Source: Candidatus Moraniibacteriota bacterium (lineage in GTDB: Bacteria; Patescibacteriota; Minisyncoccia; Moranbacterales; DUUL01). From it: a DNA stretch of 64,000 nt. Location of the stretch: assembly GCA_041583775.1 (NCBI GenBank), contig JBFHFF010000002.1, forward strand, positions 128,274 to 192,273, read 5' to 3'. Positions 1-64,000 of the stretch are shown here, in pieces (positions within the stretch are counted from its first letter, which is position 1; every line of letters starts with the position of its first letter). The position numbers were made by a program, and so were the translations under genes. The notes beneath the pieces were generated by a model that had not been told where the DNA came from, did no database searches, and worked only from the letters and a program-made list of their open reading frames with translations.

Positions 1-905
1 TCATAAATATTTCCGATTCCAAGCCATTTCTCCATCTTTTCAATTCCTTCTGAAGTAAGCAGTGCACTTCTTAATTTTTCATCTACATTATAATCTTCAT
101 TTTCCTTAAGTCGCGGAACAAGTGTTGCAAACTGTCCATACATTTGTGTTGATTCAGCATCTGGAGTAGAAATAATAAGAGGAGTTCGAGATTCATCAAT
201 TAGAATTGAATCTACTTCATCTACAATCGCAAAATTTAATTCCCTTTGAGCCATTTGCTCTAAGCTTTGAGCCATATTATCTCTCAAATAGTCAAACCCA
301 AATTCATTGTTTGTTCCATAAAGGACATCTGCTTGATAAGCCTCGGATCTTAAAACTGGAACCAAATTTTCTTCTTCGATACTAACTTCATTAGTATCAA
401 TTTTATTTGGGGTGTAAAGGAATGATGTTTGATTATTAATACAAGCAGTTGAAAGCCCCAAAAAATGATATACACTTCCCATCCAATTTGCATCTCTCTT
501 CGAAAGATAATCGTTTACCGTAACCACATGCACACCTTTTCCAGTTAAAGAGTTGAGGTATACTGGTAAAGTTGCTGTTAGTGTCTTTCCTTCACCGGTT
601 TTCATTTCGGCAATCTTTCCTTCATGCAAAATAACTCCACCTGTTAGTTGAGAGTCATATGGTCGTTCTCCAATCACTCGAAAAGCAGCCTCTCTTGCAA
701 CCGCAAAAGCTTCTGGCAAGATATCATCCAGTGTTTTTTCTCCTTTTTTCAAGACTTCCTTAAATTCCTCTGTTTTAGCCTTTAATTCCTCATCCGTTAA
801 GGCTTTAATTTGGCTATCAAATTCATTTACTTGCGCTACAATTTTATCAATTCGCTTTAATTCTTTTTGTTGAGAATTGCCAAACATTCTATCTAAAAGT
901 TTCAT
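1..905 (-). CDS. secA: Preprotein translocase SecA, N-terminal ~301 codons; the gene runs off the window start
   Basis: Minus-strand translation from ATG at 905..903 gives [13 protein letters not shown]...[41 protein letters not shown]...[12 protein letters not shown], near-identical to the SecA DEAD-motor signature. Absent from the ORF track only because it is incomplete. Confidence 0.9.
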
Positions 906-1042
906 ATTCGATGTTATTCTTAATTTTGCTATTTATCTGTATTTATACTTTACCATTCTAAACCTGATTTCTCTTAAAGTCTAGCCTAGTGACTGTTTTT
1001 AAGAATAATCCTATTTCTTTCAGTTTACAAAAATATCATATT

Positions 1043-3202
1043 TCAAAAATGAGCCCCTTTATCGACAACAGTTTGTTTCGCTATTTTCACCAATCTAAGT
1101 TCTTCATAGGAGTACAACCCCTTAAAATAATCAAAAACTGGCCTGAGTTTTCCGTTGCCTTCTTTCTGGAAGGCTTTTTTGATCTCTTTTTGTGCTTTTT
1201 TGTTTGGTAAAAGATGCTCTATATTTATTTTTTTGTCTTCTTCAGAAATTTCCTCAATATATTGCACCACAGTGCTTTTTGTTAATTTCAGTTCCTCTAC
1301 AATCTCATTGAGGGTGTTTTTCTGCTCAATTAACTTTTTCACCACATCCATTCTTTCTTGTTTCGCATCCGAACGCACACTTTTTTTATTTTTTTTCTTT
1401 AAATTATAAATAGCAAGTGCTTCCGCTTTTTCCTCTTTTAATTTCCGAATAAAACCTGTAAATAATTCACCATACTTATTAAGCTTTTGTTTGCCTACCC
1501 CGGGAATTTTTGCAAATTCGGTTTTTGTTATCGGGAGTTGGTGCGCCATCTCCCGCAACGCTACATCACCAAAAATCACAAAAGCTGGTAGCTTTTTCTT
1601 ATCAGCAATCTTCTTGCGTAAACCGCGCAACTTTTCAAAAATATCTTCGTCATAATTTTCACCACACCCCCGCCTTCTAAATAAAAAAACTTCTTTTTTT
1701 ACTTTTGGTAATGCAATTTTTTTACGCTTAGCTAAAAATTCCGTTCCTTTTTTCGAAATACGAAATGTTTCGTATTCACCACTATTTTGAATCACCAACT
1801 CTTTTGCTACAATATGTGCAAAAAATTCCATAAGTTCAGCAGTTGAGTATTCTTTCGCAATTCCCCAAACCGAAAGCTCGTTGTGCTGGCGTGTTCTAAT
1901 TGCTCTGTCTTTTGAACCACGCAAAACTTTAATCACATGTCCTTTACCAAAAACATTCCCTGTTCTTATGACAGCAGAAAGAATTTTCTGTACAACCTCT
2001 GTCGCATCTTCGGTATTTTTGCTATTCAAGCAAACATCGCAAGTACCACATTCCATTAAGTCTTTTTGCCCAAAATATCTTGTAATCCACTGCCAACGAC
2101 AACTTCTCGCTTGTGCAAATTGCATCACTTCACGAATTTTTTTCTCTTCTCCTACTCTTCTTTTTTCATCCGTCATCCGTGTCAGAAAAAAATCCAATTT
2201 TATTTTATCTCCAGCAGAAAACAACAATACGCATTCACTTGGAAGTCCATCCCTGCCAGCACGACCAATTTCTTGATAATAACCCTCAATTGTCTTGGGA
2301 AATGTTTTGTGAATAACCAATCTGACATCTGGTTTATCTATCCCCATCCCAAAAGCAATTGTCGCAACTACAACATTAATTTCATCACGAACAAAAGCAT
2401 CTTGGGTTTTAACTCTCTCCTCGGAAGACATTCCCGCATGATAACTTCCAACATTTATCCCCTCTGCAGAAAGAGTTTTTGTTAATTGCTCAGTCTCTTT
2501 TCTAGAAAAACAATAAATAATTGCTGATTCATTTTTATACTTGTCCAGTAAATGAATAATTTTATCATTGGCACCACTTTTTGACAAAACACTGATGTGT
2601 AAATTTTCGCGATAAAAATCTGAAACAAAAACTTCGTGGTTAAACAATTCCAATTCTCTCACAATATCATCTCTCACAATCTGAGTTGCAGATGCCGTAA
2701 GTGCAATTATTGGAATTTTAGGAAAACGCTTGCGAAATAATTTCAAATTGCGATAATCTGGTCTAAAATCATGACCCCATTGTGAGATACAATGAGCCTC
2801 ATCAACTGCAAGTGCTGCGATATTAATCTTTTCGAGCCATTCTCCTACATTAACACTAGCCAATCTTTCTGGTGCAATATAAATAAGTTTATACTTTCCT
2901 TTTTCAGCTTTTTGCATTCTTTTTTGCAATTCACTAGCTTCAATTGAAGAGTTGAGCATTGTTGCTGAAATTCCATTTGCAACAAGTGCATCCACTTGAT
3001 CCTTCATCAAAGAAATCAAAGGAGAAACAACTATCGTTGTGCCTTTGCGCATAAGTGCAGGTAACTGAAAACAAAGCGATTTACCTCCTCCAGTGGGCAT
3101 TACCACAACCACATCTCTATCGGATAAAAAATGTTTAATAACTTGCTCTTGTACTGAACGAAAAGCCTCGTGTCCAAAATGTTTTTTAAGAATTTTTTTC
3201 AT
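1043..3202 (-). CDS. recQ: ATP-dependent DNA helicase RecQ with a C-terminal ~140-aa extension; the longest ORF reaches 3247 but the likely start is MKKILKK at 3202
   Basis: Helicase motifs I (MPTGGGKSLCFQLPAL) and II (DEAHCISQWGHDFRPDY), a RecQ Zn/WH region and an HRDC-like segment (GVGKQKLNKYGELF). Confidence 0.9.
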   Translation of the reverse strand: MKKILKKHFGHEAFRSVQEQVIKHFLSDRDVVVVMPTGGGKSLCFQLPALMRKGTTIVVSPLISLMKDQVDALVANGISATMLNSSIEASELQKRMQKAEKGKYKLIYIAPERLASVNVGEWLEKINIAALAVDEAHCISQWGHDFRPDYRNLKLFRKRFPKIPIIALTASATQIVRDDIVRELELFNHEVFVSDFYRENLHISVLSKSGANDKIIHLLDKYKNESAIIYCFSRKETEQLTKTLSAEGINVGSYHAGMSSEERVKTQDAFVRDEINVVVATIAFGMGIDKPDVRLVIHKTFPKTIEGYYQEIGRAGRDGLPSECVLLFSAGDKIKLDFFLTRMTDEKRRVGEEKKIREVMQFAQARSCRWQWITRYFGQKDLMECGTCDVCLNSKNTEDATEVVQKILSAVIRTGNVFGKGHVIKVLRGSKDRAIRTRQHNELSVWGIAKEYSTAELMEFFAHIVAKELVIQNSGEYETFRISKKGTEFLAKRKKIALPKVKKEVFLFRRRGCGENYDEDIFEKLRGLRKKIADKKKLPAFVIFGDVALREMAHQLPITKTEFAKIPGVGKQKLNKYGELFTGFIRKLKEEKAEALAIYNLKKKNKKSVRSDAKQERMDVVKKLIEQKNTLNEIVEELKLTKSTVVQYIEEISEEDKKINIEHLLPNKKAQKEIKKAFQKEGNGKLRPVFDYFKGLYSYEELRLVKIAKQTVVDKGAHF

Positions 3203-3305
3203 AATTACATAATAACAATACCAACATTTTTTGCAAAACTCAGTCATTAAATAAAAAATTAAACCGCCAATTCGACGGTTTAATCCTTTTTTTCTTTAAA
3301 TTTCA

Positions 3306-3647
3306 CTATATCTCAGTAACTTCTGAAATTTTAGATCTTCTTCGTAAACTATCTCTGACTTTTTCCTTTGTTCTTCTGATTTTTTTCAACAAAGCTTCAT
3401 CTGCAAGATCAATTGCTTTTTTCATATCTTTGTCTTTTTTCTCAACCCTAAATGTAACACCAGGGATAACAGCACTCATAACTATTTGCCAAAAATAACT
3501 TTTGTCTTGTTTAATTTCAAGATCTGCTCTTAAAAGATTTGGCTCATAATCGCCTAATAATTTTTTAGACTTTCTTGCTTTTTTTTCGATATATTCCTTT
3601 TCGCTTTCGTTGAGCTTTTCAGCTCCGGTTAAGTACCTGATTTCCAT
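3306..3647 (-). CDS. hpf: Ribosome hibernation promoting factor / RaiA-like small protein
   Basis: 113 aa, basic, with YfiA/HPF-like length and pattern (EKEYIEKKARK...IDLADEALLKKIRRTKEK); similarity judged by eye only. Confidence 0.5.
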   Translation of the reverse strand: MEIRYLTGAEKLNESEKEYIEKKARKSKKLLGDYEPNLLRADLEIKQDKSYFWQIVMSAVIPGVTFRVEKKDKDMKKAIDLADEALLKKIRRTKEKVRDSLRRRSKISEVTEI

Positions 3648-3785
3648 CTTATTTTTCTTTAATTATTAAGGCTTATTTTAAATAATAAAAGCCCTTCTCA
3701 AGGCTCTTGATTATTTATCATCTCTTTTTTACTACTAAATTTTTAAAAAAATAAATCATTTTTTATTCTTCAATTTAAACTCGTG

Positions 3786-4733
3786 CTACATCAATATCTT
3801 CACTTCCTCTTCTAGTTGTACGCTAAACTTATTCCTAACTTTCATTTTCACAAGACTTATCAAAATAATAACATCTTCGCTCGTTGCATTCCCCATATTT
3901 ACAATGAAATTAGCTTGTTTTTGATCTATCATTGCATCTCCGATTCGCTCACCTTTCAAATCACACCTATCAATCAACCAGCCAGCTGGCACTTTACCAT
4001 CACGGCTTTTTTGCTCGCTATCAAATTCAAATTTTTCAACCACCTCGCTGCTAACAATGGGGTTTTTGAAAATACATCCTACTGAAGGAAAAAGACCGAC
4101 GGATGGTTGTCCCAAATTGCGTTTTTTAATTATTTCTTTTACTTTTTCTTTTATAACTCTTTCATCACCCTTTTCTAATTCAATCTCGACTTCCCAGACA
4201 AATAAATTATCATTCTCCTTGAAAACGCTAGACCGATATTCAAATCCACAATCTGCCAAATCAATTTGATGTACTTCCAATTTTTCATCATTCGTGTCAA
4301 TTACAAAAACTTTTGACACATTGTCTTTTATTTCTTTCCCAAATGCTCCAGCATTGCCCCTGACTGCGCCACCAACTGTTCCGGGAATTCCAGCTGACCA
4401 CTCAAGCCCTGTCAAAGAATTGTTTATTGCAAATGAAGTCAATTTATTAAAAACCACTCCCGCACCGCAAAGAAGTCTTGTTCTTCCATTTGCTTCCTTG
4501 AAAATCTCCCATGAATCATTTTCAATTTTCACAACCAAGCCAGAAAAACCATTATCTGAAAATAAGATATTGCTTCCACCACCCAAAAGAAAAATTTTCA
4601 ATTCATTTCTTTTTGCAAAATCAACCGCCTCACTCAAATCCTTCTTTTTTTTAACTATACAAAAATACTGTGCTTCACCACCGATTTTAAAAGTTGAATA
4701 TTTTTTTAATGAAACCTTTTCTTGAATCTCCAT
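3786..4733 (-). CDS. murB: UDP-N-acetylenolpyruvoylglucosamine reductase
   Basis: FAD-binding PCMH motifs LKKYSTFKIGGEAQYF, LLGGGSNILFSD and GIPGTVGGAVRGNAGAFG. Confidence 0.9.
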   Translation of the reverse strand: MEIQEKVSLKKYSTFKIGGEAQYFCIVKKKKDLSEAVDFAKRNELKIFLLGGGSNILFSDNGFSGLVVKIENDSWEIFKEANGRTRLLCGAGVVFNKLTSFAINNSLTGLEWSAGIPGTVGGAVRGNAGAFGKEIKDNVSKVFVIDTNDEKLEVHQIDLADCGFEYRSSVFKENDNLFVWEVEIELEKGDERVIKEKVKEIIKKRNLGQPSVGLFPSVGCIFKNPIVSSEVVEKFEFDSEQKSRDGKVPAGWLIDRCDLKGERIGDAMIDQKQANFIVNMGNATSEDVIILISLVKMKVRNKFSVQLEEEVKILM

Positions 4734-4788
4734 TTTTTTATTTTAGCTTTATTCTTCTGTTCTTTTCTTTTTAAAAAATCTTTGTTTT

Positions 4789-5928
4789 TTACTGTTCCCA
4801 ACTTGTTAAAATCTCAAGTGTTTCTTTTGCACTTTTTTCCCAACTAAATTCTTTAGCAAACAAAGATCCTTTTAAAATCATCTCCTCTCTTATTTTAGAA
4901 GATTTCATAATTTTTAGCAAAACACTTTCAAGCTGATCAACATCACCACTTTTAAAAAATTTAGCAGCAGCTCCCCCCACTTCTATCAAAGATGAATTTT
5001 TGGCAGATACAACAGGTGTCATAGATGCGAAGCTTTCTAAAACAGGAATCCCAAATCCTTCATAGAGAGATGGGAAAATAAAAATTTCAGCACCTTGATA
5101 CAAAACTGCTAATTGTTCAAAATCTACTTTCCCAGTCAAGATAATATCTTTTTTATAAACAGAGCTTTTTGCTGCAAAAATAATTTCTTCTGACATCCAA
5201 GCAGCCTCTCCTGCAAGCACTAGTTGCAAGTTTTCAAATTTTTGATTTTTTTTAATTTTTTCAAAAGCACTAATCAATGTTTTTAAATCTTTTCTTGGTT
5301 GTAGTGCTCCTACATATAATAAATATTTTTGATTTTGTTTGTTAGGAATTTTCAGATCATTTTTAACCTGCAAAATTTCTTCATTCGATCTTCTTGGCAA
5401 AAAATGTTTTTCATCAAAACCATGGTGTACTATGAAAATTTTTTTCTCATCCACATTAGGATATAGTTTTAAAATATCCGCCTTGGTAGCTTTTGAAATT
5501 GCAATAATTCTATCTGCTCTTTTAATTGCCGAGTCTGTAAAAAAATTCAATTTCCACAAGTCCTTTTTTGGAAAATATGCTGGAAAAAACTTAAAAGCCA
5601 AATCATGTACAGTAATCACATATTTTGTTTTTTTTGGTCCAATAAAAGGAACTTGTTGGATTGGCATCCAACAAACATCAGGCTTTCTACTTTTTAGTTC
5701 TGCAGCAAAAACAGTTTGTGTCCACCACCAATGTGATGAGATTTTTTTATCAAAATAATTCTCAAATTTTTTAGGCTTCAAGAGTTCGTTAAACTCTTCT
5801 TGATGATACAAAAAAAACTCATCTCGTTTATTTAGTTCTCCAAACCAATTTAAAAGTTGTTTTATATAAACCCGTGTTCCATCAATTCGACTATGGTCTA
5901 AATCTGCACAATCAATTGCAATTTTCAT
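4789..5928 (-). CDS. Glycosyltransferase family 4 (GT-B, retaining)
   Basis: C-terminal EX7E-type motif region (FPSLYEGFGIPVLESFASMTPVV), typical of group 1 glycosyltransferases. Confidence 0.8.
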   Translation of the reverse strand: MKIAIDCADLDHSRIDGTRVYIKQLLNWFGELNKRDEFFLYHQEEFNELLKPKKFENYFDKKISSHWWWTQTVFAAELKSRKPDVCWMPIQQVPFIGPKKTKYVITVHDLAFKFFPAYFPKKDLWKLNFFTDSAIKRADRIIAISKATKADILKLYPNVDEKKIFIVHHGFDEKHFLPRRSNEEILQVKNDLKIPNKQNQKYLLYVGALQPRKDLKTLISAFEKIKKNQKFENLQLVLAGEAAWMSEEIIFAAKSSVYKKDIILTGKVDFEQLAVLYQGAEIFIFPSLYEGFGIPVLESFASMTPVVSAKNSSLIEVGGAAAKFFKSGDVDQLESVLLKIMKSSKIREEMILKGSLFAKEFSWEKSAKETLEILTSWEQ

Positions 5929-6041
5929 ATTTTATTCTTTAAAAAATTAAAAATAAAAATTAGATATTTCCAAATTTTACTTAAATCAAACGCCAATGCT
6001 TGACAAAATAGATATTTATGCTATATTAGAATAACTTTTAT

Positions 6042-6152
6042 TCAAGCTTCAAACCCTTTAACCAAAAAGGAGTATTTTTTGAAAAAAAGAAAGGTGGGGG
6101 CTAAGAAAGCCCCCAGAAAAAGAAGGGGCGGGGGAATTATCATTTCCCTCAT
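6042..6152 (-). CDS. Possible 36-aa hydrophobic micro-ORF (MREMIIPPPLLFLGAFLAPTFLFFKKYSFLVKGFEA); an alternative reading is a structured 3' UTR or small RNA
   Basis: AGGAGG sits 10 nt upstream of the ATG and TATAAT further upstream on the minus strand. The ORF overlaps a GC-rich hairpin with a T-tract, which is unusual for a coding region. Confidence 0.2.
   Translation of the reverse strand: MREMIIPPPLLFLGAFLAPTFLFFKKYSFLVKGFEA
6096..6114 (-). terminator. Rho-independent terminator hairpin (GGGGGCT-aagaa-AGCCCCC) followed by a T-tract on the minus strand
   Basis: Perfect 7-bp GC stem in a ~30% GC background. The minus-strand continuation is ACCTTTCTTTTTTTC. Confidence 0.5.
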
Positions 6153-6243
6153 ACCAGAAACTCCTCCTGATTACATAAGGAGGAAAAAAGAAAGATTATA
6201 GCGAAAACCGCAGGGCGAGTGTAGAATTGTCTACCTCGCCTTT

Positions 6244-7452
6244 CTAATTACTTCCCTGCATTTCAGCTTGTATTTTGTTATAAACATCTTTATCTTCAAT
6301 ACCCTTGGCCAATTCCTGCTTGGCTTTTATTATAGCACTTATATCCATAGCTTCTTCTCTTTTTAAATAGCCCCATCTTATAAGGTTGGGTATATTACTA
6401 TATCTTTCTAAAATTGTCTTTCTCATAAAAGCTTTAGGTTTTTTGACCTTATTTACAGGAGCCAATTTATTTAATAAAAAACCTTGTTCAATATTTCCAA
6501 CCATTTCTTTCATTAACTTCGTAGTCCTTGCCTTCTCGCTAGTTATTTGATTTTCTTTCTTAATTAATCTCCATAGTTCCTGGAGTTTATCATTATCTAA
6601 AACTGTTATCTCAATATTAGAGCCTGCAATTTTTTTTCGCTCTTTTTCAATCAGTGCTTGATTAAACTCAGCCACATCACTTGAATCACTGAAGGTTTTT
6701 AAATTCACATTTAATATTTTTCCTCCACTAACAATTTCTGCATCAATTTTCTCTTTGTGATCATCCAAGGGCAGTGCTGATCTTGTCTCTATTAAATGCT
6801 CCTGTCCTTGTCTTTCGGCCCATTCATTTACCAGATAAACAAACTGCACTTCCGCTTTAAGTCCTTTCACATCTATATTATCAGCGATCGTCCTGTGTTC
6901 TTTTTTTAAATCAGCCATTTTCTCCTGCCTCTCTTTCTCATCCTTAATTCTTTTAGCTCTACCATATTTAATATCGCAAATCAGCGTCTCTATTGTTTGT
7001 TTTTTTACAAAAAGTGTATCTTCCCAGTTGGCAAGGGCTTTTTCATAATATTGAATTGCACTTTCTTCGTTTGCTTCTAAATCCTCTTTTTTCTCATACT
7101 CCCCATAAGCATTTGCAACTTCTTGTCGACTCAATTCTTCATATTTTTTCCCCTTCCTTTTGGCAACATCCACTAAAGATAACATAAAACGGACATTATC
7201 AATATTAACTCTTTCCTGTCTTTCCATTCCTTGATACAAATCAATCATTCGTTGTCTCTTGTTTTCAATCTCTTCATCTTCACAGCTATTTCTTTCTAAA
7301 AAATCAATAATTTCACCATATCTAATATTTCCTCGATAAAAAGCTCTCTCTTTTTGATCAAATAGTTTATTTTTTTCTTCATCACTTTCACTTTCTTTGT
7401 GATTTTCTCTTTCTCTATTGTTCATTAAAAATTCTTCTTTGTTTTTTTTCAT
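6244..7452 (-). CDS. Hypothetical highly charged, probably coiled-coil protein (402 aa)
   Basis: Long ORF with E/K/R-rich composition and no recognisable catalytic motifs. Confidence 0.5.
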   Translation of the reverse strand: MKKNKEEFLMNNRERENHKESESDEEKNKLFDQKERAFYRGNIRYGEIIDFLERNSCEDEEIENKRQRMIDLYQGMERQERVNIDNVRFMLSLVDVAKRKGKKYEELSRQEVANAYGEYEKKEDLEANEESAIQYYEKALANWEDTLFVKKQTIETLICDIKYGRAKRIKDEKERQEKMADLKKEHRTIADNIDVKGLKAEVQFVYLVNEWAERQGQEHLIETRSALPLDDHKEKIDAEIVSGGKILNVNLKTFSDSSDVAEFNQALIEKERKKIAGSNIEITVLDNDKLQELWRLIKKENQITSEKARTTKLMKEMVGNIEQGFLLNKLAPVNKVKKPKAFMRKTILERYSNIPNLIRWGYLKREEAMDISAIIKAKQELAKGIEDKDVYNKIQAEMQGSN

Positions 7453-7453
7453 C

Positions 7454-8260
7454 TTATTTATCTTTAGCTATTTTTAAACAAAAAAAATCTATTGCGTTTT
7501 GATCTAATGTTCTCTCGGCATCCTGCAAATCACATTCTTTTATATGAGCAATTTTTTCAATCACAAATTTCACAAAAGCTGGTTCATTCCTCCTACCACG
7601 CATTGGAGTCGGTGCCAAAAAAGGACAATCGGTTTCTGACATAATCTTTTCAATTGGAATTATCCGTATAACTTCAAAAATTTCTGCGTCTGTTTTTTTT
7701 GAAAAAGTAATATTACCGGTAAAAGAAAAGGACATTTTTTTTAGCGTTAAAAAATCTTGTGTCTGTTTGATACTTCCTCCATAACAATGCATCACCATTT
7801 TTAAATCTGCATATCTCTTTTTGGAAATAATTTCATACACATCCTCATATGCATCACGGCAATGAATAATAACTGGCAATTCTTGTTTTTGTGCAATCTC
7901 TAGCTGTGCAATAAATAACTCTTTTTGCTCTTTTTTATTTTTAACATTATGAAAATAGTCCAAACCAATCTCACCAATTGCAACCACTTTTTTTTCCTGC
8001 GCCAATTCTTTAAGTTGTTTGACAATTTTTTCCAAAGAAAAAAGCTTACCTATTTGATCTAAAATTTCTGGGTGAAAACCAACACTTGAAAAAACATTTT
8101 TATGTAAGTTGGTAATTTTAATAGACTTTAAACTTCTTTTAAAATCAACTCCTATATTAATAATGGCTTTTCCATTATTTTCTATAAAAAACCGAGAAAT
8201 GACCTCTTCACGATCTTCGTCAAAATTTTCGAAATCCAAATGCGCATGTGTATCAATCAT
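7454..8260 (-). CDS. tatD: TatD-family metal-dependent DNase/hydrolase
   Basis: MIDTHAHLDF, GEIGLDY and IHCRDA motifs. Confidence 0.85.
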   Translation of the reverse strand: MIDTHAHLDFENFDEDREEVISRFFIENNGKAIINIGVDFKRSLKSIKITNLHKNVFSSVGFHPEILDQIGKLFSLEKIVKQLKELAQEKKVVAIGEIGLDYFHNVKNKKEQKELFIAQLEIAQKQELPVIIHCRDAYEDVYEIISKKRYADLKMVMHCYGGSIKQTQDFLTLKKMSFSFTGNITFSKKTDAEIFEVIRIIPIEKIMSETDCPFLAPTPMRGRRNEPAFVKFVIEKIAHIKECDLQDAERTLDQNAIDFFCLKIAKDK

Positions 8261-8441
8261 TTTTTCTTGTCTTTATTTATATCCTTGCCTTATTATAAAC
8301 AATTTAAAAAATTTTAACATCTTCAATTTACTTTTGCCAAAATGATTTGTTTTTGATAACATATTAATACAAAATATTTTCATTAAACTAACAGACATTA
8401 TATTTCTGTTTTTATTTTGTTTTTTAAGTATTAACAAATTT

Positions 8442-9425
8442 ATGGACTATCTCATTGTTGTTTTTTTAGTTCTTCTTTCTGGTTTATTTTCAGGTCTTAC
8501 GCTTGGATTATTAAGTTTGGACATTGACGAATTAAAAAGAAAGATTTTTCTTGGCAATGAACATGCAAAAAAAGTTCTCTCTGTTCGAAAAAGAGGCAAT
8601 TTATTACTTTGTACTTTATTACTAGGAAATGTAGCAGTTAATTCTACTATAGCAATTTTTTTAGGAGATATTTCCAATGGATTTGTAGCTGGAATAATAG
8701 CAACCGCTCTAATTGTGATATTTGGAGAAATCATACCTCAGGCAACTTTTGCAAGGTATGCCTTGCGTGTTGGGGCCAATACTGCCTGGATAGTAAAAAT
8801 ATTTATTATATTATTTTTTCCAATCTGTTGGCCGATCGCCTGGATGTTGGATAAATTTTTGGGCGAAGAAATGCCAACCGTCTATTCCAAAAAAGAGTTA
8901 ATGAAAATTGTTGAAGAGCACGAGGGATACAAAGAAAGTGATGTCGATGCTGATGAAAAGAGAATTGTAAAAGGAGCTCTTTCTTATTCTCATAAGATGG
9001 TTCGAGAAATTATGACTCCAAGAACCGTGGTTTATGCCCTGAGTGTAGAAACTGTTCTAAACAAATCAACCCTAAATGACATTAAACAGCAAGGCTTTAC
9101 AAGAATTCCTGTCTTCAAGAATTCTAAAGATAATGTTATTGGACTTCTTTATGCAAAAGACTTAATTAACATAAAACCCTCCACAATAATTAAAAATGTT
9201 TATCGAAAAGAAAAAACTCTCACGGTAAAAGAAGATTTGCACCTTGACGAACTATTCAACACTTTCATTGAATCAAAGGTTCACATAGCCTTTGTTAAGG
9301 ACGAATATAATGGGTTGGAGGGCGTTGTAACTCTTGAAGATGTTATGGAAGAAATTTTAAAAGTTGAAATAGTTGACGAGACTGATACTGTTGTAGATTT
9401 ACAAAAAAAAGCACTTTCGAGATAG
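8442..9425 (+). CDS. CNNM/CorC-type membrane protein (DUF21 transmembrane domain plus a CBS pair), a putative Mg/Co efflux or hemolysin-family protein
   Basis: N-terminal DUF21 signature (LLSGLFSGLTLGLLSLD) followed by CBS-like segments (IMTPRTVVYAL... LEGVVTLEDVMEEIL). Confidence 0.8.
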   Translation: MDYLIVVFLVLLSGLFSGLTLGLLSLDIDELKRKIFLGNEHAKKVLSVRKRGNLLLCTLLLGNVAVNSTIAIFLGDISNGFVAGIIATALIVIFGEIIPQATFARYALRVGANTAWIVKIFIILFFPICWPIAWMLDKFLGEEMPTVYSKKELMKIVEEHEGYKESDVDADEKRIVKGALSYSHKMVREIMTPRTVVYALSVETVLNKSTLNDIKQQGFTRIPVFKNSKDNVIGLLYAKDLINIKPSTIIKNVYRKEKTLTVKEDLHLDELFNTFIESKVHIAFVKDEYNGLEGVVTLEDVMEEILKVEIVDETDTVVDLQKKALSR

Positions 9426-9473
9426 CTCCTAAGTGCTTTTTTATTGAATTTTTTACTTTTCTTGTTGTTATTT

Positions 9474-9875
9474 TTATTCTCCGTATTCAGCCTTTCCCAT
9501 TAAGGATGTTTTATTTTGAGACTCTTCAAAGACTTGCCCACCTTCATCTCTACCAACTGGCTTTTGATTGGTTTTCTCTAAGGACCTTCTTTCTATGGCC
9601 TCTATCTTATCATTCACAAACTTTTCCACATCATTAATTGAGTCAGGTCTTAAAAGACCTTTTGCGAACATATTCACTAATGAATTTTCAACCCCCTGTT
9701 TAACTACAGATGGTAATTCTTTTTCGTTTTTCCTTTCATAACTCTCAATAAGTGTTTCGCATAATTTTTCTGCTTTTTCTGCATCACTAACTTCCACCCT
9801 CTCAGCTTTAGCAACTTCCGTTTTTGACGCTCTTGCTTTTTCTGGAGAATTCATCCCAAAAAAGTTTAATTTCAT
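9474..9875 (-). CDS. Hypothetical small acidic protein (133 aa)
   Basis: ORF only; no recognisable motif. Confidence 0.35.
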   Translation of the reverse strand: MKLNFFGMNSPEKARASKTEVAKAERVEVSDAEKAEKLCETLIESYERKNEKELPSVVKQGVENSLVNMFAKGLLRPDSINDVEKFVNDKIEAIERRSLEKTNQKPVGRDEGGQVFEESQNKTSLMGKAEYGE

Positions 9876-9899
9876 ATTTTTTTTATTTTTTAATTATTT

Positions 9900-11327
9900 T
9901 TATAATCTAGGAAATAGGTTTTCTTTTTCCTTATTCTCTAAGCTTGTTCTTATTTTTTTTGAAGTTTCTGGCATAAATGGTTGGAGTTTCAACCCCACAA
10001 AATAAACCCCCCGAACCAATCCTTCAATACTCTCCCTAAAAGCCTCATTGTCTATTTTAATTAACTCCCATGGTCTTTGCTCTTCAATTGTTCTATCTAA
10101 TTCTTGTACCAACTTCATAATTCTGGCAAGTTCATCTCCGAATCTTCCTTCATTTAGAGTTTTTTCCAATTCCTCGTTATTTTCAAATGGCCTTCTTTTG
10201 CTTTTCTGAAAATCAAGCTCAAAGTCAGCTTTTTTATAAAGAGTAACCACCCTAGATATTAAGTTTCCGATTCCATTTGCCAAATCTGCGTTAAATTTTT
10301 CGTCAAAACGCCCCCAATTTATATCAGAATCTTCACCGAATGATCCCATACTTAGGAGCAAATATCTTGTTCCATCAACTCCATACTTTTCAACCATCTC
10401 CTCTGGAGAAATAACATTTCCCAAAGATTTACTCATTTTTTGTCCATCAACATTGATAAAACCATTGATATAAATTTTCTTTGAACAAGGTAATTTTGCT
10501 GCCATTAACATCGCTTGCCACATAGCACTTTGCTGTCTTAGATTGTCTTTTCCACAAAATTGTACTCCCGGCCACCATTTTTCGAAATTTTCCTTATCAT
10601 CGGGCCAACCCAATGTAGAAATATAGTTTACTAGAGCATCAAACCAAACATACATCACATGCTTTTCATCATTGGGCACTTCAACGCCCCATGGCATCTT
10701 GTCTTTTAAGCGAGAGATTGAAAAATCTTGTAAACCCTGTTGCACAAAAGAAATGATTTCATTAAATCTTTTTTTTGGTTTAACAAAGTCAGGATTTTCT
10801 TTATACATTTTTAAAAGATCTTCTTGAAAATAAGAAAACTTAAAAAAATAATTTTCCTCGTCAATAACTTCGATTTTTGCATTAGGGTGGTCAGGACATT
10901 TGCCGTCCACAAGCTCTGACTCTGTTTTTTCAAGCTCACAACCAACGCAATAGTTAACTTTATAGTTTTTCTTATAAATAAAACCATTTTTATAACAAAT
11001 TTCCCAAAATTTTTGTGCCGCCACTTTATGTTCAGCATCTGTCGTTCTTATGAACTTATCAAAATCAACATCTAAAAGTTCTTTCAGATGTTTGAAGTTT
11101 TTTGCCTCTTTATTGCAATGCTCTTGAGCGCTTATACCCAATTCTTCAGCTTTTCTTAGAATTTTCAACCCATGTTCATCTGTGCCTGTATTAAAAAAAA
11201 CTTCTTTACCAAGAAGCTTATTTGCTCTAGCTAAAACATCAGCACTAACAATTTCAAGCGCGAATCCGATGTGTGGCTTTGCATTTACATATGGCAATGT
11301 CGTTGTAATGTAATAAGTATTTTTCAT
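9900..11327 (-). CDS. metG: Methionyl-tRNA synthetase (minimal form)
   Basis: HIGH-type motif (PYVNAKPHIGFA), a KMSKS motif (KMSKSLGNV) and a Zn knuckle (CVGCELEK...CPDHPN). Confidence 0.9.
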   Translation of the reverse strand: MKNTYYITTTLPYVNAKPHIGFALEIVSADVLARANKLLGKEVFFNTGTDEHGLKILRKAEELGISAQEHCNKEAKNFKHLKELLDVDFDKFIRTTDAEHKVAAQKFWEICYKNGFIYKKNYKVNYCVGCELEKTESELVDGKCPDHPNAKIEVIDEENYFFKFSYFQEDLLKMYKENPDFVKPKKRFNEIISFVQQGLQDFSISRLKDKMPWGVEVPNDEKHVMYVWFDALVNYISTLGWPDDKENFEKWWPGVQFCGKDNLRQQSAMWQAMLMAAKLPCSKKIYINGFINVDGQKMSKSLGNVISPEEMVEKYGVDGTRYLLLSMGSFGEDSDINWGRFDEKFNADLANGIGNLISRVVTLYKKADFELDFQKSKRRPFENNEELEKTLNEGRFGDELARIMKLVQELDRTIEEQRPWELIKIDNEAFRESIEGLVRGVYFVGLKLQPFMPETSKKIRTSLENKEKENLFPRL

Positions 11328-11443
11328 ATAACTTTATCCTTTTTGATTTAAGCATAAAATAACTGAGTAGGCGAAAATTGAAAAGACAATATCCGCCACA
11401 CTGTCATTCTATAATAAACTTAGCTAGTATCTATAACAAAAAC

Positions 11444-11719
11444 CTATTCAATACGAATTGATTTGCCTCGAACAATTGCATTTGCAATTTTTGTTCTAGC
11501 GCGCGAAAGGATTCTTTGTAAAGTGCTTTGAGATGTGTTCATTTTAGCAGCTGCTTCAGTTTGACTCATTCCTTTTTCATCAACAAGTCTTAAGGACTCA
11601 GCTTCTTCTCTTTCAAGAACAACTTCTTGCAAGTCTTTATCGAGAATTCCCTCTGGTTTAAACAGAGACGACTTTGGTCGAAAATGTACTTTTCGACGTA
11701 ACTTTGGTCTTGGTGACAT
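11444..11719 (-). CDS. DUF134/UPF0251-family small HTH DNA-binding protein (sigma-70 region 4-like)
   Basis: N-terminal MSPRPKLRRK...FKPEG motif plus C-terminal HTH (LSQTEAAAKMNTSQSTLQRILSRARTKIA). Transcribed divergently from the glycan cluster. Confidence 0.55.
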   Translation of the reverse strand: MSPRPKLRRKVHFRPKSSLFKPEGILDKDLQEVVLEREEAESLRLVDEKGMSQTEAAAKMNTSQSTLQRILSRARTKIANAIVRGKSIRIE

Positions 11720-11969
11720 AATTTTTTATATGGATCCAAAAACACACAGATTGCCCTCTATTGTATTTTTGTAATCACTAATTAATTATCAAATACAGTA
11801 TACTTTACTTCTGTTAAAAAAACAACCTTTGCCTTGGAGTATATTTTCTGCCGTTTCACACAATTAAAATTAAAATGAGCTTGTTTTATAGGATTTCTTT
11901 GACCTTTTTATTTTTTCCATTATACTAAACTACTGGTCTTTATTAATATATTTTCTTTTTTAAATAAAA

Positions 11970-12737
11970 ATGAATCTTTCTATAATTTTAGTAAATTATC
12001 GAAGCGAAAAATGGCTCAATAATTGCTTGTGTTTTTTAGAAGAACTCACCTCCTCAGATATTATTTTTGAGATTATTATTGTCAATAACGATGACAATAA
12101 ATTTGTTTTGACTAAAAAATATTCTTTTTCTCCGAAAATAATTCAAAACCAAAAAAATATTGGTTTTGGGAGAGCAAATAATTTAGGTGTACAAGTTGCT
12201 ACTGGAGAAAATATTCTATTTTTAAATCCAGATACTGTTTTTAAAAAAAAGCATCTGAAAGAACTTTTGCTTTTTTTTGAAACAAATCCCCAAATCGGTG
12301 TACTCAGCCCTAAAATAATTCAAGCTTCTCGACTACAAGCACAACCCTTTACTTGTGGTAAAAAAACATCTCTTTTAGGTATTATTTTCAGAAATACAAT
12401 TCTGAAGCCTTGGAATAAAAAAAGACCAGTACTTGTTGATTGGGTTTCTGGAACCGCACTATTAACAAGAAAACATCTCTTTGAAAAAGTTGGCGGTTTT
12501 GATGAAAATTTTTTTATGTACTTCGAGGACCAAGATTTATGTCTTAGAATTAAAAAACTTGGCTATGACATAGTCTTTTTTCCTAAAAGCAAGGTCCTAC
12601 ATTATGACGGAAAATGTTGGCCAAACACTAAACAACAAAAAATTGCTTTTTATAAAGCTCAAGATTATTTTTTCAAAAAACATCATCTTCCTTATAAATT
12701 AACTATATTAAGGGTGTTAAAAAAAATAGCTCTATGA
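11970..12737 (+). CDS. Glycosyltransferase family 2 (GT-A, rhamnosyl/glucosyl-transferase-like)
   Basis: LSIILVNYRS N-terminus, NPDTVF, and DQDLCLRIKKLGYDIVFFP (DXD-type GT2 signatures). Confidence 0.85.
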   Translation: MNLSIILVNYRSEKWLNNCLCFLEELTSSDIIFEIIIVNNDDNKFVLTKKYSFSPKIIQNQKNIGFGRANNLGVQVATGENILFLNPDTVFKKKHLKELLLFFETNPQIGVLSPKIIQASRLQAQPFTCGKKTSLLGIIFRNTILKPWNKKRPVLVDWVSGTALLTRKHLFEKVGGFDENFFMYFEDQDLCLRIKKLGYDIVFFPKSKVLHYDGKCWPNTKQQKIAFYKAQDYFFKKHHLPYKLTILRVLKKIAL

Positions 12738-13996
12738 AATTATTAAATTGGAAAAATTTATTCCTCTTTTCATTGGCAATTCTACCTTTTAGTTTTGCAT
12801 TAAACCCAACCTCCAATATTGACATGCCCTTTATTAGAGCTCTTTTTCCTTTAGTTTTTTTGTTTTGGTTTTTTTGCTCTCTTTTTGAAAAAAAAATTAT
12901 TTTAGACAAAAGACCTCGCTTTTTAATACTTTTAATATTTTTATTTATTTGCTCAATTTCCTTTTTTTGGGCAAATGATAAATCTGCCGCATTAACAAAA
13001 ATTCTTTTCCTTTTATCCTTCCTCCCTGTATATTTTTTAAGCTACGCCATTACTAAACAGAAAAAAATGCGCTTAACAGTGTTAAAAGTTTTTGTTTTCA
13101 GCTCTTTTGTTGCTGCTTTTTTTGCTCTATTTATTTTTTCTTTGCAATTTATTTTTGGAATTGATACTGCAATTTTATTCGCAACAAAAACAACTCCTTT
13201 CTTTTTAGGAAAAAACTTTTCTGGTATGGTTTTGGCTTATCCAAGCTGGCTTGTAAATATTAACGGGAAAACAATAATGCGAACTTTTGGATCATTTCCA
13301 GACCCCCATCTTTTTTCACTTTTTATTAACTTGTCATTACCTTTTTCTTTTTATTTATGGAAAAAAACCTCTTTAAAGATTTATCTTTTTTTAGGTTCTG
13401 TATGTTTAATTGCAAGCTTACTTAGTTTTTCAAGAGCTTCATATCTAGCTATTTTTCTTGGATTATTTTTCTCCATCCTACTCTTTTCAAATTTTCACAA
13501 TAACCTCTTTTTTATAAAAAAACATTTTTCCAAATTCCTTGGAATTGCTTTTTTTATTTTCCTTTTTTTACTTATTCCGAACCCATTAACTCAAAGATTT
13601 GCCTCTTCTTTTAATTTAAACGAGGGGTCTAATTCTGGTAGATTGGATATGTGGCGGTTAGCAATCTCAAATACACTTGAAAAACCACTTACTGGTGTTG
13701 GTATTGGAAATTTTGCCAAATATAATTTCCCGATGTCAACCAGCAATGACCCCATTTATGCACACAATTTGTTTTTAGATTTCAGTTCAGAAATTGGTTT
13801 TATTGGGGCACTTTTTTTAATTATATTATTCCTATCCCCTTTTATTGCTCTAAACAAAAAAGCATCTTCTTTGAACAAGACAATTGCGCTTGCAATATTT
13901 ATCTTCGCAATCCATTCATTGTTTGAGACACCTTTTTATTCTATTAGGGTTTTCCCTTTATTTTTTTTAATTTTAGCAATTGATGACAATGCTTAG
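12734..13996 (+). CDS. O-antigen ligase/Wzy_C-domain polytopic membrane protein
   Basis: At least 10 predicted TM helices with a periplasmic-loop motif region (SFSRASYLAIFLG...RLDMWRLAI). ATGA overlap with the upstream GT2. Confidence 0.6.
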   Translation: MKLLNWKNLFLFSLAILPFSFALNPTSNIDMPFIRALFPLVFLFWFFCSLFEKKIILDKRPRFLILLIFLFICSISFFWANDKSAALTKILFLLSFLPVYFLSYAITKQKKMRLTVLKVFVFSSFVAAFFALFIFSLQFIFGIDTAILFATKTTPFFLGKNFSGMVLAYPSWLVNINGKTIMRTFGSFPDPHLFSLFINLSLPFSFYLWKKTSLKIYLFLGSVCLIASLLSFSRASYLAIFLGLFFSILLFSNFHNNLFFIKKHFSKFLGIAFFIFLFLLIPNPLTQRFASSFNLNEGSNSGRLDMWRLAISNTLEKPLTGVGIGNFAKYNFPMSTSNDPIYAHNLFLDFSSEIGFIGALFLIILFLSPFIALNKKASSLNKTIALAIFIFAIHSLFETPFYSIRVFPLFFLILAIDDNA

Positions 13997-15161
13997 TTTC
14001 TTAAATTATCTAACAATTGCCCTTCTACCTGTTTATTTAATAAAAATACCCTTTGCAATAGGAGGTAGTTTAAATTTATTAGATATATTTTTAATTACCT
14101 CTATTACTTGCAATCTTTTTTTCATAATCAAAGAAGGTTACTTTATAAAATTTACAAAATTAAACACTTACATCAAAGTAGCTCTTTTTCTTTTTATTTT
14201 TGGATACCTCTTTTCACTTCTTGTAAATTATAATAAAGCTTCCTTTTTAGATAGCGCGGGGATGTTTAAAAGTTTCATTCTTCTCCCCATTCTATTCTCA
14301 TTAACTGTTTCTTTTTTGGTTTTTAAAAAAAAGCTTCTTATTAAATACCTCTTATTCTCTTTTGTCTTTATGACAACTATTTTATCTATTATTGGTTTTA
14401 TTTATTTTTTTCTTGATATACTGACATTTGATAACCGCTTAGAAATATTTTTTAATTCTCCTAATGCGCTAGCAATGCTTTTGGGACCCGGCATTTTAAT
14501 TCTTATCTTTTTTTTAAATAAGTTTAATGGCCGTTTTTATGCCTTTTTTCTGATTTTACTTTTTTTCCACAGCTTTTCCACAATAGCGACTTCTTCCTTT
14601 GGTTGCTTACTTTCTTTGTTTATTTTACTTATCATTTTTTTATTTATTAAATTAGTTAAAATTGATATTACAAAAATATACCTTATTTTTATAATATCAC
14701 TACTATCACTTTCCATTTTTCTGCTTTTTCTTTTGCCTATAACTAAATTTTTGCCATATAGTCAAAATATTCCTCCCTCTTTTTATTCAAGAATTGTTAT
14801 TTATGATGTAACAAGACAAATACTCTTAAAAGAATCTTTTGATGGTGTCGGTCTTGGAAATTTTCAGAAACATTACCTTTTACAACAAATTTACAACATT
14901 CCTTATCCTCAATGGGCTGTCCCTCACCCACACAACAACTTTCTTTTAGTACTTGTTGAGGGCGGCTTCCTAGCCTTTCTGGGCTATATTATGCTCATCT
15001 TCAAGAGGCCCTTATTTAAAAAAACGCCTTTCGGCATCTTAACTGTTTTTCTTTTCTTTTATTTTATAATTCATGGTATCGTAGATACAACAATCTGGAA
15101 AAACGATCTCGCTGTTATTTTTTGGCTATTCTTTGGTCTTTTGAATTTTTATCGACAATAA
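13980..15161 (+). CDS. Second O-antigen ligase/polymerase-like polytopic membrane protein, a tandem paralog
   Basis: Multi-TM protein with a similar C-terminal motif (GVGLGNFQKHY...HPHNNFL). Overlaps the upstream gene by 17 nt. Confidence 0.5.
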   Translation: MMTMLSFLNYLTIALLPVYLIKIPFAIGGSLNLLDIFLITSITCNLFFIIKEGYFIKFTKLNTYIKVALFLFIFGYLFSLLVNYNKASFLDSAGMFKSFILLPILFSLTVSFLVFKKKLLIKYLLFSFVFMTTILSIIGFIYFFLDILTFDNRLEIFFNSPNALAMLLGPGILILIFFLNKFNGRFYAFFLILLFFHSFSTIATSSFGCLLSLFILLIIFLFIKLVKIDITKIYLIFIISLLSLSIFLLFLLPITKFLPYSQNIPPSFYSRIVIYDVTRQILLKESFDGVGLGNFQKHYLLQQIYNIPYPQWAVPHPHNNFLLVLVEGGFLAFLGYIMLIFKRPLFKKTPFGILTVFLFFYFIIHGIVDTTIWKNDLAVIFWLFFGLLNFYRQ

Positions 15162-16331
15162 TTATTTCAATGTTATTGAATAAACGCTTTTCGTTTTTTT
15201 GTCTGTAAAAAAAAGATACTTCTCGTTTTCATCCAAGAATAAATTTACAGCATCCACTGCAACCATTTCGGCGCTCTCTAAAAGTCTTCGTTTTTTGCCA
15301 GACTCTACATCGATTTCCCAAAAAGTGTCTGTTGAGTTATATTTTCCTGAACTCCAGTCATTTGGTAATATTATTTCATTTTTAGCATACACCATCATAG
15401 CACAATAGATTTTTTTATTATCCTTAGCCCAAACACATTTATCAACAGAGGTAGGAAAATTCAAACTCTTCAACTCCCCTCCTTTCGCGTTCATTGAGCT
15501 TAGCATCATCCCGTTGCCTATTTGTTCGTTTACATAAGAAACTAGCAGTCTATTTCCGTTATTAGACCATAAATAATCAGCAGCAAAAACTCCCTTATGC
15601 ACACTTTCCACTTCCTTTGTTTTAATATTTATACAATCTAAACCAGCTTCAAAATTAGCATCTGGATATCTATGATAACAGATTTTGCCACCATTTTTTG
15701 GAATTTCAAAATCAATTTTTTCATATTGCAAATCATTTAGAACAATTTCTTCATTTTCTCCATTAAGATCTGCTATCGCAATTTTTCTACCAGTCTCATT
15801 TTCAAATGATTTATAAACAATTTTATCTTCCACTTCATTTTTATACCAAACTACATATTCAATTTTCTCGTCCAACTCACTTATCGTATTTTTATTTAAA
15901 TCATAAACAAAATACTTATTCTTGTCTTTTATCAACGCCTTATCCCTATTAAAATTCCATTGAATAGCTGAAACATCAATAAAAGGATACCCCCCAATAG
16001 AGTTCCTTGATTGTCCTTTGAAATCAATTAATAAAAAATTTCTATTTTGATAATATAATACTTGTGATGTAGTTAAATTCAAAACAGCACCCTTTACTGA
16101 TCCCTCTTCACCTGCTATTAATTTGTAAATTTTTCCATTTTCAGTTTCCTTTTCTTCCTCTATCTCACTCTCTTCTAATTCTTGGTTTTCTGTTTCCACA
16201 GAAAGCTCTGGTGCATTTTCTTTTTTGTTGTCAGTAAAAAATTTTTCATTTGAAGATATACTATGCAAAACAAAAGCTAGGGATGTTATGAGAAAAATAA
16301 TTGCAATAGCTATAAAAAAATTTTTTGACAT
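15162..16331 (-). CDS. Membrane-anchored extracytoplasmic protein, possibly beta-propeller/TolB-like
   Basis: N-terminal TM (FFIAIAIIFLITSLAFVL), an acidic linker, and repeated WxxDxxxxY-type strands. It is the last gene of the minus-strand operon. Confidence 0.45.
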   Translation of the reverse strand: MSKNFFIAIAIIFLITSLAFVLHSISSNEKFFTDNKKENAPELSVETENQELEESEIEEEKETENGKIYKLIAGEEGSVKGAVLNLTTSQVLYYQNRNFLLIDFKGQSRNSIGGYPFIDVSAIQWNFNRDKALIKDKNKYFVYDLNKNTISELDEKIEYVVWYKNEVEDKIVYKSFENETGRKIAIADLNGENEEIVLNDLQYEKIDFEIPKNGGKICYHRYPDANFEAGLDCINIKTKEVESVHKGVFAADYLWSNNGNRLLVSYVNEQIGNGMMLSSMNAKGGELKSLNFPTSVDKCVWAKDNKKIYCAMMVYAKNEIILPNDWSSGKYNSTDTFWEIDVESGKKRRLLESAEMVAVDAVNLFLDENEKYLFFTDKKTKSVYSITLK

Positions 16332-16371
16332 ACTTTTTTGAGCGTTGTTTATTTTTTTAAAATAAACTTAA

Positions 16372-16800
16372 TTAATTACATCCCGCAGGATCAAGACATG
16401 ACCTAACTGATGGTATCGTTGTCATGACATCCCTTGTTAAATCTGGGTTAATAATGTTTAAAATCAACCAAGCCGTAAGTGCTATTCCCAGTCCAAAAAT
16501 AGCACTATATATTGTTTCTTTCGCGTCACTCATTGTAGATGCATTCCCAGCAGAAAATACAGTGTATTTAAAAGCACCAAATCCTATCATAAAAATTGCT
16601 AGTAAAGCAGAAATGCCTACACCAAAAGTATACAATGAATTTAAATAAGATAAGAAATCATTTGATCCTGTAGTCTCACCTGGTACAATTTCTCGTGTTG
16701 TATAGCTACCAGCAAAAACATTGTTTGTTACAAAAATACCATAAAAACTAATCATTGCTAAGATTCGAAATTTTTTTAATTTCATATTTTTTATTATCAT
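16372..16800 (-). CDS. VirB2/TrbC-like pilin candidate (signal peptide plus two hydrophobic helices)
   Basis: 142 aa. Signal peptide ends ...NNVFA, then two TM segments (LYTFGVGISALLAIFMIGFGAF and IYSAIFGLGIALTAWLILNII), the architecture of T4SS pilins. Lies in the same operon as VirB4 and VirB6-like genes. Confidence 0.45.
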   Translation of the reverse strand: MIIKNMKLKKFRILAMISFYGIFVTNNVFAGSYTTREIVPGETTGSNDFLSYLNSLYTFGVGISALLAIFMIGFGAFKYTVFSAGNASTMSDAKETIYSAIFGLGIALTAWLILNIINPDLTRDVMTTIPSVRSCLDPAGCN

Positions 16801-19637
16801 AGCTCTTTATTTAATTTAACAGCATAAGACAAACCAAACATTACACTCCAAACCAAAACCATTGCAATCGCCAACCGAATTATAAACAGCAAATAATGAG
16901 GGGCGTTGCTAATTGAAGAAGCGAGATATTGCTTAAGTGTAACATCCTGAGCTAAAGCCATATTAAAACCAACTTTCACTGAAATAGCAGTGTCTCTTGC
17001 TAATGTATTAGAATCAATAACACCCCAAGTGTCTTTTAGCATCTCAACATATTCATTCGCACCTCCCGAAGAAAAACTTTTCACGAGTCTAGCCTTAAGG
17101 TCTATTCCCGTTCCAATTGTCATATCTGCTGGAATTGTAAATGTAATTTGATCACCATTAAGAACTGTATTTAATCTCATAGTGTTGTTTCCTGTAACAA
17201 GAAAGTCATCGTCAACTTCTATATTATTTATATACCAAACCAAATCAACTTCATCATCATCTTGAACGGCATCAGTATTAATACTCATATACCTTGGAAC
17301 CACAGTTGCTCTGAAGCTAACAGTTGTGCCATTATCTGCTTCATATACAGTATCAGAAAGTGTTCCATCAAATCTTGTTGTGGCAACAGCATTGCCGTCA
17401 ACACTTTCAACCACAGCTCTAGGACCTGCAACTGTTAGAATTCTTTGAGAAACAAAATCTGCCGAACCCTCTGTTGCATTACTTCTTTTACTAGAAACAG
17501 AAATCGACATTATTGAATCTTCTCCAGCAGTAACAGGGAAAAACATTTCTTCTTCTGGGGCGGTTCCACAACCAACACCTCCAAAAATTCTACAATTCAC
17601 AACTGCGCCAATGCTATTGTCGTTTATTTTCCAGTTATACCTATCGAATGCTGGGGTTCCATCTGCAGTAACAGTTTCTGCAATCAAAACTTCATATGGA
17701 TATACTGGACAAATATCTTCATATAAACCAGTATCACAAATTGCTGGCCCCCTTCTCCATGTCCCACTAGCAGTGTCTCTTATTGCTTTATATAAATTCA
17801 TCCCCACAACATTTCTAATAACTGGAAAATAGATTCTTTCAACTGCACCCACAGTTCTACCATCCACATCAAGTGATGTTCCTCCAGCTAAAGATTCGTG
17901 CTCACTAACTATTACAGTTGCCCTTAGCCATACCTTGTTGTCAGTAGCGGCCAATGCTGGTAAACCAGAGAGTGCTCCAAAAATTGCACTTGTAGGAAAA
18001 AATTTCAATTCCCTAACACCCATCCCCTCAGTAAAACTTTCATATATTAAACTTGCATTGGGAACAATATGCTCACAATCGCTAAAATCATTACCATTAC
18101 AACGATCAATTTGCCATTGATAAAACAAATAATCTTCATTAACACCTTCATTGCTCAAACTAGCATTTATCTGAATAAGGTCAGATCTTTTATTTTCTAC
18201 ATTCATTTCCACAGCATCAAATTGAGGGTTTTCTGGTATAACGCTCAGTTCTGGATCAAGAATAGTTCCCCCTGACTCGTTCACAGGAATAGTTCCAAAA
18301 TAATTAAAACCCCAATCACTATTACCTGGCTCACACTTATCATCGCTCAATGGAGCTCCTGTAGAAAGTTGTAGTCTCATACTATTGTCATGAGTTGAAC
18401 AAATAGCTGGTGTTGCCCACATTATTTTATAATAAGCATTTAACTCCCCACTATCATCAGTTACTCCAGCGCCATATACTTCAATAATACTATTATCACA
18501 AGAATCATAGTTTGCCATACCATCATTAAATAAAGACATATCAGTGGAAATGGTGCTATCTCCTAGATTAAGATTGTCTGGTAAAAATGTTGAACAAAAA
18601 GCCGAAGCTTCACCGCTAGTAGCAAAAGTTTGTACGACTCCTGTAATGGGATTAGTAACATTATAACCAGTAAGTGTCGAAGTTTCTGTTTCTCCACCTT
18701 CAGAAATTGGAATCATTGAAGTTCCTTCGATAACAACACCAACTCTGTCTCCAGGTCTATAAATCCAAGTAAATTGGGTTTGATTTAAGCCAGCTAAATC
18801 GGCTTCATCCTCAACTCCATCTCCATCCGTATCAGCATTTGTTGGGTCCGTGCCCCAGCATTCCTCTTCTGCAACACCAAAATCACCATCTCCAACACGC
18901 CCAACTCCACAATTTCCAAATTCATGACTACATCTTACAATTTCATCTCTCCCAGCTCTTGCATCCTCTTCTGAATCCCCCATATTATCACTAGAAACTT
19001 GTTTTCCAAAATTATGATCATAACATCTCGTTATAGCACTATATCTTACTATTTGTTTGTCAGCATCGAACATTACTGCTGGATCATCATCATAAAAACC
19101 AACTCCGTTTCCTGTTTTAGCACCAACTCCATCAAGACCACCATAACTAGCATCAAAACCATCTTCATCTTCTAATGCGGCTGGTATAGCTGCATAATTT
19201 ATACCAAAAAGGTCTGCGTCAAAATTTCCTCTTGCTAAAATTCCCATCGCCTCTCGCTTTCCTGCTTCAATAGTGTTTAAGGCTCTCCCTTCATCATCCG
19301 AATGAACAATATACCAGGTATAATATAAATTAGATGTATCAGTTTTAAAACCTTTTGGAGCTGAGAGCGCTGTCACTTTTTCCCCCTCTTTTGGATTCGT
19401 TTTATTGAAACTAATCTCAACAGTTGGTACCATTTCTTTTTTTACCGATCTCCTTAAAGCATCTTTATCAAAACCATATCTATCCTCCATACATTCCGCC
19501 ATTCTCTCAAGGTTAACGGTTGCTCCTTTTGTAGCACTAACTTGACATTGAGCCTGAGCAAACACATAGTCTGTTTTTAATAAAAACAGTACCAGTGCTA
19601 AAAAGCAAATTCTTGCTATTTTTTTGTATTTTTTCAT
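16797..19637 (-). CDS. Large secreted, membrane-anchored surface protein (946 aa) with a thrombospondin type 3-like Ca-binding repeat, a Cys-rich region and a C-terminal TM anchor
   Basis: Signal peptide (LALVLFLLKTDYVFAQA), DTDGDGVEDEAD motif, many Cys and Gly/Asp-rich stretches, and a C-terminal hydrophobic helix (LLFIIRLAIAMVLVWSVMFGLSY). Confidence 0.7.
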   Translation of the reverse strand: MKKYKKIARICFLALVLFLLKTDYVFAQAQCQVSATKGATVNLERMAECMEDRYGFDKDALRRSVKKEMVPTVEISFNKTNPKEGEKVTALSAPKGFKTDTSNLYYTWYIVHSDDEGRALNTIEAGKREAMGILARGNFDADLFGINYAAIPAALEDEDGFDASYGGLDGVGAKTGNGVGFYDDDPAVMFDADKQIVRYSAITRCYDHNFGKQVSSDNMGDSEEDARAGRDEIVRCSHEFGNCGVGRVGDGDFGVAEEECWGTDPTNADTDGDGVEDEADLAGLNQTQFTWIYRPGDRVGVVIEGTSMIPISEGGETETSTLTGYNVTNPITGVVQTFATSGEASAFCSTFLPDNLNLGDSTISTDMSLFNDGMANYDSCDNSIIEVYGAGVTDDSGELNAYYKIMWATPAICSTHDNSMRLQLSTGAPLSDDKCEPGNSDWGFNYFGTIPVNESGGTILDPELSVIPENPQFDAVEMNVENKRSDLIQINASLSNEGVNEDYLFYQWQIDRCNGNDFSDCEHIVPNASLIYESFTEGMGVRELKFFPTSAIFGALSGLPALAATDNKVWLRATVIVSEHESLAGGTSLDVDGRTVGAVERIYFPVIRNVVGMNLYKAIRDTASGTWRRGPAICDTGLYEDICPVYPYEVLIAETVTADGTPAFDRYNWKINDNSIGAVVNCRIFGGVGCGTAPEEEMFFPVTAGEDSIMSISVSSKRSNATEGSADFVSQRILTVAGPRAVVESVDGNAVATTRFDGTLSDTVYEADNGTTVSFRATVVPRYMSINTDAVQDDDEVDLVWYINNIEVDDDFLVTGNNTMRLNTVLNGDQITFTIPADMTIGTGIDLKARLVKSFSSGGANEYVEMLKDTWGVIDSNTLARDTAISVKVGFNMALAQDVTLKQYLASSISNAPHYLLFIIRLAIAMVLVWSVMFGLSYAVKLNKEL

Positions 19638-19658
19638 AGTTTGTTTTTGTTTAGAACC

Positions 19659-20339
19659 CTAAGAAGTAAATTGTGAATAAAAATAAATATCTAATATTAA
19701 TAAATATATCCAATGGAATGCTGTTGAGACAAAAATAGATTTATTTTTATAAGCAATAAATCCAAATAAAATGTTGGGCATTAATATCAAAAGCATACTT
19801 TTTCCTGAAATCATTCCTGTAGTACCCAATTCATAAACTAAAAAAAGGAAGGCTTGGGTAATAATAGCATAAAAAATACTCATAACTGAAGTTAGTCCTT
19901 TCATTACAAATCCTCTGAAAAAAAACTCTTTTGCAAAAACCACAAAGGGAAGAATGAAAAGATCAACAAATAGCATTATTTTAACATCTTTTGCTATTAC
20001 CCAAGAAGAAACTCTTATATTTTCTTGCCAATTTAATTTTAGCACAAAAAGTACTATTACTGCAAAAAAAATAATTGTTATTCCTAACGAAGTCATTAAA
20101 TTTTTAAAATTTAAATTATTTTGTAAAAAATATTCCTTAGGATTTTCTTTGAAAATATTTTTAATAATAAAAAAAGGTGCTATAAACAGCAAAAATACTG
20201 TTGTAATCATCCATTCAAAAAATCCACCAGCCCTAACATCTTCAAGAAAAAAATTAGTCAAAAAAATAACCAAAATAAGATTCACCAAAATCACAAAGAT
20301 TATGTTTTTTTTATTTTTTATTTTTTGATTTTTTAACAT
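19659..20339 (-). CDS. CPBP-family (CAAX/Abi) intramembrane glutamic endopeptidase
   Basis: Polytopic membrane protein carrying motif 1 (EFFFRGF) and an FxxxH motif (AFHWIYL) of the CPBP family. Confidence 0.65.
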   Translation of the reverse strand: MLKNQKIKNKKNIIFVILVNLILVIFLTNFFLEDVRAGGFFEWMITTVFLLFIAPFFIIKNIFKENPKEYFLQNNLNFKNLMTSLGITIIFFAVIVLFVLKLNWQENIRVSSWVIAKDVKIMLFVDLFILPFVVFAKEFFFRGFVMKGLTSVMSIFYAIITQAFLFLVYELGTTGMISGKSMLLILMPNILFGFIAYKNKSIFVSTAFHWIYLLILDIYFYSQFTS

Positions 20340-20351
20340 TTTTTATTTTTA

Positions 20352-21011
20352 TTATTGTGCAGTTTTCGCTAACATTTCGAGCTCTCTGTACTTTTTTTTC
20401 GCTTTTTTTATTCTTTTTTTCAGAACATGATTTGCGTGCATAACACAAACAATATTTAACGGCAAAGCGCCAACAATTGGAATTATTTCTAAAAATAACA
20501 ACAAGGCTCTAAGTGTTTTAACTTTCCAGTTCCCATATCCCCAAAGCATTATAAAAAGCAATGGAGAAAAAATAAAGCTAAATATAAAAGCTGCTATTGG
20601 AATTATATCCATAAAATCAAGAAAGAATGCTAGTAAATAAGCTATTTGAATCGCAGAACTATCGCCTTCCATCATTCTTGCTCTTAATTTATTTCCTAAT
20701 CTTATAACTCTAGCTGGGAGCATTGCCTTTGGGCCTGTAGCTGCTTTGTATATTCCTCTTGCGGCCATTAATTTAGTACCTTCTTTTCTTTTTGCTGTTT
20801 GGTTATATTGTCCTGCATTTCCCTCTAATGGTCTATTTGTCTTGTAGTTTTCCAGCCTTGCTTGTTGAAGATTGTTATAATGACCAACCTCTTTTTCTTT
20901 GTCAATCCGTGAAGATTTTACATACTGAAAAGAAGATTCTTTGGGAGAATTTTTTTTAATTCCATTTAATATTTGCCTTACTCTTTTTTCATTTTCCCCA
21001 GACATACCCAA
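20352..21011 (-). CDS. Hypothetical protein with a basic N-terminal region and C-terminal 2-3 TM helices; T4SS-associated, unknown function
   Basis: ORF with a C-terminal hydrophobic block (IQIAYLLAFFLDFMDIIPIAAFIFSFIFSPLLFIMLW...). Located just downstream of virB4. Confidence 0.5.
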   Translation of the reverse strand: MGMSGENEKRVRQILNGIKKNSPKESSFQYVKSSRIDKEKEVGHYNNLQQARLENYKTNRPLEGNAGQYNQTAKRKEGTKLMAARGIYKAATGPKAMLPARVIRLGNKLRARMMEGDSSAIQIAYLLAFFLDFMDIIPIAAFIFSFIFSPLLFIMLWGYGNWKVKTLRALLLFLEIIPIVGALPLNIVCVMHANHVLKKRIKKAKKKYRELEMLAKTAQ

Positions 21012-21043
21012 TATAATTATAAATTACAAACACCTTTTTAAAA

Positions 21044-22912
21044 TTATGCTTCGTTTTCTTCTTCTTTTTCTTTCTCAAGTTCAATTCGTTGTGCGGGATT
21101 TGTAGTAATTAGTTTATCTTCGTCATATGACGCCACTACTTGGATAGCAGCTCTTTTTAAACCAGCAAAGAAAATTCCCTCCCCAACTCCGCAATCCATT
21201 AAAAGATATTTTTCTCTATCAGTTAGATAAAAGGTGTCAGCAATGACATCAATAGCTGATTGTGATTGTTTCATTAACACTTGGATAGAGGAGTTTGAGA
21301 CAATAGGTTTCCCATATTTAGATGACATAAAATCAGAAATGTCCTGCGTAATAGTAGTTAATCCTCCATAATATTTTCTAATTCTTTTTGCGACCATAAA
21401 TAAAAATCTTGCAGCTTCTTCATGCTCCATCATTCTCCAAGCCTCATCAACAACAATTAATCTTTTTTTAACATTAATTCTAACTTCTTTCCAAATATAG
21501 TTTAAAATCATATACATCGCCATTGGACGCAATTCATCTTCTAGGTCTCTAATATTAAAAACTACCAATTGATTATCGAGAGAAATATTTGTTCTGTTAT
21601 TCAAAAAACCTGAAAAAATTCCTTTTGTATATTTCTCTAATCTAATAGTAATATCCTCCACACCTTTCATATTTGACAACACTTCATATAAATCAAGCAG
21701 TACTGGCATAGCTCTATCTTTCAAATCGTCCAATGGAGTGTCTTCTGTTATATCTCTAACTGCATATGTTTCTCTAATTGCTTGTTCTAGAATTGATTCT
21801 TCTTCTGGCGTTAAAGTCCCTAACATCAATTTTAAAAGCCCTAACATTGATGATATTGTGCTTCTTATAATATCTTCTACTTCAACACCCTCCTCTATTG
21901 ATAAATCAAAGGGGTTAATGTGATTTTTTGTGTTTAAAGAAATTCTCAAATAAGAGCCTCCTACTGTTTCTGCTAGATATTTATATTCATCTTCTGGATC
22001 AATAATAATAGCACTTGCGCCCATCATTAAAGATCTTAAAATTTCCAATTTAACAGTATAACTTTTTCCAGCACCTGATTTAGCAAAGACCACCATATTC
22101 GCATTTTCCATAGAAAAACGATCGAATAATATAAGGGAATTGTTGTGCCTGTTAATTCCGTATAAAATTCCTTGGTTAGAGGTTACATCCGCAGAAACAA
22201 AAGGGAAGGTTGTTGAAAGTGGTGATGTGTTTAGTGCATTACCATTAATCAATCTGTCAATTCCAAGAGGAATTGTAGAAACAAAACCTTCTTTCATTCT
22301 AAAAATAGATCTTTTTGTATATACTGACCGAGCATTCAGCAGAGATTCTAACATAATTGTGTTTTTGTCTAGAGCATCCTTGGTCTCTCCAAATACATTA
22401 AAATAAAGCCCGAACTTAAAAAAACGCTCTGCACCTTCCTGGAGTTGATCTCTTAAGGTTTCAACATTACTGTATGCCATTTCTAAAATTGGATCTCTTG
22501 TTAAACCCTTTTCTGATTCAATATTCATCTCTGATTGAATTTGTGTGACTTTTTTTCTTAGTTTTTTTAAAATAGTTCCAGTATCAACAGGATAAATAAA
22601 CATTGATATATCCAGTGGAAGATCAATTCCAATTATTGGATTCATCCAGCCCATTGCAAGTGCTCTTGGATATGCAGCAACAAAAAGAGTTCTGCAAAAA
22701 GTATCTCCTATCTGCAAATTTGAACTAGAGACTCCAAAAGCAGATGGTGAAATTAAATCTATAACCCTAGCCAATCCCTCTTGATAAAGCCTTTCTTTAT
22801 TTAATAAATCAGAAGAAGCTTCTTCGTGAATTTCTGGTTGCTTCAAAGTAGTGGTCTTCCCAGAAATTGTTTTATTTTCTTTTATTCTTCCGAATTTAGG
22901 TAGTTCTATCAT
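21044..22912 (-). CDS. virB4: VirB4/TrbE/CagE-family type IV secretion ATPase
   Basis: Walker A (VVFAKSGAGKSYTVK), Walker B (RLIVVDEAWRMM), and the conserved N-terminal VirB4 region (ILYGINRHNN..., FDRFSMENANMVV). Confidence 0.85.
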   Translation of the reverse strand: MIELPKFGRIKENKTISGKTTTLKQPEIHEEASSDLLNKERLYQEGLARVIDLISPSAFGVSSSNLQIGDTFCRTLFVAAYPRALAMGWMNPIIGIDLPLDISMFIYPVDTGTILKKLRKKVTQIQSEMNIESEKGLTRDPILEMAYSNVETLRDQLQEGAERFFKFGLYFNVFGETKDALDKNTIMLESLLNARSVYTKRSIFRMKEGFVSTIPLGIDRLINGNALNTSPLSTTFPFVSADVTSNQGILYGINRHNNSLILFDRFSMENANMVVFAKSGAGKSYTVKLEILRSLMMGASAIIIDPEDEYKYLAETVGGSYLRISLNTKNHINPFDLSIEEGVEVEDIIRSTISSMLGLLKLMLGTLTPEEESILEQAIRETYAVRDITEDTPLDDLKDRAMPVLLDLYEVLSNMKGVEDITIRLEKYTKGIFSGFLNNRTNISLDNQLVVFNIRDLEDELRPMAMYMILNYIWKEVRINVKKRLIVVDEAWRMMEHEEAARFLFMVAKRIRKYYGGLTTITQDISDFMSSKYGKPIVSNSSIQVLMKQSQSAIDVIADTFYLTDREKYLLMDCGVGEGIFFAGLKRAAIQVVASYDEDKLITTNPAQRIELEKEKEEENEA

Positions 22913-22921
22913 ATTTTTAAA

Positions 22922-23608
22922 TTATTCTCTTTCAAGGTTTAAATCTTCTAGTGTTGGTATTGCTACATGTTCAAACTCTGAAGGGTTATAGCAGTTATAA
23001 TACATTTCTATCAACTCTTGTGTGTTTAATGGCACAATTCTAATCCCACTACCGGAGAGTGATTCTTTAACTTCTTCAACTCTTTGAAAAAGTTGATTTT
23101 TATATGTTTCAAATTGCTCTCTTTCTTGATAAATATTTTTTCGAGGTGTTAGTTTTGCCAACATTTTATCAAGAAATCCTGTTTTTTTAGATTCTACAGC
23201 GTAAAAAGGAACTACTATATAGAACAATTTTGACATAATGTTAGAAACATTAACTAATTCTCCAATAAAGTTTAGATAATCTTCTATCTGATTTCTAAGC
23301 AAAGCATTTCTTTCTGTGTCTTTTTTTCTTTCAAGCATCTCTAAATATGGTTTGATATCAAATTTTCTAGTAGAAATAACTATTTGTATTGGAAAATCTA
23401 ATGAATTTAAAAACCTTTGGTATGCAAAAATAATAGCCTCCTGTTCTGTGCTAGATTTTAAATCAAAATTTATTGAAGAAACAGCTAAAACCGCTCTTAA
23501 GGAGCCATCTTTAACAACAACTGTCCCGTCTTTAATTTCGGAAACATTTAATTCTTCTTGCATACTAGAACCCACCATTCCTGCCATAAAACTAAAATTA
23601 ATAATCAA
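22922..23608 (-). CDS. Hypothetical T4SS-associated protein (228 aa)
   Basis: ORF translationally coupled to the PrgI-like gene upstream and virB4 downstream. No recognisable motif. Confidence 0.5.
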   Translation of the reverse strand: MIINFSFMAGMVGSSMQEELNVSEIKDGTVVVKDGSLRAVLAVSSINFDLKSSTEQEAIIFAYQRFLNSLDFPIQIVISTRKFDIKPYLEMLERKKDTERNALLRNQIEDYLNFIGELVNVSNIMSKLFYIVVPFYAVESKKTGFLDKMLAKLTPRKNIYQEREQFETYKNQLFQRVEEVKESLSGSGIRIVPLNTQELIEMYYNCYNPSEFEHVAIPTLEDLNLERE

Positions 23609-24018
23609 ATTTTACTATTCTTGTCTAATAAATCAGCTAAGTTACTTGAGTTTTTCAATTCCTTTTCTTTAACAAATCTATTAATTGAAGCTTTTTCATC
23701 CTCCTTTATTCTCTTTACTGGCTCTCTCGTTTCATTTCTTATATTTCTATGCCAAGTTAAAACCTTCGGTTTAAATAAATAAGAAATCCCATTTAAAACA
23801 AATTGGAGAAAGGTCATTCCCGCTGGTTTATAAAAAGCAAAAGCCAAGGACAAAAGTACAACTGGTGCACCTATTAGCACTAAAGCCGCTATTGAATCTG
23901 TTTGCCACAAAAAAAACAGTCCTGTGGCTCCTAGGGCCAACCAACCCAATTGTTTTATTGTTAGTTGAAAAGCTAACTTGTCTTCAACTTCGATATATTG
24001 TGGAACATTGAAATTCAT
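23605..24018 (-). CDS. PrgI/VirB3-like small membrane protein
   Basis: 137 aa with two adjacent TM helices after a short N-terminus (LGWLALGATGLFFLWQ... LVLIGAPVVLLSLAFAFY), in the usual position immediately upstream of the VirB4 region. Matches the PrgI family of Gram-positive conjugation systems. Confidence 0.55.
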   Translation of the reverse strand: MNFNVPQYIEVEDKLAFQLTIKQLGWLALGATGLFFLWQTDSIAALVLIGAPVVLLSLAFAFYKPAGMTFLQFVLNGISYLFKPKVLTWHRNIRNETREPVKRIKEDEKASINRFVKEKELKNSSNLADLLDKNSKI

Positions 24019-24030
24019 ATTTGCTTTTTA

Positions 24031-25020
24031 TTAAACATCCTTCAAGTTTATAAGGTGTTTTGATTGTATTTCACCCTCCTCTTCAGTGGTTTTTTGTTTT
24101 TCACTTTCCGTCTCTTTTAGTTTCCCCATCTCTTCTGTTTTTTCATCATAAACTTTCTTCTCTTGATCTTCTGTTGATGGAATTTCTTTTTCTTGCACTT
24201 CCCTAATTTCTCTCTCTATAAACTCTTCCGTTTCTTGTTGCTTTTTATTTTCCAAAGATTCTTTTAATTTCTCTGAAATTTCACCCGCTGTGTTATTGAA
24301 TAAAATTATTTTTCTATTGGCATCAATTTCAAGGTCACTATTCTCATCATAAGACTCCAAAATCATTAAAAGAGCTTTTTTTTCTAAAAAGGTTAGGTTG
24401 CTTACATTTTTTGAGTTAAAAATATAATCACTTCTCTCTAGATTGTTGTGTGCTTGAGAGCCTTTTTGTATAGTGTAATCATCTAGCCAATTCTCTATTG
24501 ATTGCTTTCTTGGTTCTATTTCTTCTGAAATTTTTATCTTGCTCTCCCCTAATAATTGCTTCCCTATTTCTGGAAATTTTTTTAGTGCTGAAATTAAAGG
24601 CATTCTTTCTATTTCAATATCCAAACCACTGTTTTCTATGTCGCTGATTTTTTTCCGAAGACTAAAAAGTTCAACAATGAGCTTTTCTGCTTCATTTTCA
24701 TCAATTCTTATTCTCTCGACAATTCTTTTTTTAATCTTTTCCTCATTAAAGACTCCTTCAACAAAAGAATCTCTAATAATTCTAGAAATTTCACCAACTT
24801 CAGAAATTTTATAAATATTAAACTTCTTTGCAATTCTGATAATATTCTCTTCTGTTTTTTCAACAACAAGTCCTAATCTAATTTGATAAGGCAATTTATT
24901 ATAAATTTCCAACCAACCTAAATCATCATTTTGTGTATCATCTTTTGGATCCCAATGAACACTAGCACTCATTGGACAAGCCTGCTTCCTTATTAATCTT
25001 TCGTTTTCTATTTCTTGCAT
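24031..25020 (-). CDS. Hypothetical acidic coiled-coil protein (329 aa), T4SS-associated
   Basis: ORF with an E/K-rich C-terminal half. No recognisable motif. Confidence 0.45.
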   Translation of the reverse strand: MQEIENERLIRKQACPMSASVHWDPKDDTQNDDLGWLEIYNKLPYQIRLGLVVEKTEENIIRIAKKFNIYKISEVGEISRIIRDSFVEGVFNEEKIKKRIVERIRIDENEAEKLIVELFSLRKKISDIENSGLDIEIERMPLISALKKFPEIGKQLLGESKIKISEEIEPRKQSIENWLDDYTIQKGSQAHNNLERSDYIFNSKNVSNLTFLEKKALLMILESYDENSDLEIDANRKIILFNNTAGEISEKLKESLENKKQQETEEFIEREIREVQEKEIPSTEDQEKKVYDEKTEEMGKLKETESEKQKTTEEEGEIQSKHLINLKDV

Positions 25021-25034
25021 TTTTATTTTTTATT

Positions 25035-27065
25035 TTATTCATTCATTCCTTTCATTGCTTTTCTTGCCTCATTATCTCCCAAATCTTCTTTGGTTATACC
25101 TGAAATAATTTCTTTTAATGCTTCTTGTTTCAACCCATCTGTTTTTTCAGCTGCATGCTTTCGAAGTTGTTCTTGACTAAATCTATCATCACCACTTGCT
25201 TGTTTTTCTTTTATATAAGTTTTAACATTATCATTTTTTAAGAAATCTACAGATTGATCGGTTATATCACTCAATTTCATTTTCCCTAAATTATCACTAT
25301 ATGTTTTTTCAATATATTCCTTTCTTGCTTTTTCTCTAAATCTATCCTCAGATTCTTTACTCATTGAAACTCCACCCAGTTTGGTATTTTCGTCTATAAC
25401 TTTTTTATCCAGTTCTTTGCTCATATTTCTGCTAATTTCATGTTCAATCATTTCTCCTCTATTTTTCTTTCTGGCGAGCTTTTCAAATTTATCCAAAGCC
25501 TCTGGGCTGTTTTTAAACAACTCATAAGCTCTAGCATAGCTATCGTCATCCTTTGTCATGCCTAATTTCCCATCTTCTGCTAACTTCATTGCTGCTGCTT
25601 TTTTTCTAGCAATTAATTGTGCTGTGGTGTTTGAACCCTTCCCACCAGCTAAATTTGCAAGAGAGTTTAAGGTGGTTGGATTTGCTTTTAACATTTTCTT
25701 TAAAGCATCTTCATTAGGAATACCATTTTCATCCCAGTTTTTTGTTTGTTCTTGTTGTAATTTCTGTTGGTGAGCAAGTTTAGCAGACTTACTTCCAATT
25801 TGGGCTCTCTTGGAAAGCATTCTGGCTTCGTTGTTTTCTTTGTACCAAGTTTTTGTGTTATCAACAGCAGCTTTACCATATCCCAAACCATATCCCAAAG
25901 TTCCTGCATAGACAGCTCCTTTAGCTAATTTACCTGCCTTTCCCAATCCCCAAGCAGCACCATCACCTGCTTGACTTGCGATTTTTTTAGAAAGATCAAA
26001 ACCATAAAATAACATATAAATACAAGCACTGAATGGGACTAATATTCTAAGAGCGCCTATGACTAAGTTTTCTGATTGAGTTCCTGCCATCTGAACTCCA
26101 CCCCCACTAGCTGTAACATTAATACTAACAGCACTAACCAAAACAAGTGCTAGCCAAAGAAAAAATAACATTACCGGACCAAAAGCACACCAATATGTCA
26201 ATTTACTGAACCAGGTGGTTTTTATACTTCCAATGGCCGTTCCTGGGAGTGCTAATGCAAAAAAAGCTAAAGGGGAAAGGATTATTAAAACCCAAAGAGC
26301 TATAAGTCTAAGAATAAGAGACATTCCAAGAGCTAATAGCATAATTCCCATAATAAATTTAAAAATTGCCTCAATTATCATGCTAATATATAGTGCTACA
26401 TTGGAGCCACCTGTTTCACTTTTAAAAGAGGCTCCCATTCCCACTGAATTTAGAAGCGCGGCTGAATAACTAGCTGATCCTTCTTTTATATTGCTTAGAA
26501 AAAATGACATTGCTAAGTTTGAAATATCAATAAAAAAAAGTGTAATTGGTTTTGAAAAATTGACAAACAAAGCAGCTGAAACAACATAGATAATAAATTT
26601 TTTGTCTGAATATTTATTAATTCTCAAAATGGTAGCGATTGCTACAAAAATCAAAATTAAGATGAAAAATATATTCACAAAATCCCTCACTAATCCCCAG
26701 CCAGTGTTAATTGCTGTGAGCGCATTGCCAGAGAAAAAAACTTCTTCATATAACTGATCTGTCATTGTCATATCAACAACACTCATCCCCACACCCAAGA
26801 TGAAACCACTAAATGCTTGCAATAATTGCAAGCATCCCACAATCATATTGTCCATTATTTTAGAGGGCGTAGGAAGACCAAGAAAACCGCCATTTTTCCC
26901 GTCTATTTCTCCAGCATCTGCCAAATCTGCGGCCCCTGTATCACCAATCATTCGCCAGCCCTCTGCTGCATTTGTTTGATTTATATTTATAATAAAAAAG
27001 GAAAAAATTATTACTATTGGCAATATCGCTTTGAGCCATTTTTTTTTGTTTTTGAAAGATATCAT
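25035..27065 (-). CDS. VirB6/TrbL-like polytopic inner-membrane channel protein with a long hydrophilic C-terminal tail
   Basis: Signal peptide, an extracytoplasmic segment, then 6-8 TM helices and a ~250-aa charged C-terminal domain. Size and topology match TrbL/VirB6. Confidence 0.55.
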   Translation of the reverse strand: MISFKNKKKWLKAILPIVIIFSFFIININQTNAAEGWRMIGDTGAADLADAGEIDGKNGGFLGLPTPSKIMDNMIVGCLQLLQAFSGFILGVGMSVVDMTMTDQLYEEVFFSGNALTAINTGWGLVRDFVNIFFILILIFVAIATILRINKYSDKKFIIYVVSAALFVNFSKPITLFFIDISNLAMSFFLSNIKEGSASYSAALLNSVGMGASFKSETGGSNVALYISMIIEAIFKFIMGIMLLALGMSLILRLIALWVLIILSPLAFFALALPGTAIGSIKTTWFSKLTYWCAFGPVMLFFLWLALVLVSAVSINVTASGGGVQMAGTQSENLVIGALRILVPFSACIYMLFYGFDLSKKIASQAGDGAAWGLGKAGKLAKGAVYAGTLGYGLGYGKAAVDNTKTWYKENNEARMLSKRAQIGSKSAKLAHQQKLQQEQTKNWDENGIPNEDALKKMLKANPTTLNSLANLAGGKGSNTTAQLIARKKAAAMKLAEDGKLGMTKDDDSYARAYELFKNSPEALDKFEKLARKKNRGEMIEHEISRNMSKELDKKVIDENTKLGGVSMSKESEDRFREKARKEYIEKTYSDNLGKMKLSDITDQSVDFLKNDNVKTYIKEKQASGDDRFSQEQLRKHAAEKTDGLKQEALKEIISGITKEDLGDNEARKAMKGMNE

Positions 27066-27076
27066 TTTTTTGCTGT

Positions 27077-27988
27077 TTAAATTGTAAGACCTTTTTTAAT
27101 TCTATCTTGAAGAACATTTATACCGTCTGTTCCAATAGTTCTTTCTATTCTTCGAACTTCATTATTGATTGGTTTTGCCACAACATTGATTCCACTTTTA
27201 ACAAAAGATGTGACCGAAGAAACCACAAAACTTGCAATGACTTCTTCCAATGAACCAGCATTATTAATCATCTCAATTGGCATTGTTTCAGCAGCAGCGA
27301 CAATTTCTTGGGAAATTTTTCCTGGGATAACTTTATTTCCTTCCGTGATAGTGTTAAACCCACCACCCGCAATGGCTTCTGCTTCTTGGGCTTGAGCTTT
27401 TTGCATTGCCTCATTATCTATAACTTCCATGGCATTAACATAAGCATTTGTTGAGTTATTATAGTCCCCAAATTGATAAGAAAGAAAAGCTCCTACGCCT
27501 CCTCCCCTTGTTTGATCAAAAACATCACCAATTGGATCATCTGAATCAACTAATTCATGTAATGTTGCTTCTGGTTGCCCAGGAGAAAGTTGACTACTAA
27601 TTGTTTGTTCAACATTTCTTAACATATCCCTTTCTGAAGTAGAAACACCTTCTTGTATAACTGAAAAGAAATCTTCTAATTTGTTCTCAGCAGCTACTTG
27701 TGCTGCTCCAAAAATAAAATCTTCATAACTAGAAATAACCATAGATTCTCCAGATGAACCTGAGACAGCCTTTTCAATACTTTCTTTAATCATATTATTC
27801 GCCTCTTTTTTAAGAGTCTGAAGAACTGTCTTTCTGGTAATCTCAAAAACCTGTTGCATTGCTTGTTGCATAAGACCAGATGCAATATTTGTTCCCCACA
27901 TTTCAGCACAAACTGTTGTTGGCATGATTGTAACAAAAAGAAAGGCCGCTATAGTTATCGTTGCTGTTATTTTTTTTATTTTTATCAT
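27077..27988 (-). CDS. Secreted hypothetical protein (303 aa); possible VirB5-like minor pilus or adhesin subunit
   Basis: Signal peptide (ITIAAFLFVTIMPTTVCAEMW) and an Ala/Gln/Glu-rich, mostly helical composition. Confidence 0.4.
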   Translation of the reverse strand: MIKIKKITATITIAAFLFVTIMPTTVCAEMWGTNIASGLMQQAMQQVFEITRKTVLQTLKKEANNMIKESIEKAVSGSSGESMVISSYEDFIFGAAQVAAENKLEDFFSVIQEGVSTSERDMLRNVEQTISSQLSPGQPEATLHELVDSDDPIGDVFDQTRGGGVGAFLSYQFGDYNNSTNAYVNAMEVIDNEAMQKAQAQEAEAIAGGGFNTITEGNKVIPGKISQEIVAAAETMPIEMINNAGSLEEVIASFVVSSVTSFVKSGINVVAKPINNEVRRIERTIGTDGINVLQDRIKKGLTI

Positions 27989-28046
27989 TTTTGCTCCGTA
28001 TAAATATTATACCTTATATCTGAAATTTTTAATTTAAAATTGATTC

Positions 28047-29177
28047 TTATAAACCATACATTGAAGATGTGTTCATTAGTTGATCCACATCAACAGAGTT
28101 TGTTATTTCTGAAATATCAAAAGAATCAATGTCAAATTGATCTAAAATTTCTGTTGTATCAGAACTTAAGACATCCATTTCAGACATAACTGCTTGCACT
28201 TTTCCAAGCATAGATACTAGTGCAACAGGATCATCTTTATCCGTTGCCAATGTTTCATCCTGACCAAGCATATATTTTTGCAAGGATAATCCCATTTTAT
28301 GGACATCTTTTAATACATATGGTACTTCCAGTGCTTTGATTTTTTCATACATAGTTTCTGATTTTCCTTTAAGATCAGTAACTTTTGAAGAGTCACCTTC
28401 TTCAATATCAATACCTATCCCGCCTATTAAACTAGTTGCCATTCCAATTATATTATCACTGTCTTGAAACAGATATGGAGCTTCTTCAAACATTATATAT
28501 CCCACTGCAACAAAATATTCTTCAACAGCAGCTTTTTCTTCTTCAAGGGTTTGATCATTTTTTTCAGTCACCTCCTCTTGAATATTCAACTCTTCATCTG
28601 AAATTATTTCCAACTCTTCATCTAAATTAACTTCTTGAATTGTTTTTTCAACGATGGCTTGCACCTCCTCCTCTGTTAAGGAATATTTTGTGGCATCTTC
28701 TGATGCTGCCACTGTTTTTAAAATTTCATCATCAATAGATGCTTGGTTGAGTAATTTTAATTCTTCTTCTTTATCTTCTTTTATGTTTTTCAAAAAAACT
28801 TCTGTTGCATTTATTTTTTGTGTATCAATTTTATCAAGAGGGTTATTGGTGATTTCTCCTTCTGTTTTTTTAGTAGTCGTGTTTATGTTTGACCCATCTA
28901 TTGAATTTATTTGTGTCTCTATTTTTTTTACCAACGGATCAAACCCTCCTTCAACCTCAACTCCATCAGAATATCCATCCTCATCTGTGTCTGCTTTGTT
29001 AGGGTCTGTTCCTAAGGCTAACTCCTCTTGATTTGTTAAGCCATCACCATCTAAATCCTCAAAATAGTTGGGTTCGTTTTCATCAGCTGATGAAAATTGA
29101 ATCCAAGCAAAAGCGAGGATAGCAAAAAACATAGCCCCTTTTTTAATTGGTGATTTAAAATTGTTATTTTTATTCAT
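28047..29177 (-). CDS. Secreted acidic protein with thrombospondin type 3 Ca-binding repeats
   Basis: Signal peptide, DLDGDGLTNQEELALGTDPNKADTDEDGYSDGVEVEGGFDP, and a very acidic C-terminal half. Confidence 0.6.
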   Translation of the reverse strand: MNKNNNFKSPIKKGAMFFAILAFAWIQFSSADENEPNYFEDLDGDGLTNQEELALGTDPNKADTDEDGYSDGVEVEGGFDPLVKKIETQINSIDGSNINTTTKKTEGEITNNPLDKIDTQKINATEVFLKNIKEDKEEELKLLNQASIDDEILKTVAASEDATKYSLTEEEVQAIVEKTIQEVNLDEELEIISDEELNIQEEVTEKNDQTLEEEKAAVEEYFVAVGYIMFEEAPYLFQDSDNIIGMATSLIGGIGIDIEEGDSSKVTDLKGKSETMYEKIKALEVPYVLKDVHKMGLSLQKYMLGQDETLATDKDDPVALVSMLGKVQAVMSEMDVLSSDTTEILDQFDIDSFDISEITNSVDVDQLMNTSSMYGL

Positions 29178-29280
29178 TTATTTTTATTTTTGATGATTGA
29201 TAAAAAATTCTACACCAAAACATATTTATATTTCTTTTAAACTTGTTTTGATTATAACACATTTTTGTTTTATGCAAAAT

Positions 29281-30912
29281 TTAAAAAAATATTATTGATA
29301 AAAGAAGTATCCCATAAATAAAAATAATTGATAAAACCCACCAATTTAGGTTTTTTATTTTTATTTTTTTGTTATTTAAAATCCAATAATTAATCGCTCC
29401 AAAAAATATTGCAACAGGCCAAAGGTTTTTTTCATTTAAAACTATTATTGACATTAAATAGCTAATAAAAATTGTCGCTCCAAAGAAAAACCGTGCATTT
29501 TCCTCACCTAAAAGGGTTGGTATTGTTGTAACACTATTCTTTTTATCTCCTTCAATATCCTTAAGATCTTTCATTGGGATTAAAAGTGTATAAACAACAA
29601 ATAGAAATAAAGCTATCTTCCATGGGAAATTTTCCAAGGATTGCCCATTTGAAATTACAATAAAACCCATAAATAAAAACAAAAGTGATGCTGCAGAGGA
29701 AACAATGCTTGAAATAATTACAAACCTCTTTAATCTCATTGGTTTACAAGAATAGATCCAGGTTATTAATAAATAGACACACATTATTAAAAAAAACTTG
29801 GGTCCAACAATAATCGATGTTAAAAGAGACATTCCCATTGGAATAAGTGCTATATCTAAATATTCATTTTCTGAAAAAATTTTCTTAATTAGCGGTCTTT
29901 CTTTGTTTGTAATTTCATCTATTTTTTTATCCTCAATATCATTTATAAAAACAGAATAAAACCAGGCACAAAAAATTGAAATTAATAAATTAATCACCAC
30001 TAAAAAACTAAAAATATCAAAAGATATATTTTTTTTAAAATAAAAATAACCCATCATTAGCCCAATAACAAACAAACCGCTATTAAAAAACATTTGTGGA
30101 TATCTAACATTCTTCAATAGTGCAAAAAATTTCTCTTTACTTAAAATAAATTGTAAAAAAATTAAATTTATAAACAACACAACAGTATAAAAAAGTGATG
30201 CTCTAAAGTGAAGCGCTATCTTCATTGGTTTTTTATCAAAATCAAAAATTTCCATTGATGTTAAAAAGGTTGTTGCAACATCACTGCTTTTAATTTTTAA
30301 AATATTTTCTCCTGATAAACCTTCTATTAAAAATGTTAATAAACTGGGGAAAACAGCAAAAATATACAATATTGTGTATATAATTAAAGTTACAAAAACT
30401 CCTTTCATCCAACTTCTTTTTTTAATTCCTACATAAAATCCAAGCCCCACCATTGCTAAAAAAATTCCCGTCCTAGTTCCATATGTAATACCAAAAGAAG
30501 GATTATTACCAAAAAAAAGAAAAAATCTTTCCAAAACACCTAATGCGCTATCAAAAATATAAAAACTCCAAAAATCTTTTTCTCTAAAAATTAACTTATC
30601 GATAATTGGTGGCAACACCATCACCCACTGTCCCCATAATAAAAAAGTTGCTAATTTTGATATTTTTTCTTTAGTAAAAATAACCAAAAAAGTTAAAGTT
30701 GCAACATACACCATTAAAAAAAATAAAAAAGTTCCGTGCAATAAAGAACCTGTTAAAAAAGAAAAATTATATGTTTGTAAACCAAACAACATACTTTCAA
30801 TGAGATATCTAATTCCCACAATTGTCACAAAAGAAATTAAAATAGTTTTTATTGAAACAGGTCCCTCTTCTAAAAATGCAACACCTTTTTCAAATATTTT
30901 TATAATTTTCAT
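29281..30912 (-). CDS. Polytopic membrane protein with a C-terminal UbiA-family prenyltransferase domain (fusion)
   Basis: The C-terminal half has both Asp-rich UbiA motifs (INDIEDKKID and KDLKDIEGDKK). The N-terminal ~300 aa is a separate multi-TM domain with no match I recognise. Confidence 0.6.
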   Translation of the reverse strand: MKIIKIFEKGVAFLEEGPVSIKTILISFVTIVGIRYLIESMLFGLQTYNFSFLTGSLLHGTFLFFLMVYVATLTFLVIFTKEKISKLATFLLWGQWVMVLPPIIDKLIFREKDFWSFYIFDSALGVLERFFLFFGNNPSFGITYGTRTGIFLAMVGLGFYVGIKKRSWMKGVFVTLIIYTILYIFAVFPSLLTFLIEGLSGENILKIKSSDVATTFLTSMEIFDFDKKPMKIALHFRASLFYTVVLFINLIFLQFILSKEKFFALLKNVRYPQMFFNSGLFVIGLMMGYFYFKKNISFDIFSFLVVINLLISIFCAWFYSVFINDIEDKKIDEITNKERPLIKKIFSENEYLDIALIPMGMSLLTSIIVGPKFFLIMCVYLLITWIYSCKPMRLKRFVIISSIVSSAASLLFLFMGFIVISNGQSLENFPWKIALFLFVVYTLLIPMKDLKDIEGDKKNSVTTIPTLLGEENARFFFGATIFISYLMSIIVLNEKNLWPVAIFFGAINYWILNNKKIKIKNLNWWVLSIIFIYGILLLSIIFF

Positions 30913-31196
30913 TTATTTGTTTTAATAAATTTCACTATATTTTGTTTGATTTTTTTATTAATTTCAGTTGTCATTTTATTTCTCAATAACACAACCTCAC
31001 TCCTCCATGTTGATTTTGAAACTGATAAAAAAAGGATTCCGCCTTTCCAGTCACTAACTTTAATATTTTTTCTCCCTATATCACCAAACATATCTTGAAT
31101 AACCAAATCTGTTGTTTGTCTTAATATGTGTATATCAAAAGATAATTCAGAGCTGTTTTTTACTCTTTTTTTTAATAAAGTCTCAAAACTCTTCAT
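30909..31196 (-). CDS. DUF721/DciA-like small protein (putative replicative helicase loader/operator)
   Basis: 95 aa sitting immediately after dnaN in the conserved dnaA-dnaN-(recF)-DUF721 context. The C-terminal pattern LFLSVSKSTWRSEVVLLRNKMTTEINKKI resembles the DUF721 core. Confidence 0.5.
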   Translation of the reverse strand: MKSFETLLKKRVKNSSELSFDIHILRQTTDLVIQDMFGDIGRKNIKVSDWKGGILFLSVSKSTWRSEVVLLRNKMTTEINKKIKQNIVKFIKTNK

Positions 31197-31214
31197 TTTT
31201 TATTTTTCCAATCC

Positions 31215-32363
31215 CTAGGATTTTATAATCGGCATAATAACATAAGAAAAGGATTCATCAACCTCCCCTTTTGTTTTTATTCTTTTAAAAACCACTGGTG
31301 ATTTTTGTTTATTTAATTTTATTAAAACTTTTTCACAATCAAATAAAATACTAGACAAACCCTCGAGTATAAATCTACAGTTAAATAAAATTTCAAAATC
31401 AGTACCTGATATTTTTGCTGGTATCTTTGAGAGATTATCACCAGAATCCATTGATTGTGCAGTAATTAATAAGGCATCTAATTCTTTGGTATTTTTAAAA
31501 TTAACCTCTCCATTTTGAGAGTTTGTTACTAAAGAAGCAATTTTAACAGCATTTATCAGTTTTTCTTTCTCTACTTCAAGTTCTATATCAAACTTCTTGG
31601 GTAAAACCTGTTTATATTCAGGATAATTTCCATTTATCAATCTTGAAACTATTTTTATTTCACTTGTGCTTATGAATAATTGATTTTGTTCAATAACTAT
31701 ATTAATTTCTTCATCTCTTGCAATTCTTTGAACTTCCATTAACGCTAGTGCTGGAATAATGATTGCTGATTTTTTTTCTTTAAATGTTTCAAAACTCTCT
31801 TCGTCCTCAACTTCAATTCCATCAATATTAATTTCTGTTAATCTAAAACTATCAGTTGATGCTAATGTGATTGAGTTATTTTTAAATTTCATCAATATTC
31901 CATTTAATTCCTGTCTTGTGTCATTGTGAGCAACAGAAACGAGAACTCCTGAAATAGCTTTGTTTAATTTTTTAGGTTCAATGGAAAAAAATGATTCATC
32001 TGGAACATCTGGGATAATAGGAAAATCTTTTGCATCAATTCCTTTTATTTTTATTTTATGATTTTCTGTAGTTATTTTTAATTCCGATCCCTCAAGTTCA
32101 CCAGAAACAACCTCATCTTTTATGGTATTTAAAAAACCTCCAACAATTCTTGCAGGAATCGTTATACTTCCCTCTTTTTCTATTTTAGCTCCTATATAAA
32201 CCTTGATTGCTATCTCTAGATTTGTTGCAGCTAAAACCAATCTACCTTTTTCTGATGAAATTAATATATTTCCTAAAATTGGAAGTGTTGTTTGTTTTGA
32301 AACAATCCTTTCAACTTTTGATATCCCCTCTCTTAAATTAATCGCTTTGCAAGTAAATTTCAT
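31215..32363 (-). CDS. dnaN: DNA polymerase III beta sliding clamp
   Basis: N-terminal MKFTCKAINLREGISKVERIVSKQTTLPILGNILIS and a three-domain length (382 aa). Confidence 0.9.
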   Translation of the reverse strand: MKFTCKAINLREGISKVERIVSKQTTLPILGNILISSEKGRLVLAATNLEIAIKVYIGAKIEKEGSITIPARIVGGFLNTIKDEVVSGELEGSELKITTENHKIKIKGIDAKDFPIIPDVPDESFFSIEPKKLNKAISGVLVSVAHNDTRQELNGILMKFKNNSITLASTDSFRLTEINIDGIEVEDEESFETFKEKKSAIIIPALALMEVQRIARDEEINIVIEQNQLFISTSEIKIVSRLINGNYPEYKQVLPKKFDIELEVEKEKLINAVKIASLVTNSQNGEVNFKNTKELDALLITAQSMDSGDNLSKIPAKISGTDFEILFNCRFILEGLSSILFDCEKVLIKLNKQKSPVVFKRIKTKGEVDESFSYVIMPIIKS

Positions 32364-32644
32364 TTTCTGTAATTATTTAATAATATCTTTATATATATCT
32401 TATTATTATTATCTATTAGACAACAAAAGATGTGTATAAGTCTAATAAAAGCTTTAAATAAAAGTAAATTTCTGTCTATAAAACTAACACATAAAAAGAC
32501 AATGACTGTTAATGGATTTGTTGAAAACTCATTTTTTGATAAGAAAATAAGTTTTCGAAAAAGTTATTAACAAAAAAGAATAAATAACTAAACAATTAAA
32601 TAACAAACAGTAAACAAGTTTTAAACATACTTATTCACAAATTT
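32364..32644. promoter_or_regulatory. AT-rich dnaA-dnaN intergenic region with near-consensus DnaA boxes; candidate oriC segment
   Basis: TGTGTATAA at 32431..32439 and TTATTCACA at 32631..32639, each one mismatch from TTATCCACA/TGTGGATAA, in a 280-nt region of very high AT content. Confidence 0.4.
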
Positions 32645-34045
32645 TTAATATTCAATAAATTTTTCCTTTATAAATTTCAATTGATCTTTCATTAAAAGAT
32701 TATTTTCCAATTCCTTGTTTATTTTTTCATAACCATAAATTGCAGTAGAATGATCCCTTCCTCCCAAAGACTTTCCAATCTCAGGAAAGGATAAATTTAA
32801 TTCTTGTCTTAAAAAATAAATAACAATTTGTCTTGGTTTCACAACTTTTTTTTGACGAGATTTCCCAATAATTTCCTCAGGTTTTACATCATAAAAATCA
32901 GCCACAGACTTGATTATTTTTGAAACAGTTAAATCCTTTTGTCTATTAATAGAAATAACATCCTTTGTCATCTCAGTAACATCTTCAATTGTTGGTGTTG
33001 TATTCCTAAGTTGAAAAGTAACAATTATTTTATTTAAAGCACCTTCTAATTCTCGTACATTGTGGTAAATATTAATTGCTAAATATTCAACAACATCCTC
33101 GGGTATAGAAAAGTTTTTTTCAGACAATTTTTTATTTATAATAGCAATTCTTGTTTCTAAATCAGGTTTATTTACATCTGCCATCATCCCCCCCTCAAAA
33201 CGCGATCGTAAACGATCTTCAATTGTTGGAATTGATTTAGGAGCTCTATCAGAACTTAGGATAATTTGTTTTCCTAATTGATAAAGAGATTCAAAAATGT
33301 GAAAAAATTCCTCCTGAGTTTTTTCTTTTCCAGCCAAAAATTGAACATCATCAAGAATTAGAATATCTAAATCAATATAACTGTTTTTAAATTCCTTTGC
33401 TTTAGATTTTTGAATTGCATCCACAAGTTCATTTGTAAATCTTTCCATACTTACATAACGGATTTTAATGTTAGGGTTAAGTTTTCCCGCATAATTTCCC
33501 GTTGACTGTAAAAGGTGTGTTTTTCCAAGACCAACACCACCATAAATAAATAAAGGATTATAGTTTTTACCAGGAGCTTCAGCAATTGAACGACAAGCAG
33601 CATAAGCCAATTCATTATTTCCTCCAACAACAAAACTATCAAAAGAATATCTACTATTAAGATTTGACCTATAAATATTTTTTTGTGAGGTTGGATTTGT
33701 GAAAGAGCGTTGATTGTTGTTTATTTTTTTAATGTCAGCAACTGTATTAGTGTTTTGATTGATTTTTGGTTTTTTAATTCCATTTAAATCTGAAGGATCA
33801 GAGTTACCTATTCTACATGAAAGAGCGTTAATTTCTCTTCGATATTGTTGTACAGCGTCTATTATTTGTGTTTTATATTTTTTTTCCAGCCATTCTTTGG
33901 CAAAAATATTAGGAACAGAAACAATAAGTAAATTATCAGTGATACCAAAAATAGAGGTACTTTTAAACCATGTAGTAAAACTCGCCTTTGAAATTGATAG
34001 CTCCATTTCCCCCAACACAGCTTGCCACAGCTCCTCGTTGGTCAT
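32645..34045 (-). CDS. dnaA: Chromosomal replication initiator DnaA
   Basis: AAA+ Walker A (GGVGLGKTHLLQSTG), Walker B/sensor (LILDDVQFLAGKEKTQEEF) and the C-terminal DnaA-box-binding domain (GGRDHSTAIYGYEKI). Confidence 0.95.
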   Translation of the reverse strand: MTNEELWQAVLGEMELSISKASFTTWFKSTSIFGITDNLLIVSVPNIFAKEWLEKKYKTQIIDAVQQYRREINALSCRIGNSDPSDLNGIKKPKINQNTNTVADIKKINNNQRSFTNPTSQKNIYRSNLNSRYSFDSFVVGGNNELAYAACRSIAEAPGKNYNPLFIYGGVGLGKTHLLQSTGNYAGKLNPNIKIRYVSMERFTNELVDAIQKSKAKEFKNSYIDLDILILDDVQFLAGKEKTQEEFFHIFESLYQLGKQIILSSDRAPKSIPTIEDRLRSRFEGGMMADVNKPDLETRIAIINKKLSEKNFSIPEDVVEYLAINIYHNVRELEGALNKIIVTFQLRNTTPTIEDVTEMTKDVISINRQKDLTVSKIIKSVADFYDVKPEEIIGKSRQKKVVKPRQIVIYFLRQELNLSFPEIGKSLGGRDHSTAIYGYEKINKELENNLLMKDQLKFIKEKFIEY

Positions 34046-34113
34046 TTTTTTGTCTTTTAAATATTCACTTTTTCATTGTAGAGTAGTTTCTTTCTTTTAT
34101 CAATAAACTAAAA

Positions 34114-34132
34114 GCTTAAAAATGTGGATAAA
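34114..34132. promoter_or_regulatory. Perfect consensus DnaA box (TGTGGATAA) plus an adjacent degenerate box, upstream of dnaA
   Basis: TGTGGATAA at 34114..34122 is the reverse complement of TTATCCACA; TGTGGAAAA follows at 34124..34132. Both lie 70-90 nt upstream of the dnaA start codon. Confidence 0.6.
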
Positions 34133-34204
34133 CTGTGGAAAAAAGGAAAAACTTTTTATTTAAAAAGAAAAAATTGTCAAGTTTCAAAAAATTAAAATAA
34201 AAAA

Positions 34205-34233
34205 GGCCCCCATGGTTTTTAATCATGGGGGCC
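34205..34233 (-). terminator. Rho-independent terminator for the Sel1-repeat gene
   Basis: Perfect 10-bp stem GGCCCCCATG / CATGGGGGCC with a 9-nt loop, followed on the minus strand by a T-tract, 17 nt after the stop codon. Confidence 0.6.
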
Positions 34234-34249
34234 TAAAAGAACAAAAAAA

Positions 34250-35245
34250 TTATCTCCCCTTCTTCCAACTGGCAGTAAAGGTGCTTGATGATTGATTCAT
34301 GGAATATAAATATTCCATTTTTTTCAATCTGTTAATGTCAATTTTTGACAACTCGGGATTTTCATTCCCGGTTAAAATTTCATTATTTACCTGGAATATT
34401 ATCCTGGAAATGTACTCTTTTGCTAAATCATATCTTCCGGAGACCCCACAAGAATATGCAACTGCCTCCAGAAGCGTAAATCGCTCCTTGAAACCAAGAT
34501 ATTCTTGCCCATCAAATAATGATTCCCAGGCTCTTTTAGCAACTTTCTCGATATCGGGAATAGGATTTCTATTCTCAACTGAATGCATAATTTCACAAAC
34601 AGCTGATTGTCCAAAATCTCCCGTCGATGCAAAAGCGGCTTTTGCATCTTCATACTGCTGGAGTGTAAACAACAGCACTCCTATTTGGAAGCGGGTTATT
34701 TCCGCTCCAACTTCAAGTCCTTTTTCCAAAAAGTAGAGCGCTTCAGGGAGCGCTTCAGGATTTGGCTTGTTTTTTGAGCCTGAGCCCCCATAGTAAAGAT
34801 TTTTTGCTTTAACGAGATACTCAAAACCTTTTGGCACAGGCTTTAAATGGCAAAGAAGAGTACCTTTTTCGCTTTTTAGCTCGAAAACATCAGTACCCCT
34901 TTTTTTAGACAGATAAAGAGATATCGGCCCCTTTTTATTCCTGAGAACAAGGACTTCTCCCTCAGTTGTTTTCTTGAAAAAATAAGCTTCTCGAGGAACA
35001 TCCTCGAGGTCGTAAAACACAAAACCTTCTTGCCATTTGACCAGCCGAGATCTGGGGGTTTTTGGGCTTTCTCCATAGAATAACAAGAAGGATTTTCCAA
35101 CGATGTCTTCAGAGGAAACCGAAGAATTATCCCCACCTTCTTGTTTTTGTGAAAAAAATGCAAAACTATCTGTTGTCTGAAAACAACAAATTAAAAAAAG
35201 GGAGAAAAAAAATACACACAAAGAACTCAAATTTATTTTTTTCAT
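34250..35245 (-). CDS. Secreted Sel1/TPR-like repeat protein of noticeably higher GC than its neighbours; likely start MKKINLSS, with the longest ORF reaching 35281
   Basis: Signal-peptide-like N-terminus. Sel1-like repeats (LYYGGSGSKNKPNPEALPEALYFLEKGLEVGAEI... YEDAKAAFASTGDFGQSAVCEIM). Stretches near 50% GC against a ~30% background. Confidence 0.55.
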   Translation of the reverse strand: MKKINLSSLCVFFFSLFLICCFQTTDSFAFFSQKQEGGDNSSVSSEDIVGKSFLLFYGESPKTPRSRLVKWQEGFVFYDLEDVPREAYFFKKTTEGEVLVLRNKKGPISLYLSKKRGTDVFELKSEKGTLLCHLKPVPKGFEYLVKAKNLYYGGSGSKNKPNPEALPEALYFLEKGLEVGAEITRFQIGVLLFTLQQYEDAKAAFASTGDFGQSAVCEIMHSVENRNPIPDIEKVAKRAWESLFDGQEYLGFKERFTLLEAVAYSCGVSGRYDLAKEYISRIIFQVNNEILTGNENPELSKIDINRLKKMEYLYSMNQSSSTFTASWKKGR

Positions 35246-35580
35246 TAGAAGCACCTCTTTTTGTTGGTGGCTTTGAGCCAATTTGAAAGTTTAGATAACT
35301 AAACTATTTGTTTAATAAAAAGAACTTTACAGTAAAGAATAACAAGAAAAGTTGTTTTGTCAAGACATATTTATCTGTTTTTGTCAATAAAATATAACAA
35401 AAAAAGACAAAAATCATTAAAAAGCCTAAAGAAAGCTAAAAAATGAAAGAAAAAAATATGTTTTTTATTGACAAAAAATCTAAAAGAAGGTCTAATTATT
35501 GATAAAAATCTGAAAAAATTCACAAGATAATGAATATAAAATTATTAATTATTATAAATAAACTTTGTTTATAATAGAAT

Positions 35581-35884
35581 CTTATATTGTTCCATGTGGA
35601 ACAATATAAGATGACTTGAAATGTAGAAGGAATCATTTGAATTACAAAATTAAAGAAAGAAGATTTTTTTAAAGATTTTGAGAAATATTGAAAAAGTAAA
35701 CAATTGTTCTATGTGGAACAATTGTTTATTGTGTTAATTATAATTGTTCCACATAGAACATAATATTGATAATAAAGAAATAACAAAGAATAATAGAAAT
35801 AATTAAAAATAGTGAGTGTTTTAATTAAAAAATAATAAAATGTTTCTAAAATATTATCCCTAAATGTTCCATGTGGAACATTGA
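35581..35884. repeat. Four copies of a 16-bp palindromic motif TGTTCCAYRTGGAACA spread over an 800-nt AT-rich non-coding region
   Basis: The four copies are CTTATATTGTTCCA-TG-TGGAACAATATAAG at 35581..35610 (a 14-bp perfect inverted repeat), CAATTGTTCTATGTGGAACAATTG at 35701..35724, TTGTTCCACATAGAACAT around 35744..35761, and AATGTTCCATGTGGAACATT at 35863..35882. Confidence 0.65.
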
Positions 35885-36084
35885 AGAGTGTTAAGATTAA
35901 TAAAAGAATATAAATTCAAAACATAAAAAAGAATACTATAAAAAAGCGTTTAAAAGTATTTTTAAAAATAAATTAAAAAAACAAAAACAATGAAATTGAT
36001 TTTTTAAGCATTTTGTTGTATACAAGATGAAGGGAGTTAAATAAATCGTAAAATAAAGAAAGTTTTATTTAAAAATCCGTGATT

Positions 36085-36157
36085 GGGGATATAGCTCAGT
36101 TGGTAGAGTGCTCCCATGGCATGGGAGAGGTCTGGGGTTCAACTCCCCATATCTCCA
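36085..36157 (+). tRNA. tRNA-Ala (anticodon GGC), no encoded CCA
   Basis: Manual cloverleaf: acceptor GGGGATA/TATCTCC with a G3:U70 pair, anticodon loop AT-GGC-AT, T-loop TTCAACT, discriminator A. Confidence 0.85.
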
Positions 36158-36169
36158 CATTAAAAAATT

Positions 36170-36241
36170 GCCCCCGTAGTTCAATGGATAGAACAAGGGA
36201 CTCCTAAGCCTTAGATGTAAGTTCGATTCTTGCCGGGGGCA
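36170..36241 (+). tRNA. tRNA-Arg (anticodon CCT), no encoded CCA
   Basis: Acceptor GCCCCCG/CGGGGGC is perfect. Anticodon loop CT-CCT-AA, T-loop TTCGATT. One A-G mismatch closes the anticodon stem. Confidence 0.7.
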
Positions 36242-36256
36242 CATTTATATAGAAGT

Positions 36257-38359
36257 ATGAAAAAATTAAAAATTCCAAAAAGCGTTCAGCGCGTTCTAAT
36301 GAAACTGGAAAAATCTGGCTTTGAGGTTTTTGTGGTTGGTGGTTGTGTTAGGGATATTTTGTTAGGAAAAAACCCAAAAGACTGGGATGTTACAACAAAT
36401 GCGACTCCAAGGCAAGTTATGGGGATTTTTTTGGATGCAAAATATGAAAATGATTTTGGAACAGTTTTGATTTCTGATAAATATCTCACGGGATATGAAA
36501 TTGTGTCAGATAAAATTGAAATAAAGCCAGAGATAAAGGAAAAAATTATCAAGATAGCCAAAGAAAAATATCTTGCAAAAATAAAATGCAAAGGTCATAG
36601 CGTTCAACATTCAAAAAATGTGACAAAAAATGCCCTGGAAATAGCAAAAACATTTAAGAGAATAAATCCTGATTTTATTGAGATTATTTCAATATTTCAT
36701 GATTCTGGAAAGGCACTTATTAAAAATCAAGAAAACTCAGGACATATAGAAAGATCTCAGTTTATCATAGAAAAGGAAATTAAAGAATTTTTTCCGAAAA
36801 AAGAAGTGGAAATTTTTAAAAAAGCAATTTCACACAACCCTAGTGTTGTAAGGGAAAATTTAGAAAATCAGATCTTGGTAGAAGCGGATTTAATTGATGG
36901 GCTTTGTGCTGAAAGAATTAATGCAATGAGTGGTGATGCAAAAAAGGAACATATAGATTGGGTTGGGAAATATTTCAATAAAAAGGGTGCTTTTAAAGAG
37001 ATAATTACGGTTAGAGGGAAAGAATTAATGTCAGAAGCAATTAATTTATACAATCAAGCAGATTTTAATTTTCAGCTACCGCAAATAGAAATTTCAAAAA
37101 ATGAGAATATTGAAATAACAACATATCGAACAGAGTCGGTTTATTCAGATAAAAGACACCCAGACGAGGTTGAATTTGCAGAAACATTAGAAGAAGATCT
37201 TTCGAGAAGAGATTTTACGGTCAATGCAATGGCATTAAAACAACTCACAAAAGAAAAGAAGGAATTAAAAGAGTTTTTAATTTCCGATGAATATCAAATA
37301 ATAGATTTGTTTAAGGGAAGTTTAGATATTCAAAATAAACTTATAAGAGCAGTTGGGGATCCAAAAGAGCGTTTTGCTGAAGATGCGCTTAGAATGTTAA
37401 GAGCAGTTCGTTTTGCCACCTCTTTAGGGTTTGAAATAGAGGAAAAAACTAAAAAAGCAATCCAATATAAAATTAAAAATCTAACCTTCGTTTCAATAGA
37501 AAGAATCAGAGATGAATTTGAAAAAATCATACTTTCAGAGCATCCAGGGAGAGGGGTGGAATTGCTTATTGAAACAGGCTTGATGAAGTTTATTATTCCA
37601 GAAGTATTAGAAACGATAGGTGTTGAGCAGAATCACCATCATTATTATGGTAAATACAACACCGTTTATAAACATTTGGTAGCAAGCCTAGAAAAATGCC
37701 CATCAAAGGAACTAGAAGTGAGACTAGCAGCCTTTTTACATGATATTGGAAAGCCAGTTGTTAAAAGAGGTGTTGGGGAAAAGGCAACTTTTTATAATCA
37801 TGAATATGTGGGGAGTAAAATGGTTAAAAATATTCTAGAAAGACTTAAATTTACCAGAAAAACAATTGATAAAACAACATTACTCGTTAAAAATCATATG
37901 TTTTATTACAATGTTGATGAGGTTGGGGAATCTGGAGTGAGGCGGGTTGTGAAAAAAGTTGGTATAGAAAACATAAAAGACTTGATTGATGTTCGAATCG
38001 GTGACAGATTGGGGAGTGGAGTCCCTAAGGCTGTTCCTTACAAACTAAGACATTTCCAGTATATGGTTGAGAAAGTTTCAAAGGATCCAATTTCAGTAAA
38101 ACAATTAAAAATAAATGGGGATATTTTAATAAAAGAACTTAAAATAGAGCCTGGTCCGCAAATTGGGGCTATTTTAGAGGTTTTGTTGGCAAAAGTAATA
38201 GAAAATCCAGAAATAAACAAAAAACAGCAACTACTTATTTTAGCAGAAAAGCTTAGAAATGAAGACCTTGGTGATTTAAGGAGGTTTGCGAAAAATAAAA
38301 TTAAACAAGAAAATAAAAAAGAAGAAAAAGAAACTAAAAAGAAACATTGGGTTAAATAA
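36257..38359 (+). CDS. cca: CCA-adding enzyme (tRNA nucleotidyltransferase, class II head plus C-terminal HD domain) carrying a ~215-aa insertion in the head domain that contains a second HD-like motif
   Basis: GGCVRDILLGKNPKDWDV (GG...DxD), then TYRTESVYSDKRHPDEVEFAETLEEDLSRRDFTVNAMAL, a C-terminal HD (FLHDIGK), and the insertion motif GHSVQHS...IISIFHDSGK. The ORF-track start at 36230 overlaps tRNA-Arg, so the start is probably MKKLKIP at 36257. Confidence 0.8.
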   Translation: MKKLKIPKSVQRVLMKLEKSGFEVFVVGGCVRDILLGKNPKDWDVTTNATPRQVMGIFLDAKYENDFGTVLISDKYLTGYEIVSDKIEIKPEIKEKIIKIAKEKYLAKIKCKGHSVQHSKNVTKNALEIAKTFKRINPDFIEIISIFHDSGKALIKNQENSGHIERSQFIIEKEIKEFFPKKEVEIFKKAISHNPSVVRENLENQILVEADLIDGLCAERINAMSGDAKKEHIDWVGKYFNKKGAFKEIITVRGKELMSEAINLYNQADFNFQLPQIEISKNENIEITTYRTESVYSDKRHPDEVEFAETLEEDLSRRDFTVNAMALKQLTKEKKELKEFLISDEYQIIDLFKGSLDIQNKLIRAVGDPKERFAEDALRMLRAVRFATSLGFEIEEKTKKAIQYKIKNLTFVSIERIRDEFEKIILSEHPGRGVELLIETGLMKFIIPEVLETIGVEQNHHHYYGKYNTVYKHLVASLEKCPSKELEVRLAAFLHDIGKPVVKRGVGEKATFYNHEYVGSKMVKNILERLKFTRKTIDKTTLLVKNHMFYYNVDEVGESGVRRVVKKVGIENIKDLIDVRIGDRLGSGVPKAVPYKLRHFQYMVEKVSKDPISVKQLKINGDILIKELKIEPGPQIGAILEVLLAKVIENPEINKKQQLLILAEKLRNEDLGDLRRFAKNKIKQENKKEEKETKKKHWVK

Positions 38360-38445
38360 ATATAAAGAGACTTATTTATTCAAATTTATTCAAAAAAGTG
38401 TTGACCAGAGCGTTTATTTTGTTTATAGTAGCAAGGTGAGAAAAA

Positions 38446-38518
38446 GGGACCATAGCTCAGTGGTTAGAGCAGTCGGCTCATAACCGATTGGTCGGAGGTT
38501 CAAATCCTCCTGGTCCCA
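38446..38518 (+). tRNA. tRNA-Met (anticodon CAT; an elongator Met or lysidine-modified Ile2 cannot be distinguished), no encoded CCA
   Basis: Acceptor GGGACCA/TGGTCCC, anticodon loop CT-CAT-AA, T-loop TTCAAAT. A 1:72 G-C pair argues against an initiator. Confidence 0.8.
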
Positions 38519-38543
38519 CACAAAGTAAAAATAAAAAAAATCA

Positions 38544-39740
38544 ATGAACTCGCCATTTAGGAAGACTAAATATTTTGAAAGGAAACTTTCTCATGGACTA
38601 GTATCATTATTAACCAGCAATGTCATAACAAATATTGCCAGTGGTTTTTTTGGTGTTTTTTTGCCAATATTTCTCTATGAACTTTTCAATAAAAACATTC
38701 AATTAGTAGCTTTATATTACTTAGCATCACAACTTTTATATTTATTTTTTTTACCTCTAGGAGCTCAGTTTTTAAATAAATTTGGCTTTAAACACTCTTT
38801 ACAATTAAGTACTGTTTGCGGAGCACTTTATTATTTGGGTTTAAAGGTTTTAACAATGGAAAATGTCCATTTTATAGTTCCTTTTTTGATTTTAATCATA
38901 ACAATCTGGAGAATTTTATATTGGGTTCCTTTTCATGTTGATTTTGCAAAATTTTCAGGAAAAAGGAACAAGGGTAAGGCTTTAGGACTTATGCAGTCAA
39001 TAATAAGTCTTATTGGTGTTATTGCTCCAGTTGTGGCTGGTTTTGTTATAGTTAAATTTGGATATGATGCTTTGTTTGTAGTGGGAGTTATTCTATATCT
39101 AAGCTCATTATTGCCATATGTAACAATTCCCAAAACCAGGGAGAAATTTTCTTGGGGATATTTTCAGACCTGGAAAAAGTTGTTTAAGAAAAAGCATGTG
39201 GGTACTACACTCGCTTTTATGGCAGATGGAGCCGAAAGTATTGTGGGTGTTATTGTTTGGCCAATTTTTGTTTTTATTATATTAAAAGGTGATTATGTAA
39301 AAATCGGATCAGTCTCATCGGCAGTTGTTTTTTTAACAATGGCAATGCAGTTATTGATGGGAAAATATGCAGACAAAAAACCCAAAAAAAGCATTTTAAA
39401 AATAGGAACCTTTTTATATGCCACTGTTTGGTTGGGGAAAATTTTTATTATAACCTTTTTTCATATTTTTTTGGCTGATATGTTTCATAAATTTTCTAAA
39501 ATTCTTCTCCGAATCCCTTTTGATGCAGCTACATATGAAATTGCTGTGGACCAAGGGCATTATATTGATGAATTCACAGTTTTACACGAAATGGCAGTTT
39601 CTGTGGGAAAAAGTTTAATGTATATTTCAATTATTATTCTTGTCTTTTTTATTTCTTTGAAGTGGGTTTTCGTTTTAGCGGCTATTGCAGCTTTAACATT
39701 CAATATGATTTATTTTGAGGCAAGAGGAAAAAGTGTTTAA
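38544..39740 (+). CDS. Major facilitator superfamily transporter
   Basis: 12-TM-like hydrophobicity pattern with a basic loop motif (FSGKRNKGKALGL) between TM2 and TM3, typical of MFS. Confidence 0.75.
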   Translation: MNSPFRKTKYFERKLSHGLVSLLTSNVITNIASGFFGVFLPIFLYELFNKNIQLVALYYLASQLLYLFFLPLGAQFLNKFGFKHSLQLSTVCGALYYLGLKVLTMENVHFIVPFLILIITIWRILYWVPFHVDFAKFSGKRNKGKALGLMQSIISLIGVIAPVVAGFVIVKFGYDALFVVGVILYLSSLLPYVTIPKTREKFSWGYFQTWKKLFKKKHVGTTLAFMADGAESIVGVIVWPIFVFIILKGDYVKIGSVSSAVVFLTMAMQLLMGKYADKKPKKSILKIGTFLYATVWLGKIFIITFFHIFLADMFHKFSKILLRIPFDAATYEIAVDQGHYIDEFTVLHEMAVSVGKSLMYISIIILVFFISLKWVFVLAAIAALTFNMIYFEARGKSV

Positions 39741-39939
39741 AAGAGAAAAAACATCAAAAAAAAGCCATTTATTGTAATAGTCAACAGTTTATCCACAAGC
39801 AATAAAATACCTAACTAAAGCATTTGTGAAGAAAATGTGGGAAAAATAAAAAAAACTGTGGAAAACTTTCATTTTATGCTAAAACAAGGTTTTTTTGGAA
39901 AAGATAAGAATAAAATTGTTTAAAAGGTGGGGATAAAAT

Positions 39940-41172
39940 GTGAAAAATATGGGAGAAATAACAAAAGGAAAGGAAAATAAAAAACCTCTTGCTGATAGAA
40001 TTAGGCCAAAAACATTAGGCGATTTTTTTGGACAAGAAGAAGTTGTTGGTAAGGAAACCTTTCTTAGAAAAGCAATAACAGACGATACCGTTCCTTCAAT
40101 GATTTTATGGGGTCCTCCTGGAAGTGGAAAAACAACACTAGCTCATATTATTGCAAACAAAACTAAGGCAGATTTCGTTCAATTAAGCGCCGTTTCTAGT
40201 GGAAAGAAGGATTTAATAAAAGTTATTAATAGTGCAAAAGAGAGGATTGAGAGTGAAAACAAGAAAACAATTTTATTTATTGATGAGATTCATCGTTGGA
40301 ATAAGGCACAACAGGACGCCCTTTTGCCATTTGTAGAGAGTGGGATAGTAACATTAATAGGCGCTACTACAGAAAATCCAAGTTTTGAAGTTAATTCAGC
40401 TCTTATCTCTCGAGCAAGAGTTTTTGTTCTACACAAGCTTTCGAAAATGGAAATTATAGGAATTATCAAAAAAACGCTCATAAGACTAGAAAGAGATGGA
40501 AAAAAGGTATTTATTGATAAGGAAGCAGTAACAATATTAGCAGACTTTTCTAACGGGGATGCTAGAATGGCTCTAAACACCTTAGAGGCTTGCATTGAGG
40601 ATTTTATAAGGACAAAAAAAGAGATAAAAAAGGAAAATATCAAAGAGGTTTTACAAAAAACACACCTTCTGTATTATAAAAACGGTGAAGAGCATTATAA
40701 TATAATCTCGGCGTTACATAAATCATTGCGAGGTGGGGATGCTCATGCCAGTGTTTATTGGTTAGCAAGAATGTTAGAGGGAGGTGAGGATCCAGTTTAT
40801 ATTGCGAGAAGGTTAGTGCGATTTGCTGCAGAAGATGTTGGTTTAGCTGATAATCATGCACTTATTTTAGCAAATGCAGTTTTTGATGCTTGTAAAAAAA
40901 TTGGTTATCCAGAATGCAATGTACATCTTTCACAATGTGTTATTTATCTTGCAAAAACCAAAAAAAGCATCTTAGCGTATGATGCTTATAAAGAAGCAAA
41001 AGAAGATGTGGAGAAGTATGGAAATTTAGCAGTGCCATTACACATTAGAAATGCGCCAACAAAGCTGATGAAAAGCCTAGATTATGGTAAGGGTTATAAA
41101 TATACCCCCAAAGAGGACAGTTCGGAGCAGCAATATCTGCCAGATGAACTAAGAAATCGGAAATATTTCTAA
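39940..41172 (+). CDS. rarA: Replication-associated recombination protein A (MgsA/RarA AAA+ ATPase); GTG start at 39940 or ATG at 39949
   Basis: [17 protein letters not shown] (Walker A), [25 protein letters not shown], and the C-terminal MgsA helical domain ([16 protein letters not shown]). Confidence 0.85.
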
Positions 41173-41221
41173 CTCAGAGGGCTCTAAAATGAGCGCTAGG
41201 GAGTTTGAATAGAATAAATAA

Positions 41222-41311
41222 GGAGAAATGCCAGAGTGGTTGAATGGGACGCTCTCGAAAAGCGTTGGGCCCTTACAGGTCCCGGGAGTTCGAATCTCCC
41301 TTTCTCCGCCA
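41222..41311 (+). tRNA. tRNA-Ser (anticodon CGA), class II with a long variable arm and a genomically encoded CCA
   Basis: Acceptor GGAGAAA/TTTCTCC, anticodon stem ACGCT/AGCGT with loop CT-CGA-AA, long variable arm, T-loop TTCGAAT, discriminator G followed by CCA. Confidence 0.8.
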
Positions 41312-41347
41312 AGAATGTAAAAGAATAAGCGATAAAAAACAAAAAAA

Positions 41348-41770
41348 ATGAATCAAAAAAAGATTCTTTTCCCTGACGAAGAGATTTTAGATGGAAAATA
41401 TTTTAACACACATCAAGACTGGGAAGTGCCTATTCCTGGATTTTTTATTATGGCAAACAAAAGAAAGGTTGTCTCGATAAATAATTTCACAGATGAAGAG
41501 TATTTAGAATTTACAGAGTCTTTAAGAAGGATTAGAAAGGGAATGAAGGATGTTTTAGGGATCAAAGAGGTTTATTTGTTTCAAAACGAGGATTCAACAC
41601 ACGGATTCCATCTTTGGATTTTTCCAAGGTATGCTTGGATGGAGGAAATTGGCAAAAAAATTCAATCAGTTAGGCCTATTATGGAATATGCCACTGAAAA
41701 TATGAACACAGAAGAAGTTTTACAGAAAGTTAGAGAAGATGTGATGAAAATGAAAAAATATTTAAACTAA
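41348..41770 (+). CDS. HIT-like superfamily protein with a degenerate histidine triad (HGFHLWIFPR)
   Basis: C-terminal-half pattern EVYLFQNEDSTHGFHLWIFPRY resembles the HIT-family GxNxxxNxGxxAGQxVxHxHxHxxPR region; judged by eye. Confidence 0.4.
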   Translation: MNQKKILFPDEEILDGKYFNTHQDWEVPIPGFFIMANKRKVVSINNFTDEEYLEFTESLRRIRKGMKDVLGIKEVYLFQNEDSTHGFHLWIFPRYAWMEEIGKKIQSVRPIMEYATENMNTEEVLQKVREDVMKMKKYLN

Positions 41771-41777
41771 ACAGAGA

Positions 41778-42296
41778 ATGATAGAACTAGAAAAAACATA
41801 TTTAGCAAAGGAGTTGCCATCTGGTTTAGAAAATTGTGAACATAAAGAAATTATTGATATTTATTTGCCAAAAGAGAGTAAACATCCAGTTTTGAGATTG
41901 CGTAAAAATGGGGATAAATATGAAATAACTAAGAAAAAGCCAGTTGAAGAAGGTGACTCTTCAAAACAACTTGAACAAACGATTATATTAGATAAAAATG
42001 AATTTGAAGCACTGCAAAAAATTCCTGGAAAAAGAGTTGCAAAGGAAAGATATTTATATCCATATAAAGATGTAGTAGCTGAAATTGATGTTTTTAAGGA
42101 GGATTTACAGGGTTTAGTCGTTGTCGATGTTGAATTTGACAAAGAAGATAAAAAAGATAATTTTCAGATGCCAGAATTTTGTCTTTTGGATGTGACACAA
42201 GAAAAATTTCTTGCAGGAGGAATGCTTTGTGGTAAAAAATATCAAGATATTGAAGCTGATTTGGAGAAGTTAGGATATAGCAAACTTGGTTTTTAA
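41778..42296 (+). CDS. CYTH-domain protein (CyaB/ThTPase-like triphosphate tunnel metalloenzyme)
   Basis: N-terminal ExExK signature (MIELEKTYL) and a size (172 aa) typical of standalone CYTH proteins. Confidence 0.6.
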   Translation: MIELEKTYLAKELPSGLENCEHKEIIDIYLPKESKHPVLRLRKNGDKYEITKKKPVEEGDSSKQLEQTIILDKNEFEALQKIPGKRVAKERYLYPYKDVVAEIDVFKEDLQGLVVVDVEFDKEDKKDNFQMPEFCLLDVTQEKFLAGGMLCGKKYQDIEADLEKLGYSKLGF

Positions 42297-43104
42297 TAAA
42301 AAAATGTTAAACATAAATAATAGACCAATTGGGATTTTAGATTCCGGGATTGGGGGATTATCCGTTTTAAAGGAAATAAAAAAACTACTTCCGAATGAGA
42401 AAATTATCTATTTTGCTGATAGTAAAAATTGTCCCTACGGTACTAAAAAAGCAGAAGATGTAAGGAGAATCACCAAAAAAATTATAAATTTTTTAATAAA
42501 GAAAGATTGTAAAATAATTGTAATTGCTTGTAATTCAATAACATCAATGCTCATAAGAGAACTGAGAAAGGAATTTAAAATCCCTTTCGTGGGAATTGAA
42601 CCAGCGATATTAATGGCTGCAAGAGCAACGAAAAATGGTAAAATTGGTGTTTTGGCTACAAAAATGACAACAGAAAGTGATTTTTTCAAAGAAACTAGAA
42701 ATAAGGTTTTATCAAAAATTGAGATTGAGATTGAGATTGGAAGGGGTTTGGTTGAATTAGTGGAAGCTGGTGAAGTTGTGGGAAAGAGGGTAGAGAGAGT
42801 TGTTCTTGATAATTTGGCAAAATTTAAAAGAAAAGGGGTTGATCAAGTGGTTTTGGGATGCACGCATTATCCTTTTTTATTAGAAGAAATGAAAAAGTGT
42901 TTTCCGGAAATCAGTTTTATTGATGGGTCATTTGCAGTTGCTAGGCAAGTAAAAAATGTTTTAGATAAAAATAGATTTAATAATAAGTTTAAGAACGAGG
43001 CCTGTTGCGATGTTTATTTTTCGAAAAGAAGTGAAGGAATGGATTTTTTAATAAATAAAATAGATTTGAAAAAAGTGAGAAAAATGGAAGAAATCGAATT
43101 ATAA
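42286..43104 (+). CDS. murI: Glutamate racemase
   Basis: GILDSGIGGLSV, IVIACNSITS and VLGCTHYPFL motifs. Confidence 0.9.
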   Translation: MVFNKKMLNINNRPIGILDSGIGGLSVLKEIKKLLPNEKIIYFADSKNCPYGTKKAEDVRRITKKIINFLIKKDCKIIVIACNSITSMLIRELRKEFKIPFVGIEPAILMAARATKNGKIGVLATKMTTESDFFKETRNKVLSKIEIEIEIGRGLVELVEAGEVVGKRVERVVLDNLAKFKRKGVDQVVLGCTHYPFLLEEMKKCFPEISFIDGSFAVARQVKNVLDKNRFNNKFKNEACCDVYFSKRSEGMDFLINKIDLKKVRKMEEIEL

Positions 43105-43166
43105 AAAAAGTCTGTGCCTATTGATTTTTAATCTCTTTGATGTTAAAGTGTTTTTGTGTGTTAGAA

Positions 43167-43238
43167 GCCGAGGTAGCTCAGTGGTAGAGCAAAGGACTGA
43201 AAATCCTTGTGTCGGCAGTTCAATCCTGCCTCTCGGCA
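43167..43238 (+). tRNA. tRNA-Phe (anticodon GAA), no encoded CCA
   Basis: Acceptor GCCGAGG/TCTCGGC, anticodon loop CT-GAA-AA, T-loop TTCAATC. Confidence 0.85.
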
Positions 43239-43260
43239 CACTTTTTCTAAAATATAAAAA

Positions 43261-43332
43261 GCGGGTGTGGCATAATGGTAATGCATCTCCTTGCCAAGGA
43301 GAAGATCGCGAGTTCGATTCTCGTCACCCGCT
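43261..43332 (+). tRNA. tRNA-Gly (anticodon GCC), no encoded CCA
   Basis: Acceptor GCGGGTG/CACCCGC, anticodon loop TT-GCC-AA, T-loop TTCGATT, discriminator T. Confidence 0.85.
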
Positions 43333-43345
43333 CAAAAAAATAAAA

Positions 43346-43363
43346 AACTTCCACTTGGGAGTT
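43346..43363 (+). terminator. Rho-independent terminator after the tRNA-Phe/tRNA-Gly pair
   Basis: Stem AACTTCC / GGGAGTT (one G-U pair), loop ACTT, followed by TTTTTTATTTTTTT. Confidence 0.5.
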
Positions 43364-44055
43364 TTTTATTTTTTTGGTGTGAGCTAAAGTAGGGAATTGA
43401 GGGTTTTTTAAAAACGCAAATAGTTTTTTGTTTTTGAAGAAGCAGGTATTGAAGGAGAAGGTGAGAATTAAGCTGTTAACAGGTCGAGTGATGAAGAAAA
43501 ATTATTTTTATTTCTTTATGTAATATGTTTATTTTTTATTTTATCTTTATTTTCTTGATGTTTTTTATGGTGGGGGAGTATTAATTTTGGTAATTAAAAA
43601 GATTTTTCCTTTATTTTGAATGATTTATAGAGCGCCTTTTGTAAGGAGTAGTGACGAGAGATTAAATACTATGATTAGATTAGCAAAAATAAAAAAAGAA
43701 GGATTACGAGGGAAAGTTAAATAGATATCTAACAATAACGACAATTTTAATTTTGATAACTTTTGCATTTAACACTTATCGTGGCTATTCCGAAATAAAG
43801 AAAATTAATGAATACAAATAAAATTGCACTACAGAAAAGTTTTTTTTCGCAACCCACTCTGTGGTTAATAACATTGATTATCGCTATTTTATTTAAACTG
43901 AGATAAGGTAATACAATCTTAATTGTAAACATTAAACAACTAGAGACATTAAAGTTCTAAAACAGTATAAAGATAGGCTGTTTTTATTTTGTAAAAACCC
44001 ATTGCAACAATGGCCTGGTTGTACTACCATTAGGAGTGTAAGTTAAAACAAGAAA

Positions 44056-45261
44056 ATGCGAAATAACCTTGCAAAAATAATAGCGCTTCTAATGCTGGCA
44101 ATTGCCTTTGTTTTGTTGTTTCTTGGTTTGGTGTATTTAAAAAATGCAAAGACAGAAGAAGGTGTGGAAATACAAAAAGAAACCAATAAAATAGAAATTC
44201 TCAAAAAAGAAAAAACAAACAATAAAACAACTGAAATTGGAATTGATTTTCCAATTAAACCACCCTCAATGGAGGTTATGAAAAGAAAAGGTTGTATTAC
44301 AGACGGTCTTCTAAATGGATATGATGAAAATACTAGTGAGGCACTTAAATTAATAAATAGATCCGAATGTAGATATCTTCATCGTGCCATCGAAACTTGG
44401 TTAGAAGCACCTAATTTCATGGAAATTAGAAAAAACAAAGAAGAGATTATTAAACAAGATATGATTTATGGAATGTTTCTTGCGGAAGCGATTGATACAA
44501 AAGCGGAATATTTTTACCCAAAAGAAGGAAGAATGTTTGATTTCGACAAGATGTGCAATAAAGGAACTAAAAATTATTGGGGTGAACATACCTGTAGACC
44601 ATCAATGGCAAGAGAGGAATATCGAAAATATTTAAAATATATCACAGAACAAGCAATAGACATTGGTGTTCAGAGTTTTATGTTTGGTCAAGTTTTTTAT
44701 CAAGACAGTATTTCGAATCCAAGAGTTAGTGAAGTTATTGCTGAGATGAGAGTATATGCCAAAGCAAAAGGGATTGAAATTGTCGTTGGTGCTCAAACAA
44801 ATGACATCACAGACAAAAAATATTTGAAAAATTTTGATTATATTGAAGGTGGTGTTGGTCTTTCACCAAGCGGGGACATTGAGGAAGGCCCTTGTTTTTC
44901 TCGTTGGTGGAAAAAAGAAGGTGATTGGTGTTGGGCTCTTCTGTGGAATGAAAAATTTTCTTCAAATGTCGAAAATGTTTTTTTGCACCTAGATTGGAGC
45001 GGAAAATTAAATGATGATATGAGTACTTTCGCTCAAATGGATGACGAATTACGAGCTAAGACATTAGAAAAACTGTATACATATTTCACAGAAAAGGGAG
45101 ATGGTTTTTTGATGCCAATGTTGGCTGTTTTACCTAAAGAAAATGGCGGATGTTATGGATCCAAAAAAAGATCCTATTCCCCAGATAATAGATATTCTTG
45201 TGGAGATGAAGATGTGATTGATGAAATAATTAAAAAGGCACATATAAAGGCAAAAAACTAG
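44056..45261 (+). CDS. Hypothetical membrane-anchored extracytoplasmic protein (401 aa)
   Basis: N-terminal TM (IIALLMLAIAFVLLFLGLVYL) followed by a Cys/Trp-containing soluble domain; no motif I recognise. Confidence 0.5.
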   Translation: MRNNLAKIIALLMLAIAFVLLFLGLVYLKNAKTEEGVEIQKETNKIEILKKEKTNNKTTEIGIDFPIKPPSMEVMKRKGCITDGLLNGYDENTSEALKLINRSECRYLHRAIETWLEAPNFMEIRKNKEEIIKQDMIYGMFLAEAIDTKAEYFYPKEGRMFDFDKMCNKGTKNYWGEHTCRPSMAREEYRKYLKYITEQAIDIGVQSFMFGQVFYQDSISNPRVSEVIAEMRVYAKAKGIEIVVGAQTNDITDKKYLKNFDYIEGGVGLSPSGDIEEGPCFSRWWKKEGDWCWALLWNEKFSSNVENVFLHLDWSGKLNDDMSTFAQMDDELRAKTLEKLYTYFTEKGDGFLMPMLAVLPKENGGCYGSKKRSYSPDNRYSCGDEDVIDEIIKKAHIKAKN

Positions 45262-45333
45262 ACAAATAATTGATGAGTGTTAATATAAATTGGAGTAAAA
45301 AATAAACATTAACTCGTTAGGAGAGTAATAAAA

Positions 45334-46401
45334 ATGAATATTGAAAATATCTTAGAATATCAATTATGGGGGAATTTAGGGAAACAATGGTTTTTAGCGA
45401 TTCTATTTTTTGTTGGAGCAGTAATTGTTTTTAAAATTTTTTCATCCTTAATTATTTTAAAATTAAAAAAGGCTTCTGAAAAAACAAAAACAAATTTAGA
45501 TGATTTTCTTATTGAATTGATTAGAAATGTGAAACCACCATTTTATTTTTTTATGTCACTCTATGGAGCAACAAAGCTTCTACAGCTCAACGACTTAGTG
45601 GGGAAAATTGTGTTTGGAATATTTTTAATTACAACTGTTTATCAAGCAATTATAATTTTACAAAAAATAATTGATTTTTCTATTAAAAAAGCACTGAAAA
45701 GTTCGGATTCAGACGATGAGATTGATCAAGATAAGGAGGCGATTGTTAGGCTTATCGGACAATTAATAAAAACAGCTCTTTGGATTGTTGGAGTTTTATT
45801 AATTTTTTCTAACTTTGGTATAGATGTTACATCTTTAATTGCAGGTCTTGGAATTGGTGGTATCGCAATTGCTTTAGCTTTACAGAGTATATTAGGGGAT
45901 ATGTTTGCATCTTTTTCAATTTTTGTTGATAAGCCTTTTAAGGTCGGTGATTTTATTTCAATTAGTCCCACAGAGAAGGGAAATGTTGAGAAGATTGGCA
46001 TTAAAACAACAAGGATTAGAACGCTACAAGGACAACAGCTTGTTATTTCAAACAAAAAATTAACCGATAGTCCAGTTGAAAATTTTCGTAGAATGGAGAA
46101 AAGAAGGACGACATTTATTTTTGGGGTTACCTATGAAACGCCACTTGAAAAGTTAAAAAAGATACCTGAAATAGTATCGGATATAATTGAACAGGTTGAA
46201 AATGCTTGTCCAAATAGAGTGCATTTTAAAAAACTAGGAGATTCTAGTTTGGATTTTGAAGTTGTTTTTACTATGAATGTTCCAGGGTATGGAGAATATA
46301 TGGATGCAAAGCAAGAAATTAATTTCGCAATTATGGAAAAATTTGAAAAAGAAGGAATTCAATTTGCATATCCAACACAAACACTTTTTGTGAAAAAATA
46401 A
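45334..46401 (+). CDS. Small-conductance mechanosensitive channel (MscS family)
   Basis: TM3 and beta-domain signature DVTSLIAGLGIGGIAIALALQSILGDMFASFSIFVDKPFKVGDFISI. Confidence 0.8.
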   Translation: MNIENILEYQLWGNLGKQWFLAILFFVGAVIVFKIFSSLIILKLKKASEKTKTNLDDFLIELIRNVKPPFYFFMSLYGATKLLQLNDLVGKIVFGIFLITTVYQAIIILQKIIDFSIKKALKSSDSDDEIDQDKEAIVRLIGQLIKTALWIVGVLLIFSNFGIDVTSLIAGLGIGGIAIALALQSILGDMFASFSIFVDKPFKVGDFISISPTEKGNVEKIGIKTTRIRTLQGQQLVISNKKLTDSPVENFRRMEKRRTTFIFGVTYETPLEKLKKIPEIVSDIIEQVENACPNRVHFKKLGDSSLDFEVVFTMNVPGYGEYMDAKQEINFAIMEKFEKEGIQFAYPTQTLFVKK

Positions 46402-46436
46402 AAATAAAAATTTGAATAATTCGGTTAGTAGATTTT

Positions 46437-48269
46437 ATGGATAAATTTAGAAGTTATTGGACTAAAAATTGGCACATTTGGATGCTAATTGGGATTATGC
46501 TCTTCTCTCTCGGAGTCAGAGCTTGGAATATTGAAGACACACTATATTTTAGAATGGATCAAGCAAGGGACGCTAAATTGATTAAAGCTGCTTTTGAAGG
46601 TGGTATAGGAGAACTCCCATTATTAGGTCCACGAGCAGCAGGCTCTTTCTTGCGACTTGGTCCAGCTTTTTATTATTTTCAATTTCTGTCAGCAAAGGCT
46701 TTTAATTCAGTTGAGCCGTATGTCTTGGCTTTTCCAGATCTATTATTTTCAATTCTAACAATTCCGCTTTTTTATTATTTTCTTAGAAGTTTTTTCTCGA
46801 AAAAAGTTAGCATAGCAGTTGTTTGTGTTTTTGCCTCCTCTTTTATATTAACTCAATATTCTCGTTTTGCTTGGAATCCAAATTCGATTCCATTTTGGGC
46901 ACTATTGACACTTTTAGGAGCTTATAAAAGTGTCGCTATGAAAGATTCAAAAAGCGCTGGTAAATGGCTTTTAGTGGCAGCGTTTGGTTATTCAATTGCA
47001 AGTCAAATGCACTTTACGGCATTATTGTCATTGCCAGTTATAGTGGGCGGTTTTTGGATTTTAAATTGGCCAAAAAAGATAAAACTTAAGTTTTGGGCCT
47101 TGTCCTTGGGGATTTTTGCTTTTTTCTATATCCCAATGGCAATTAGTGAAGTTTTTACAGATTTCGACAATAGTCATCAATTTCTTTATGCACTTGCCAC
47201 AAAAGGATCAGATGAGGTGTCATTAAAAGAACAACTTGAACAATCATTGCGGTTGCATGCGAAATATTATTCGATGATGCTAACTTCTTATGGAAATTTG
47301 AAATCAAAAGAGTTTATTGCAACTTTTATTTTTATGATAGGTTTTTCTTTTTGGAGATTTAGGAGAATTTGGAAATCTGAGAAGTGGCAAACAAAAAAAG
47401 CTTTTATAACTATGGTCACTATCTGGTTTTTGGTTTTTGCAGTGCTTTATTCAAAATTAGCGATGGATATCTCAAAGCCAAGATTTTGGTTATTAATAGT
47501 TTTTTTGCCGTATATTTTTCTTGCTTTGCTTTTTCAATGGCTTGAGGGTTTTAAAAATAAGCGATTTTCCAAGACTCTTGTGATTGGAATTACAACCTTT
47601 CTTGTTTTAATTAACGCTTATGCTGTTGGTTTTTGGTATTATTCACTCAATACGCAAAATGAAATAAAAGGAACATTTTCTAGGGATCTAGAACTTAAAC
47701 AAAGTGATTTGATTGGAATAAAACAGATGAGAATGGTTGTTAATGATTGGATTGATATATCTGAAAAAAATAATAAGCAAATTTGTTATCGCTCAGAAAC
47801 ATCATATCTATATCCGTATGGATATGTCTTGGATGTATATTATCCCAACATAGAAGCTAAAAGAACGAAATTTACTGAAGATACAAATGAAAATTGTTCT
47901 TTTGTTTCAGTTAGGCACGGTGAAACAAAAGGAAAAAATCCAATTGAAAAGGCACATGTGGATGAATTTGAGGTTATTTCAAAAAAAACTTATAATAAAA
48001 TGATCACATGGGAGCTTATTCTCAAAGATAAAACGAATGAAAATATTCCAAAAGAAGAAGATGCTATAACCGTTGAGACTGACAGTGTCGAGAAAGGAGA
48101 AAATAACTCTCAAATAAATCTAAGCGACGAGAATTTAGAGGATATGACAGAAATCGAAATGGATGATGTTGAAAATCTTGAAGAGGAAGATAGTGCCCCC
48201 AAAAAACTCCCTAGAAAAGAAAGGGTTTTTTGGAAACATATTTTTGGGAATGAAGAATATGAAGAATAA
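46437..48269 (+). CDS. ArnT/PMT-like (GT-C fold) membrane glycosyltransferase with an acidic C-terminal tail
   Basis: N-terminal pattern WHIWMLIGIMLFSLGVRAWNIEDTLYFRMDQARDA (the DE/RD loop typical of the PMT_2/ArnT family), followed by more than 10 TM helices. Confidence 0.65.
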   Translation: MDKFRSYWTKNWHIWMLIGIMLFSLGVRAWNIEDTLYFRMDQARDAKLIKAAFEGGIGELPLLGPRAAGSFLRLGPAFYYFQFLSAKAFNSVEPYVLAFPDLLFSILTIPLFYYFLRSFFSKKVSIAVVCVFASSFILTQYSRFAWNPNSIPFWALLTLLGAYKSVAMKDSKSAGKWLLVAAFGYSIASQMHFTALLSLPVIVGGFWILNWPKKIKLKFWALSLGIFAFFYIPMAISEVFTDFDNSHQFLYALATKGSDEVSLKEQLEQSLRLHAKYYSMMLTSYGNLKSKEFIATFIFMIGFSFWRFRRIWKSEKWQTKKAFITMVTIWFLVFAVLYSKLAMDISKPRFWLLIVFLPYIFLALLFQWLEGFKNKRFSKTLVIGITTFLVLINAYAVGFWYYSLNTQNEIKGTFSRDLELKQSDLIGIKQMRMVVNDWIDISEKNNKQICYRSETSYLYPYGYVLDVYYPNIEAKRTKFTEDTNENCSFVSVRHGETKGKNPIEKAHVDEFEVISKKTYNKMITWELILKDKTNENIPKEEDAITVETDSVEKGENNSQINLSDENLEDMTEIEMDDVENLEEEDSAPKKLPRKERVFWKHIFGNEEYEE

Positions 48270-48283
48270 TTTTTTATATTGAA

Positions 48284-49093
48284 ATGATTATGGAATTTGG
48301 TTTTACCGAAAAAGATCTGGCTAAGTGGCGGGATAAAAGTTTTTTATTTCCTGGCAAGAAAGATACCGCAGTAATTCTCTTTCATGGATGGTCAGCCCTA
48401 CCCAAACAAACAAAATCTCTCGCGCAATTTATTAATAAACAAGGTTATTTAACTTATTCCCCGCTTTTTAATGGACACGGCACACATCCCGATGATTTAG
48501 GTAGGGCAAAAAAAGAAGATTGGCTCAATGATGCAAAAGAAGCAATAAAAAAGGTCAAGTCTCAAAAAGGAATAAAAAAAGTAATTTTAGTAGGCATTTC
48601 ACTCGGTGGCAATATATCATTGCTTGTTAGTCAAGAAATGAAAATAGATGGAATAGTGCTTTTAGGTACACCAATCCACTTTAAGAATCACTTCGGGATG
48701 TGGATAGGTTCAATTTTTGTGCCATTTTTTAAAAAATATCTTAAAAAGAATTATCCAAAAAATATTCAACGGGATTTTGATTTTTTAAATGCCACCTCTT
48801 ACCAGTATTATCCTACAAAAAGTGTAAAAGAAATTTTGCGTTCAACAAGAAGTTGCGCTTTCTCTTTAAGGAAGGTAACCGCACCAACTTTTATTTTACA
48901 AACAAGTAAGGATTATGTTGTGGCAAAATATTCACCTTGGATAATTTATAACAGTATTAGTTCTAAGATAAAAAAATTACAATGGATTAAACTTCAAAAA
49001 GAAGACCATGTTTTTGTGCAAGATGAAATGAAAGATTGTTATATTTTGATTTCTAATTTTATAAATCAAATAAATTCTCAAAAACATAAATAA
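48284..49093 (+). CDS. Alpha/beta-hydrolase fold esterase/lipase
   Basis: HGWSALP... and the nucleophile elbow VGISLGG (GxSxG). Confidence 0.65.
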   Translation: MIMEFGFTEKDLAKWRDKSFLFPGKKDTAVILFHGWSALPKQTKSLAQFINKQGYLTYSPLFNGHGTHPDDLGRAKKEDWLNDAKEAIKKVKSQKGIKKVILVGISLGGNISLLVSQEMKIDGIVLLGTPIHFKNHFGMWIGSIFVPFFKKYLKKNYPKNIQRDFDFLNATSYQYYPTKSVKEILRSTRSCAFSLRKVTAPTFILQTSKDYVVAKYSPWIIYNSISSKIKKLQWIKLQKEDHVFVQDEMKDCYILISNFINQINSQKHK

Positions 49094-49101
49094 ATAAACT
49101 A

Positions 49102-50259
49102 ATGAAAATTGCGTTTTTTGCAAATTCTTATTTCCCTATAACATATGGCTCAACAATTTCCATTGAAAATTTTCGAGTTGGACTTGAAAAACTTGGACAC
49201 GAAGTGCATATTTTCGTGCCTCGTTTCTGGGGGTATAAATATGAAACAAAAAACATACACTTATATCCTTCGATAATGTTTGGCTATAAGATAAAATACC
49301 CAATTGCTATTTGTGGATTTTCAAATATGACAAAAAAAGTGAGTGAAATTGGATTTGACATAATTCATGCCCAACACCCATTTTCGGTTGGTTGTGATGC
49401 AATGAAAATTGCAAAAAAAGTTAATGTGCCACTTATTTTTACCCACCATGCTAAATACGAAGAATATACTCATTATGTCCCTCCAATTATTCCTCAAAAA
49501 ATTCTAAAAGCAATTGTTGGAAATAAAGTCACAAAATTTGCAAATAATTGTGATGTTTGTATTTCTCCTAGTCAAACAATTAAGGAATACATGCAAGAAA
49601 GAAATATTACAGCACCAATAGAAGTTTTGCCCACAGGAATAGAGTGGCATAAATTTCAAATGAATAATAATAAGGTGATTAAAGATGAATTAGGAATCAC
49701 AAATAAACAAAAAATCATCATATTTATAGGAAGAATAGAGGCTGAAAAAAATATTATATTTCTTATTGAAGAAGTTTTTCCAATTCTTAAAGAAAATAAG
49801 TTGGTGAAATTCCTTTTTGTTGGAGATGGTAGTTTAGTTGAAAAAATAAAAGAAAAAGCTCAGAAAGAAGGAGTTTTAAAGCAACTTATTTTTACCGGAA
49901 TTATTAGACAGGAAAAAATTGCTTATTTTTATTCAATAGCAGATATTTTTGTACATGCCTCATTAACAGAGACACAAGGAATGACGATTGCTGAAGCGAT
50001 GGCCACAGGGCTTCCAATTGTTGCAATTAAAGCACCGGGAGTTATTGATCAATTAGAAAATCAGAAAACAGGAATAATAATTTCTCAAAAAAAAGGTCTT
50101 TTTAAAAAAGAAATAGAAAAACTACTTATAGATAAAAAAAGATGTAAAGAGATCGGTGGTGCTGCAAAAGAAAAAGCTAAAGAATTTGATAATTCAATAA
50201 GAGTTAAGCAACTTGAAAATATTTATCAAAAAACAATTGAAAAAAGAAATTGTTTTTAG
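49102..50259 (+). CDS. Glycosyltransferase family 4
   Basis: C-terminal domain with ETQGMTIAEAMATGLPIVA (EX7E motif) and GT-B length. Confidence 0.8.
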   Translation: MKIAFFANSYFPITYGSTISIENFRVGLEKLGHEVHIFVPRFWGYKYETKNIHLYPSIMFGYKIKYPIAICGFSNMTKKVSEIGFDIIHAQHPFSVGCDAMKIAKKVNVPLIFTHHAKYEEYTHYVPPIIPQKILKAIVGNKVTKFANNCDVCISPSQTIKEYMQERNITAPIEVLPTGIEWHKFQMNNNKVIKDELGITNKQKIIIFIGRIEAEKNIIFLIEEVFPILKENKLVKFLFVGDGSLVEKIKEKAQKEGVLKQLIFTGIIRQEKIAYFYSIADIFVHASLTETQGMTIAEAMATGLPIVAIKAPGVIDQLENQKTGIIISQKKGLFKKEIEKLLIDKKRCKEIGGAAKEKAKEFDNSIRVKQLENIYQKTIEKRNCF

Positions 50260-51416
50260 CGAGTAACATTGGAAATGCAATGTAGACTGCCATTTTTTTT
50301 AAACAAAGTATCATCAAGAACGGGAATGGGAAGGTAGTTTAATTCAGAAAAAAGCTTAAATGCATAGAGAGCATTGCCTTGCAAATCATCTTTTTTAAAG
50401 GATGATTTTTTTAGGCTTAAATCTTTTAATTCATTGGGATATACGGGGAAAATAACACTATTTTTATTTGTTAGACTATTTCTAAAAGTTATAGCATTTA
50501 AAGAGGATATTGAACTTTCAACATCTTTTATAGAAATTGGAAGTAATATTGTTTTAAAGCCGAGAGCTTCTAATTGTTTTTTATATAATTTGTGCTGAGA
50601 AGTTGCTTCACTTTTTGGTGCATCAACAATAGAGTTTATTACAACAAGGTTGTTTTCAAGAAACAGAATTGATTGATCTAAGTGAATAAAATTTTCTCTC
50701 CTTCTTTTATCCCCTAAAACCACGATTTTGTAGTCAGGAAAAGTTTTTTGTATGAGTTTTTTTACTTGAAAATCAAAAAGATATTTATTTTTTAACCGGT
50801 ATAGATCTTGAGTTTTTTTAATTATTTCAAAATCAATAAAAATAAAGTCACCCACAGAATTTTTTGCTGATAGAATATTCCCCCCTTCAAAGAAAAATGG
50901 TGCTGTTAAGGAATTTTCCAATGATTTAAAAGATGAATTTCTTTGTTCTATGCGATTAAAAGAGGGTAATTTATTTGTTGTTGTTGGTAGTAGTAGATAT
51001 CTAGAGGATCCATTATTGACCGCTTCAAAATAATCCTGTGCCCATATTTCTAGATAATCATCAACAGAAAAATGATAATTTATTTCATTAGGTATTTCTA
51101 ATTTAGCAGTGAATTTTTCTAAAATATCCTGATTCTCTTTGTGAGTAAATATGTCAATTTTTGTGTATGAAGGAAGGTTTAATAAAAGATTAGCATAATT
51201 ATTATTTAATAAATCTAAAGTTTCTTTTTCCAAAGATGTTTTTTTGGGAATTGTTAAGGTTAATTCGCTCAAGGTTCTTTGATAATCGGGGATAATTGAA
51301 AGGTGAAGACTTTCTAGTGAATTATAAAATGGTTTATTTGTATTTAAAAAAAGGAACAACAAAAAAAGGCAAAACAAAAGTAAAAAAATAATTAATTTGA
51401 TTTTATTTGTAATCAT
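50256..51416 (-). CDS. Membrane-anchored agmatine deiminase/peptidyl-arginine deiminase (PAD_porph) family-like protein
   Basis: N-terminal TM. The C-terminus ends ...KNGSLHCISNVTR, resembling the catalytic-Cys GGxxHCxT tail of the amidinotransferase-superfamily agmatine deiminases. Confidence 0.4.
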   Translation of the reverse strand: MITNKIKLIIFLLLFCLFLLFLFLNTNKPFYNSLESLHLSIIPDYQRTLSELTLTIPKKTSLEKETLDLLNNNYANLLLNLPSYTKIDIFTHKENQDILEKFTAKLEIPNEINYHFSVDDYLEIWAQDYFEAVNNGSSRYLLLPTTTNKLPSFNRIEQRNSSFKSLENSLTAPFFFEGGNILSAKNSVGDFIFIDFEIIKKTQDLYRLKNKYLFDFQVKKLIQKTFPDYKIVVLGDKRRRENFIHLDQSILFLENNLVVINSIVDAPKSEATSQHKLYKKQLEALGFKTILLPISIKDVESSISSLNAITFRNSLTNKNSVIFPVYPNELKDLSLKKSSFKKDDLQGNALYAFKLFSELNYLPIPVLDDTLFKKNGSLHCISNVTR

Positions 51417-53536
51417 TCACAGTGAAATGAGGAGGTTAATTTATCTAATTTTTTTCTCAACAAAGGAAAGGATTCTAAAGAATAATCATTACCTAAAAGA
51501 TCTTGAGCACTTGTTCTTGATAGTCGGATTAATTTTACATCAGTTAATGATTCCATTGCAATGTCTGGTGAGCCAGATTGTGCAAGACCCATAAACTGAC
51601 CAGGCCCCCGAATTTGCATATCCTCTTTTGCTATCAAAAAACCGTCATTGGTTTTTTCCATAACACTTAGGCGTTTCGTTGAAGTAGGGGTGTTTTCTGA
51701 TGTGATTAAAAAACAATATGATTGATGCTTGCCACGACCAACCCTTCCTCTAAATTGATGAAGTTGTGCGAGTCCGAAGCGTTCAGCCCCTTCTATAACC
51801 ATTACCGAGGCATTTGGAATATCAATACCGACCTCAACAACAGAGGTAGCCACCAAAATATCAATTTTTTTATTTTTAAAATCTTCCATCACATCCTCTT
51901 TATCTTTAGCCTTCATTTTACCATGTAAAAGACCGAGTTTGAATTGTGAAAAAGGTCCTTTTTTTAATTTTTTAATTTCGTCGGTTGCTGCTTTAACTTG
52001 AGAAATTTTCGAAGACTCTTCTACTAAAGGATAGATTAAGAAAATTTGTCTACCTTTTTTAATTTCTTGTTTAATAAAAAGATAAACTCTTTCTCGATTT
52101 TTAGAATTTATAACTTTTGTTATAATTCTTTTTCTTCCTTTTGGATATTCATCAATAATAGAAAGATCAAGATTTCCAAAAAGTGCTAAAGAAAGTGTTC
52201 TTGGGATGGGGGTGGCGGTCATTGTTAAGAGATGTGGTGTTTTTGTAGAAACACCATCCTTAATTTTCAATGCCTCTTGTTGGAGATAGGCTCTTTGTTT
52301 GACTCCAAAACGATGTTGTTCGTCAATCCCAATTAATGCAAGTTTTTTAAAAGAGACACTATCTTGCAAAAGGGCATGTGTTCCAACAACAAAATCTATT
52401 TCTCCAGAAGAAAGAGCTTTTTTAATGGTTTTTTTATCTACATCTTTTTCATTAAGTTTGCTTTGAGTACCGCTGAGAAGAGCGCCCTTATAAGAGAGTT
52501 TTTTGAATAAAGTAGAAATTTCTTTATAATGTTGGATTGCTAAAACTTCTGTGGGCGCAAGAAAGGCGGCTTGAAAATTATTTGAAATGGCAGAAAGAAT
52601 TGCTAGAGCAGCGACAACAGTTTTTCCACTCCCAACATCACCCTCCAAAAGCCTGTTCATAGGAGTATTTTTTTCTAAATCACGAATGATTTGCCAGGCA
52701 GATTTTTTTTGAGCATCAGTTAGTGTAAAAGGCAATGAAGTTACAAATTTTTTAATGAGTTTTTGTTTGAACCTCACTTTAAGTGCCTTATTTTTATCCC
52801 AAGTCGCTTTTATTGATAGAGATTTTAATTGAAAAAGAAACATTTTTTCAAAAGCTAAGCGTTTCTTTGCTAAAAAACTTTCTTCAATGGTTTCTGGAAA
52901 ATGAATACCCCAAAGTGCATCCTCTAATGAGGGCAAGTTGCATTCATTGAGAATTTTTGTGGGAAGAAATTCTTCAATCTGAACAATATCGATAATTTGT
53001 TTAATAGTTTTTCTTAACCAGAAAGAAGACAATCCTTTTGTTTCAGGATAAATTGGAATAAGTGAGCCAGTAGAAATGGAGTTTGAATTAAAGGGGTCAG
53101 AAGAATAAACAGCTTCTTTTGAAATTAATTCGAAGTTAGGGTGTTGAAACTGGAGCTCATTTGTTTTTGAAAGACTTGTTTTCCCACTTATTTGAATCAA
53201 ACGGCCCTTTGTTGCGTATTTTAAAGGACCAGCTAAATTAAACCAAACAGACTTCACCAAACCAGTTTCATCTTTTATGTACATTTCCGTAATGGACATT
53301 CTTTTTCTCATTGCTCGCTTAGTATTTATTTCTGTAACCTCACCTCTTATTGTTACAGTCTCTCCAATTCCAAGTTGGGAAATGGTTTTAAATTGAGAAA
53401 AATCTTCGTATCTAGAGGGAAAATGATATAATAAATCACCAACAGTTAAGATGTTAAGGTTTGAAAGTTTCTGTCGCCAAACAGCAGAAATAAAAGGAAT
53501 TTTTTCTATAGAAGTCAGAAAAGATAAGCTTGGCAT
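51413..53536 (-). CDS. recG: ATP-dependent DNA helicase RecG
   Basis: Wedge-domain N-terminus, helicase motif I (LEGDVGSGKTVVAALAIL), motif II (IDEQHRFGVKQR) and motif VI (QLHQFRGRVGRG). Confidence 0.9.
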   Translation of the reverse strand: MPSLSFLTSIEKIPFISAVWRQKLSNLNILTVGDLLYHFPSRYEDFSQFKTISQLGIGETVTIRGEVTEINTKRAMRKRMSITEMYIKDETGLVKSVWFNLAGPLKYATKGRLIQISGKTSLSKTNELQFQHPNFELISKEAVYSSDPFNSNSISTGSLIPIYPETKGLSSFWLRKTIKQIIDIVQIEEFLPTKILNECNLPSLEDALWGIHFPETIEESFLAKKRLAFEKMFLFQLKSLSIKATWDKNKALKVRFKQKLIKKFVTSLPFTLTDAQKKSAWQIIRDLEKNTPMNRLLEGDVGSGKTVVAALAILSAISNNFQAAFLAPTEVLAIQHYKEISTLFKKLSYKGALLSGTQSKLNEKDVDKKTIKKALSSGEIDFVVGTHALLQDSVSFKKLALIGIDEQHRFGVKQRAYLQQEALKIKDGVSTKTPHLLTMTATPIPRTLSLALFGNLDLSIIDEYPKGRKRIITKVINSKNRERVYLFIKQEIKKGRQIFLIYPLVEESSKISQVKAATDEIKKLKKGPFSQFKLGLLHGKMKAKDKEDVMEDFKNKKIDILVATSVVEVGIDIPNASVMVIEGAERFGLAQLHQFRGRVGRGKHQSYCFLITSENTPTSTKRLSVMEKTNDGFLIAKEDMQIRGPGQFMGLAQSGSPDIAMESLTDVKLIRLSRTSAQDLLGNDYSLESFPLLRKKLDKLTSSFHCE

Positions 53537-53566
53537 ATTCCGTGTTTAAAAACAGATGAAAAAATG

Positions 53567-53640
53567 TGTCCTTGGCAGGATTTGAACCTACGACCTTTGG
53601 TTCCGCAAACCAATGCTCTATCCAACTGAGCTACAAGGAC
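53567..53640 (-). tRNA. tRNA-Arg with a genomically encoded GCG anticodon, no encoded CCA
   Basis: Minus-strand cloverleaf: acceptor GTCCTTG/CAAGGAC, anticodon stem TTGGT/ACCAA with loop TT-GCG-GA, T-loop TTCAAAT. Confidence 0.7.
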
Positions 53641-53711
53641 AATGATTATAAAAAGGATACTATTTCATTAAATCCTGAAATGGCACCCTTTGTCAAATAA
53701 GAGAGAACTTT

Positions 53712-54347
53712 TTAAAACAACACTTCCAACGAATCGATGAGAGAATCCTCGTGCTCCACCTCTGGAAGAAAAGAAATTAAGACCTTTCTTAAGATGGCAG
53801 GGTCAACATCACCCAAAGGAATGTTGATATACGGAATAAAACTCTTTGCACTTTTTAGAGAAAGATCTTTCTTGCCGCCCGGTTCATAGAATATCCAAAA
53901 ATTTTCCAACGAAGAAAATTTATAAAGTCTATCTTGAGCAATAACACCTTCCGTTGTAACGCTAAAATTAAAGGATTGTGCTTCTTTTTTTTCAAAAAGA
54001 TATAGAATTAAGCCAATTAAAATTGCTAAAATTGCTAGAGGAAAATTATCAGAAAAAAGACCGAGAGCCACAAGAGAGACTAGGGTAATAAAAACAATGA
54101 TATACCAAATTTTTGATTTAGGAGTACTTACAAAGGAGGTTGCTTTCCAAGAGAGTATAGTTTTGTTGCGAGCAAGAGGATTTGTGGGCGTGTTATTGTC
54201 GGAAGCAACTGAAGAAAGTTTCTCTTGTCTGGGTTTTTGAGCTTGTATTTTATGCTTGATTCCAAAAACCTGTTCTTGAGAATTTTTTGAATCACCAAGA
54301 TTCTTTTTTAGAAAAGACGAGGCAGAGTTATTATTATTTGTTTCCAT
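53712..54347 (-). CDS. Hypothetical membrane protein; likely start METNNNN, with the longest ORF reaching 54425
   Basis: Two central TM helices (IIVFITLVSLVALGLF / LAILAILIGLILYLF). Confidence 0.4.
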   Translation of the reverse strand: METNNNNSASSFLKKNLGDSKNSQEQVFGIKHKIQAQKPRQEKLSSVASDNNTPTNPLARNKTILSWKATSFVSTPKSKIWYIIVFITLVSLVALGLFSDNFPLAILAILIGLILYLFEKKEAQSFNFSVTTEGVIAQDRLYKFSSLENFWIFYEPGGKKDLSLKSAKSFIPYINIPLGDVDPAILRKVLISFLPEVEHEDSLIDSLEVLF

Positions 54348-54594
54348 TTTGTTTTTTAGTTTGAATACTGTGTTTATAAGTATAACATTTAAAGGAAAAA
54401 ACTCAAAAGAATTAAATATGTTCAATTAAAAGGTTATAAACTTTTAACAAAAGTCAACTTGACGAGAGCTTGTTTTTTGCTAGACTTAAGGCATAAGTGC
54501 TTTCAAAGCGCATTTATAGAACATTAAAAATTAAATTTTGAATATAAGACAAATGTAAGTTTGTTTTATATCTCAATAAATTCTAGAAAGGAAG

Positions 54595-55275
54595 GTGAAA
54601 AATATGAGCGAAATCCCAGAAATACAAGAAGATCTAGGAGTAGGAGGGAGAGCTAAAAATTGGTTTCAGGATAACATTCGAATCATTCTTTCCGTATTGA
54701 TTGTTGTTGCTATTGCAGCAGGAATTTATTCTTATTCTAAAAGAACTGATGAGGAATTAGTTCAGGAAGATGTTATGATAGAGGAGATGAATGAGGAGAT
54801 TGCAGCAATGGAGGAAGAGAATTCTCCGGTAACAATCATCGGTGAAGATGAAGAAACGGATAATTCAGAAGAAGCGGAAACTGAGGAAGTTGAAGCACAA
54901 CCAGAAGTTGAAGAAGTTAAAGTTACTCCAACAGAAACAACAGAAACTGTAGAAACAGAAGCTGTTGTAAGTGAAGAATCAGAGGAATCATTTATTGAAA
55001 CCGCAGCTGCTGGAGATAGTCAAACAACTCTTGCCCGTAAGGCCTTAAGGAATTATTTAGAAAAAAACAATGATTCAAGCTTAACAGCAGAACATAAGAT
55101 TTATATCGAAGATTATCTTCGAAAAAATATTTCTTTTGTTGGTACTGTGCATCCTGGTACAGAAATTAGTTTTTCTAAAAATCTTATCAAAGATTCAATT
55201 GAAAAATCTAAAACTTTGTCCGAAAATCAGCTAAAGAATCTTGAAAAATATTCAAAAAGAGTGTCAAATATTTAA
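54595..55275 (+). CDS. Hypothetical single-pass membrane protein with a very acidic extracytoplasmic region
   Basis: TM (IILSVLIVVAIAAGIY) followed by a Glu-rich low-complexity segment. Confidence 0.4.
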   Translation: MKNMSEIPEIQEDLGVGGRAKNWFQDNIRIILSVLIVVAIAAGIYSYSKRTDEELVQEDVMIEEMNEEIAAMEEENSPVTIIGEDEETDNSEEAETEEVEAQPEVEEVKVTPTETTETVETEAVVSEESEESFIETAAAGDSQTTLARKALRNYLEKNNDSSLTAEHKIYIEDYLRKNISFVGTVHPGTEISFSKNLIKDSIEKSKTLSENQLKNLEKYSKRVSNI

Positions 55276-55412
55276 TTCGTTGATAAAGGTAAATATTGTT
55301 GATTAACGAATGTACATTAAGTTAATTGTTTCATGTCTGAAAGTTTGATACAAAAAAAATACAAAAATACAAAGAAGTTCTTTTAGACATGAAGTTCTTA
55401 TATAACAAAAAA

Positions 55413-55430
55413 CCCCGGCAACGCCCGGGG
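55413..55430. terminator. Bidirectional intrinsic terminator
   Basis: A-tract, then a GC hairpin CCCCGG-caacg-CCGGGG, then a T-tract (aacaaaaaaccccggcaacgcccggggttttttgtt). Confidence 0.6.
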
Positions 55431-55514
55431 TTTTTTGTTATATGTAAAAAAGAATTCTTGCTAAAACAGTAAATTAATGATAAAATGTACTGACCAAATT
55501 TAAAAAAACAACAA

Positions 55515-58391
55515 ATGAGTCAAGATGTAATTTATATAAAAGGTGCCAGAGAGCACAACCTGAAAAACATCAACCTTGAGTTACCAAGGGATAAATTTAT
55601 TGTTTTTACAGGGTTGTCTGGAAGCGGAAAGTCAACTCTGGCTTTTGATACAATTTTTGCTGAAGGACAAAGGCGCTATTTAGAGAGTTTATCTAGCTAT
55701 GCCAGACAATTTCTAGGGCAAATGGATAAGCCGGATGTGGATTATATTGAAGGACTTTCGCCTGCAATTTCAATTGATCAAAAAACAGCATCGCATAATC
55801 CTCGTTCAACGGTTGGAACAGTAACAGAGATACATGATTATTTGCGTTTGTTATATGCAAAAATAGGACTACCCCATTGTCCTGTTTGTGGAAAGGAAAT
55901 TTCCAAACTTTCAGTTGATGAAATCGTTGAAAAAATAACTGATTTACCAGAAAATGGGGAAAAAAAATCAAAAATTCAAATTTTAGCACCAATAATAAGG
56001 GAGAGAAAAGGTGAATATAATACTTTGTTAAAGGAAATGTTTCAGCAGGGATTTTCTTATGCCACAGTGGATAATAAGAATGTGAATCTTTTAAATTGGA
56101 AAGAATTGAAGCTAGATAAACAAAAAAAGCACTCAATTAATATTATAATCGATGAAGTAGAGATTACAGCGGATAATCTTAGCAGAATTTACGAAGGAAT
56201 AGAAACTTCTTTGAAAATGGCAGAAGGCTTAGTGAAGATAAAGACGGATAAGCAAGAAAAAGTTTTTAATCAAAGACTTTCTTGTCCAGATCATGAGATT
56301 GAATTTCCTCCTTTAGAACCAAGACTTTTTTCTTTTAATTCACCTTTCGGTGCTTGTGTTGAGTGTGAGGGATTGGGTTTAAAAAAAGAAATTGATAGAA
56401 ATTTGGTGATGCCAGATCAAAACAAAACAATTACTGAAGGTGGTTTTGTTCCTTGGAGTTATAAGAAAAATAATTATTACGGAGCTTTGTTTAATGCTAT
56501 TTGTAAGGAGTTTGGGATTTCACAAAACACTAGAATTAAAGACCTTACATCAAGTGATCGGAAAATAATTCTAGAGGGGCCAGGAAATGAATATGACAAT
56601 AATATTACAATTCAGTATAAATTTAAATCGAGTGCTGGTTATTACAAAATCAAATGGAATGGAATAGTTGATCATTTGATTCAAAGATATTATAAAACCC
56701 AATCAGACGCAGTTAGAAGGGAGATTGAAAAGTATATGAGCAACAAGCCATGTCCGGTTTGTAAAGGTACAAGATTTAACAAAGAAGCCCTATTGGTTAC
56801 TGTTGGGGGAAAAAACATTGCTGAAATTTCTAGTTTATCAGTAAAAAAGTCCATAGAGTTTGTTGATAAGCTTAAACTTACCAAAAGGGAGCAACTCATT
56901 TCTGATAAAATTTTAAAAGAAGTGAAAAATCGTTTAAGTTTTTTGGCTAATGTTGGTTTGGAATATTTAACGCTTTCTAGGACGGCGAATACTATTTCTG
57001 GGGGAGAGGCGCAACGAATCAGATTGGCTTCACAAATTGGATCAGGATTAGTGGGTGTTTTGTATATTTTAGATGAACCATCGATTGGTTTGCATGCCAG
57101 AGATAATACCAAGCTTTTGAAAATGTTGATAAAGTTAAGGGAGCTTGGAAACACAGTAATTGTGATCGAACATGACGAAGAGACTATTAGGAATGCTGAG
57201 TTTATTGTGGACATTGGTCCGGGAGCAGGTTTACACGGAGGAGAGATTACTTTCGCAGGAACAGTTGAAAAAATGTTAAAAGATGAGGAATCAGTTACTG
57301 CGGGTTATCTAAATGGAACCAGAGCAATAGAAACACCAAAAGAAAGAAGAAAGGCAACGAGTAAAAAAATGCTTTCTGTTCGCGGGGCAAATGAACATAA
57401 CTTAAAAAGTGTTAATGTTGAATTTCCAACAAGAGTAATGACTTGTGTGACAGGAGTTTCTGGAAGTGGAAAATCAACTTTAGTAGAAGATATTTTATAC
57501 AAATGGATGTCAAATCGTTTGCAAAGAAGTATGCATGTTCCAGGAAAAGTAAAGGAAATTTTAGGATATCATCATGTCAATAAAGTCATTATGATTGACC
57601 AAAGTCCCATTGGAAGAACGCCAAGATCGAATCCAGCAACATATACAGGCGCTTTTACACCAATCAGAAAACTCTTCGAGAAAACTTCAGGTGCAAAAGA
57701 AAGGGGTTATGCAATGGGAAGATTTTCTTTTAATGTTGCTGGTGGAAGATGTGAAAATTGCAAAGGAGATGGGCAATTGAAGGTGGAGATGCAATTTATG
57801 CCAGATGTGTATCTGCCTTGCGATGTATGCGATGGGAGGAGATATAACAAAGAAACACTTAAAGTTAAATATAAAGGAAAAACAATTGCAGATGTCTTGG
57901 AGATGACAGTAAATCAAGCAGTTGATTTTTTTGAAAATTTTCCTGAAATACACAATAAATTTAAAACGATGCAAGATGTTGGGCTTGGATATATAACAGT
58001 TGGTCAAAGTGCAACAACTCTTTCTGGAGGCGAGGCACAAAGAATTAAACTCGCAACAGAGTTATCTAAAAGAAACACAGGGAACACTCTCTATATACTT
58101 GATGAACCAACAACGGGACTGCACTTTGAAGATGTAAAAAAATTACTAGAAGTACTAAACAGATTAACGGACCTAGGTAACACAGTTGTTATTATTGAAC
58201 ACAACATGGATGTGATTCGTTGTGCTGATTGGATTATTGATCTTGGACCAGAAGGTGGAGATGGTGGAGGAAGAGTGGTGGCTGCTGGAACGCCAGAACA
58301 AGTCGCAAAGCTGGGGGAAGTTAGTTATACAGGAAAATATTTGAAAAAGGCTTTTGAATTGGAGGAGCAAAGAAAAAAGGCGATCCAATAA
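55515..58391 (+). CDS. uvrA: Excinuclease ABC subunit A, the canonical copy
   Basis: GAREHNLKNINLELPRDKFIVFTGLSGSGKSTLAFDT, two ABC modules with signature LSGGEAQRI twice, and zinc-finger Cys clusters. Confidence 0.95.
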   Translation: MSQDVIYIKGAREHNLKNINLELPRDKFIVFTGLSGSGKSTLAFDTIFAEGQRRYLESLSSYARQFLGQMDKPDVDYIEGLSPAISIDQKTASHNPRSTVGTVTEIHDYLRLLYAKIGLPHCPVCGKEISKLSVDEIVEKITDLPENGEKKSKIQILAPIIRERKGEYNTLLKEMFQQGFSYATVDNKNVNLLNWKELKLDKQKKHSINIIIDEVEITADNLSRIYEGIETSLKMAEGLVKIKTDKQEKVFNQRLSCPDHEIEFPPLEPRLFSFNSPFGACVECEGLGLKKEIDRNLVMPDQNKTITEGGFVPWSYKKNNYYGALFNAICKEFGISQNTRIKDLTSSDRKIILEGPGNEYDNNITIQYKFKSSAGYYKIKWNGIVDHLIQRYYKTQSDAVRREIEKYMSNKPCPVCKGTRFNKEALLVTVGGKNIAEISSLSVKKSIEFVDKLKLTKREQLISDKILKEVKNRLSFLANVGLEYLTLSRTANTISGGEAQRIRLASQIGSGLVGVLYILDEPSIGLHARDNTKLLKMLIKLRELGNTVIVIEHDEETIRNAEFIVDIGPGAGLHGGEITFAGTVEKMLKDEESVTAGYLNGTRAIETPKERRKATSKKMLSVRGANEHNLKSVNVEFPTRVMTCVTGVSGSGKSTLVEDILYKWMSNRLQRSMHVPGKVKEILGYHHVNKVIMIDQSPIGRTPRSNPATYTGAFTPIRKLFEKTSGAKERGYAMGRFSFNVAGGRCENCKGDGQLKVEMQFMPDVYLPCDVCDGRRYNKETLKVKYKGKTIADVLEMTVNQAVDFFENFPEIHNKFKTMQDVGLGYITVGQSATTLSGGEAQRIKLATELSKRNTGNTLYILDEPTTGLHFEDVKKLLEVLNRLTDLGNTVVIIEHNMDVIRCADWIIDLGPEGGDGGGRVVAAGTPEQVAKLGEVSYTGKYLKKAFELEEQRKKAIQ

Positions 58392-58431
58392 TATTAATGG
58401 AAAGCCTTTTGTTTTGATATCGCCCGATTTT

Positions 58432-58764
58432 TTATTGGGTGATATCTAAAGGGAATGGGCTTTCGAAAAGTTCAAAAGTCCCAACAAAATGATTCAATAA
58501 AGGGAATTTGTCGCTAATAACCAGAATGTCATTTTTTACAGAAGCGACAATTCTTTCCCCTTGGTACAAAATACCTTTTTTTATCTGCAGCTGCAGAAGC
58601 ACCAAAAGGGGGTTTTCTTCAAACAGAAGCACTAAAAGATTTTCTATATTGCTCGGGATTCCTCTCCTGACTCTTACGGCAATAAAATTTTCCATAGAGC
58701 TCTCCTTATTAGACGCTTGAGATTTTTTTATTTTTAATATAGAACAAATATAAAAAAGCGTCAA
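58432..58764 (-). CDS. Small hypothetical ORF between uvrA and uvrC; possibly spurious
   Basis: 110-aa ORF on the opposite strand in a 400-nt gap, with no motif. Confidence 0.2.
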   Translation of the reverse strand: MTLFYICSILKIKKSQASNKESSMENFIAVRVRRGIPSNIENLLVLLFEENPLLVLLQLQIKKGILYQGERIVASVKNDILVISDKFPLLNHFVGTFELFESPFPLDITQ

Positions 58765-58798
58765 TTAGTTTCAAGGAGAATAATTAAACAAAAGATAA

Positions 58799-60052
58799 AT
58801 GTTCGATTCACTTAAAAATAAACTGAAAAATCTTCCCACAAAACCAGGAGTGTATCTTTTTTATGGCAAAAAAAACTCTCAAAACAAGGAAGAACTTTTA
58901 TATATAGGCAAAGCAACATCGCTTAAAAGTAGAGTCAATTCTTATTTCAAAGAAAAATTAAACTATGAAAGACCAATTGAATTTGTAGTTGAACAAATAA
59001 AAAGAATAGAAACAAAAAAAACAGACTCTGTTCTGGAGGCATATTTTTTAGAACAAGAACTTATTGGACAGCTTCAACCAAAATATAATGTGCTAGGAAA
59101 AGACGATAAATCATTTGTCTATGTTGGTGTGACAAGGGGTGATTTTCCAAGATTTGTTGTTTATAGAAAAACCGATATTGAACAGGGGTTGGCAGATGAA
59201 GTTTCAAAAATGTTCGGGCCTTTTACGGCAAAACATTTAGTAGAGAGTGCTTTAAAGATTTTGCGAAAAATTTTTCCATATCACAACAAAAAAGAAGAGA
59301 CAGAAAAGGGTTGTTTGGATTATCAAATTGGGCTTTGTCCTGGGCCATACGCTGGCCAAATTTCAAAAAAAGACTATGCAAAAAATATTCAAGCAATAGA
59401 GCTTATGTTTCTTGGAAAAAAGAAAATGCTCATCAAAAAAATCAAACGAGAAATGGAAAAATTTGCAAAAAAAGAAGAATTTGAAAAAGCGACCAAACTA
59501 AGAAATCAATTGTTTGCACTTGAGCACATTCAAGATATGGCAATGATTAGTGATAGAAGTAAGCAAAAATTGCATTCTAGTAAAAAGTTGAGAGTTGAGG
59601 GGTATGACATTTCCAATACAGGAGAAAACCAGATAGTTGGCTCTATGGTTGTTTTTGACAACAAATTTGGAACAATGGAGGCAAATAAAAATGAGTATCG
59701 AAAATTTAAAATTCGAGAAAAAAATGGGCAAAATGATCTTATTGCTATGAAAGAGGTTTTAATAAGAAGATTTTCTAACAATTGGGAATTACCGAATCTT
59801 GTTATTATTGATGGAGGAAGCACGCACCTAAGATTAGTCAGGGAGATTTTTTTAGATATGAAAATTCAAGTGCCAATTATTGCTGTTGCAAAAGGACCAA
59901 AAAGGAATAAGTTGGATATTTTTTCATATGGAAAAGTGCCTAAAATAACGAAAAAAACAATTGCTGCAGTTAGAGATGAGGCTCATCGTTTTGCAATTAA
60001 TTATCATCGAAAATTAAGAAGTAAGGCGATGTTTGAAATGAAAAAAGATTAA
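58799..60052 (+). CDS. uvrC: Excinuclease ABC subunit C, a short form lacking the C-terminal (HhH)2 domain
   Basis: GIY-YIG N-terminus (GVYLFYGKKN...LYIGKATSLKSRVNSYF), a UVR motif (KATKLRNQLFALEHI) and the RNase H-like endonuclease domain (VEGYDISNTGENQIVGSMVVFDN). The protein stops at 417 aa. Confidence 0.8.
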   Translation: MFDSLKNKLKNLPTKPGVYLFYGKKNSQNKEELLYIGKATSLKSRVNSYFKEKLNYERPIEFVVEQIKRIETKKTDSVLEAYFLEQELIGQLQPKYNVLGKDDKSFVYVGVTRGDFPRFVVYRKTDIEQGLADEVSKMFGPFTAKHLVESALKILRKIFPYHNKKEETEKGCLDYQIGLCPGPYAGQISKKDYAKNIQAIELMFLGKKKMLIKKIKREMEKFAKKEEFEKATKLRNQLFALEHIQDMAMISDRSKQKLHSSKKLRVEGYDISNTGENQIVGSMVVFDNKFGTMEANKNEYRKFKIREKNGQNDLIAMKEVLIRRFSNNWELPNLVIIDGGSTHLRLVREIFLDMKIQVPIIAVAKGPKRNKLDIFSYGKVPKITKKTIAAVRDEAHRFAINYHRKLRSKAMFEMKKD

Positions 60053-60142
60053 AGAAAAAGTCAGTGACATTTAACATTTTATTCTTTACTTATTCCTCTT
60101 TTTGTAGTAAACTTCATTCTTAGATAAAAGTAACAACCTTTC

Positions 60143-62977
60143 ATGGAGAAACGCAATAAAATCATCATAAAAGAAGCATCTCAGAATAATCTGAAAAAAA
60201 TTAATATCGAAATCCCAAAAGATAAACTGGTCGTGATTACTGGAGTTTCTGGAAGCGGAAAAAGTTCATTAGCATTCGACACCTTATATGCAGAAGGATA
60301 TCGTCGTTATGTAGAAAACTTGTCTTCTCACGCAAGATTTTTTCTCCAATCAATAAAAAAACCAAAAGTAAAAAGTATTACAAATCTTTCACCAGCAATT
60401 GCAATTGATCAAAAAAGTGATTTAAATAATCCTCGTTCAACTGTCGGGACAATAACCGATATTTATGACTTTTTTAGAGTTTTATTTGCTGAGGCTGGCG
60501 AACCAAACTGTTCTTTTTGTGGCCATAAAATGGAAAAACAAGACGAAAAAACATTAATTGAAAAGATACGAAAAATGCCAAAAGGAACCAATATTGCGAT
60601 TTTGGCAAAATGGAATGGAGAGCAAAAAACTGTTAGAGAAAAACTAAATGCAATCACGGGACAAGGCTTTGCAAGGGTTAGAATTGCTGGAAAGATAGCG
60701 ATGGCCTCTCAAATATCAGTTCAGGATTTTGCAGAAGACGAAGAGATACAAGTTGTGGTTGACAGGATAATGCTTTTGCCAAATCGTTTTGACAAGGAAA
60801 GAATCATCGATTCATTGCAATCCGCTGCTAAAATATCAAAAGGGGTGGCAATTGTTCTTATTGACGGTGAACATGTATTAAAATATAGCAAGCAGTTTAG
60901 ATGTTCTTCTTGTGGTAAGGTTCTTGATGATTTAATGCCTAAAAACTTCTCTTTTAATTCTCCAGAGGGTGCATGTGAGCTTTGCACAGGGCTAGGTGTG
61001 GTTTTTCGTGCTGATAGAAACAAAATAATTCCAAGTGAAACAATATCAATCAACGAAGGTGCTATTATGCCATGGAGTAGATGTGGCGGAAGAGTTAATA
61101 AGGAATCTTATCATAGTTTAGTTTTGAAAGCTTTGGCAAAAAAATATAAGTTTAAATTAAATGAACCTATTGGAAAAATTCCTAAAGATAAAATAGATAA
61201 AATATTATATGGCACTGGTGATGAAAAAATCACAATACAAGGCAAGAACACTGCAAGAAGAGAAATTGTTTTTGAAGGAGTTGCTCCGGAGCTAGAAAGT
61301 CGTTATGTTAATGCAGAGTCTTCTTTCGTTCGAAATGAGGTAGAAAAATACTTAACAAAAGTTAAGTGTCCTAAATGTGAAGGAAAGCGTTTGAAAAAAG
61401 AATTTTTAAATGTAAAAGTGCTTGGAAGAACAATAGATGAATATGTAACTTGTGAAATAGAGAAGTTAATAGAAATTCTCAAAAAAGTAAAAAAAGAGGA
61501 AATAATTAAAAGTGAAAATCATTTTCAAGTCAGAATGATGGAGCAGATTTTTGATGAAATAACCTCAAGACTGAAACCATTCGAGGATGTTGGCCTAGGA
61601 TATCTTAACTTAAATCGTAGCAACCAAAGTCTCTCAGGAGGAGAATTTCAAAGAGTGCGATTATCAACACAATTATACAGTGGTTTATCTGATGTAGTGT
61701 ATGTTCTTGATGAACCATCAATTGGACTTCATCCGCGTGATACGCAAAAACTTATTAAAACTTTGCGAAAGTTGCAAAAATGCGGTAATTCAGTTGTTGT
61801 CGTTGAGCATGATAAAGATATTATTTTAGCAGCTGATTATTTAATTGACATCGGTCCAATGGCTGGTGAAGATGGGGGAGAGGTTGTTTTTGAGGGAACA
61901 ATAGAGCAATTAAAAAAAACTGATACGAAAACAAGTAGGTATCTTTTTGGAAAAAAGGGGAGGAAAGAAAAAGTGATTTCAAAAAATAGAACTAGCTCTA
62001 AAAAATTGGTCATAAAAGGAGCAAGGCACAATAATTTAAAAAATTGTGATGTTTCAATTCCTCTATTAAGTCTAGTTTCTGTTGTGGGGGTTTCTGGTGG
62101 GGGAAAAAGCTCTTTAATTAATGATATCTTGGCAAAAGCAATTCGAAGAGAGATACATAGTAGTGCAGAAGCTCCTGGAGAGCACGATAGGATTATTGGT
62201 ATGCAAAATGTTTCAAAAGTCGTTATTGTTGACCAGGGATCTATCGGTAGGTCACCTCGTTCTAACGCGGCAACCTACACAGGAGTCTTTAGTTATATCA
62301 GAAAGCTTTTTGCTCAGACTGAAATTGCTCAAAAGAAAAATTTTACTGCTAGTCATTTTTCTTTTAATATGCGAGGAGGAAGATGTGAATATTGTCAGGG
62401 AGAGGGAGTTAAAAAAATCGAAATGCATCTTCTAAATGATGTTTATACTGATTGTCAGATGTGTAATGGAACAAGGTATAGTAGTAAAATGTTAGAAGTA
62501 AAATATCACGGAGCAACAATTGTTGATGTTTTAGATATGAGTGTCGATTACGCATATCATTTTTTTAGTTCTAACAAAACAATTACAGATAAGTTGGGTG
62601 CATTAAGGAATGTCGGACTTGGGTATTTAAAATTGGGACAAAGTGCAACGGAACTTTCCGGAGGTGAGGCTCAGAGAATTAAATTAGCCTCAGAATTAGC
62701 TAGAAAATCAAATGGAAATACCTTATATATTTTAGATGAGCCAACTATTGGTTTGCATTTTAGCGATGTTCAAAGATTATTGGCAGTCCTTCAGGGGCTT
62801 GTGGATGCTAAAAATTCTGTTTTAGTTGTTGAGCACAACACTGATGTTATCGAAGCCAGTGATTATATTATTGAAATTGGTCCAGAAGGCGGAGTTGCTG
62901 GGGGAAAAGTTGTTTTTGCTGGCGCTTTAAAAGAATTAAAAAAAGCCAAAACTACCACAGGAAAGTTTATTAAATAG
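60143..62977 (+). CDS. uvrA: Second, more divergent full-length UvrA paralog
   Basis: ASQNNLKKINIEIPKDKLVVITGVSGSGKSSLAFDT, both ABC signature motifs (LSGGEFQRVRLS and LSGGEAQRIKLA) and Cys clusters. It has the same length as copy 1 but a lower-identity N-terminus. Confidence 0.9.
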   Translation: MEKRNKIIIKEASQNNLKKINIEIPKDKLVVITGVSGSGKSSLAFDTLYAEGYRRYVENLSSHARFFLQSIKKPKVKSITNLSPAIAIDQKSDLNNPRSTVGTITDIYDFFRVLFAEAGEPNCSFCGHKMEKQDEKTLIEKIRKMPKGTNIAILAKWNGEQKTVREKLNAITGQGFARVRIAGKIAMASQISVQDFAEDEEIQVVVDRIMLLPNRFDKERIIDSLQSAAKISKGVAIVLIDGEHVLKYSKQFRCSSCGKVLDDLMPKNFSFNSPEGACELCTGLGVVFRADRNKIIPSETISINEGAIMPWSRCGGRVNKESYHSLVLKALAKKYKFKLNEPIGKIPKDKIDKILYGTGDEKITIQGKNTARREIVFEGVAPELESRYVNAESSFVRNEVEKYLTKVKCPKCEGKRLKKEFLNVKVLGRTIDEYVTCEIEKLIEILKKVKKEEIIKSENHFQVRMMEQIFDEITSRLKPFEDVGLGYLNLNRSNQSLSGGEFQRVRLSTQLYSGLSDVVYVLDEPSIGLHPRDTQKLIKTLRKLQKCGNSVVVVEHDKDIILAADYLIDIGPMAGEDGGEVVFEGTIEQLKKTDTKTSRYLFGKKGRKEKVISKNRTSSKKLVIKGARHNNLKNCDVSIPLLSLVSVVGVSGGGKSSLINDILAKAIRREIHSSAEAPGEHDRIIGMQNVSKVVIVDQGSIGRSPRSNAATYTGVFSYIRKLFAQTEIAQKKNFTASHFSFNMRGGRCEYCQGEGVKKIEMHLLNDVYTDCQMCNGTRYSSKMLEVKYHGATIVDVLDMSVDYAYHFFSSNKTITDKLGALRNVGLGYLKLGQSATELSGGEAQRIKLASELARKSNGNTLYILDEPTIGLHFSDVQRLLAVLQGLVDAKNSVLVVEHNTDVIEASDYIIEIGPEGGVAGGKVVFAGALKELKKAKTTTGKFIK

Positions 62978-62992
62978 CGAATTTAAAAGAAA

Positions 62993-63928
62993 ATGGATAA
63001 ACAACTAAATAAAAATATTGTTTTCACACTTGCTTATTTTAGTGCAACGAAATATCCATTAACATTATTTGAATTGTGGAGAAATTTATTTCAGGCCGAA
63101 GGGTTAAAAAAACAGTATTCTTTTTATGAAATAAAAGAGGCTACAGAAAGTAAACATCTTGCTTCAAAAATTGACCAAAAAGATGGGATGATTTTTTTAA
63201 GAGGAAGTGATGAATTCGTTAAAGACAGATCAAGGGCTAACAAATTTTCAATAACCAAATTAAAAAAACTTAAATTTTGGGCGAAGGTTTTTGGTGTAGT
63301 CCCTTATGTTAGAGGTGTTTTTTTAACAGGAACACTGTCAATGAAAAATGCAAAACAAAACAGTGACTGGGATGTTTTAGTGGTTTTGGCAAAAAATAGA
63401 ATTTGGCTAGGAAGATTGCTTTTGGCAGTCATGCTTCAACTTATCTGTAAAAGAAGGCATGGCGATAAGGTTGCAGAGCGTTTTTGTTTAAATCACTATA
63501 TAACAGAAAATGCTTTAATTTTAGAAGAGCACAACGAATTTTCTGCTAATTTTATTTCAAGTTCAATGCCGATTTTAGGAGGGGGTATTTATAAAAAATT
63601 TTTACAAATGAATGAATTCTGGATACAAACAATAAAACCAAACTATAAAAAAGAAGAAATCTCTGAAAATGATGTGGAAAGTGTGGAGAATACTGTCATA
63701 AAAAGAAAAGTACAAGTTTTTATGGAAATTGTCCTGGAAAAGACTGGAATGGCAAATTTAGCAAACACTCTTACTAAAGAAGTTATGATAAAAAAAATAA
63801 AGCAAAACCCAAAGACTTATTGGGAAAATGCAGATATCCGTTATGGGGAAACAGCTTTAATTTTTTTACCAAAACCACATAGGATTGAGATGCTCAAAAA
63901 AGCTAGACAGAAAATTTCTGCCTTGTGA
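62993..63928 (+). CDS. Hypothetical protein, possibly a Pol-beta-superfamily nucleotidyltransferase fold
   Basis: GVFLTGTLSMKNAKQNSDWDVLVV resembles the G[SG]...D.D nucleotidyltransferase core; weak. Confidence 0.35.
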   Translation: MDKQLNKNIVFTLAYFSATKYPLTLFELWRNLFQAEGLKKQYSFYEIKEATESKHLASKIDQKDGMIFLRGSDEFVKDRSRANKFSITKLKKLKFWAKVFGVVPYVRGVFLTGTLSMKNAKQNSDWDVLVVLAKNRIWLGRLLLAVMLQLICKRRHGDKVAERFCLNHYITENALILEEHNEFSANFISSSMPILGGGIYKKFLQMNEFWIQTIKPNYKKEEISENDVESVENTVIKRKVQVFMEIVLEKTGMANLANTLTKEVMIKKIKQNPKTYWENADIRYGETALIFLPKPHRIEMLKKARQKISAL

Positions 63929-64000
63929 TTAAAAAGATAATAAAATTCTAGGAAATAATTGAGGTATAACGCTTGAAATTGTTTAAGTTGACAAAATGCT

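Follow-up and report, generated by a model that had tools for sequence, protein, structure and literature searches.

A replication-origin-proximal type IV secretion system locus in a Moranbacteria-like member of the class Paceibacteria and its conserved partner proteins

Introduction

A substantial part of bacterial diversity belongs to the Patescibacteria, which live on other cells. Apart from their type IV secretion system (T4SS), none is known, to our knowledge, without which its owner fails to grow. The DNA analysed here, a stretch of 64,000 nucleotides (64 kb) referred to as the window, carries a cluster of minus-strand genes at 15162..30912, and the question is whether this cluster serves conjugation, DNA uptake or contact with a host cell. 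A preliminary description had read it as a minimal, chromosomal and non-conjugative T4SS or pilus of the monoderm type, of the kind essential in Saccharibacteria and with lineage-specific accessory genes. In Southlakia, whose cluster lacks a relaxase and a coupling protein (T4CP), both the T4SS and its pilins were indeed demonstrated to be essential for epibiotic growth, although this was shown in one Saccharimonadia strain only (PMC10633639). A Patescibacteria-wide survey described a FATA-related VirB4 clade accompanied by TrsD, PrgI, VirB6 and VirB2, with proximity to dnaA/dnaN and with rare relaxases (PMC12102498).

Results

Layout and genomic setting

All 13 co-directional ORFs reported preliminarily were present (Table 1). 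They are tightly packed with gaps of 9–58 nt and one gap of 103 nt before the TSP3 gene. Overlaps of 4 nt link dciA with the UbiA gene and the gene of the 946-aa surface protein with that of the pilin (16797..16800); a third overlap (23605..23608) hinges on the choice of a TTG start, and the public gene call begins seven codons later. The UbiA gene, which is followed by the 103-nt gap and lies on the opposite strand in the related locus L017, had been counted as a member of the operon. While its UbiA domain was found, it is probably part of the dnaN-dciA unit and lies outside the T4SS, and therefore the operon proper likely comprises the 12 genes at 15162..29177. The TSP3 gene is likely its first gene; a promoter-like TTTGCA-16-TATAAT with TG is located at 29278..29251 within the 103-nt gap. 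At the other end, a converging plus-strand gene stops at 15161 and abuts the propeller gene.

Table 1. Genes of the cluster and its upstream context, with assignments and the evidence on which they rest.
Coordinates	Strand	Assignment	Evidence
15162..16331	-	TolB-like (PD40) beta-propeller, N-terminally anchored, extracellular; last operon gene	Profile versus PDB
16372..16800	-	VirB2-like T4SS pilin, single copy	Pfam T4SS_pilin 35 bits (cut-off 26.6)
16797..19637	-	Acidic Cys-rich surface protein, 946 aa, N-terminal signal, conserved C-terminal TM anchor	
19659..20339	-	CPBP/Rce1-like intramembrane protein	Pfam Rce1-like 38.6 bits
20352..21011	-	Small membrane protein; N-terminus basic and variable, two or three hydrophobic segments in a conserved block	
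21044..22912	-	VirB4-family ATPase, C-terminal three quarters of canonical VirB4	NCBIfam, Pfam, Walker motifs
22922..23608	-	TrsD/TraD-like, separately encoded N-terminal part of VirB4	NCBIfam TrsD, VirB4-model alignments
23605..24018	-	PrgI/VirB3-like small membrane protein	Pfam PrgI 39.6 bits (cut-off 27), TcpE 25 bits
24031..25020	-	Cytoplasmic acidic protein, N-terminal helical domain (~95 aa) widely conserved	
25035..27065	-	VirB6/TrbL-like polytopic membrane protein, charged C-terminal tail (~290 aa)	Homologues, topology
27077..27988	-	All-helical protein, secreted or anchored, Moran-like-clade-specific	Predicted helix, clade distribution
28047..29177	-	Secreted, very acidic protein with bacterial TSP3 (Ca-binding) repeats	Pfam TSP3_bac 54 bits
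29281..30912	-	UbiA-family prenyltransferase, N-terminal membrane extension (~300 aa)	Pfam UbiA 105 bits, residues 301-513
30909..34045	-	dciA, dnaN, dnaA (context, immediately upstream)	Pfam DciA, DNA_pol3_beta x3, Bac_DnaA

The locus is chromosomal and replication-origin-proximal. It lies directly downstream of dnaA-dnaN-dciA, at the point where the GC skew switches sign (~34–36 kb), and DnaA-box matches are found at 34123..34142. Genes for MetRS, MurB, RecQ, RecG and UvrABC surround the cluster in the window. The organism is a Moranbacteria-like member of the class Paceibacteria and not a member of the Saccharibacteria, so that the preliminary comparison fits the evidence in kind but names another lineage. 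Among the ORFs of the window scanned with Pfam (those of at least 110 aa, with the minus-strand operon genes, the 95-aa dciA ORF and neighbours included and short opposite-strand ORFs overlapping operon genes left out), no domain of VirD4, VirB11, a relaxase, an integrase or a lytic transglycosylase was detected; apart from the integrase, this had been noted before. Neither an integrase, a relaxase, a T4CP nor a tRNA gene was found inside the cluster or at its ends. Since VirD4 homologues occur in many Patescibacteria genomes far from virB4 (PMC12102498), a coupling protein may be encoded elsewhere in the genome, outside the 64 kb seen.

Core translocon

The proposed VirB4-family ATPase matched the NCBIfam model conju_CD1110 with 353 bits (cut-off 325; model positions 179-728 of 752) as well as the Pfam families TraG P-loop (110 bits) and CagE_TrbE_VirB (23.1 bits, cut-off 21), and its Walker A (AKSGAGKS) and Walker B (LIVVDE) motifs are intact. 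Judged by its sequence, it is a genuine T4SS ATPase and belongs to the Gram-positive CD1110 type; the error considered preliminarily, an FtsK/HerA-type protein without a T4SS match, does not apply. Matches to CedB and CedD were weak (32 and 28 bits; cut-offs 700 and 600). The best plasmid relatives belong to Bacillota and Actinomycetota (29–35% identity), and identity reaches at most 35% for plasmid VirB4s in comparison to 50–94% for those of 80 Patescibacteria genomes.

The five proteins previously regarded as lacking recognisable homologues included the TrsD-like and the TolB-like protein, both of which could now be assigned. The TrsD-like protein scored 38 bits (1.4e-9) against NCBIfam TrsD, below the cut-off of 200 bits, and precomputed annotation lists a Pfam TraC-like match. 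It matches the N-terminal region of three VirB4 models (e.g. CD1110 positions 11-101 and TIGR00929 6-167), a part that the VirB4 encoded next to it lacks, and both are fused in a single ORF in loci L077 and L079, which identifies it as the split-off N-terminus of VirB4. Its gene was detected in 74–76 of the 80 loci, and prgI lies directly upstream of it in 60–70 of the 80; here, prgI is located two genes upstream of virB4. The PrgI/VirB3-like and VirB2-like assignments proposed earlier were confirmed by Pfam.

For the VirB6/TrbL-like protein, no direct Pfam match was obtained, and its assignment as VirB6-like is supported transitively, through homologues only. Five of 40 orthologues matched Pfam TrbL (best 3.8e-8), the family profile reached E=0.04 against VirB6 of R388 (TrwI, 7o3v_F), and the CPR profile matched the protein in the VirB6 position of a Pontibacillus T4SS cluster (1.6e-17). 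The seven hydrophobic segments fit a VirB6-like topology, and the gene is present in 52–58 of the 80 loci. A VirB8-like (NTF2-like) or VirB1-like (cell-wall hydrolase) component was not found among the operon proteins by Pfam, NCBIfam or PDB profiles, and hence the apparatus as described may be incomplete. In the relatives L008 and L009, an extended pilin ORF shows a weak SLT-like match (Pfam SLT, E=6.8e-4, 19.6 bits, cut-off 21.3).

Cytoplasmic, membrane and surface partners

In 64 of 80 related loci, the helical domain of the cytoplasmic acidic protein, unannotated so far, immediately precedes PrgI. Its middle domain is clade-specific, and the disordered tail ends in SKHxINLKD[IV]. The small membrane protein, with hydrophobic peaks at residues 126-144, 137-155 (overlapping) and 170-188, matched no Pfam or NCBIfam family and no plasmid; according to an iterative search, it follows VirB4 immediately in ~20 loci. 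CPBP/Rce1 proteins carry the catalytic motifs EExxxR, FxxxH and HxxxN/D. In 10 orthologues of the CPBP-like protein, motif 1 reads xEFFFRG, the histidine of motif 2 is replaced by a conserved glutamine and that of motif 3 is not conserved. The Rce1-like domain of the presumed protease was retrieved, but the protein may well be non-catalytic because the conserved catalytic histidines are missing.

The pilin, the sole one of the window, combines a signal peptide with two hydrophobic helices and conserved IPG and INPDL motifs; it scored 24 bits, below the cut-off, against the NCBIfam Mbov_0395-type pilin and occurs in 52–57 loci. The stop of the gene for the 946-aa protein overlaps its start. This surface protein (hydrophobic segments 7-25 and 916-934; 17 Cys) is conserved in 9–10 loci and has no match in Pfam or PDB. 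Of the two large Ca-binding surface proteins postulated preliminarily, only the TSP3 protein has repeats recognised by Pfam, and its size is modest (376 aa); in the 946-aa protein, a single TSP3-like DTDGDG motif occurs that cross-matches the TSP3 protein and is not scored by Pfam. The TSP3 protein (D+E 85 versus K+R 30) starts with a signal-like segment read in the sequence, and its gene is found upstream of VirB6 in ~19–25 loci.

A profile of 30 sequences related to the last gene product matched TolB propellers in PDB (1.4e-12), with profile positions 80-281 aligning to TolB residues ~136-355, i.e. to the propeller part only. TolB proper was rejected as an assignment, given that the N-terminus is a TM anchor (residues 5-23) and no N-terminal alpha/beta domain was matched. 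In 29–33 loci, the propeller gene lies directly downstream of the pilin gene. The all-helical protein had no match in Pfam, NCBIfam or PDB profiles or in 72,556 plasmids, and only 15 clusters were retrieved among 5.8 billion proteins; its AF2 model (pLDDT 41) is unusable, yet predicted to be helical throughout. Its gene occupies the same position in 10–12 loci and the CPBP-like gene is confined to the Moran-like clade (8–9 loci), where synteny may partly reflect close relatedness.

Conservation of gene order

The order of the genes for the cytoplasmic acidic protein, PrgI, TrsD and VirB4 is kept in 64–76 of the 80 species-level loci, most of which have VirB6 upstream and the pilin and propeller downstream of this core. 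Gene order is conserved in dozens of Paceibacteria species. That this cluster recurs at a comparable site in 80 species-level genomes, while VirB4 identity falls from 94% to 50%, indicates vertical inheritance. The term "minimal" is doubtful for an apparatus of 12 genes conserved together.

Discussion

The locus is a chromosomal, pilus-encoding T4SS of the Patescibacteria, i.e. a published and not a new kind of system; the whole picture, including the dnaA link and the missing relaxase, was described between 2023 and 2025 (PMC10633639, PMC12102498, PMC12857230). Like SEML1_0006-0019 of Southlakia epibionticum (Wang 2023) and the clusters of the survey (Quinonero-Coronel 2025), it is chromosomal and origin-proximal, and it shares with the Patescibacteria clade a FATA-related VirB4, TrsD, PrgI/VirB3 and a VirB2-like pilin, along with a candidate VirB6, in a cluster without relaxase, coupling protein or outer-membrane core components. 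In contrast to the array of six divergent pilins in the Saccharimonadia member Southlakia, a single pilin is encoded in this Moran-like member of the Paceibacteria, no peptidase or lysozyme gene follows virB4, and the partners include the TolB-like propeller, the 946-aa anchored protein, the CPBP-like protein and the TSP3 protein. The main text of the survey mentions none of TolB, propeller, PD40, UbiA or CPBP, and TolB, PD40, TSP3, UbiA and Rce1 are absent from the part of its supplementary tables consulted (PMC12102498).

The core order PrgI-TrsD-VirB4 is that of plasmids of the pIP501/pGO1 type. As in these MPF-FATA systems (TrsC/TraC, TrsD/TraD, TrsE/TraE), the N-terminal part of VirB4 is encoded separately, between a VirB3-like protein and VirB4, in a monoderm design without VirB7, VirB9 and VirB10. 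Unlike them, the cluster studied here is chromosomal and vertically inherited, encodes a VirB2-like pilin and has no relaxase, T4CP, VirB1-like hydrolase or VirB8-like protein found nearby. A megaplasmid of the Bacillota member Pontibacillus sp. ALD_SL1 (NZ_CP062975, 351.8–361.4 kb) carries two pilin-like genes followed in order by VirB6-like, PrgI-like, TrsD-like and VirB4 (621 aa) genes, each of them being matched by CPR family profiles (1e-15 to 1e-164), and was grouped with the Mycoplasma ICE families Mbov_0395/0397 as a similar system. It differs by a large peptidoglycan endopeptidase after VirB4 and by the lack of homologues of the cytoplasmic acidic, helical, small membrane, 946-aa, propeller and TSP3 proteins. 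This one cluster suggests that the pilin dates back to the ancestral module and need not have been co-opted inside the Patescibacteria. The propeller has the PD40-type fold in common with TolB of the Tol-Pal system, a periplasmic partner of Pal and TolA with a six-bladed propeller, but a TM anchor replaces the N-terminal alpha/beta domain, the organism is a monoderm and the gene follows a T4SS pilin; Tol-Pal genes were not seen in the window.

Taken as a whole, we consider it very probable that the cluster is an origin-proximal Patescibacteria T4SS, derived from monoderm (MPF-FATA) conjugation machinery, that serves a Moranbacteria-like cell in contact and exchange with its host. The sequence shows a membrane translocon made up of PrgI/VirB3, the candidate VirB6-like channel protein and a VirB4 split into the TrsD-like and the catalytic protein, accompanied by a single pilin. 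The complex of the two VirB4 parts, docked to PrgI and VirB6, would hydrolyse ATP and thereby power the construction of a pilus or pilin tube that crosses the thin wall of the monoderm cell. Position, topology and conservation suggest that the extracellular partners, namely the TSP3 protein with its Ca-binding repeats, the helical protein, the propeller and the anchored 946-aa protein, whose translation is coupled to that of the pilin, may decorate or anchor this structure at the site of host-cell contact, and that the cytoplasmic acidic protein may act at the cytoplasmic face, perhaps as an adaptor replacing a linked coupling protein. Given that neither a relaxase nor a coupling protein is linked, the most likely task of the machine is not conjugation but contact with the host and exchange of macromolecules, be they proteins or others.

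An integrated conjugative element, still or recently mobile, of which the cluster would be the transfer module or a decayed remnant, appears extremely improbable. The closest non-CPR relatives of VirB4 on Bacillota and Actinomycetota plasmids and in ICE-type NCBIfam families, together with the plasmid-like core order, would fit such an origin; however, the cluster sits at the origin with dnaA-dnaN-dciA on one side and cell-envelope and housekeeping genes on the other, has no integrase, relaxase, T4CP or tRNA gene inside it or at its ends, is inherited vertically and shows no obvious step in composition at its borders (GC 0.29–0.35 versus 0.26–0.35 in the rest of the window). Import of environmental or host DNA by a competence system, resembling Helicobacter ComB or archaeal Ced and working without a coupling protein or relaxase, is decidedly unlikely. 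It would account for the lack of both genes in 64 kb, for the sub-threshold CedB and CedD matches and for the RecG, RecQ and Uvr genes of the window, and T4SS loci of the class ABY1 adjoin comF, recG and radA (PMC12102498). Yet the CD1110 conjugation-type model passes its own cut-off, which the Ced models miss by far, and the repair genes are tens of kb away in other transcription units. Moreover, deletion of comEC in Southlakia abolished transformation but left the cells viable while the T4SS is essential (PMC10633639, PMC12857230), and the essential role of the T4SS there is therefore not DNA uptake through ComEC.

A further reading concerns the direction of transport: a VirB2 tube could penetrate the host envelope and draw macromolecules of the host cytoplasm (e.g. 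RNA) into the epibiont, where the incoming cargo would be handled by the split VirB4 and the cytoplasmic acidic protein. We regard this as rather unlikely, even though the pilin is conserved here whereas Gram-positive T4SSs usually lack one (PMC12857230), and an export-type coupling protein is not linked in the 64-kb window. In a cultured Microgenomatia strain, uptake of host RNA was reported along with tubes that are perhaps T4SS pili reaching into the host (preprint 10.64898/2026.06.21.733656), but that strain belongs to another class, the tubes are only candidate T4SS pili and the preprint itself leaves the mechanism open; the present sequence gives no indication of direction or cargo. An import conduit in which the 946-aa protein and the propeller tip or anchor the VirB2-like tube, and the cytoplasmic acidic protein replaces the coupling protein as cargo handler, is unlikely as well.

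Beyond the published picture, this study adds the helical domain encoded upstream of PrgI and the Bacillota megaplasmid core that lacks the other partners. The locus provides a clean Paceibacteria example, a 12-gene operon with a short list of conserved unannotated partners: the protein that precedes PrgI, the TolB-like propeller that follows the pilin, the probably inactive CPBP-like protein and the large surface protein to which the pilin is coupled. They offer well-defined starting points for structural and genetic studies of the way in which such cells tap their hosts.

Components of the secretion apparatus

The locus belongs to an already published kind of system. [quoted passage not shown] 2023, PMC10633639). 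A survey of Patescibacteria whose dataset includes Moranbacteria genomes describes a FATA-related VirB4 clade, with TrsD as the commonest partner and with PrgI/VirB3, VirB6 and VirB2-like pilins encoded close to virB4 (Quinonero-Coronel et al. 2025, PMC12102498). According to this survey, VirB8 and VirB1 are very rare and relaxases are rare, most T4CP genes lie at a distance from virB4, and in Paceibacteria the system is located near dnaA/dnaN.

The preliminary description had read the feature correctly as real, and its VirB4, PrgI/VirB3 and VirB2-like pilin assignments all scored above the cut-offs in HMM searches. The ATPase matched the Pfam TraG P-loop (110 bits), CagE_TrbE_VirB (23.1 bits, cut-off 21) and the NCBIfam model 'VirB4-like conjugal transfer ATPase, CD1110 family' (353 bits, cut-off 325), and its Walker A (AKSGAGKS) and Walker B (LIVVDE) motifs are both intact. 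The possibility of an FtsK/HerA-type protein was tested, and the match to the T4SS model CD1110 argues for VirB4. The ATPase covers only positions 179-728 of the 752 in this model, and the neighbouring product of 22922..23608, formerly described as lacking homologues, aligned to its positions 11-101 and to 6-167 of TIGR00929. It also matched NCBIfam TrsD (1.4e-9, under the cut-off), and a Pfam 'TraC-like' match is recorded on the public gene call. By these alignments, 22922..23608 encodes the N-terminal part of VirB4 as a protein of its own, an arrangement also found in pIP501 (TraD). It is likewise that of the pGO1 (TrsD) subclass of MPF-FATA, which is named in the 2025 survey; the parts of this survey considered here do not mention TrsD+VirB4 fusions (PMC12102498). 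Both parts lie in one ORF in two related loci (L077:~800-3200 and L079:~3100-5500); they are split in the window and most loci.

The VirB6/TrbL assignment of 25035..27065 found no direct Pfam match and draws on its relatives: five of 40 orthologues matched Pfam TrbL (best 3.8e-8), and the family profile reached E=0.04 against TrwI, the VirB6 protein of R388. By this transitive evidence we accept it as probably VirB6-like. The pilin is predicted to have a signal peptide and two hydrophobic helices. In two relatives, a 395-aa ORF (L008:16019-17206, L009:13318-14505) has a pilin-homologous N-terminal part by tblastn and alignment, followed by an extension, which was scanned in L009 and there weakly matches Pfam SLT (lytic transglycosylase; 6.8e-4, 19.6 bits, below the 21.3-bit cut-off); this ORF may combine a pilin with a VirB1-like function. 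Cysteine-rich extensions of 100-900 residues past the pilin hairpin occur in other relatives.

Features of the gene cluster and of the related Pontibacillus cluster (window coordinates unless stated)
Feature	Position	Strand	Basis or content
TolB-like (PD40-type) propeller	15162..16331	-	N-terminal TM segment, profile match
T4SS pilin	16372..16800	-	Pfam T4SS_pilin, 35 bits (cut-off 26.6)
946-aa acidic protein	16797..19637	-	17 Cys, signal-like N-terminus, C-terminal TM anchor
CPBP/Rce1-like protein	19659..20339	-	Rce1-like domain (Pfam)
Small membrane protein	20352..21011	-	variable basic N-terminus, two or three conserved hydrophobic segments
VirB4-family ATPase	21044..22912	-	Pfam and NCBIfam matches, Walker motifs
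TrsD-like protein	22922..23608	-	aligns with N-terminal part of VirB4 models
PrgI/VirB3-like protein	23605..24018	-	Pfam PrgI, 39.6 bits (cut-off 27)
Acidic cytoplasmic protein (g09)	24031..25020	-	position and conserved N-terminal domain
VirB6-like protein	25035..27065	-	seven hydrophobic segments, ~290-residue charged tail
Helical secreted/anchored protein	27077..27988	-	predicted all-helical; 15 clusters in family
TSP3-repeat protein	28047..29177	-	TSP3 repeats (Pfam), extremely acidic
UbiA protein	29281..30912	-	UbiA prenyltransferase domain, residues 301-513
Pontibacillus cluster (L081)	NZ_CP062975.1, 351.8-361.4 kb		in order: two pilin-like, 779 aa, 116 aa, 274 aa, 621-aa VirB4, large peptidoglycan endopeptidase

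Operon limits and chromosomal context

Thirteen minus-strand ORFs follow one another in 15162..30912, mostly with gaps of 9-58 nt. Overlaps of 4 nt of the ATG type were found at two junctions, dciA/UbiA and the 946-aa gene/pilin, while a third involves a TTG start and holds or not depending on the start chosen. The largest gap (103 nt) separates UbiA from 28047..29177 and contains a promoter-like TTTGCA-16-TATAAT with TG (29278..29251), which is among the 13 best-scoring matches of the region and the sole one with an extended -10. Promoter and terminator scans were at background level across the region overall, and this site alone was used, as a hint. UbiA had been counted as part of the operon; given its overlap with dciA, the gap with the promoter-like match and its position on the opposite strand in one relative (L017), it probably belongs with the replication genes and not with the T4SS. 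The operon proper is likely to comprise 12 genes (15162..29177). Its last gene adjoins a convergent Wzy-like gene ending at 15161. Surface-polysaccharide genes border the secretion locus: in 11970..15161, a gene for a GT2 glycosyltransferase and a tandem pair of Wzy/O-antigen-ligase-like genes converge on the operon end. The ~300 N-terminal residues of UbiA (29281..30180) form a polytopic extension without a family match, and this fusion is kept in nine related loci.

Directly upstream of the cluster lie dciA, dnaN and dnaA, with DnaA-box matches just upstream of dnaA (34123..34142). The window has 31% GC, with a GC skew that stays below zero to about 34 kb and is above zero from 36 kb; 34045..36240 is likely the chromosomal replication origin. 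Between dnaA and the skew switch, we observed an ORF of 343 aa (34250..35281) with one TM segment and faint TPR matches, and tRNA-Ala and tRNA-Arg lie at 36085..36242. Elsewhere in the 64 kb, every scanned ORF with a family match has a housekeeping or cell-envelope role (among them RecQ, a ribosome hibernation factor, MurB, glycosyltransferases, TatD, MetRS, O-antigen-ligase-like proteins, CCA-adding enzyme, MgsA, RecG, two UvrA, UvrC); nine more had no Pfam match. Seven tRNA genes are present, none of them inside the operon. In a very small genome, the plus strand thus holds two full-length UvrA paralogues, of 958 aa (55515..58391) and 944 aa (60143..62977), one on either side of uvrC.

Conservation of gene order

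A VirB4 scan of one genome per GTDB species yielded 80 loci. Each of them comes from a metagenome-assembled genome of Patescibacteria, and several bear automatic names that are doubtful. Given that the closest VirB4 (94% identity) lies on a Candidatus Moraniibacteriota contig, the organism is a Moranbacteria-like member of the class Paceibacteria and not one of the Saccharibacteria, with which it had been compared.

In tblastn and iterative profile searches across all ORFs of these loci, the order proved to be shared, as the preliminary description had proposed to check. The block of 24031-like gene, PrgI, TrsD and VirB4 is nearly invariant (64, 70, 74 and 80 of 80 loci, respectively). VirB6 is found upstream of it in 58/80 and the pilin downstream in 57/80, and in 33/80 the pilin is followed by the propeller gene. 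About nine to ten loci, which belong to the Moran-like clade, retain the full 12-gene order (TSP3 protein, 27077-like, VirB6, 24031-like, PrgI, TrsD, VirB4, 20352-like, CPBP-like, 946-aa protein, pilin, propeller) downstream of dnaA-dnaN-dciA-UbiA. Many other Paceibacteria have dnaA and dnaN downstream of virB4 instead; the link to the origin is retained though the arrangement varies.

Conserved partner proteins

The acidic protein 24031..25020 has no Pfam or PDB relative, also by family profile search. Its AF2 model is confidently helical in residues 1-242 with a disordered tail. Behind a stretch of about 80 disordered charged residues, the C-terminus (24031..24090) closes with SKHxINLKD[IV], an ending conserved in the Moran-like clade that could be a docking peptide or signal. 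The N-terminal domain of ~95 residues is common to all 64 loci. Among 1.84 billion sequences, the profile matched 3,889 cluster representatives (E<=1e-3); those that carry a name are each called 'hypothetical protein' and come from Paceibacteria or Parcubacteria. Of ten members sampled, none had an informative Pfam match (one matched the unrelated COMM_HN weakly), and no counterpart was found in MPF-FATA systems or in the Pontibacillus cluster. The domain is common and unannotated, and its position links it to the T4SS ATPase module.

Searched by tblastn against 72,556 plasmids, neither this protein nor 27077..27988 nor 20352..21011 had a match; the latter follows VirB4 in about 20 loci. The AF2 model of 27077..27988 from 15 sequences was unusable (pLDDT 41), and PDB profile searches of its family and that of 16797..19637 gave no credible match. 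The product of 15162..16331, likewise described before as without homologues, matched TolB beta-propellers with a 30-sequence profile (1.4e-12) and is a membrane-anchored extracellular PD40-type propeller distinct from TolB itself. In the 946-aa protein, a single TSP3-like DTDGDG motif occurs and the C-terminal TM anchor is conserved. The stop of its gene overlaps the start of the pilin gene, so the two may be synthesised in a coupled way.

Measured against the catalytic motifs of the family, ten orthologues of the CPBP-like protein have a conserved glutamine in place of the motif-2 histidine and show no conservation of the motif-3 histidine; the protein may be a non-catalytic scaffold. A CAAX-type lipidation/cleavage pair of this protein and UbiA, acting on the C-terminally anchored 946-aa protein or the pilin, was set aside as unsupported: the catalytic histidines are missing, UbiA is coupled to dciA and inverted in L017, and both candidate substrates lack a CAAX-like ending.

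Relationship to Gram-positive systems

Among plasmid-encoded proteins, those most similar to VirB4 come from Bacillota and Actinomycetota (29-35% identity). The top match lies in a cluster on a Pontibacillus megaplasmid, a Gram-positive T4SS with pilins. Patescibacteria family profiles matched this cluster for the pilin (1e-18 to 1e-20), VirB6 (1.6e-17), PrgI (6e-15), TrsD (1.2e-49) and VirB4 (8.6e-164), and the remaining partner profiles had no match in it. The replicon was typed non-mobilizable, and the cluster adjoins flagellar genes. The five-part core pilin-VirB6-PrgI-TrsD-VirB4 is thus shared with at least one Bacillota cluster, which, with this single cluster as example, suggests that the pilin came with the ancestral module. 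The survey had left room for the pilin having been co-opted from a different T4SS class (PMC12102498).

Proposed function

The analysis shows which components are present and that their order is conserved, along with their predicted topologies, the intact ATPase motifs and the origin-proximal chromosomal site. We hypothesize that TrsD and VirB4, docked on PrgI/VirB6, would power assembly of a VirB2-type tube across the thin monoderm envelope, while the surface proteins and propeller would act where the host is contacted and the 24031..25020 protein on the cytoplasmic face. Host contact with macromolecule exchange ranks first among the readings we infer. Conjugation is unlikely: the scanned window ORFs carry no domain of a relaxase, VirD4/TcpA, VirB11, integrase or lytic transglycosylase, which fits the earlier view that the locus is not conjugative. 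An integrative conjugative element was rejected on chromosomal context and vertical conservation. Of the two findings that the preliminary description named as refuting, an FtsK/HerA-type or other AAA+ ATPase and an enclosing conjugative element, neither was made among the scanned window ORFs. Less favoured than host contact and exchange are the import of host material and DNA uptake. For a cultured Microgenomatia strain, a 2026 preprint describes tubes, possibly T4SS pili, and uptake of host RNA, leaving the mechanism open (10.64898/2026.06.21.733656), and a 2025 review restating the survey offers a pilus conduit as speculation (PMC12857230).

The main text of the survey does not contain the words TolB, propeller, PD40, UbiA or CPBP, and TolB, PD40, TSP3, UbiA and Rce1 are absent from the portion of its supplementary tables covered (PMC12102498). 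The remaining value of the locus lies in its conserved uncharacterised partners; among the by-products of the analysis, the 24031..25020 protein stands out as the most interesting.

Follow-up and report, generated by a model that had tools for sequence, protein, structure and literature searches.

Organisation of the locus

The window, a stretch of 64,000 nucleotides from a Candidatus Moraniibacteriota bacterium (GCA_041583775.1, JBFHFF010000002.1:128274-192273), contains a T4SS operon of a known kind, the MPF-FATA-like operon of Patescibacteria, carried by the chromosome beside dnaA. The following features were recognised.

15162..16331, minus strand: operon-closing protein, 389 aa, N-terminally anchored, beta-propeller-like
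16372..16800, minus strand: VirB2-like T4SS pilin, 142 aa, as predicted from PF18895 and the alignment of 15 orthologues
16797..19637, minus strand: type-I surface protein, 946 aa, as predicted from hydrophobic segments, AF2, Foldseek and homologue conservation
16797..16937, minus strand: segment coding residues ~900-946 of the 946-aa protein, its conserved C-terminal anchor, from orthologue alignment and HMM
19659..20339, minus strand: CPBP/Rce1-fold polytopic membrane protein, predicted pseudoprotease, 226 aa (PF02517, AF2 model, family-wide catalytic loss)
20352..21011, minus strand: 219-aa protein with 2-3 C-terminal TM segments, between the VirB4 and CPBP genes
21044..22912, minus strand: VirB4-type ATPase, 622 aa, anchor gene of the T4SS operon (NCBIfam CD1110-family VirB4, PF19044, PF03135)
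22922-23608, minus strand: TrsD/TraC-like VirB4-N-terminal-domain protein, 228 aa (NCBIfam TrsD; PF26593 TraC-like on orthologues)
23605-24018, minus strand: PrgI/VirB3-like protein, 137 aa (PF12666 PrgI)
24031..29177, minus strand: upstream part of the operon, with 329-aa acidic, 676-aa polytopic (VirB6-position), 303-aa secreted and 376-aa TSP3_bac-repeat proteins

An earlier note on this DNA had proposed that the genes for the pilin, the 946-aa protein and the CPBP protein form a unit. The three ORFs (142, 946 and 226 aa) are confirmed on the minus strand, the 4-nt overlap of the 946-aa and pilin genes is real (an ATGA stop/start), and the unit is conserved, co-directional and tightly packed within the T4SS operon.

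The VirB4 protein is of the monoderm type (CD1110-family, 353 bits for a cut-off of 325), and PrgI (39.6 bits for 27) and the PF18884 repeats of the 376-aa protein (E 1.4e-14) were likewise recognised, while the NCBIfam TrsD match (E 1.4e-9) is below its cut-off. The upstream gene order is repeated in L001-L013 and many more loci. The 219-aa gene, whose product matched nothing in Pfam and NCBIfam searches, is kept beside VirB4 in 66 of 92 loci, with or without CPBP. The 389-aa gene is kept in 43 loci, some of them devoid of CPBP, 946-aa protein and pilin, and its product gives only faint Pfam matches to beta-propellers. Among the ORFs inspected, those between 10 kb and 40 kb of the window, none resembled a relaxase or VirD4. 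A UbiA prenyltransferase gene and two Wzy_C genes border the operon; UbiA and Wzy neighbours are also seen in some CPBP-less loci (e.g. L060, L076).

The pilin

By its Pfam match, the 142-aa protein is a VirB2-like pilin (PF18895 T4SS_pilin, 35.0 bits against a gathering score of 26.6, E 1.6e-8); with the NCBIfam Mbov_0395 pilin-like model it reaches 24.2 bits, below the cut-off of 40. The signal segment and two hydrophobic helices announced for this candidate are present: the N-terminal segment ends in NNVFA, followed by GSY, with an ordinary signal-peptidase-I type -3/-1 site, and the helices span residues ~53-84 and 96-119. This TM hairpin carries a SAGNAS loop and an INPDL end, followed by a 22-aa C-terminal tail with a C-x5-C motif. 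The SAGN loop and NPDL end are conserved in the alignment of 15 orthologues, whose profile found only chance TM-hairpin matches (E>1) among PDB sequences. The C-terminus varies among relatives, with extensions from 0 to >1000 aa, so that there is no conserved processing motif.

The surface protein and its anchor

Hydrophobic segments at 7-29 and 911-942 bound the 946-aa protein, which consists of a signal peptide, a conserved N-terminal head (~51-300), a string of beta-sandwich domains (Ig/cadherin/MG-like) and an anchor at ~900-945. Its AF2 model (pLDDT 78.9) is beta-rich, with helices at 900-911 and 914-945, and Foldseek matched it to an S-layer protein, complement C3 MG domains and protocadherins. 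Because such Ig-like matches are generic, the protein is at most a candidate adhesin. Pfam offered nothing at E<=0.1, and the 115 homologues all belong to Patescibacteria and lack a protein name. Its description as a Cys-rich, TSP3-repeat protein was overstated on both counts: there is one TSP3-like Ca-binding motif, DTDGDGVED at 269-277, in a single copy, and the 17 Cys, of which three pairs are (near-)invariant in 55 homologues, make up just 1.8% of the residues.

The C-terminus of this protein is conserved. Alignment of ~40 orthologues yields the consensus K-x-[YF]-L-A-[ST]-x5-P-x-Y-x2-F-x2-[RK]-L, after which come a hydrophobic helix and a short tail containing K/R; among 55 homologues, A906 and P913 never vary, and at least 90% keep R921. 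An HMM of this segment, searched against all 92 loci and the whole window, matches the orthologues of the 946-aa protein alone. None of the aligned orthologues has a Cys in the motif, the last Cys of the window protein being C690. This architecture of motif, TM helix and K/R tail fits a tripartite sorting signal and a permanent anchor alike.

A CPBP fold without the catalytic set

The assignment of the 226-aa protein to the CPBP family holds well (PF02517 Rce1-like, 38.6 bits for a gathering score of 22.4, E 1.3e-9, residues 126-212). In the AF2 model (pLDDT 91.5, pTM 0.89) the fold is intact, with 7 long helices and short ones, and its sole meaningful fold match in the PDB is MmRce1 (4CAD, TM 0.58-0.60, probability 1.0, ~230 columns). 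A profile of 58 family sequences found a single match among PDB sequences, SpdC/LyrA (6U0O_A, E 6.3e-4, positions 6-206), which is weak at 22.8 bits. NCBIfam scores all fall below their cut-offs (MrtS 31.7 vs 130, Mrt_core 22.9 vs 100, MrtJ 17.5 vs 75).

The strings EFFFRG (138-143) and FHWIYL (208-213), on which the earlier annotation as a protease was built, do occur in the protein, but as degenerate forms of the catalytic motifs. The window protein reads K137-E138-FFF-R142-G, F166-xxx-E170 and H209-xxx-L213...D217, that is K-E-xxx-R for E-E-xxx-R, F-xxx-E for F-xxx-H and H-xxx-L for H-xxx-N of Rce1, and it contains a single His in its whole length. This departure extends to the subfamily, represented by 40 genome orthologues and 6 metagenome orthologues linked to T4SS. 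The first, catalytic Glu of motif 1 is never present in the 40, being replaced by Y, K, F, Q and others, with one Asp, while the second Glu is kept in 34. The motif-2 His is missing from all genome and metagenome orthologues (0/40 and 0/6; E170 in the window protein), the motif-3 His persists in 7 of the 40 genome orthologues, and the motif-3 Asn in none (0/40), the +4 position being always hydrophobic or Ser. By comparison, Glu, His and His are retained by each of 43 non-T4SS CPBP relatives out of the same scan.

Positions that the T4SS-linked proteins do conserve are E138, R142, Q162, S201, S205 and D217, the last (+8 from the motif-3 His) in 37/40. E138 and R142 are themselves gone in several members, where the gene still lies beside the 946-aa gene. 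The window's own clade retains E138, R142, H209 and D217, with the carboxylate E170 at the position of the motif-2 His, and may have residual or altered catalysis. Judged by its residues, the 226-aa protein is nonetheless more likely a pseudoprotease, from a subfamily that has lost the Rce1 catalytic set.

Distribution across related loci

Co-occurrence was assessed in the 61 related CPR loci whose sequence continues downstream of VirB4 for at least 6 kb. The CPBP and 946-aa genes are both present in 33 and both absent from 28, with no discordant locus. The pilin behaves otherwise: its gene lies downstream in 13 of the 28 CPBP-less loci and is missing downstream in 13 of the 33 CPBP-bearing ones, so the expected conservation of CPBP with the pilin does not hold, the presence of one being independent of the other.

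In 38 of 39 loci, <50 nt lie between the CPBP stop and the start of the 946-aa ORF, with most distances at -8 to +48 nt; five longer overlaps are apparent only, arising from over-extended ORF starts. In an independent sample of further metagenome loci, CPBP is followed by the 946-aa gene in 6/6. The CPBP-less sister loci carry in this slot a secreted protein of 238-322 aa without a C-terminal TM helix.

On the VirB4 tree, the pair is found in all parts of one large clade except a nested subclade, which lacks the two genes together. Pilin genes were lost independently at least 4 times. Counted as events, the coupling signal comes down to about two, a gain of the pair and one joint loss; the nested 'loss' subclade could instead represent a paralogous locus. 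As synteny extends to the flanking housekeeping genes, gene order by itself is weak evidence within the close clade. Mirror-tree correlations showed no specificity for the C-terminal anchor.

A proposed membrane partner for the surface protein

The CPBP gene is genetically coupled to the 946-aa gene, in 33/33 loci and in 6/6 metagenome loci. Since it accompanies the surface protein rather than the pilin, and since its catalytic His is lost, a membrane partner is likelier than a pilin-processing enzyme. The reading that we favour, and hold to be about evenly balanced between right and wrong, is that the CPBP-fold pseudoprotease has as its working partner the 946-aa protein encoded just downstream, rather than the pilin. 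The 946-aa protein would be exported by Sec and held in the membrane, uncleaved, by its juxtamembrane motif and C-terminal TM helix. The CPBP-fold protein would dock onto this anchor within the membrane, as SpdC does with SagB's TM helix, and docking could stabilise the Ig-like stalk or fix its position at the membrane complex of the T4SS (VirB4, VirB3/PrgI, TrsD, VirB6-position protein and pilin).

The earlier note had viewed the CPBP enzyme as a maturation protease of pilin or adhesin. The adhesin half survives as a rival which needs a non-canonical catalytic mechanism: an active intramembrane protease would cut the 946-aa protein at its C-terminal anchor, releasing or re-anchoring it in a one-enzyme one-target sorting system, as MrtJ does for JDVT-CTERM proteins or myxosortase for MYXO-CTERM proteins. 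We consider this unlikely. The adjacent target gene and strict co-occurrence agree with it, as do the six conserved positions, H209 and E170 in the window clade, the weak matches to MrtS, Mrt_core and MrtJ, and the resemblance of the 946-aa end, with its conserved motif, hydrophobic helix and short K/R tail, to the tripartite design of sorting signals (bioRxiv 10.1101/2023.06.07.544157). However, the E,E,H,H,N set is not conserved (motif-2 His 0/46, motif-3 His 7/40, no Asn), even E138 and R142 are lost in some orthologues, and the Mrt scores are far under their cut-offs. Moreover, the motif has no invariant Cys, a residue found in each of the four CPBP sorting signals described, and conserved residues in and beside the TM helix better suit a helix that is kept and packed than one that is removed.

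Another improbable reading leaves the anchor unbound, the coupling of the two genes being indirect: the CPBP protein would bind a polyprenyl or lipid carrier, modify lipids in the manner of LnsB, act as a generic T4SS membrane subunit or confer Abi-type immunity. CPBP-fold proteins that are not proteases give it substance, namely LnsB, with a role in lipoprotein N-acylation (PMC7387801), and Abx1 and SpdC, with roles involving histidine kinases (PMC3578759, PMC5854430). SpdC is also proposed to bind the undecaprenyl carrier (bioRxiv 10.1101/2020.05.21.109470), and the UbiA and Wzy_C genes bordering the operon would suit such a role, but they also flank some CPBP-less loci. A direct link is favoured by the strict pairing of CPBP with its 946-aa neighbour, gene for gene, and by the absence of CPBP from sister T4SS operons lacking the 946-aa protein.

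VirB2/TrbC-type pilins of Gram-negative systems require dedicated processing. Maturation of the VirB2-like pilin by the CPBP protein, through C-terminal trimming or cyclisation-type processing, would accord with this requirement, with the placement of the two genes in one operon, two genes apart, and with the two Cys of the short pilin tail, but it is very improbable: largely refuted by the gene distribution, it also conflicts with the unconserved pilin tails, the standard signal-peptide site and the lost catalytic residues.

Comparison with known systems

The membrane-partner reading finds its closest model in the SpdC (LyrA)-SagB complex of Staphylococcus aureus (PDB 6U0O). SpdC is a polytopic CPBP/CAAX-protease-fold protein similar in size to the window CPBP, with motif 1 likewise reduced to x-E-xxx-R (VEFGFR in SpdC, KEFFFR here). 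It forms a 1:1 complex through the single TM helix of its extracytoplasmic partner SagB, in which its role is non-catalytic (bioRxiv 10.1101/2020.05.21.109470). For the window pair, a complex is proposed. SagB is a small, N-terminally anchored glucosaminidase, its gene not described in the text consulted as lying beside spdC, whereas the partner here is a C-terminally anchored Ig-like protein of 946 aa, encoded directly downstream in a CPR T4SS operon.

Myxosortase systems (MrtX/MYXO-CTERM, MrtJ/JDVT-CTERM, MrtS/Synerg-CTERM) also combine a CPBP protein with surface proteins whose C-terminal end comprises a motif, TM helix and basic tail, and in the JDVT system the gene for MrtJ lies next to that of its target, one enzyme to one target (bioRxiv 10.1101/2023.06.07.544157). 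Their enzymes keep E,E,H,H,N, the defining catalytic set of Rce1 and MrtX (PMC11980579), while the T4SS-linked CPBPs have lost catalytic residues and the window protein is far below the NCBIfam Mrt cut-offs; their signals carry an invariant, probably lipidated Cys that the 946-aa motif lacks. The eukaryotic/archaeal Rce1 (MmRce1, PDB 4CAD) shares PF02517 and the overall fold with the window CPBP, but is an active glutamic endopeptidase through E140, H173, H227 and N231. These positions read K, E, H and L in the window protein, and Y/Q/F, L, S and L/I/F/V in most T4SS-linked orthologues.

The operon as a whole resembles the Patescibacteria MPF-FATA-like T4SS (Microb Genom 2025, PMC12102498) in its monoderm-type VirB4, TrsD, PrgI/VirB3 and VirB6-position protein, its PF18895 VirB2-like pilin near virB4 and its chromosomal site close to dnaA. 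That survey leaves a CAAX/CPBP protein unmentioned and reports adhesins as undetected; in agreement with the earlier note, the literature searched contained no description of CPBP as a T4SS component. The CPBP and Ig-like pair is an added module confined to one clade, and would provide the dnaA-proximal MPF-FATA-like T4SS of Moraniibacteriota-type Patescibacteria with a lineage-specific accessory made of a candidate adhesin and its membrane 'socket'.

Organization of the T4SS Operon

The T4SS genes form a single close-packed, co-directional run on the minus strand (window ~15.1-29.2 kb). In operon order, they are:

28047-29177, minus strand: TSP3_bac-repeat protein, first gene
minus strand: 303-aa secreted protein, second gene
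minus strand: 676-aa polytopic protein, third gene
minus strand: 329-aa acidic protein, fourth gene
23605-24018, minus strand: PrgI/VirB3, fifth gene
22922-23608, minus strand: TrsD/TraC-like protein, sixth gene
21044-22912, minus strand: VirB4, monoderm-type, CD1110 family (NCBIfam, 353 bits vs 325)
20352-21011, minus strand: 219-aa membrane protein, eighth gene
19659-20339, minus strand: CPBP-fold protein (PF02517, 38.6 bits vs gathering 22.4)
16797-19637, minus strand: 946-aa protein, tenth gene
16372-16800, minus strand: 142-aa pilin (PF18895, 35.0 bits vs gathering score 26.6)
15162-16331, minus strand: 389-aa anchored protein, last gene

The arrangement of pilin, surface protein and CPBP genes described in the earlier note was confirmed. 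The 4-nt ATGA overlap is genuine (intergenic gaps in this stretch are 12, 21, -4 and 40 nt), and both the pilin candidate and the CPBP domain match their Pfam families above the gathering scores. Just upstream of the operon lie dnaN (31215-32363) and dnaA (32645-34045), which together with a switch in the sign of the GC skew at ~35-36 kb place a replication origin within ~5 kb of the T4SS. A similar closeness is on record for some Patescibacteria. The window's near relatives are Moraniibacteriota MAGs.

Several neighbouring genes deserve mention. Directly upstream of the operon is a UbiA-family prenyltransferase of 543 aa (29281-30912, minus strand), whose UbiA domain covers only residues ~301-513, behind a long polytopic N-terminal extension. 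Its position is kept in the syntenic loci examined and it is also found in some CPBP-less loci; a prenyltransferase beside a CAAX-protease-fold protein makes a curious pairing. Between this gene and the first T4SS gene lies a sigma-70-like site (29278-29251, minus strand; TTTGCA-16-TATAAT) with the joint top score of the operon region (10/12 matches) and, alone among the joint-top sites, an extended -10 TG; the promoter and terminator scan of this region gave counts no different from those of shuffled sequence. Two tandem Wzy_C (O-antigen-ligase-like) polytopic genes (12734-15161, plus strand) converge on the operon end, followed by a family-2 glycosyltransferase (11970-12737), an arrangement kept in many related loci. 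The 389-aa protein, with an N-terminal anchor and faint beta-propeller similarity, occurs in 43 related loci. Because it is retained even where CPBP, 946-aa protein and pilin are absent together (e.g., the related loci L069 and L076), it looks like a core uncharacterised T4SS-associated component. The gene after VirB4 in 66 of 92 loci encodes the 219-aa protein, which is charged in its N-terminal half, has two to three TM segments towards the C-terminus and gives no Pfam or NCBIfam matches; it may be one of the small MPF-FATA-specific proteins.

Patescibacteria represent a large share of bacterial diversity, and the T4SS is required for epibiotic growth in those tested so far. To our knowledge, the means by which this machinery contacts the host cell is not known. 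Its relationship to MPF-FATA conjugation machinery was surveyed in 2025, with TrsD, PrgI/VirB3, VirB6 and PF18895-type VirB2-like pilins found near virB4, often close to dnaA (PMC12102498). The T4SS, its pilin and the location near dnaA are already described. Nowhere does the same survey mention CAAX/CPBP proteins, and its authors report having detected no adhesins (PMC12102498). When we searched the literature for CAAX/CPBP proteins encoded with conjugation or T4SS genes, nothing relevant was returned, nor did the papers searched describe a CPBP pseudoprotease paired with an Ig-like protein as a T4SS accessory specific to one clade.

The CPBP Gene Accompanies the Surface Protein Gene

Close homologues of the CPBP number only 11, all with identical gene order. 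Since the flanking housekeeping genes are syntenic too, they provide no independent test of coupling, and the survey was therefore widened outwards from VirB4. Loci at 82 to 60% VirB4 identity carry VirB4, a small membrane protein, a 223-268-aa protein in the CPBP position and an 850-1000-aa protein, with the pilin next in order in some. A scan of GTDB species representatives added 80 loci (51-94% VirB4 identity), annotated by iterated profile searches seeded with the window proteins.

The count was restricted to the 61 loci whose sequence continues downstream of VirB4 for 6 kb or more. Of these, 33 hold both CPBP and 946-aa protein, 28 hold neither and none holds one alone. The absence is real, as the negative loci show no polytopic ORF anywhere from VirB4 to the operon end. 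A downstream pilin gene is present in 20/33 CPBP-positive vs 13/28 CPBP-negative loci, and in a ten-locus subclade the pair ends the operon with nothing pilin-like beyond. The 946-aa ORF starts less than 50 nt from the CPBP stop in 38 of 39 loci (mostly -8 to +48 nt), five longer apparent overlaps being over-extended ORF starts. A metagenome scan seeded with 14 CPBP sequences, yielding a sample of at least 51 loci, recovered at least six more T4SS loci with a CPBP, each with the 946-aa protein directly downstream.

On a neighbour-joining tree of VirB4, the pair is found throughout one large clade and is jointly absent from one nested subclade, while pilins were dropped independently several times. 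Counted as independent events, the coupling amounts to about one gain and one joint loss, and the subclade missing both genes could be a paralogous locus. Mirror-tree partial correlations were unspecific.

Loss of the Catalytic Residues

E-E-xxx-R, F-xxx-H and H-xxx-N are the catalytic motifs of Rce1 and MrtX, which use the leading Glu of motif 1, the His of motif 2 and both the His and the Asn of motif 3 (PMC11980579). The corresponding motifs of the window CPBP read K137-E138-FFF-R142, F166-LVY-E170 and H209-WIY-L213, with a single His in the whole protein. None of 40 distinct T4SS-linked orthologues has Glu at the first position of motif 1 (one has Asp) or His in motif 2, where Leu predominates; seven retain the motif-3 His, and all carry a hydrophobic residue or Ser in place of the Asn. 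A few have also lost E138 and R142, yet still adjoin the 946-aa protein. The metagenome scan provided an internal control under the same model alignment: the Glu, His, His set is kept by 43/43 non-T4SS CPBP relatives among the matches listed and by 0/6 T4SS-linked CPBPs.

The fold itself is intact (AF2 model, pLDDT 91.5), its sole PDB match being MmRce1 (4CAD, TM 0.58-0.60), and E138, R142, Q162, G193, S201, S205 and D217, which belong to the general CPBP scaffold, are still conserved. On model and alignment, this combination is the signature of a pseudoenzyme retaining a predicted binding site. A phmmer search of PDB sequences with the CPBP gave no match; with a profile of 58 family members, S. 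aureus SpdC/LyrA (6U0O, E 6e-4) was the one solved protein to be retrieved. Membership of MrtS, MrtJ or Mrt_core was rejected, with scores far under the cut-offs, no Cys in the motif and the catalytic set absent. With its internal control, this dead CPBP is a clear natural addition to the few non-proteolytic CPBP proteins (SpdC, Abx1), and it cautions that neither the label 'CPBP family intramembrane metalloprotease' nor a processing role can be inferred from the fold alone.

The Surface Protein and Its Anchor

The 946-aa protein begins with a signal peptide and has a hydrophobic helix at its C-terminus; its 115 homologues, all unnamed, are exclusively from Patescibacteria. Its AF2 model (pLDDT 78.9) consists of beta-sandwich domains in series followed by helices 900-911 and 914-945. 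Foldseek matched it to a Nitrosopumilus S-layer protein, complement C3 MG domains and protocadherins; for a predicted model, these matches mean Ig-like arrays of a generic sort, as is usual in stalks or adhesins at the cell surface. The earlier labels 'TSP3-repeat' and 'Cys-rich' were over-stated, as there is a single DTDGDGVED motif and only three pairs of the 17 Cys are conserved.

Conservation is highest in the membrane-distal N-terminal head (51-150, 251-300), to which a Ca-binding-type motif belongs, and in the C-terminal anchor. In the latter, the signature K-x-[YF]-L-A-[ST]-x5-P-x-Y-x2-F-x2-[RK]-L precedes the hydrophobic helix, and a short tail containing K/R comes last. Across 55 homologues, A906 and P913 never vary and conservation of R921 is 90% or higher. 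An HMM of the anchor segment matched no other protein across the 92 loci or the 64-kb window, so that any recognition of the anchor would be one-to-one. Where sister operons lack the CPBP, a secreted protein of 238-322 aa that has no C-terminal TM helix takes this place in the gene order, after the membrane protein next to VirB4 and before the pilin (L053, 12238-13068; L056, 11971-12939; L060, 12256-12972). This fits a link between the CPBP and the C-terminal helix of the 946-aa protein.

The Pilin

The pilin has a signal peptide ending in a standard VFA|G site, and its two core helices form a hairpin with SAGN conserved in the loop and NPDL at its end. Its C-terminal tail is unconserved; in relatives, extensions of anywhere between 0 and over 1000 residues take its place, with an SLT lytic transglycosylase domain and Cys-rich modules among them (L012, 17029-17952; L083, 12244-15432; L070, 654-4256; and others). 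Pilin genes often stand in arrays in related CPR loci. Judged from sequence, nothing indicates dedicated C-terminal processing. The pilin profile found only chance TM hairpins among PDB sequences, and assignment as a probable VirB2-like pilin rests on Pfam and architecture.

Docking or Processing

We propose, giving it an even chance, that the CPBP is a pseudoprotease that would bind the conserved C-terminal anchor of the Ig-like protein without cleaving it and would thereby dock that protein at the T4SS, by analogy with SpdC and SagB. Going further, and more tentatively, a dead CAAX-protease homologue may have been recruited as an intramembrane 'socket' through which a large Ig-like stalk or adhesin is plugged into the T4SS encoded on the chromosome of Moraniibacteriota-type CPR bacteria. 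If so, the socket and the Ig-like protein would supply the contact device so far missing from the secretion or uptake machine on which these epibionts depend. A conserved Ig-like surface protein whose operon also encodes its proposed, dedicated membrane partner offers a concrete host-contact candidate for one major lineage.

If the CPBP were a dedicated sorting protease akin to myxosortase and MrtJ, working through a non-canonical active site, the gene adjacency and the tripartite-looking C-terminus of the 946-aa protein would fit, but the catalytic set, the invariant Cys and the family scores would not. This reading appears unlikely; a lipid-related or other indirect role is equally so. The earlier note's pilin maturation protease is highly improbable and was rejected, for across loci the CPBP tracks the 946-aa protein, not the pilin, and its active site is lost.

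According to the preprint on SpdC, this protein and the glucosaminidase SagB associate in a 1:1 complex, for which the single TM helix of SagB is needed and in which SpdC is non-catalytic; its authors propose that other bacterial CAAX-protease homologues may scaffold membrane proteins (bioRxiv 10.1101/2020.05.21.109470). Non-protease CPBP proteins also include Abx1 (PMC3578759) and LnsB (PMC7387801). Among known systems, the CPBP and 946-aa pair resembles either a scaffold of the SpdC type or a CPBP protein paired with a dedicated target.

Follow-up and report, generated by a model that had tools for sequence, protein, structure and literature searches.

Four probable parS sites with altered centres beside the replication origin of a Moranbacteria-like member of the Patescibacteria

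The closest described counterparts of the sites in this report are the chromosomal parS elements, the 16-bp centromeres of the ParABS system. The Bacillus subtilis parS consensus is TGTTNCACGTGAAACA (PMC7022226 Table 1), Pseudomonas aeruginosa and Pseudomonas putida share the form TGTTCCACGTGGAACA (PMC7022226 Table 1; PMC4368675), and the Myxococcus xanthus site, TGTTCCACGTGGAACG, differs from the Pseudomonas form at the last base only (PMC7022226 Table 1). One P. aeruginosa site, parS5 (TGTTCTACATGGAACA), has a CA centre and a second change; it is bound, though as the weakest of the ten P. aeruginosa sites, and the study emphasizes the CACGTG core (PMC4368675). With Burkholderia parS-c1, symmetric changes abolished binding except at positions 1/16 and 5/12. 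The Noc-binding site (NBS), TATTTCCCGGGAAATA, has an A at position 2 and a C at position 7 of its half-site (TATTTCCC). In the literature that we searched, no paper on ParB or parS in Patescibacteria was found, and 16-mers of this kind with a TG centre were printed in none.

The four sites described here lie in a 64-kb stretch of DNA, analysed in full and called the window. We conclude, with a probability of about 0.88, that they are chromosomal parS, arrayed beside the replication origin of Moranbacteria-like Patescibacteria. All four have a TG or CA centre, and the best-supported cause of this change is a lineage-specific, genome-wide purge of the tetramer ACGT.

The sites occupy a non-coding block of 803 nt (35282..36084) between divergently transcribed genes. 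Its GC content is 19.2%, compared with 31.9% for the whole window, and its only ORF, of 50 aa, is not credible. A search of the block against Rfam returned no credible family; besides the downstream tRNAs there were spurious microRNA-type matches caused by the palindromes. To the left, on the minus strand, are a gene for a secreted protein (34250-35245; signal-peptide or lipoprotein-like N-terminus, no Pfam match), dnaA (32645-34045, 1237 nt from the block) and dnaN (31215-32363, also minus). The plus-strand genes after the block are tRNA-Ala, tRNA-Arg and cca. The cumulative G-C minimum falls at 35257, at the left edge of the block, where GC skew changes sign, and the switch in gene strand coincides with the block. 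Given the dnaA/dnaN neighborhood, the skew minimum, the strand switch, and the relatives described below, we assign the block to the origin of the chromosome in a CPR bacterium of Moranbacteria-like type. The original prediction had described an AT-rich non-coding block of about 800 nt, some 1.2 kb from dnaA and by a tRNA/cca cluster, which is what we find, and the comparison with GC skew that it proposed puts the array at the minimum.

Three features of the neighborhood are recorded here in their own right. The cca gene (36257-38359) is unusually long, at about 700 aa, and has two separate matches to the PolyA_pol head domain plus HD domains; the versions in the relatives L004 and L006 are 488-553 aa. 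Just downstream of dnaN is a type IV secretion-like cluster (16372-29177; T4SS pilin, VirB4/TraG-like ATPase, PrgI, TraC-like), whose order is conserved in all close relatives. Farther to the right, a UvrC gene lies between two UvrA paralogues, both of full length (958 and 944 aa) (55515-58391, 58799-60052, and 60143-62977).

Site 1 (35588..35603) reads TGTTCCATGTGGAACA, with one half-site a perfect TGTTCCAC and the other altered by C8>T. Site 2 (35705..35720; TGTTCTATGTGGAACA) carries both C8>T and C6>T in one and the same half-site, site 3 (35745..35760; TGTTCCACATAGAACA) is inverted and has a CA centre, and site 4 (35865..35880) is again TGTTCCATGTGGAACA. The half-site TGTTCCAC is intact once in each of the four, and their general form is TGTTC[C/T]ATGTGGAACA. 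Site 1 lies within a perfect inverted repeat with 16-nt arms (35579-35594 and 35597-35612), a 34-bp palindrome at 35579-35612, and site 2 within an extended palindrome at approximately 35697-35728. Sites 2 and 3 are exact inverted copies of each other, with 19-nt arms at 35705-35723 and 35742-35760. The four inverted-repeat sites were located correctly from the outset, but the arms of site 1 had been given as 14 bp, and the 16-mers had been called palindromes, which they are not: because a TG or CA centre is not self-complementary, the sites are asymmetric and each has an orientation.

When the window was searched with TGTTCCANNTGGAACA, allowing up to 2 mismatches, there were 5 matches, compared with 0.42 expected, and none of 100 shuffles (0/100) reached that number. 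Beyond the four sites, the 64 kb contain no further match at up to 1 mismatch, so that the motif is not a dispersed repeat within the window; it is confined to one spacer, which is the favorable outcome of the check on scattering that accompanied the original prediction. The fifth match lies inside dnaN at 31992-32007 (TGATTCATCTGGAACA) and is parS-like at 14/16 positions, i.e., with 2 mismatches. A similar string recurs in the dnaN genes of relatives, for example TGTTCCAGATGAAGCA in L007, and most likely reflects coding conservation rather than a binding site. Another motif, GAATATAAAWTY, has just two copies in the window, at 35532-35543 and 35906-35917, in the same orientation; they bracket the parS array, at distances of 45 nt from its first site and 26 nt from its last. 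The relatives keep the motif at both positions (TGAATTTATATTC and TTTTATATTCAT), and one copy resembles a TGAAT-N4-ATTCA dyad.

The parS consensus joins the half-sites TGTT(T/C)CAC and GTG(A/G)AACA, and with up to about 2 mismatches allowed all four sites conform to it, at 15/16, 14/16, 14/16, and 15/16 positions. They are 15/16 or 14/16 identical to the Pseudomonas form TGTTCCACGTGGAACA, and the motif is 14/16 identical to the Bacillus consensus. Their location is likewise that of an origin-proximal centromere, at the skew minimum and strand switch and 1.2 kb from dnaA. In one respect they depart from canonical parS, since the CG of the CACGTG core is replaced by TG in three sites and by CA in site 3. 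To our knowledge no protein besides ParB selects this 16-mer, and on that ground ParB is the probable binder.

Orthologous loci were collected as dnaA loci fetched through DnaA homologues, under names such as Patescibacteria and Candidatus Moranbacteria. Six relatives, with DnaA 59-94% identical and conserved flanking genes, have 4-22 copies of parS in the same spacer upstream of dnaA, and most of these copies are canonical. L007 and L008 (DnaA 94% and 91%) each have five perfect copies of TGTTCCACGTGGAACA, and L002 (83%) has six. L009 (82%) has six sites with a mix of T and C at positions 5 and 12, three of them CG-centred and three CA-centred. L004 (70%) has 22 sites of the TGTTTCACGTGAAACA type, 19 of them exact, in 2.8 kb of gene-free DNA, and L006 (59%) has four perfect copies of TGTTTCACGTGAAACA. 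The proposal to look for the motif at the same locus in relatives was thus borne out, and in the form of canonical parS.

The 16-mers are conserved over and above their surroundings in these six relatives. Spacer identity between the window and the relatives is 54-68% (about 68% for the block and L007), and at such low identity the survival of the 16-mer points to selection that preserves it. Compared with L007, the 14 non-central bases of the four sites are conserved at 14/14, 13/14, 13/14, and 14/14 positions, for which a rough estimate of the chance in a spacer so diverged is ~7e-7. Two more distant relatives (DnaA 51-52%), with rnpA-yidC(-jag) upstream of dnaA, have neither parS nor ParB within 10 kb on either side of dnaA; the array beside dnaA is therefore a feature of this clade.

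Two of the arrays have peculiarities of their own. That of L009 (8250-8597) mixes forms, with TGTTTCACGTGGAACA, TGTTCCACGTGAAACA, and three copies of TGTTCCACATGGAACA, and its CA-centred copies are identical to sites 1 and 4 of the window and have the same orientation relative to dnaA. The L004 array (6072-8885) has a site spacing of about 125-145 bp. Part of it grew by segmental duplication, since the flanks of its sites recur exactly 1552 bp apart (6924/8476, 7067/8619, and 7192/8744); Tandem Repeats Finder detected no tandem repeat in the 22-site array.

The altered centre has a counterpart in the composition of the whole window. ACGT occurs once in the 64 kb, compared with 39.5-39.9 occurrences expected from a Markov model (z = -11), and no other of the 256 tetramers is so depleted; the sole copy is at 11696, inside a small gene (11444-11719). 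ACGA, ACGC, and ACGG have normal frequencies. None of the six relatives is depleted, the observed and expected numbers being 19/18, 25/20.6, 22/20, 17/20.9, 43/29.5, and 28/24.6, and so the purge would postdate the divergence of this lineage from L007 and L008. At aligned sites with ACGT in the relatives, the window most often reads ATGT or ACAT (25/54, the parS sites counted in), and these replacements are the same changes as those at the parS centres. A restriction system specific for ACGT could have selected against the word, or its C, if methylated, could have been lost to deamination; we saw no gene for a restriction enzyme or a methyltransferase in the window. Other 4-bp palindromes are avoided in other relatives, namely, GTAC in L006 (1 observed, 11.6 expected), CATG in L091 (11 and 52), and TTAA in L090 (48 and 91). 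Restriction-modification pressure that differs between lineages would be expected to leave such a pattern, with a different palindrome avoided in each relative, and the turnover of avoided words among these small genomes seems to be fast.

Loss of ACGT is, however, sufficient rather than necessary for the change of centre, because L009 has three CA-centred sites and yet no ACGT depletion in its 21 kb, and because many metagenome loci in which all sites are TG-centred are also not ACGT-poor. The metagenome set was obtained with a scan pattern that combined a TG-centred site with a second parS within 20-50 bp, and such loci number at least 120. Among the 120 matches listed, 72 encode ParA and/or ParB homologues within the sequence retrieved, with a median distance of 717 bp between the ParB match and the site closest to it. 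Among the matches listed, the median ratio of observed to expected ACGT outside the sites is 0.63 for loci with TG or CA centres only, compared with 0.89 for loci that include a CG-centred site (Mann-Whitney p = 4e-4), and ratios below 0.3 are found in 9/46 of the former and 1/45 of the latter (Fisher p = 0.015). ACGT-poor loci with parAB alongside include L159 (0 ACGT, 27 expected) and L167 (1 and 24), as well as L173 and L203. A second set, selected on ParB instead, comprised the best 80 loci, nearly all from Bacillota, of a contig profile scan with a three-species ParB alignment; 49/59 of the sites next to parB in these loci are CG-centred and 9/59 (15%) are TG/CA-centred.

From these two sets we conclude that TG-centred parS is a common minor variant, which becomes the only form in ACGT-poor genomes. 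The missing central CG is accordingly no bar to a parS identity for the window sites, given the TG/CA-centred sites near parB in Bacillota, the TG-centred metagenome loci with parA/parB, and the CA-centred parS5 that is bound in P. aeruginosa. The combination of ACGT-poor DNA with an absence of CG-centred parS recurs in about 10 metagenome loci of differing base composition, several of which have intact parAB. Tentatively, and at odds that we put a little short of even, avoidance of a restriction word can rewrite a near-universal centromere, an ACGT purge leaving every parS TG-centred and asymmetric while ParB either tolerates the change or co-adapts to it. No description of a link between ACGT avoidance and the parS centre was found in the literature searched.

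By analogy with characterized systems, a ParB dimer would dock one helix-turn-helix on each 8-bp half-site, bind CTP, close into a clamp, and slide onto the flanking DNA. Repeated loading at the four sites would then build a partition complex over the origin region, and this complex would load SMC condensin and, where ParA is present, be pulled apart after replication. The window sites may bind ParB more weakly than canonical ones, since parS5 is weak and core changes abolish binding in Burkholderia.

Searches for ParA and ParB genes gave nothing in the 64-kb window and nothing in 11 dnaA-centred loci of relatives. A regular-expression search of the window ORFs for GERRxRA and Walker-A motifs gave no match, nor did phmmer searches of all window ORFs with B. 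subtilis Spo0J (a query checked against PDB 6SDK) and Soj. The gene at 34250-35245 was considered as a divergent ParB and rejected, on account of its signal-peptide or lipoprotein-like N-terminus and its lack of a Pfam match. Because these loci hold no ParB gene, we infer the ParB of this genome, and its binding to the altered sites, from the sites themselves. The original prediction had assigned the sites to a dimeric DNA-binding protein that it could not name. The dimer, the tie to the origin, and the partition protein that it listed among its options all hold good, parS being the target of a ParB dimer, although the motif itself went unrecognized; the origin-binding factor would be part of an ordinary ParB-parS system. 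Nothing supports the DUF134 protein suggested at that time as the binder.

The same lack of a ParB gene in the window and in the relatives' loci would be expected if the sites were relics, i.e., decaying remnants without present function, left after ParB was lost or after mutation of the centre abolished its binding. Two further observations fit such decay: the window has four sites and the closest relatives five, and core changes lower the affinity of ParB in Pseudomonas and Burkholderia. We nonetheless regard decay as improbable. The 16-mers have hardly changed, save for the centre change that the loss of ACGT required, in a spacer whose identity has dropped to about 68%; the exact duplication that relates sites 2 and 3 is recent; and TG-centred sites stand beside intact parAB in many ACGT-poor metagenome loci, such as the four named above. 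Functional parS remains the preferred reading.

A dyad of 16 bp is also the geometry of operators for dimeric regulators or other origin factors, such as a CRP/FNR-type or other helix-turn-helix repressor, and the parS sites do lie between divergent promoter-like sites. One of these (35336..35363, minus strand; TTGACA-16-TATTCT with TG) is conserved in relatives and faces the 34250-35245 gene and dnaA; if ParB spreads from the array, this promoter would be exposed to it. In the same part of the block, a perfect 15-nt inverted repeat, TTTTTGTCAATAAAA / TTTTATTGACAAAAA (35378-35392 and 35463-35477), sets two opposed TTGACA boxes 70 nt apart, both of which are conserved in relatives. The right-facing box (with TCTAAT downstream) would drive transcription into the parS array, where no product is evident. 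Control of divergent promoters is nevertheless a very unlikely role for the sites, for their sequence is that of parS within one or two bases and is exactly canonical parS in relatives, up to 22 copies over 2.8 kb (L004) are unlike an operator, and there is no adjacent candidate regulator, the neighbor being the signal-peptide protein without a Pfam match.

The original prediction had offered as a further possibility that the block supplies the DnaA boxes and unwinding element of oriC, with the string TGTTCCACA as a diverged DnaA box. This string occurs in each site and matches the box TTATCCACA at 7/9 positions, and the block has a very high AT content and a position at the skew minimum. The DnaA of this clade evidently uses canonical boxes, however, and these flank dnaA. 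About 90 nt upstream of the gene is a box pair on the minus strand (34123..34142; TTATCCACA at 34123 and TTTTCCACA at 34134), present at the same position in four relatives (L007, L008, L002, and L009). On the other side, the dnaA-dnaN spacer (32364..32644) has boxes at 32431 and 32631, and weaker ones besides. In the relatives this spacer is about 280 nt long, has a GC content of 17-25%, and contains boxes in every case; it is the probable unwinding module of oriC. The block itself (35282-36084) contains no 9-mer within 1 mismatch of TTATCCACA. Furthermore, the half-site of L004 and L006, TGTTTCACG, matches the box at just 6/9 positions (counted by eye), and yet the full 16-mer is perfectly conserved. 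An oriC made of diverged boxes is thus scarcely credible, and oriC most probably has its DnaA-box modules on either side of dnaA, the arrangement of Bacillus, with the block as an adjacent centromere plus promoters.

Equally hard to credit are structural palindromes, whether hairpins or cruciforms, bidirectional terminators, or a repeat of the REP/MITE kind. In favor of such a reading, 14-15-bp hairpins form from sites 1 and 2 (z = -8.6 and -6.7) and are also flagged as terminator-like, and three or more extra complementary bases flank 31% of the clade's sites, compared with 3.3% by chance. Against it, the flanking genes diverge, so that a terminator would have no transcript to end; within the 64 kb the motif keeps to a single spacer; site 3 has hardly any tendency to fold (z = -0.8); and what the relatives share is the 16-mer and not the flanks of the stem. 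The frequent embedding of parS in longer perfect palindromes, with flanks that vary from copy to copy, is a curiosity of the clade (window 35579-35612 and 35697-35728; L007, L002, L009, and L006), and one site in L007 has 15 extra complementary bases per side. These palindromes may arise from quasi-palindrome correction by template switching, or reflect a preference for symmetry in the flanks.

The parS identification removes a supposed mystery, leaving an ordinary ParB-parS centromere and no new regulatory system to pursue. The element is of a known kind, ordinary as such, in a lineage for which we found no earlier description. This clade keeps canonical parS arrays beside dnaA, and the array is a clean landmark of the origin for a group of uncultured Patescibacteria. 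The connection between ACGT avoidance and the centre of the centromere adds a modest twist. It raises the question of how much of the invariant CACGTG core ParB needs, and natural genomes without ACGT offer ready-made ParB/parS pairs with which tolerance could be distinguished from co-adaptation.

Of the described systems, the Pseudomonas parS cluster shares with the closest relatives of the window the same T5C/A12G form, TGTTCCACGTGGAACA. P. aeruginosa and P. putida have four sites beside oriC, and the window likewise has a small cluster adjacent to the origin. In P. aeruginosa, however, a CA centre is found only in the weak, origin-distal parS5, whereas every site of the window has a TG or CA centre, and in Pseudomonas parAB is known and binding by ParB has been shown experimentally, whereas no parB gene was found in the window.

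The NBS has a similar geometry over 16 bp and is bound by the same protein superfamily. The window sites read TGTTCCA-, with the parS-type G2 and A7, and an identity as NBS was rejected.

Canonical parS of the B. subtilis type and the window sites are both 16 bp, consist of two 8-bp half-sites, and occur near the origin in several copies, and the relatives L004 and L006 carry exactly the canonical TGTTNCACGTGAAACA. In B. subtilis, parS sites are scattered across the chromosomal region around the origin, and many fall within genes. In the window, unlike B. subtilis, all known copies are in one intergenic block, and none adjoins a parB gene. The M. xanthus array (22 sites) and that of L004 (22 sites in 2.8 kb) are both dense and are each held in one origin-proximal region; compared with the 22 of M. 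xanthus, the window has just four sites, and the arrays of its clade lie between the cca/tRNA genes and dnaA.

Follow-up and report, generated by a model that had tools for sequence, protein, structure and literature searches.

A CCA-adding enzyme from a Moranbacteria-type bacterium with a predicted second HD domain nested in its nucleotidyltransferase head

Sequence comparison and structure prediction identify the product of a cca gene from a Candidatus Moraniibacteriota bacterium as a class II CCA-adding enzyme in which a second HD domain, folding on its own, splits the nucleotidyltransferase head. The nested unit, of about 205 residues, appears to be a whole HD phosphohydrolase of the free-standing YedJ/2PQ7/YpgQ type (about 200 residues), placed within a hairpin of the head. 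The enzyme that adds CCA to tRNA ends is essential and ranks with the most thoroughly studied template-independent polymerases; its catalytic core is considered to be highly conserved. Literature searches and solved structures agree that a CCA enzyme with an HD domain nested in its head is an undescribed layout. Most likely, the nested domain adds a second active phosphoesterase, whose targets would be the tRNA 3' end or nucleotides close to the polymerase site.

Gene and overall architecture

The gene lies in a window of 64,000 nucleotides, the whole stretch of DNA analysed, and runs in a single uninterrupted frame from an ATG start to a product of 700 residues (Table 1). An alternative upstream TTG start at 36230 would run into a tRNA-Arg gene (36170-36242), and conservation of the N-terminal KIPK among homologues favours the ATG. 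All seven tRNA genes in the window lack an encoded CCA, so a CCA-adding enzyme is needed here.

Four Pfam families exceed their cut-offs: PolyA_pol, which is split into two stretches (111 bits against 23), PolyA_pol_RNAbd (71 against 22), tRNA_NucTran2_2 (34 against 27) and HD. Scores for the NCBIfam equivalogs PRK13299 (263 against 290) and TIGR02692 (261 against 439) fall below cut-off, with the match split by the insert, and NF008137 reaches 132 against a cut-off of 451.

Table 1. Features of the cca gene and its product, with nucleotide positions in the window
Feature	Position	Strand	Remarks
cca gene, complete	36257..38359	+	700 codons plus stop; class II CCA-adding enzyme (predicted) with nested HD and C-terminal HD
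Head, N-terminal part (residues 1-72)	36257..36472	+	aligns to 6IBP 49-110 and 1MIV 11-71
Nested insert (residues 73-281, 209 aa)	36473..37099	+	without counterpart in solved CCA enzymes
First His pair H114-x3-H118 (GHSVQH)	36596..36610	+	aligns to H25 and H29 of the free-standing family
HD dyad H148-D149 (IFHDSGK)	36698..36703	+	aligns to invariant H59-D60 of the free-standing family
H163, additional His of the extended H..HD..H..H..D motif	36743..36745	+	aligns to H70 of the free-standing family
H193, second additional His of the extended motif	36833..36835	+	aligns to invariant H102 of the free-standing family
E209-A210-D211, distal metal-binding Asp motif	36881..36889	+	aligns to invariant D118-A119-D120
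Head, C-terminal part (residues 282-365)	37100..37351	+	aligns to 6IBP from 114 and 1MIV from 72
Motif B, R317-R318-D319-F320-T321-x-N323-A324	37205..37228	+	from aligned sequences
Motif D, E375-D376-x-x-R379	37379..37393	+	invariant in 32/32 aligned sequences
Canonical C-terminal HD (residues about 456-600; H473, H495-D496, H515, H547, D578)	37622..38056	+	Pfam HD, TIGR00277 HDIG
C-terminal tail (residues 601-700)	38057..38356	+	end of tRNA_NucTran2_2 region, then Lys/Glu-rich helix

Nucleotidyltransferase core

[quoted passage not shown] Among 32 aligned sequences G28, G29, V31, R32, D33, D42 and D44 are invariant, and they align to 6IBP and 1MIV. AF2 places strand beta3 at 62-65, a beta-turn at N65-G68 and strand beta4 at 69-73, so that residues 1-72 hold most of beta4. 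Residues 282-365 contain beta5, in which E286 (37112-37114) is invariant, then the flexible-loop region and motif B. In motif B, R317, R318, D319, F320, T321 and N323 are invariant across the same alignment and A324 is conserved in at least 90%. The flexible loop from beta5 to motif B is of full length, with residues 282-328 aligning gap-free to 6IBP and 1MIV; this loop is required for A addition and is shorter in CC-adding enzymes (PMC7730189). Motif D is the amino-acid template that selects nucleotides (PMC7730189). Together, conserved motifs A, B and D, E286 and the PDB, Pfam and NCBIfam matches identify the protein as a class II CCA-adding enzyme, a tRNA nucleotidyltransferase of the Pol beta superfamily.

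The enzymes of Geobacillus stearothermophilus (1MIV) and Planococcus halocryophilus (6IBP/6QY6) have the head, neck and body core in common with this protein, including motifs A, B and D and E286. The match to 6IBP has an E-value of 2e-47, and the core reaches a target TM-score of 0.73. In the full-length AF2 model, both beta4 (69-73) and beta5 (284-289) are preserved, and the core can be superposed on 6QY6 and 1MIV; the polymerase sheet is thus modelled as closing around the nested domain. Unlike this protein, the 1MIV and 6IBP/6QY6 enzymes carry no C-terminal HD domain, and they have a turn of only 3-6 residues between the positions that flank the insert (72 and 282), where 209 residues stand here.

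Extent, insertion point and fold of the insert

Searches of the PDB with phmmer delimit the insert. Residues 12-72 align to 6IBP 49-110 and residues 282-446 to 6IBP 114-263, while residues 13-72 align to 1MIV 11-71 and residues 279-446 to 1MIV 72-224, which gives an extra length of about 206-209 residues. The preliminary description had proposed an insertion of about 215 residues inside the head. The insertion itself is real by these alignments, but its size is about 206-209 residues, so the earlier figure was slightly high. Its placement in the head, between residues 72 and 282 against 6IBP and 1MIV, stands and can be refined to the beta4-beta5 hairpin, five residues upstream of the invariant E286. 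The junctions read ...LIS|DKY... and ...ISK|NEN.... The HD domain proper, which is all-helical, spans 91-268; a linker (about 74-90) precedes it and a second one (269-283) returns to the core.

Scored alone, the insert matches Pfam HD (PF01966) with 29.8 bits against a cut-off of 22, over profile positions 3-114 of 116. This score and the presence of GHSVQHS (H114, H118) and IFHDSGK (H148, D149) uphold the HD signature first noticed in the letters, next to the normal C-terminal HD with its FLHDIGK (H495, D496). AF2 predicts an independent HD fold for the isolated insert, a point that the preliminary description had proposed to check, with ten helices, a pLDDT of 91.7 and a pTM of 0.90. The leading Foldseek matches to this model are all HD-domain structures, namely 2PQ7, 2PJQ (TM 0.64), YpgQ (TM up to 0.62) and 2QGS.

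On the human TRNT1 sequence, anchored by four numbering points in PMC7730189, the insertion point presumably aligns to R85-H87, at the edge of the human K61-E90 "beta-turn region", adjoining but outside the named beta-turn. Changes in that region (K89ins/E90V) improved CCA addition on armless tRNA and were proposed to aid in positioning the tRNA 3' end (PMC7730189). The beta4-beta5 hairpin varies in length among relatives, with a spacing of 57-99 residues. Among the homologues, no core position cleanly discriminates between the presence and absence of the insert.

Free-standing relatives of the nested domain

An hhalign comparison of the insert with 24 free-standing HD proteins gives a probability of 99.9% (E = 8e-35) over 198 columns, covering template positions 6-206 of 215. 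In the PDB, the insert profile matches 2PQ7 (5e-8), 2QGS (2e-6) and YedJ (3GW7; 2e-4). Searching 1.84 billion representatives gave 2171 matches, and those listed are mostly free-standing proteins of 190-230 residues. The nested domain and the free-standing YedJ/2PQ7/SE1688/YpgQ/PenF type (about 190-230 residues) are related by end-to-end homology, a shared fold and a shared H..H..HD..H..H..(D/E)AD signature. They differ in context: the free-standing HDs are independent proteins, YpgQ being a homodimer, whereas the domain here is an internal insert held by linkers of about 15 residues.

The nested domain appears to be a relative of YedJ, not an orthologue: the PRK10119/NF007515 (YedJ) model has no match at E <= 1 in the full-length protein, and its scores for the free-standing homologues themselves reach just 22-54 bits against a cut-off of 286. 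YpgQ is absent from the insert-profile matches at E <= 10 and is recovered by fold only (TM 0.48-0.62, 14-16% identity). YpgQ, which converts (d)NTP to (d)NMP and PPi, and PenF, a 5'-nucleotidase, are the only biochemically characterised relatives of this HD type (PMC8177086, PMC11592144). The gene neighbourhoods of two free-standing homologues are uninformative; the gene of one free-standing homologue overlaps a nucleotide-kinase-like AAA_28 gene.

Active-site residues and selection

Most nested HDs keep the residues expected of a metal-dependent site. Both H114 and H118 are kept in 25 of 27, H148 in 24, D149 in 26, H163 in 25 and H193 in 22 of the same 27. At the distal motif, E209 is kept in 27/27 and D211 in 26/27; the motif reads EAD here and DAD in free-standing relatives, whose first Asp is a Glu in the nested domain. 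All family-invariant metal and catalytic positions are retained in 23 of 27 nested HDs, and the ligands H118, H148-D149 and D211, with H114, H163 and H193 of the extended motif, in 23-24 of 27. Three lineages have degenerate metal residues: P0022 fully, P0021 through three His-to-Tyr changes and P0092 through H148Y. Catalysis may therefore not always be required.

Mean insert identity across homologues is only 38%. Compared with a 78%-identical orthologue, dN/dS is about 0.15 in the insert and about 0.11 in the core, values that mark the nested domain as under purifying selection. The nested HDs are mildly basic, with a mean pI of 8.3 (14/23 inserts scored) that differs little from that of free-standing homologues.

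In the C-terminal HD, all eight motif residues are invariant in 32/32 sequences. A reading of the insert as a copy of this domain was rejected, as BLASTP of one against the other gives E = 0.34; across homologues the two match only at E = 0.03-2, around the HD dyad. The extra length is neither an N-terminal extension nor a duplicate of the C-terminal HD, and its His and Asp residues are conserved.

Distribution and history

Of the 120 best homologues, 28 carry this insert in frame; these come from many independent assemblies, and the named carriers are Patescibacteria. A profile search of genome contigs, built from eight closer sequences, finds it in seven GTDB species genomes. Word-indexed searches with the insert alone or the insert alignment returned 0-1 protein; this carries no weight, given the Lys-rich composition and the existence of 78%-identity homologues. 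Among the homologues found, the nested layout is confined to a small set of ultra-small bacteria of the CPR/Moranbacteria type. No second copy of a nested-type HD occurs within the window.

Relatives without the insert are 65-70% identical to the query over the core. Insert-bearing proteins are dispersed on the core tree, which suggests one old insertion with repeated loss. Insert and core identities co-vary (r = 0.76). No significant HD remnants were found in insert-less relatives. Because close relatives work without the insert, the nested HD is probably an accessory and not part of the CCA chemistry.

Comparison with known CCA enzymes

The preliminary description had regarded such an insert as foreign to the described bacterial CCA enzymes, and every solved structure matched and the literature agree. 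The insert is in none of the solved CCA-enzyme structures matched, and a literature search found no publication describing a CCA enzyme with a nested HD. A 2026 survey treats Patescibacteria CCA enzymes as canonical.

The closest functional precedent is E. coli Cca, which likewise combines a polymerase and an HD phosphoesterase in a single chain and offers a precedent for tRNA-end healing. Its HD domain is reported to remove 2',3'-cyclic phosphate from tRNA ends (Yakunin 2004, cited in PMC6961547). Unlike E. coli Cca, which has a single HD appended C-terminally, the protein here has two, the extra one nested in the head. The Romanomermis culicivorax enzyme shows lineage-specific remodelling of the same segment (human K61-E90), with the beta4-beta5 turn at 89/90, and this remodelling affects tRNA 3'-end handling. 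It consists of a few residue changes and a one-residue insertion, whereas a whole HD domain is inserted here.

Proposed function and alternatives

The best joint explanation, favoured tentatively and with somewhat less than even confidence, is that the nested HD is an active metal-dependent phosphoesterase processing tRNA 3'-terminal phosphates. Held beside the polymerase site and the tRNA 3'-end entry path, it would process a 2',3'-cyclic phosphate or a 2'/3'-phosphate on tRNA 3' ends, and the damaged ends would then be rebuilt by the same protein. It may complement the invariant C-terminal HD or split the labour with it. Two points weigh against a role at tRNA ends: the characterised relatives YpgQ and PenF act on free nucleotides, neither on RNA ends, and the C-terminal HD could already cover end-healing, making a second healing domain redundant. 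A more elaborate version, possible if doubtful, is a self-contained machine for tRNA 3'-end repair and rebuilding. A single polymerase site would lie between two distinct HD phosphoesterases, one in the catalytic hairpin next to the 3'-end entry path and the other at the C-terminus, which would share the clearance of 2',3'-cyclic or 3'-phosphates (or faulty nucleotides), and CCA would be re-added by the same molecule. This would be a domain-insertion solution of genome-reduced CPR bacteria without separate repair enzymes.

The leading alternatives concern the substrate and the need for catalysis. It is rather unlikely that the domain acts on free nucleotides, as a (d)NTP pyrophosphohydrolase or nucleotidase like YpgQ or PenF that clears, for example, non-cognate or damaged nucleotides near the NTP pocket, or that it reflects a plain fusion, in a reduced genome, of two enzymes that handle nucleotides. 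Its nearest relatives in sequence and fold are free-standing HD proteins of this type, the sole characterised members hydrolyse free nucleotides, and the AAA_28 overlap of one homologue points the same way. However, YpgQ is matched by fold and not by sequence, and a fusion of convenience would seldom arise by nesting within a catalytic hairpin, since proteins are far more often joined end to end. A CCA-adding enzyme can be driven in reverse by PPi, so PPi release of the YpgQ type beside it would be a further difficulty. A mainly structural role is quite unlikely; the domain would then enlarge the beta-turn region as an additional module for tRNA binding or oligomerisation, and its metal site would be vestigial or regulatory. 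Such a role would suit its persistence in P0022, where the motif is wrecked, and in P0021 and P0092 with their His-to-Tyr changes, as well as the length-variable hairpin, the altered tRNA handling that changes at this hairpin cause in other CCA enzymes, and the mildly basic character of the nested HDs. Yet the pI gap to free-standing homologues is small, and the retention of active-site positions in 23 of 27 at so low an insert identity is hard to explain without active-site selection.

That the domain is a nuclease in the style of YhaM, RNase Y or Cas3-HD, trimming 3' trailers or faulty 3' ends ahead of CCA addition, seems improbable. Dinuclear sites are associated with the extended H..HD..H..H..D motif (PMC8177086), the domain adjoins the 3'-end binding region, and there are matches to cas3_HD and, by Foldseek, to YhaM. 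These are weak, however (17.7 bits against a cut-off of 43 for cas3_HD; rank 21 and E = 0.06 for YhaM). The nearest relatives are not known nucleases, and the domain lacks accessory RNA-binding domains such as the OB fold of YhaM or the KH domain of RNase Y. It is hardly conceivable that the insert is no genuine protein feature. Such a reading, whether as a misassembly or frame error, as an intein or other mobile element, or as a C-terminal HD duplicated in tandem, is already refuted. The uninterrupted frame, the recurrence of the insert in 28 homologues from independent assemblies and in seven GTDB species genomes, the co-variation of insert and core identities and the low dN/dS all argue against it. 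Pfam on the insert returns HD and two sub-threshold chance matches, with no intein or endonuclease family, and the junctions have neither the Cys/Ser/Thr splice residues nor the terminal His-Asn of an intein. A tandem duplicate is opposed by the BLASTP result above.

As modelled, the core sheet tolerates a whole 200-residue domain in a hairpin five residues from an invariant carboxylate, and the insert has apparently been retained under selection in one CPR lineage and lost in sister lineages. If the nested HD is active on tRNA ends, the protein would be a compact natural case of coupled end-healing and CCA synthesis, and the hairpin would offer a site, already used in nature, at which domains could be inserted into engineered CCA enzymes. 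Action on nucleotides would give a first functional clue to YedJ-type HD proteins, which are uncharacterised. Since close relatives occur as natural pairs, one with the insert and one lacking it, its function is directly testable. Among the insert-less proteins, the alignment of P0108 and P0113 shows a visual HD remnant that is only suggestive.

An HD domain nested in the head domain

The cca product is a class II CCA-adding enzyme whose catalytic head domain is interrupted by a second HD domain. Alignment to the Planococcus enzyme (6IBP) pairs query residues 12-72 with 6IBP residues 49-110 and residues 282-446 with 114-263, and alignment to the Geobacillus enzyme (1MIV) breaks likewise, between chain residues 71 and 72. 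Residues 73-281 thus form an insertion some 206-209 residues long; the preliminary description was right about the insertion itself and slightly overestimated its size at roughly 215. Known CCA-adding enzymes make a tight turn here, whereas the query carries the extra domain in the β4-β5 hairpin, five residues ahead of invariant E286. Both flanking strands, β4 (69-73) and β5 (284-289), are retained in the full-length AlphaFold model (pLDDT 85.5, pTM 0.71), and when its core is overlaid on CCA-adding enzymes the target TM-score is 0.73.

Pfam matches the PolyA_pol head domain of the query in two separate stretches, together with PolyA_pol_RNAbd, HD (residues 483-554) and tRNA_NucTran2_2; NCBIfam equivalog scores fall slightly below their cut-offs, the insert breaking the match. 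Across 32 aligned homologues, motif A (G28, G29, V31, R32, D33, D42, D44), E286, motif B (R317-A324, except A324 at ≥90%) and motif D (E375, D376, R379) are invariant, and the region from β5 to motif B aligns to reference enzymes without gaps. The C-terminal HD motif (H473, H495-D496, H515, H547, D578) is conserved in 32 of 32 sequences, and the nested HD is additional to the normal one, as first proposed.

By itself, the insert scores 29.8 bits on Pfam HD against a gathering score of 22, covering almost the whole profile, and H114, H118 and H148-D149 bear out the HD-like motif initially read from the sequence. A profile (A2) built from 23 homologous inserts matches free-standing HD hydrolases in the PDB: 2PQ7 (5e-8), SE1688/2QGS (2e-6), E. 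coli YedJ/3GW7 (2e-4) and 2PJQ. Searched against 1.84 billion representative proteins, it found 2171 relatives. Most of the top 150 are 190-230 aa long and match nearly end to end, and only seven clusters consist of CCA enzymes or their fragments. Profile-profile comparison with 24 free-standing members gave 99.9% probability (E = 8e-35, 198 columns). Modelled alone, the insert is predicted to adopt the independent HD fold that had been envisaged, with ten helices (pLDDT 91.7, pTM 0.90); its top structural matches are 2PQ7, 2PJQ (TM 0.64), Bacillus YpgQ (TM ≤0.62) and 2QGS. Profile, fold and end-to-end matches together show that the head domain houses an entire stand-alone HD enzyme.

An artefact, an intein and a duplication are all excluded. 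Intein features are absent from the junctions and Pfam matches, and BLASTP of the insert against the C-terminal HD gives E = 0.34, which disposes of the duplication that the preliminary description had named as a possible refutation. Among relatives of the nested HD, P0150, P0176, P0185 and P0210 (427-505 aa) contain two HD stretches in tandem, so duplication or fusion of this HD type has also happened elsewhere.

None of the solved CCA-adding enzyme structures carries the insert, and full-text literature searches turned up no account of such enzymes with a nested or second HD domain, in keeping with the early view of it as unusual. A 2026 survey describes a cluster including Patescibacteria as encoding canonical enzymes. 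Both parts belong to well-known families, and the novelty lies in nesting one inside the catalytic core of the other.

An extra 15-residue loop (residues 329-343, pLDDT <50) follows motif B in the query. In the homologues P0013, P0015, P0016, P0019 and P0021 (794-842 aa; alignment A1), additional low-complexity stretches rich in Lys, Asn and Gln are inserted at three positions: directly ahead of the nested HD, behind motif B, and past RFAxQL in the body. These CPR CCA-adding enzymes appear unusually insertion-tolerant.

Distribution and history

Surveyed among relatives, the full insert occurs at the same site in 28 of the 120 best homologues (680-842 aa) and in seven GTDB species genomes, the source names being Moranbacteria/Moraniibacteriota, Pacebacteria and Patescibacteria. 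The remaining homologues (478-586 aa) have a motif A-to-β5 spacing of only 57-99 residues, and the closest of them share 65-70% core identity with the query; the insert is dispensable in these relatives. Mean identity is 38% in the insert versus 65% in the core; the two values rise and fall together (r = 0.76). Insert-bearing proteins fall at no fewer than six separate places among insert-less ones in a neighbour-joining core tree, and the simplest reading of this distance tree is a single old insertion followed by repeated loss. Public annotation calls the homologues only "HD domain-containing protein" or "CCA tRNA nucleotidyltransferase". Locus L005 (CAZKWX010000003.1), titled 'uncultured Bdellovibrionales bacterium', encodes a Patescibacteria-type CCA enzyme with a nested HD (insert identity 40%), and its taxonomic label may be wrong.

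Active site and possible function

The invariant and near-invariant residues of the free-standing family (H25, H29, H59-D60, H70, H102, E112, D118-A-D120) all have query counterparts (H114, H118, H148-D149, H163, H193, E203, E209-A-D211). Of 27 aligned inserts, 24 retain the strict ligands H118, H148-D149 and D211, and 23 retain the whole set of family-invariant positions. Every such position is lost in the homologue P0022, while P0021 has three His-to-Tyr changes in the nested HD and P0092 has H148Y. Purifying selection acts on the insert (dN/dS ~0.15, vs ~0.11 for the core, from one 78%-identical orthologue with dS near saturation).

Judged by an alignment of the insert-deleted head with the human sequence, the insertion presumably corresponds to TRNT1 R85-H87. 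It lies outside the named beta-turn element, which is the preceding β3-β4 turn (query N65-G68, human GEKH). The human numbering used here is consistent with four published anchors (K61, N74, GEKH and E89/90; PMC7730189). The "beta-turn region" K61-E90 positions the tRNA 3' end, and a lysine inserted at 89/90 lets the human enzyme add CCA better on armless tRNA (PMC7730189); position 89/90 falls in the hairpin that holds the query insertion. From this position, the nested HD would emerge at the edge of the region handling the tRNA 3' end.

The nested HD is probably an active metal-dependent phosphoesterase, with the tRNA 3' terminus as our preferred candidate substrate. It would clear a 2',3'-cyclic or 2'/3'-phosphate from the tRNA end, on which the adjacent polymerase would then rebuild CCA. 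This proposal draws on the predicted location, on the precedent of the E. coli Cca HD domain, described as removing 2',3'-cyclic phosphate from tRNA ends (Yakunin 2004, as summarised in PMC6961547), and on the extended H..HD..H..H..D motif, which is tied to dinuclear sites (review, PMC8177086). Against it, end healing may already be done by the C-terminal HD, and the only characterised relatives of the nested HD work on free nucleotides, YpgQ as an NTP pyrophosphohydrolase and PenF as a 5'-nucleotidase (PMC8177086, PMC11592144).

A nucleotide hydrolase is accordingly conceivable, if rather doubtful. At genome locus L010 (4001-5225), the free-standing homologue P0134 (196 aa) overlaps a downstream AAA_28 (nucleotide-kinase-like) gene by 11 nt, near a tadA-like deaminase, tyrS and nusA; this one case hints weakly that the free-standing family works in a nucleotide-metabolism setting. 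A structural or tRNA-binding module is improbable and a trimming nuclease very improbable. Because nature offers both insert-bearing and insert-less versions, the role of the nested HD is readily testable.

Genomic surroundings

Features of the cca region and its surroundings
Feature	Coordinates	Strand	Remarks
dnaA	32645-34045	-	
ORF	34250-35281	-	343 aa
Spacer	35290-36080		18% GC
Palindrome copies	35588-35880		16 bp, 4 copies
tRNA-Ala(GGC)	36085-36158		directly upstream of cca
tRNA-Arg(CCT)	36170-36242		directly upstream of cca; ends 14 nt before ATG
cca	36257-38359	+	uninterrupted, 700 aa
Nested HD	36473-37099		residues 73-281
Loop after motif B	37241-37285		
tRNA-Met	38446-38519		downstream of cca

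A rival TTG start at 36230 would run into tRNA-Arg(CCT), and the N-terminus of the product is kept in the homologue alignment; the ATG at 36257 is therefore the start. All seven tRNA genes in the window lack an encoded 3' CCA, so CCA-adding activity would be needed, and cca is possibly co-transcribed with its own tRNA substrates.

The palindrome TGTTCCAYRTRGAACA (0.01 copies expected by chance) recurs within the spacer between dnaA and the tRNA-Ala/tRNA-Arg/cca cluster, where GC skew switches sign, and both its halves are similar to the DnaA box (TTATCCACA). This region is probably the replication origin, its DnaA boxes forming inverted pairs. The 343-aa ORF that separates dnaA from this candidate origin has a signal-peptide-like N-terminus; GC is 0.41 in 34500-34999, inside it, vs 0.25-0.30 across 30000-33999 on the dnaA side, and the ORF may have been horizontally acquired.
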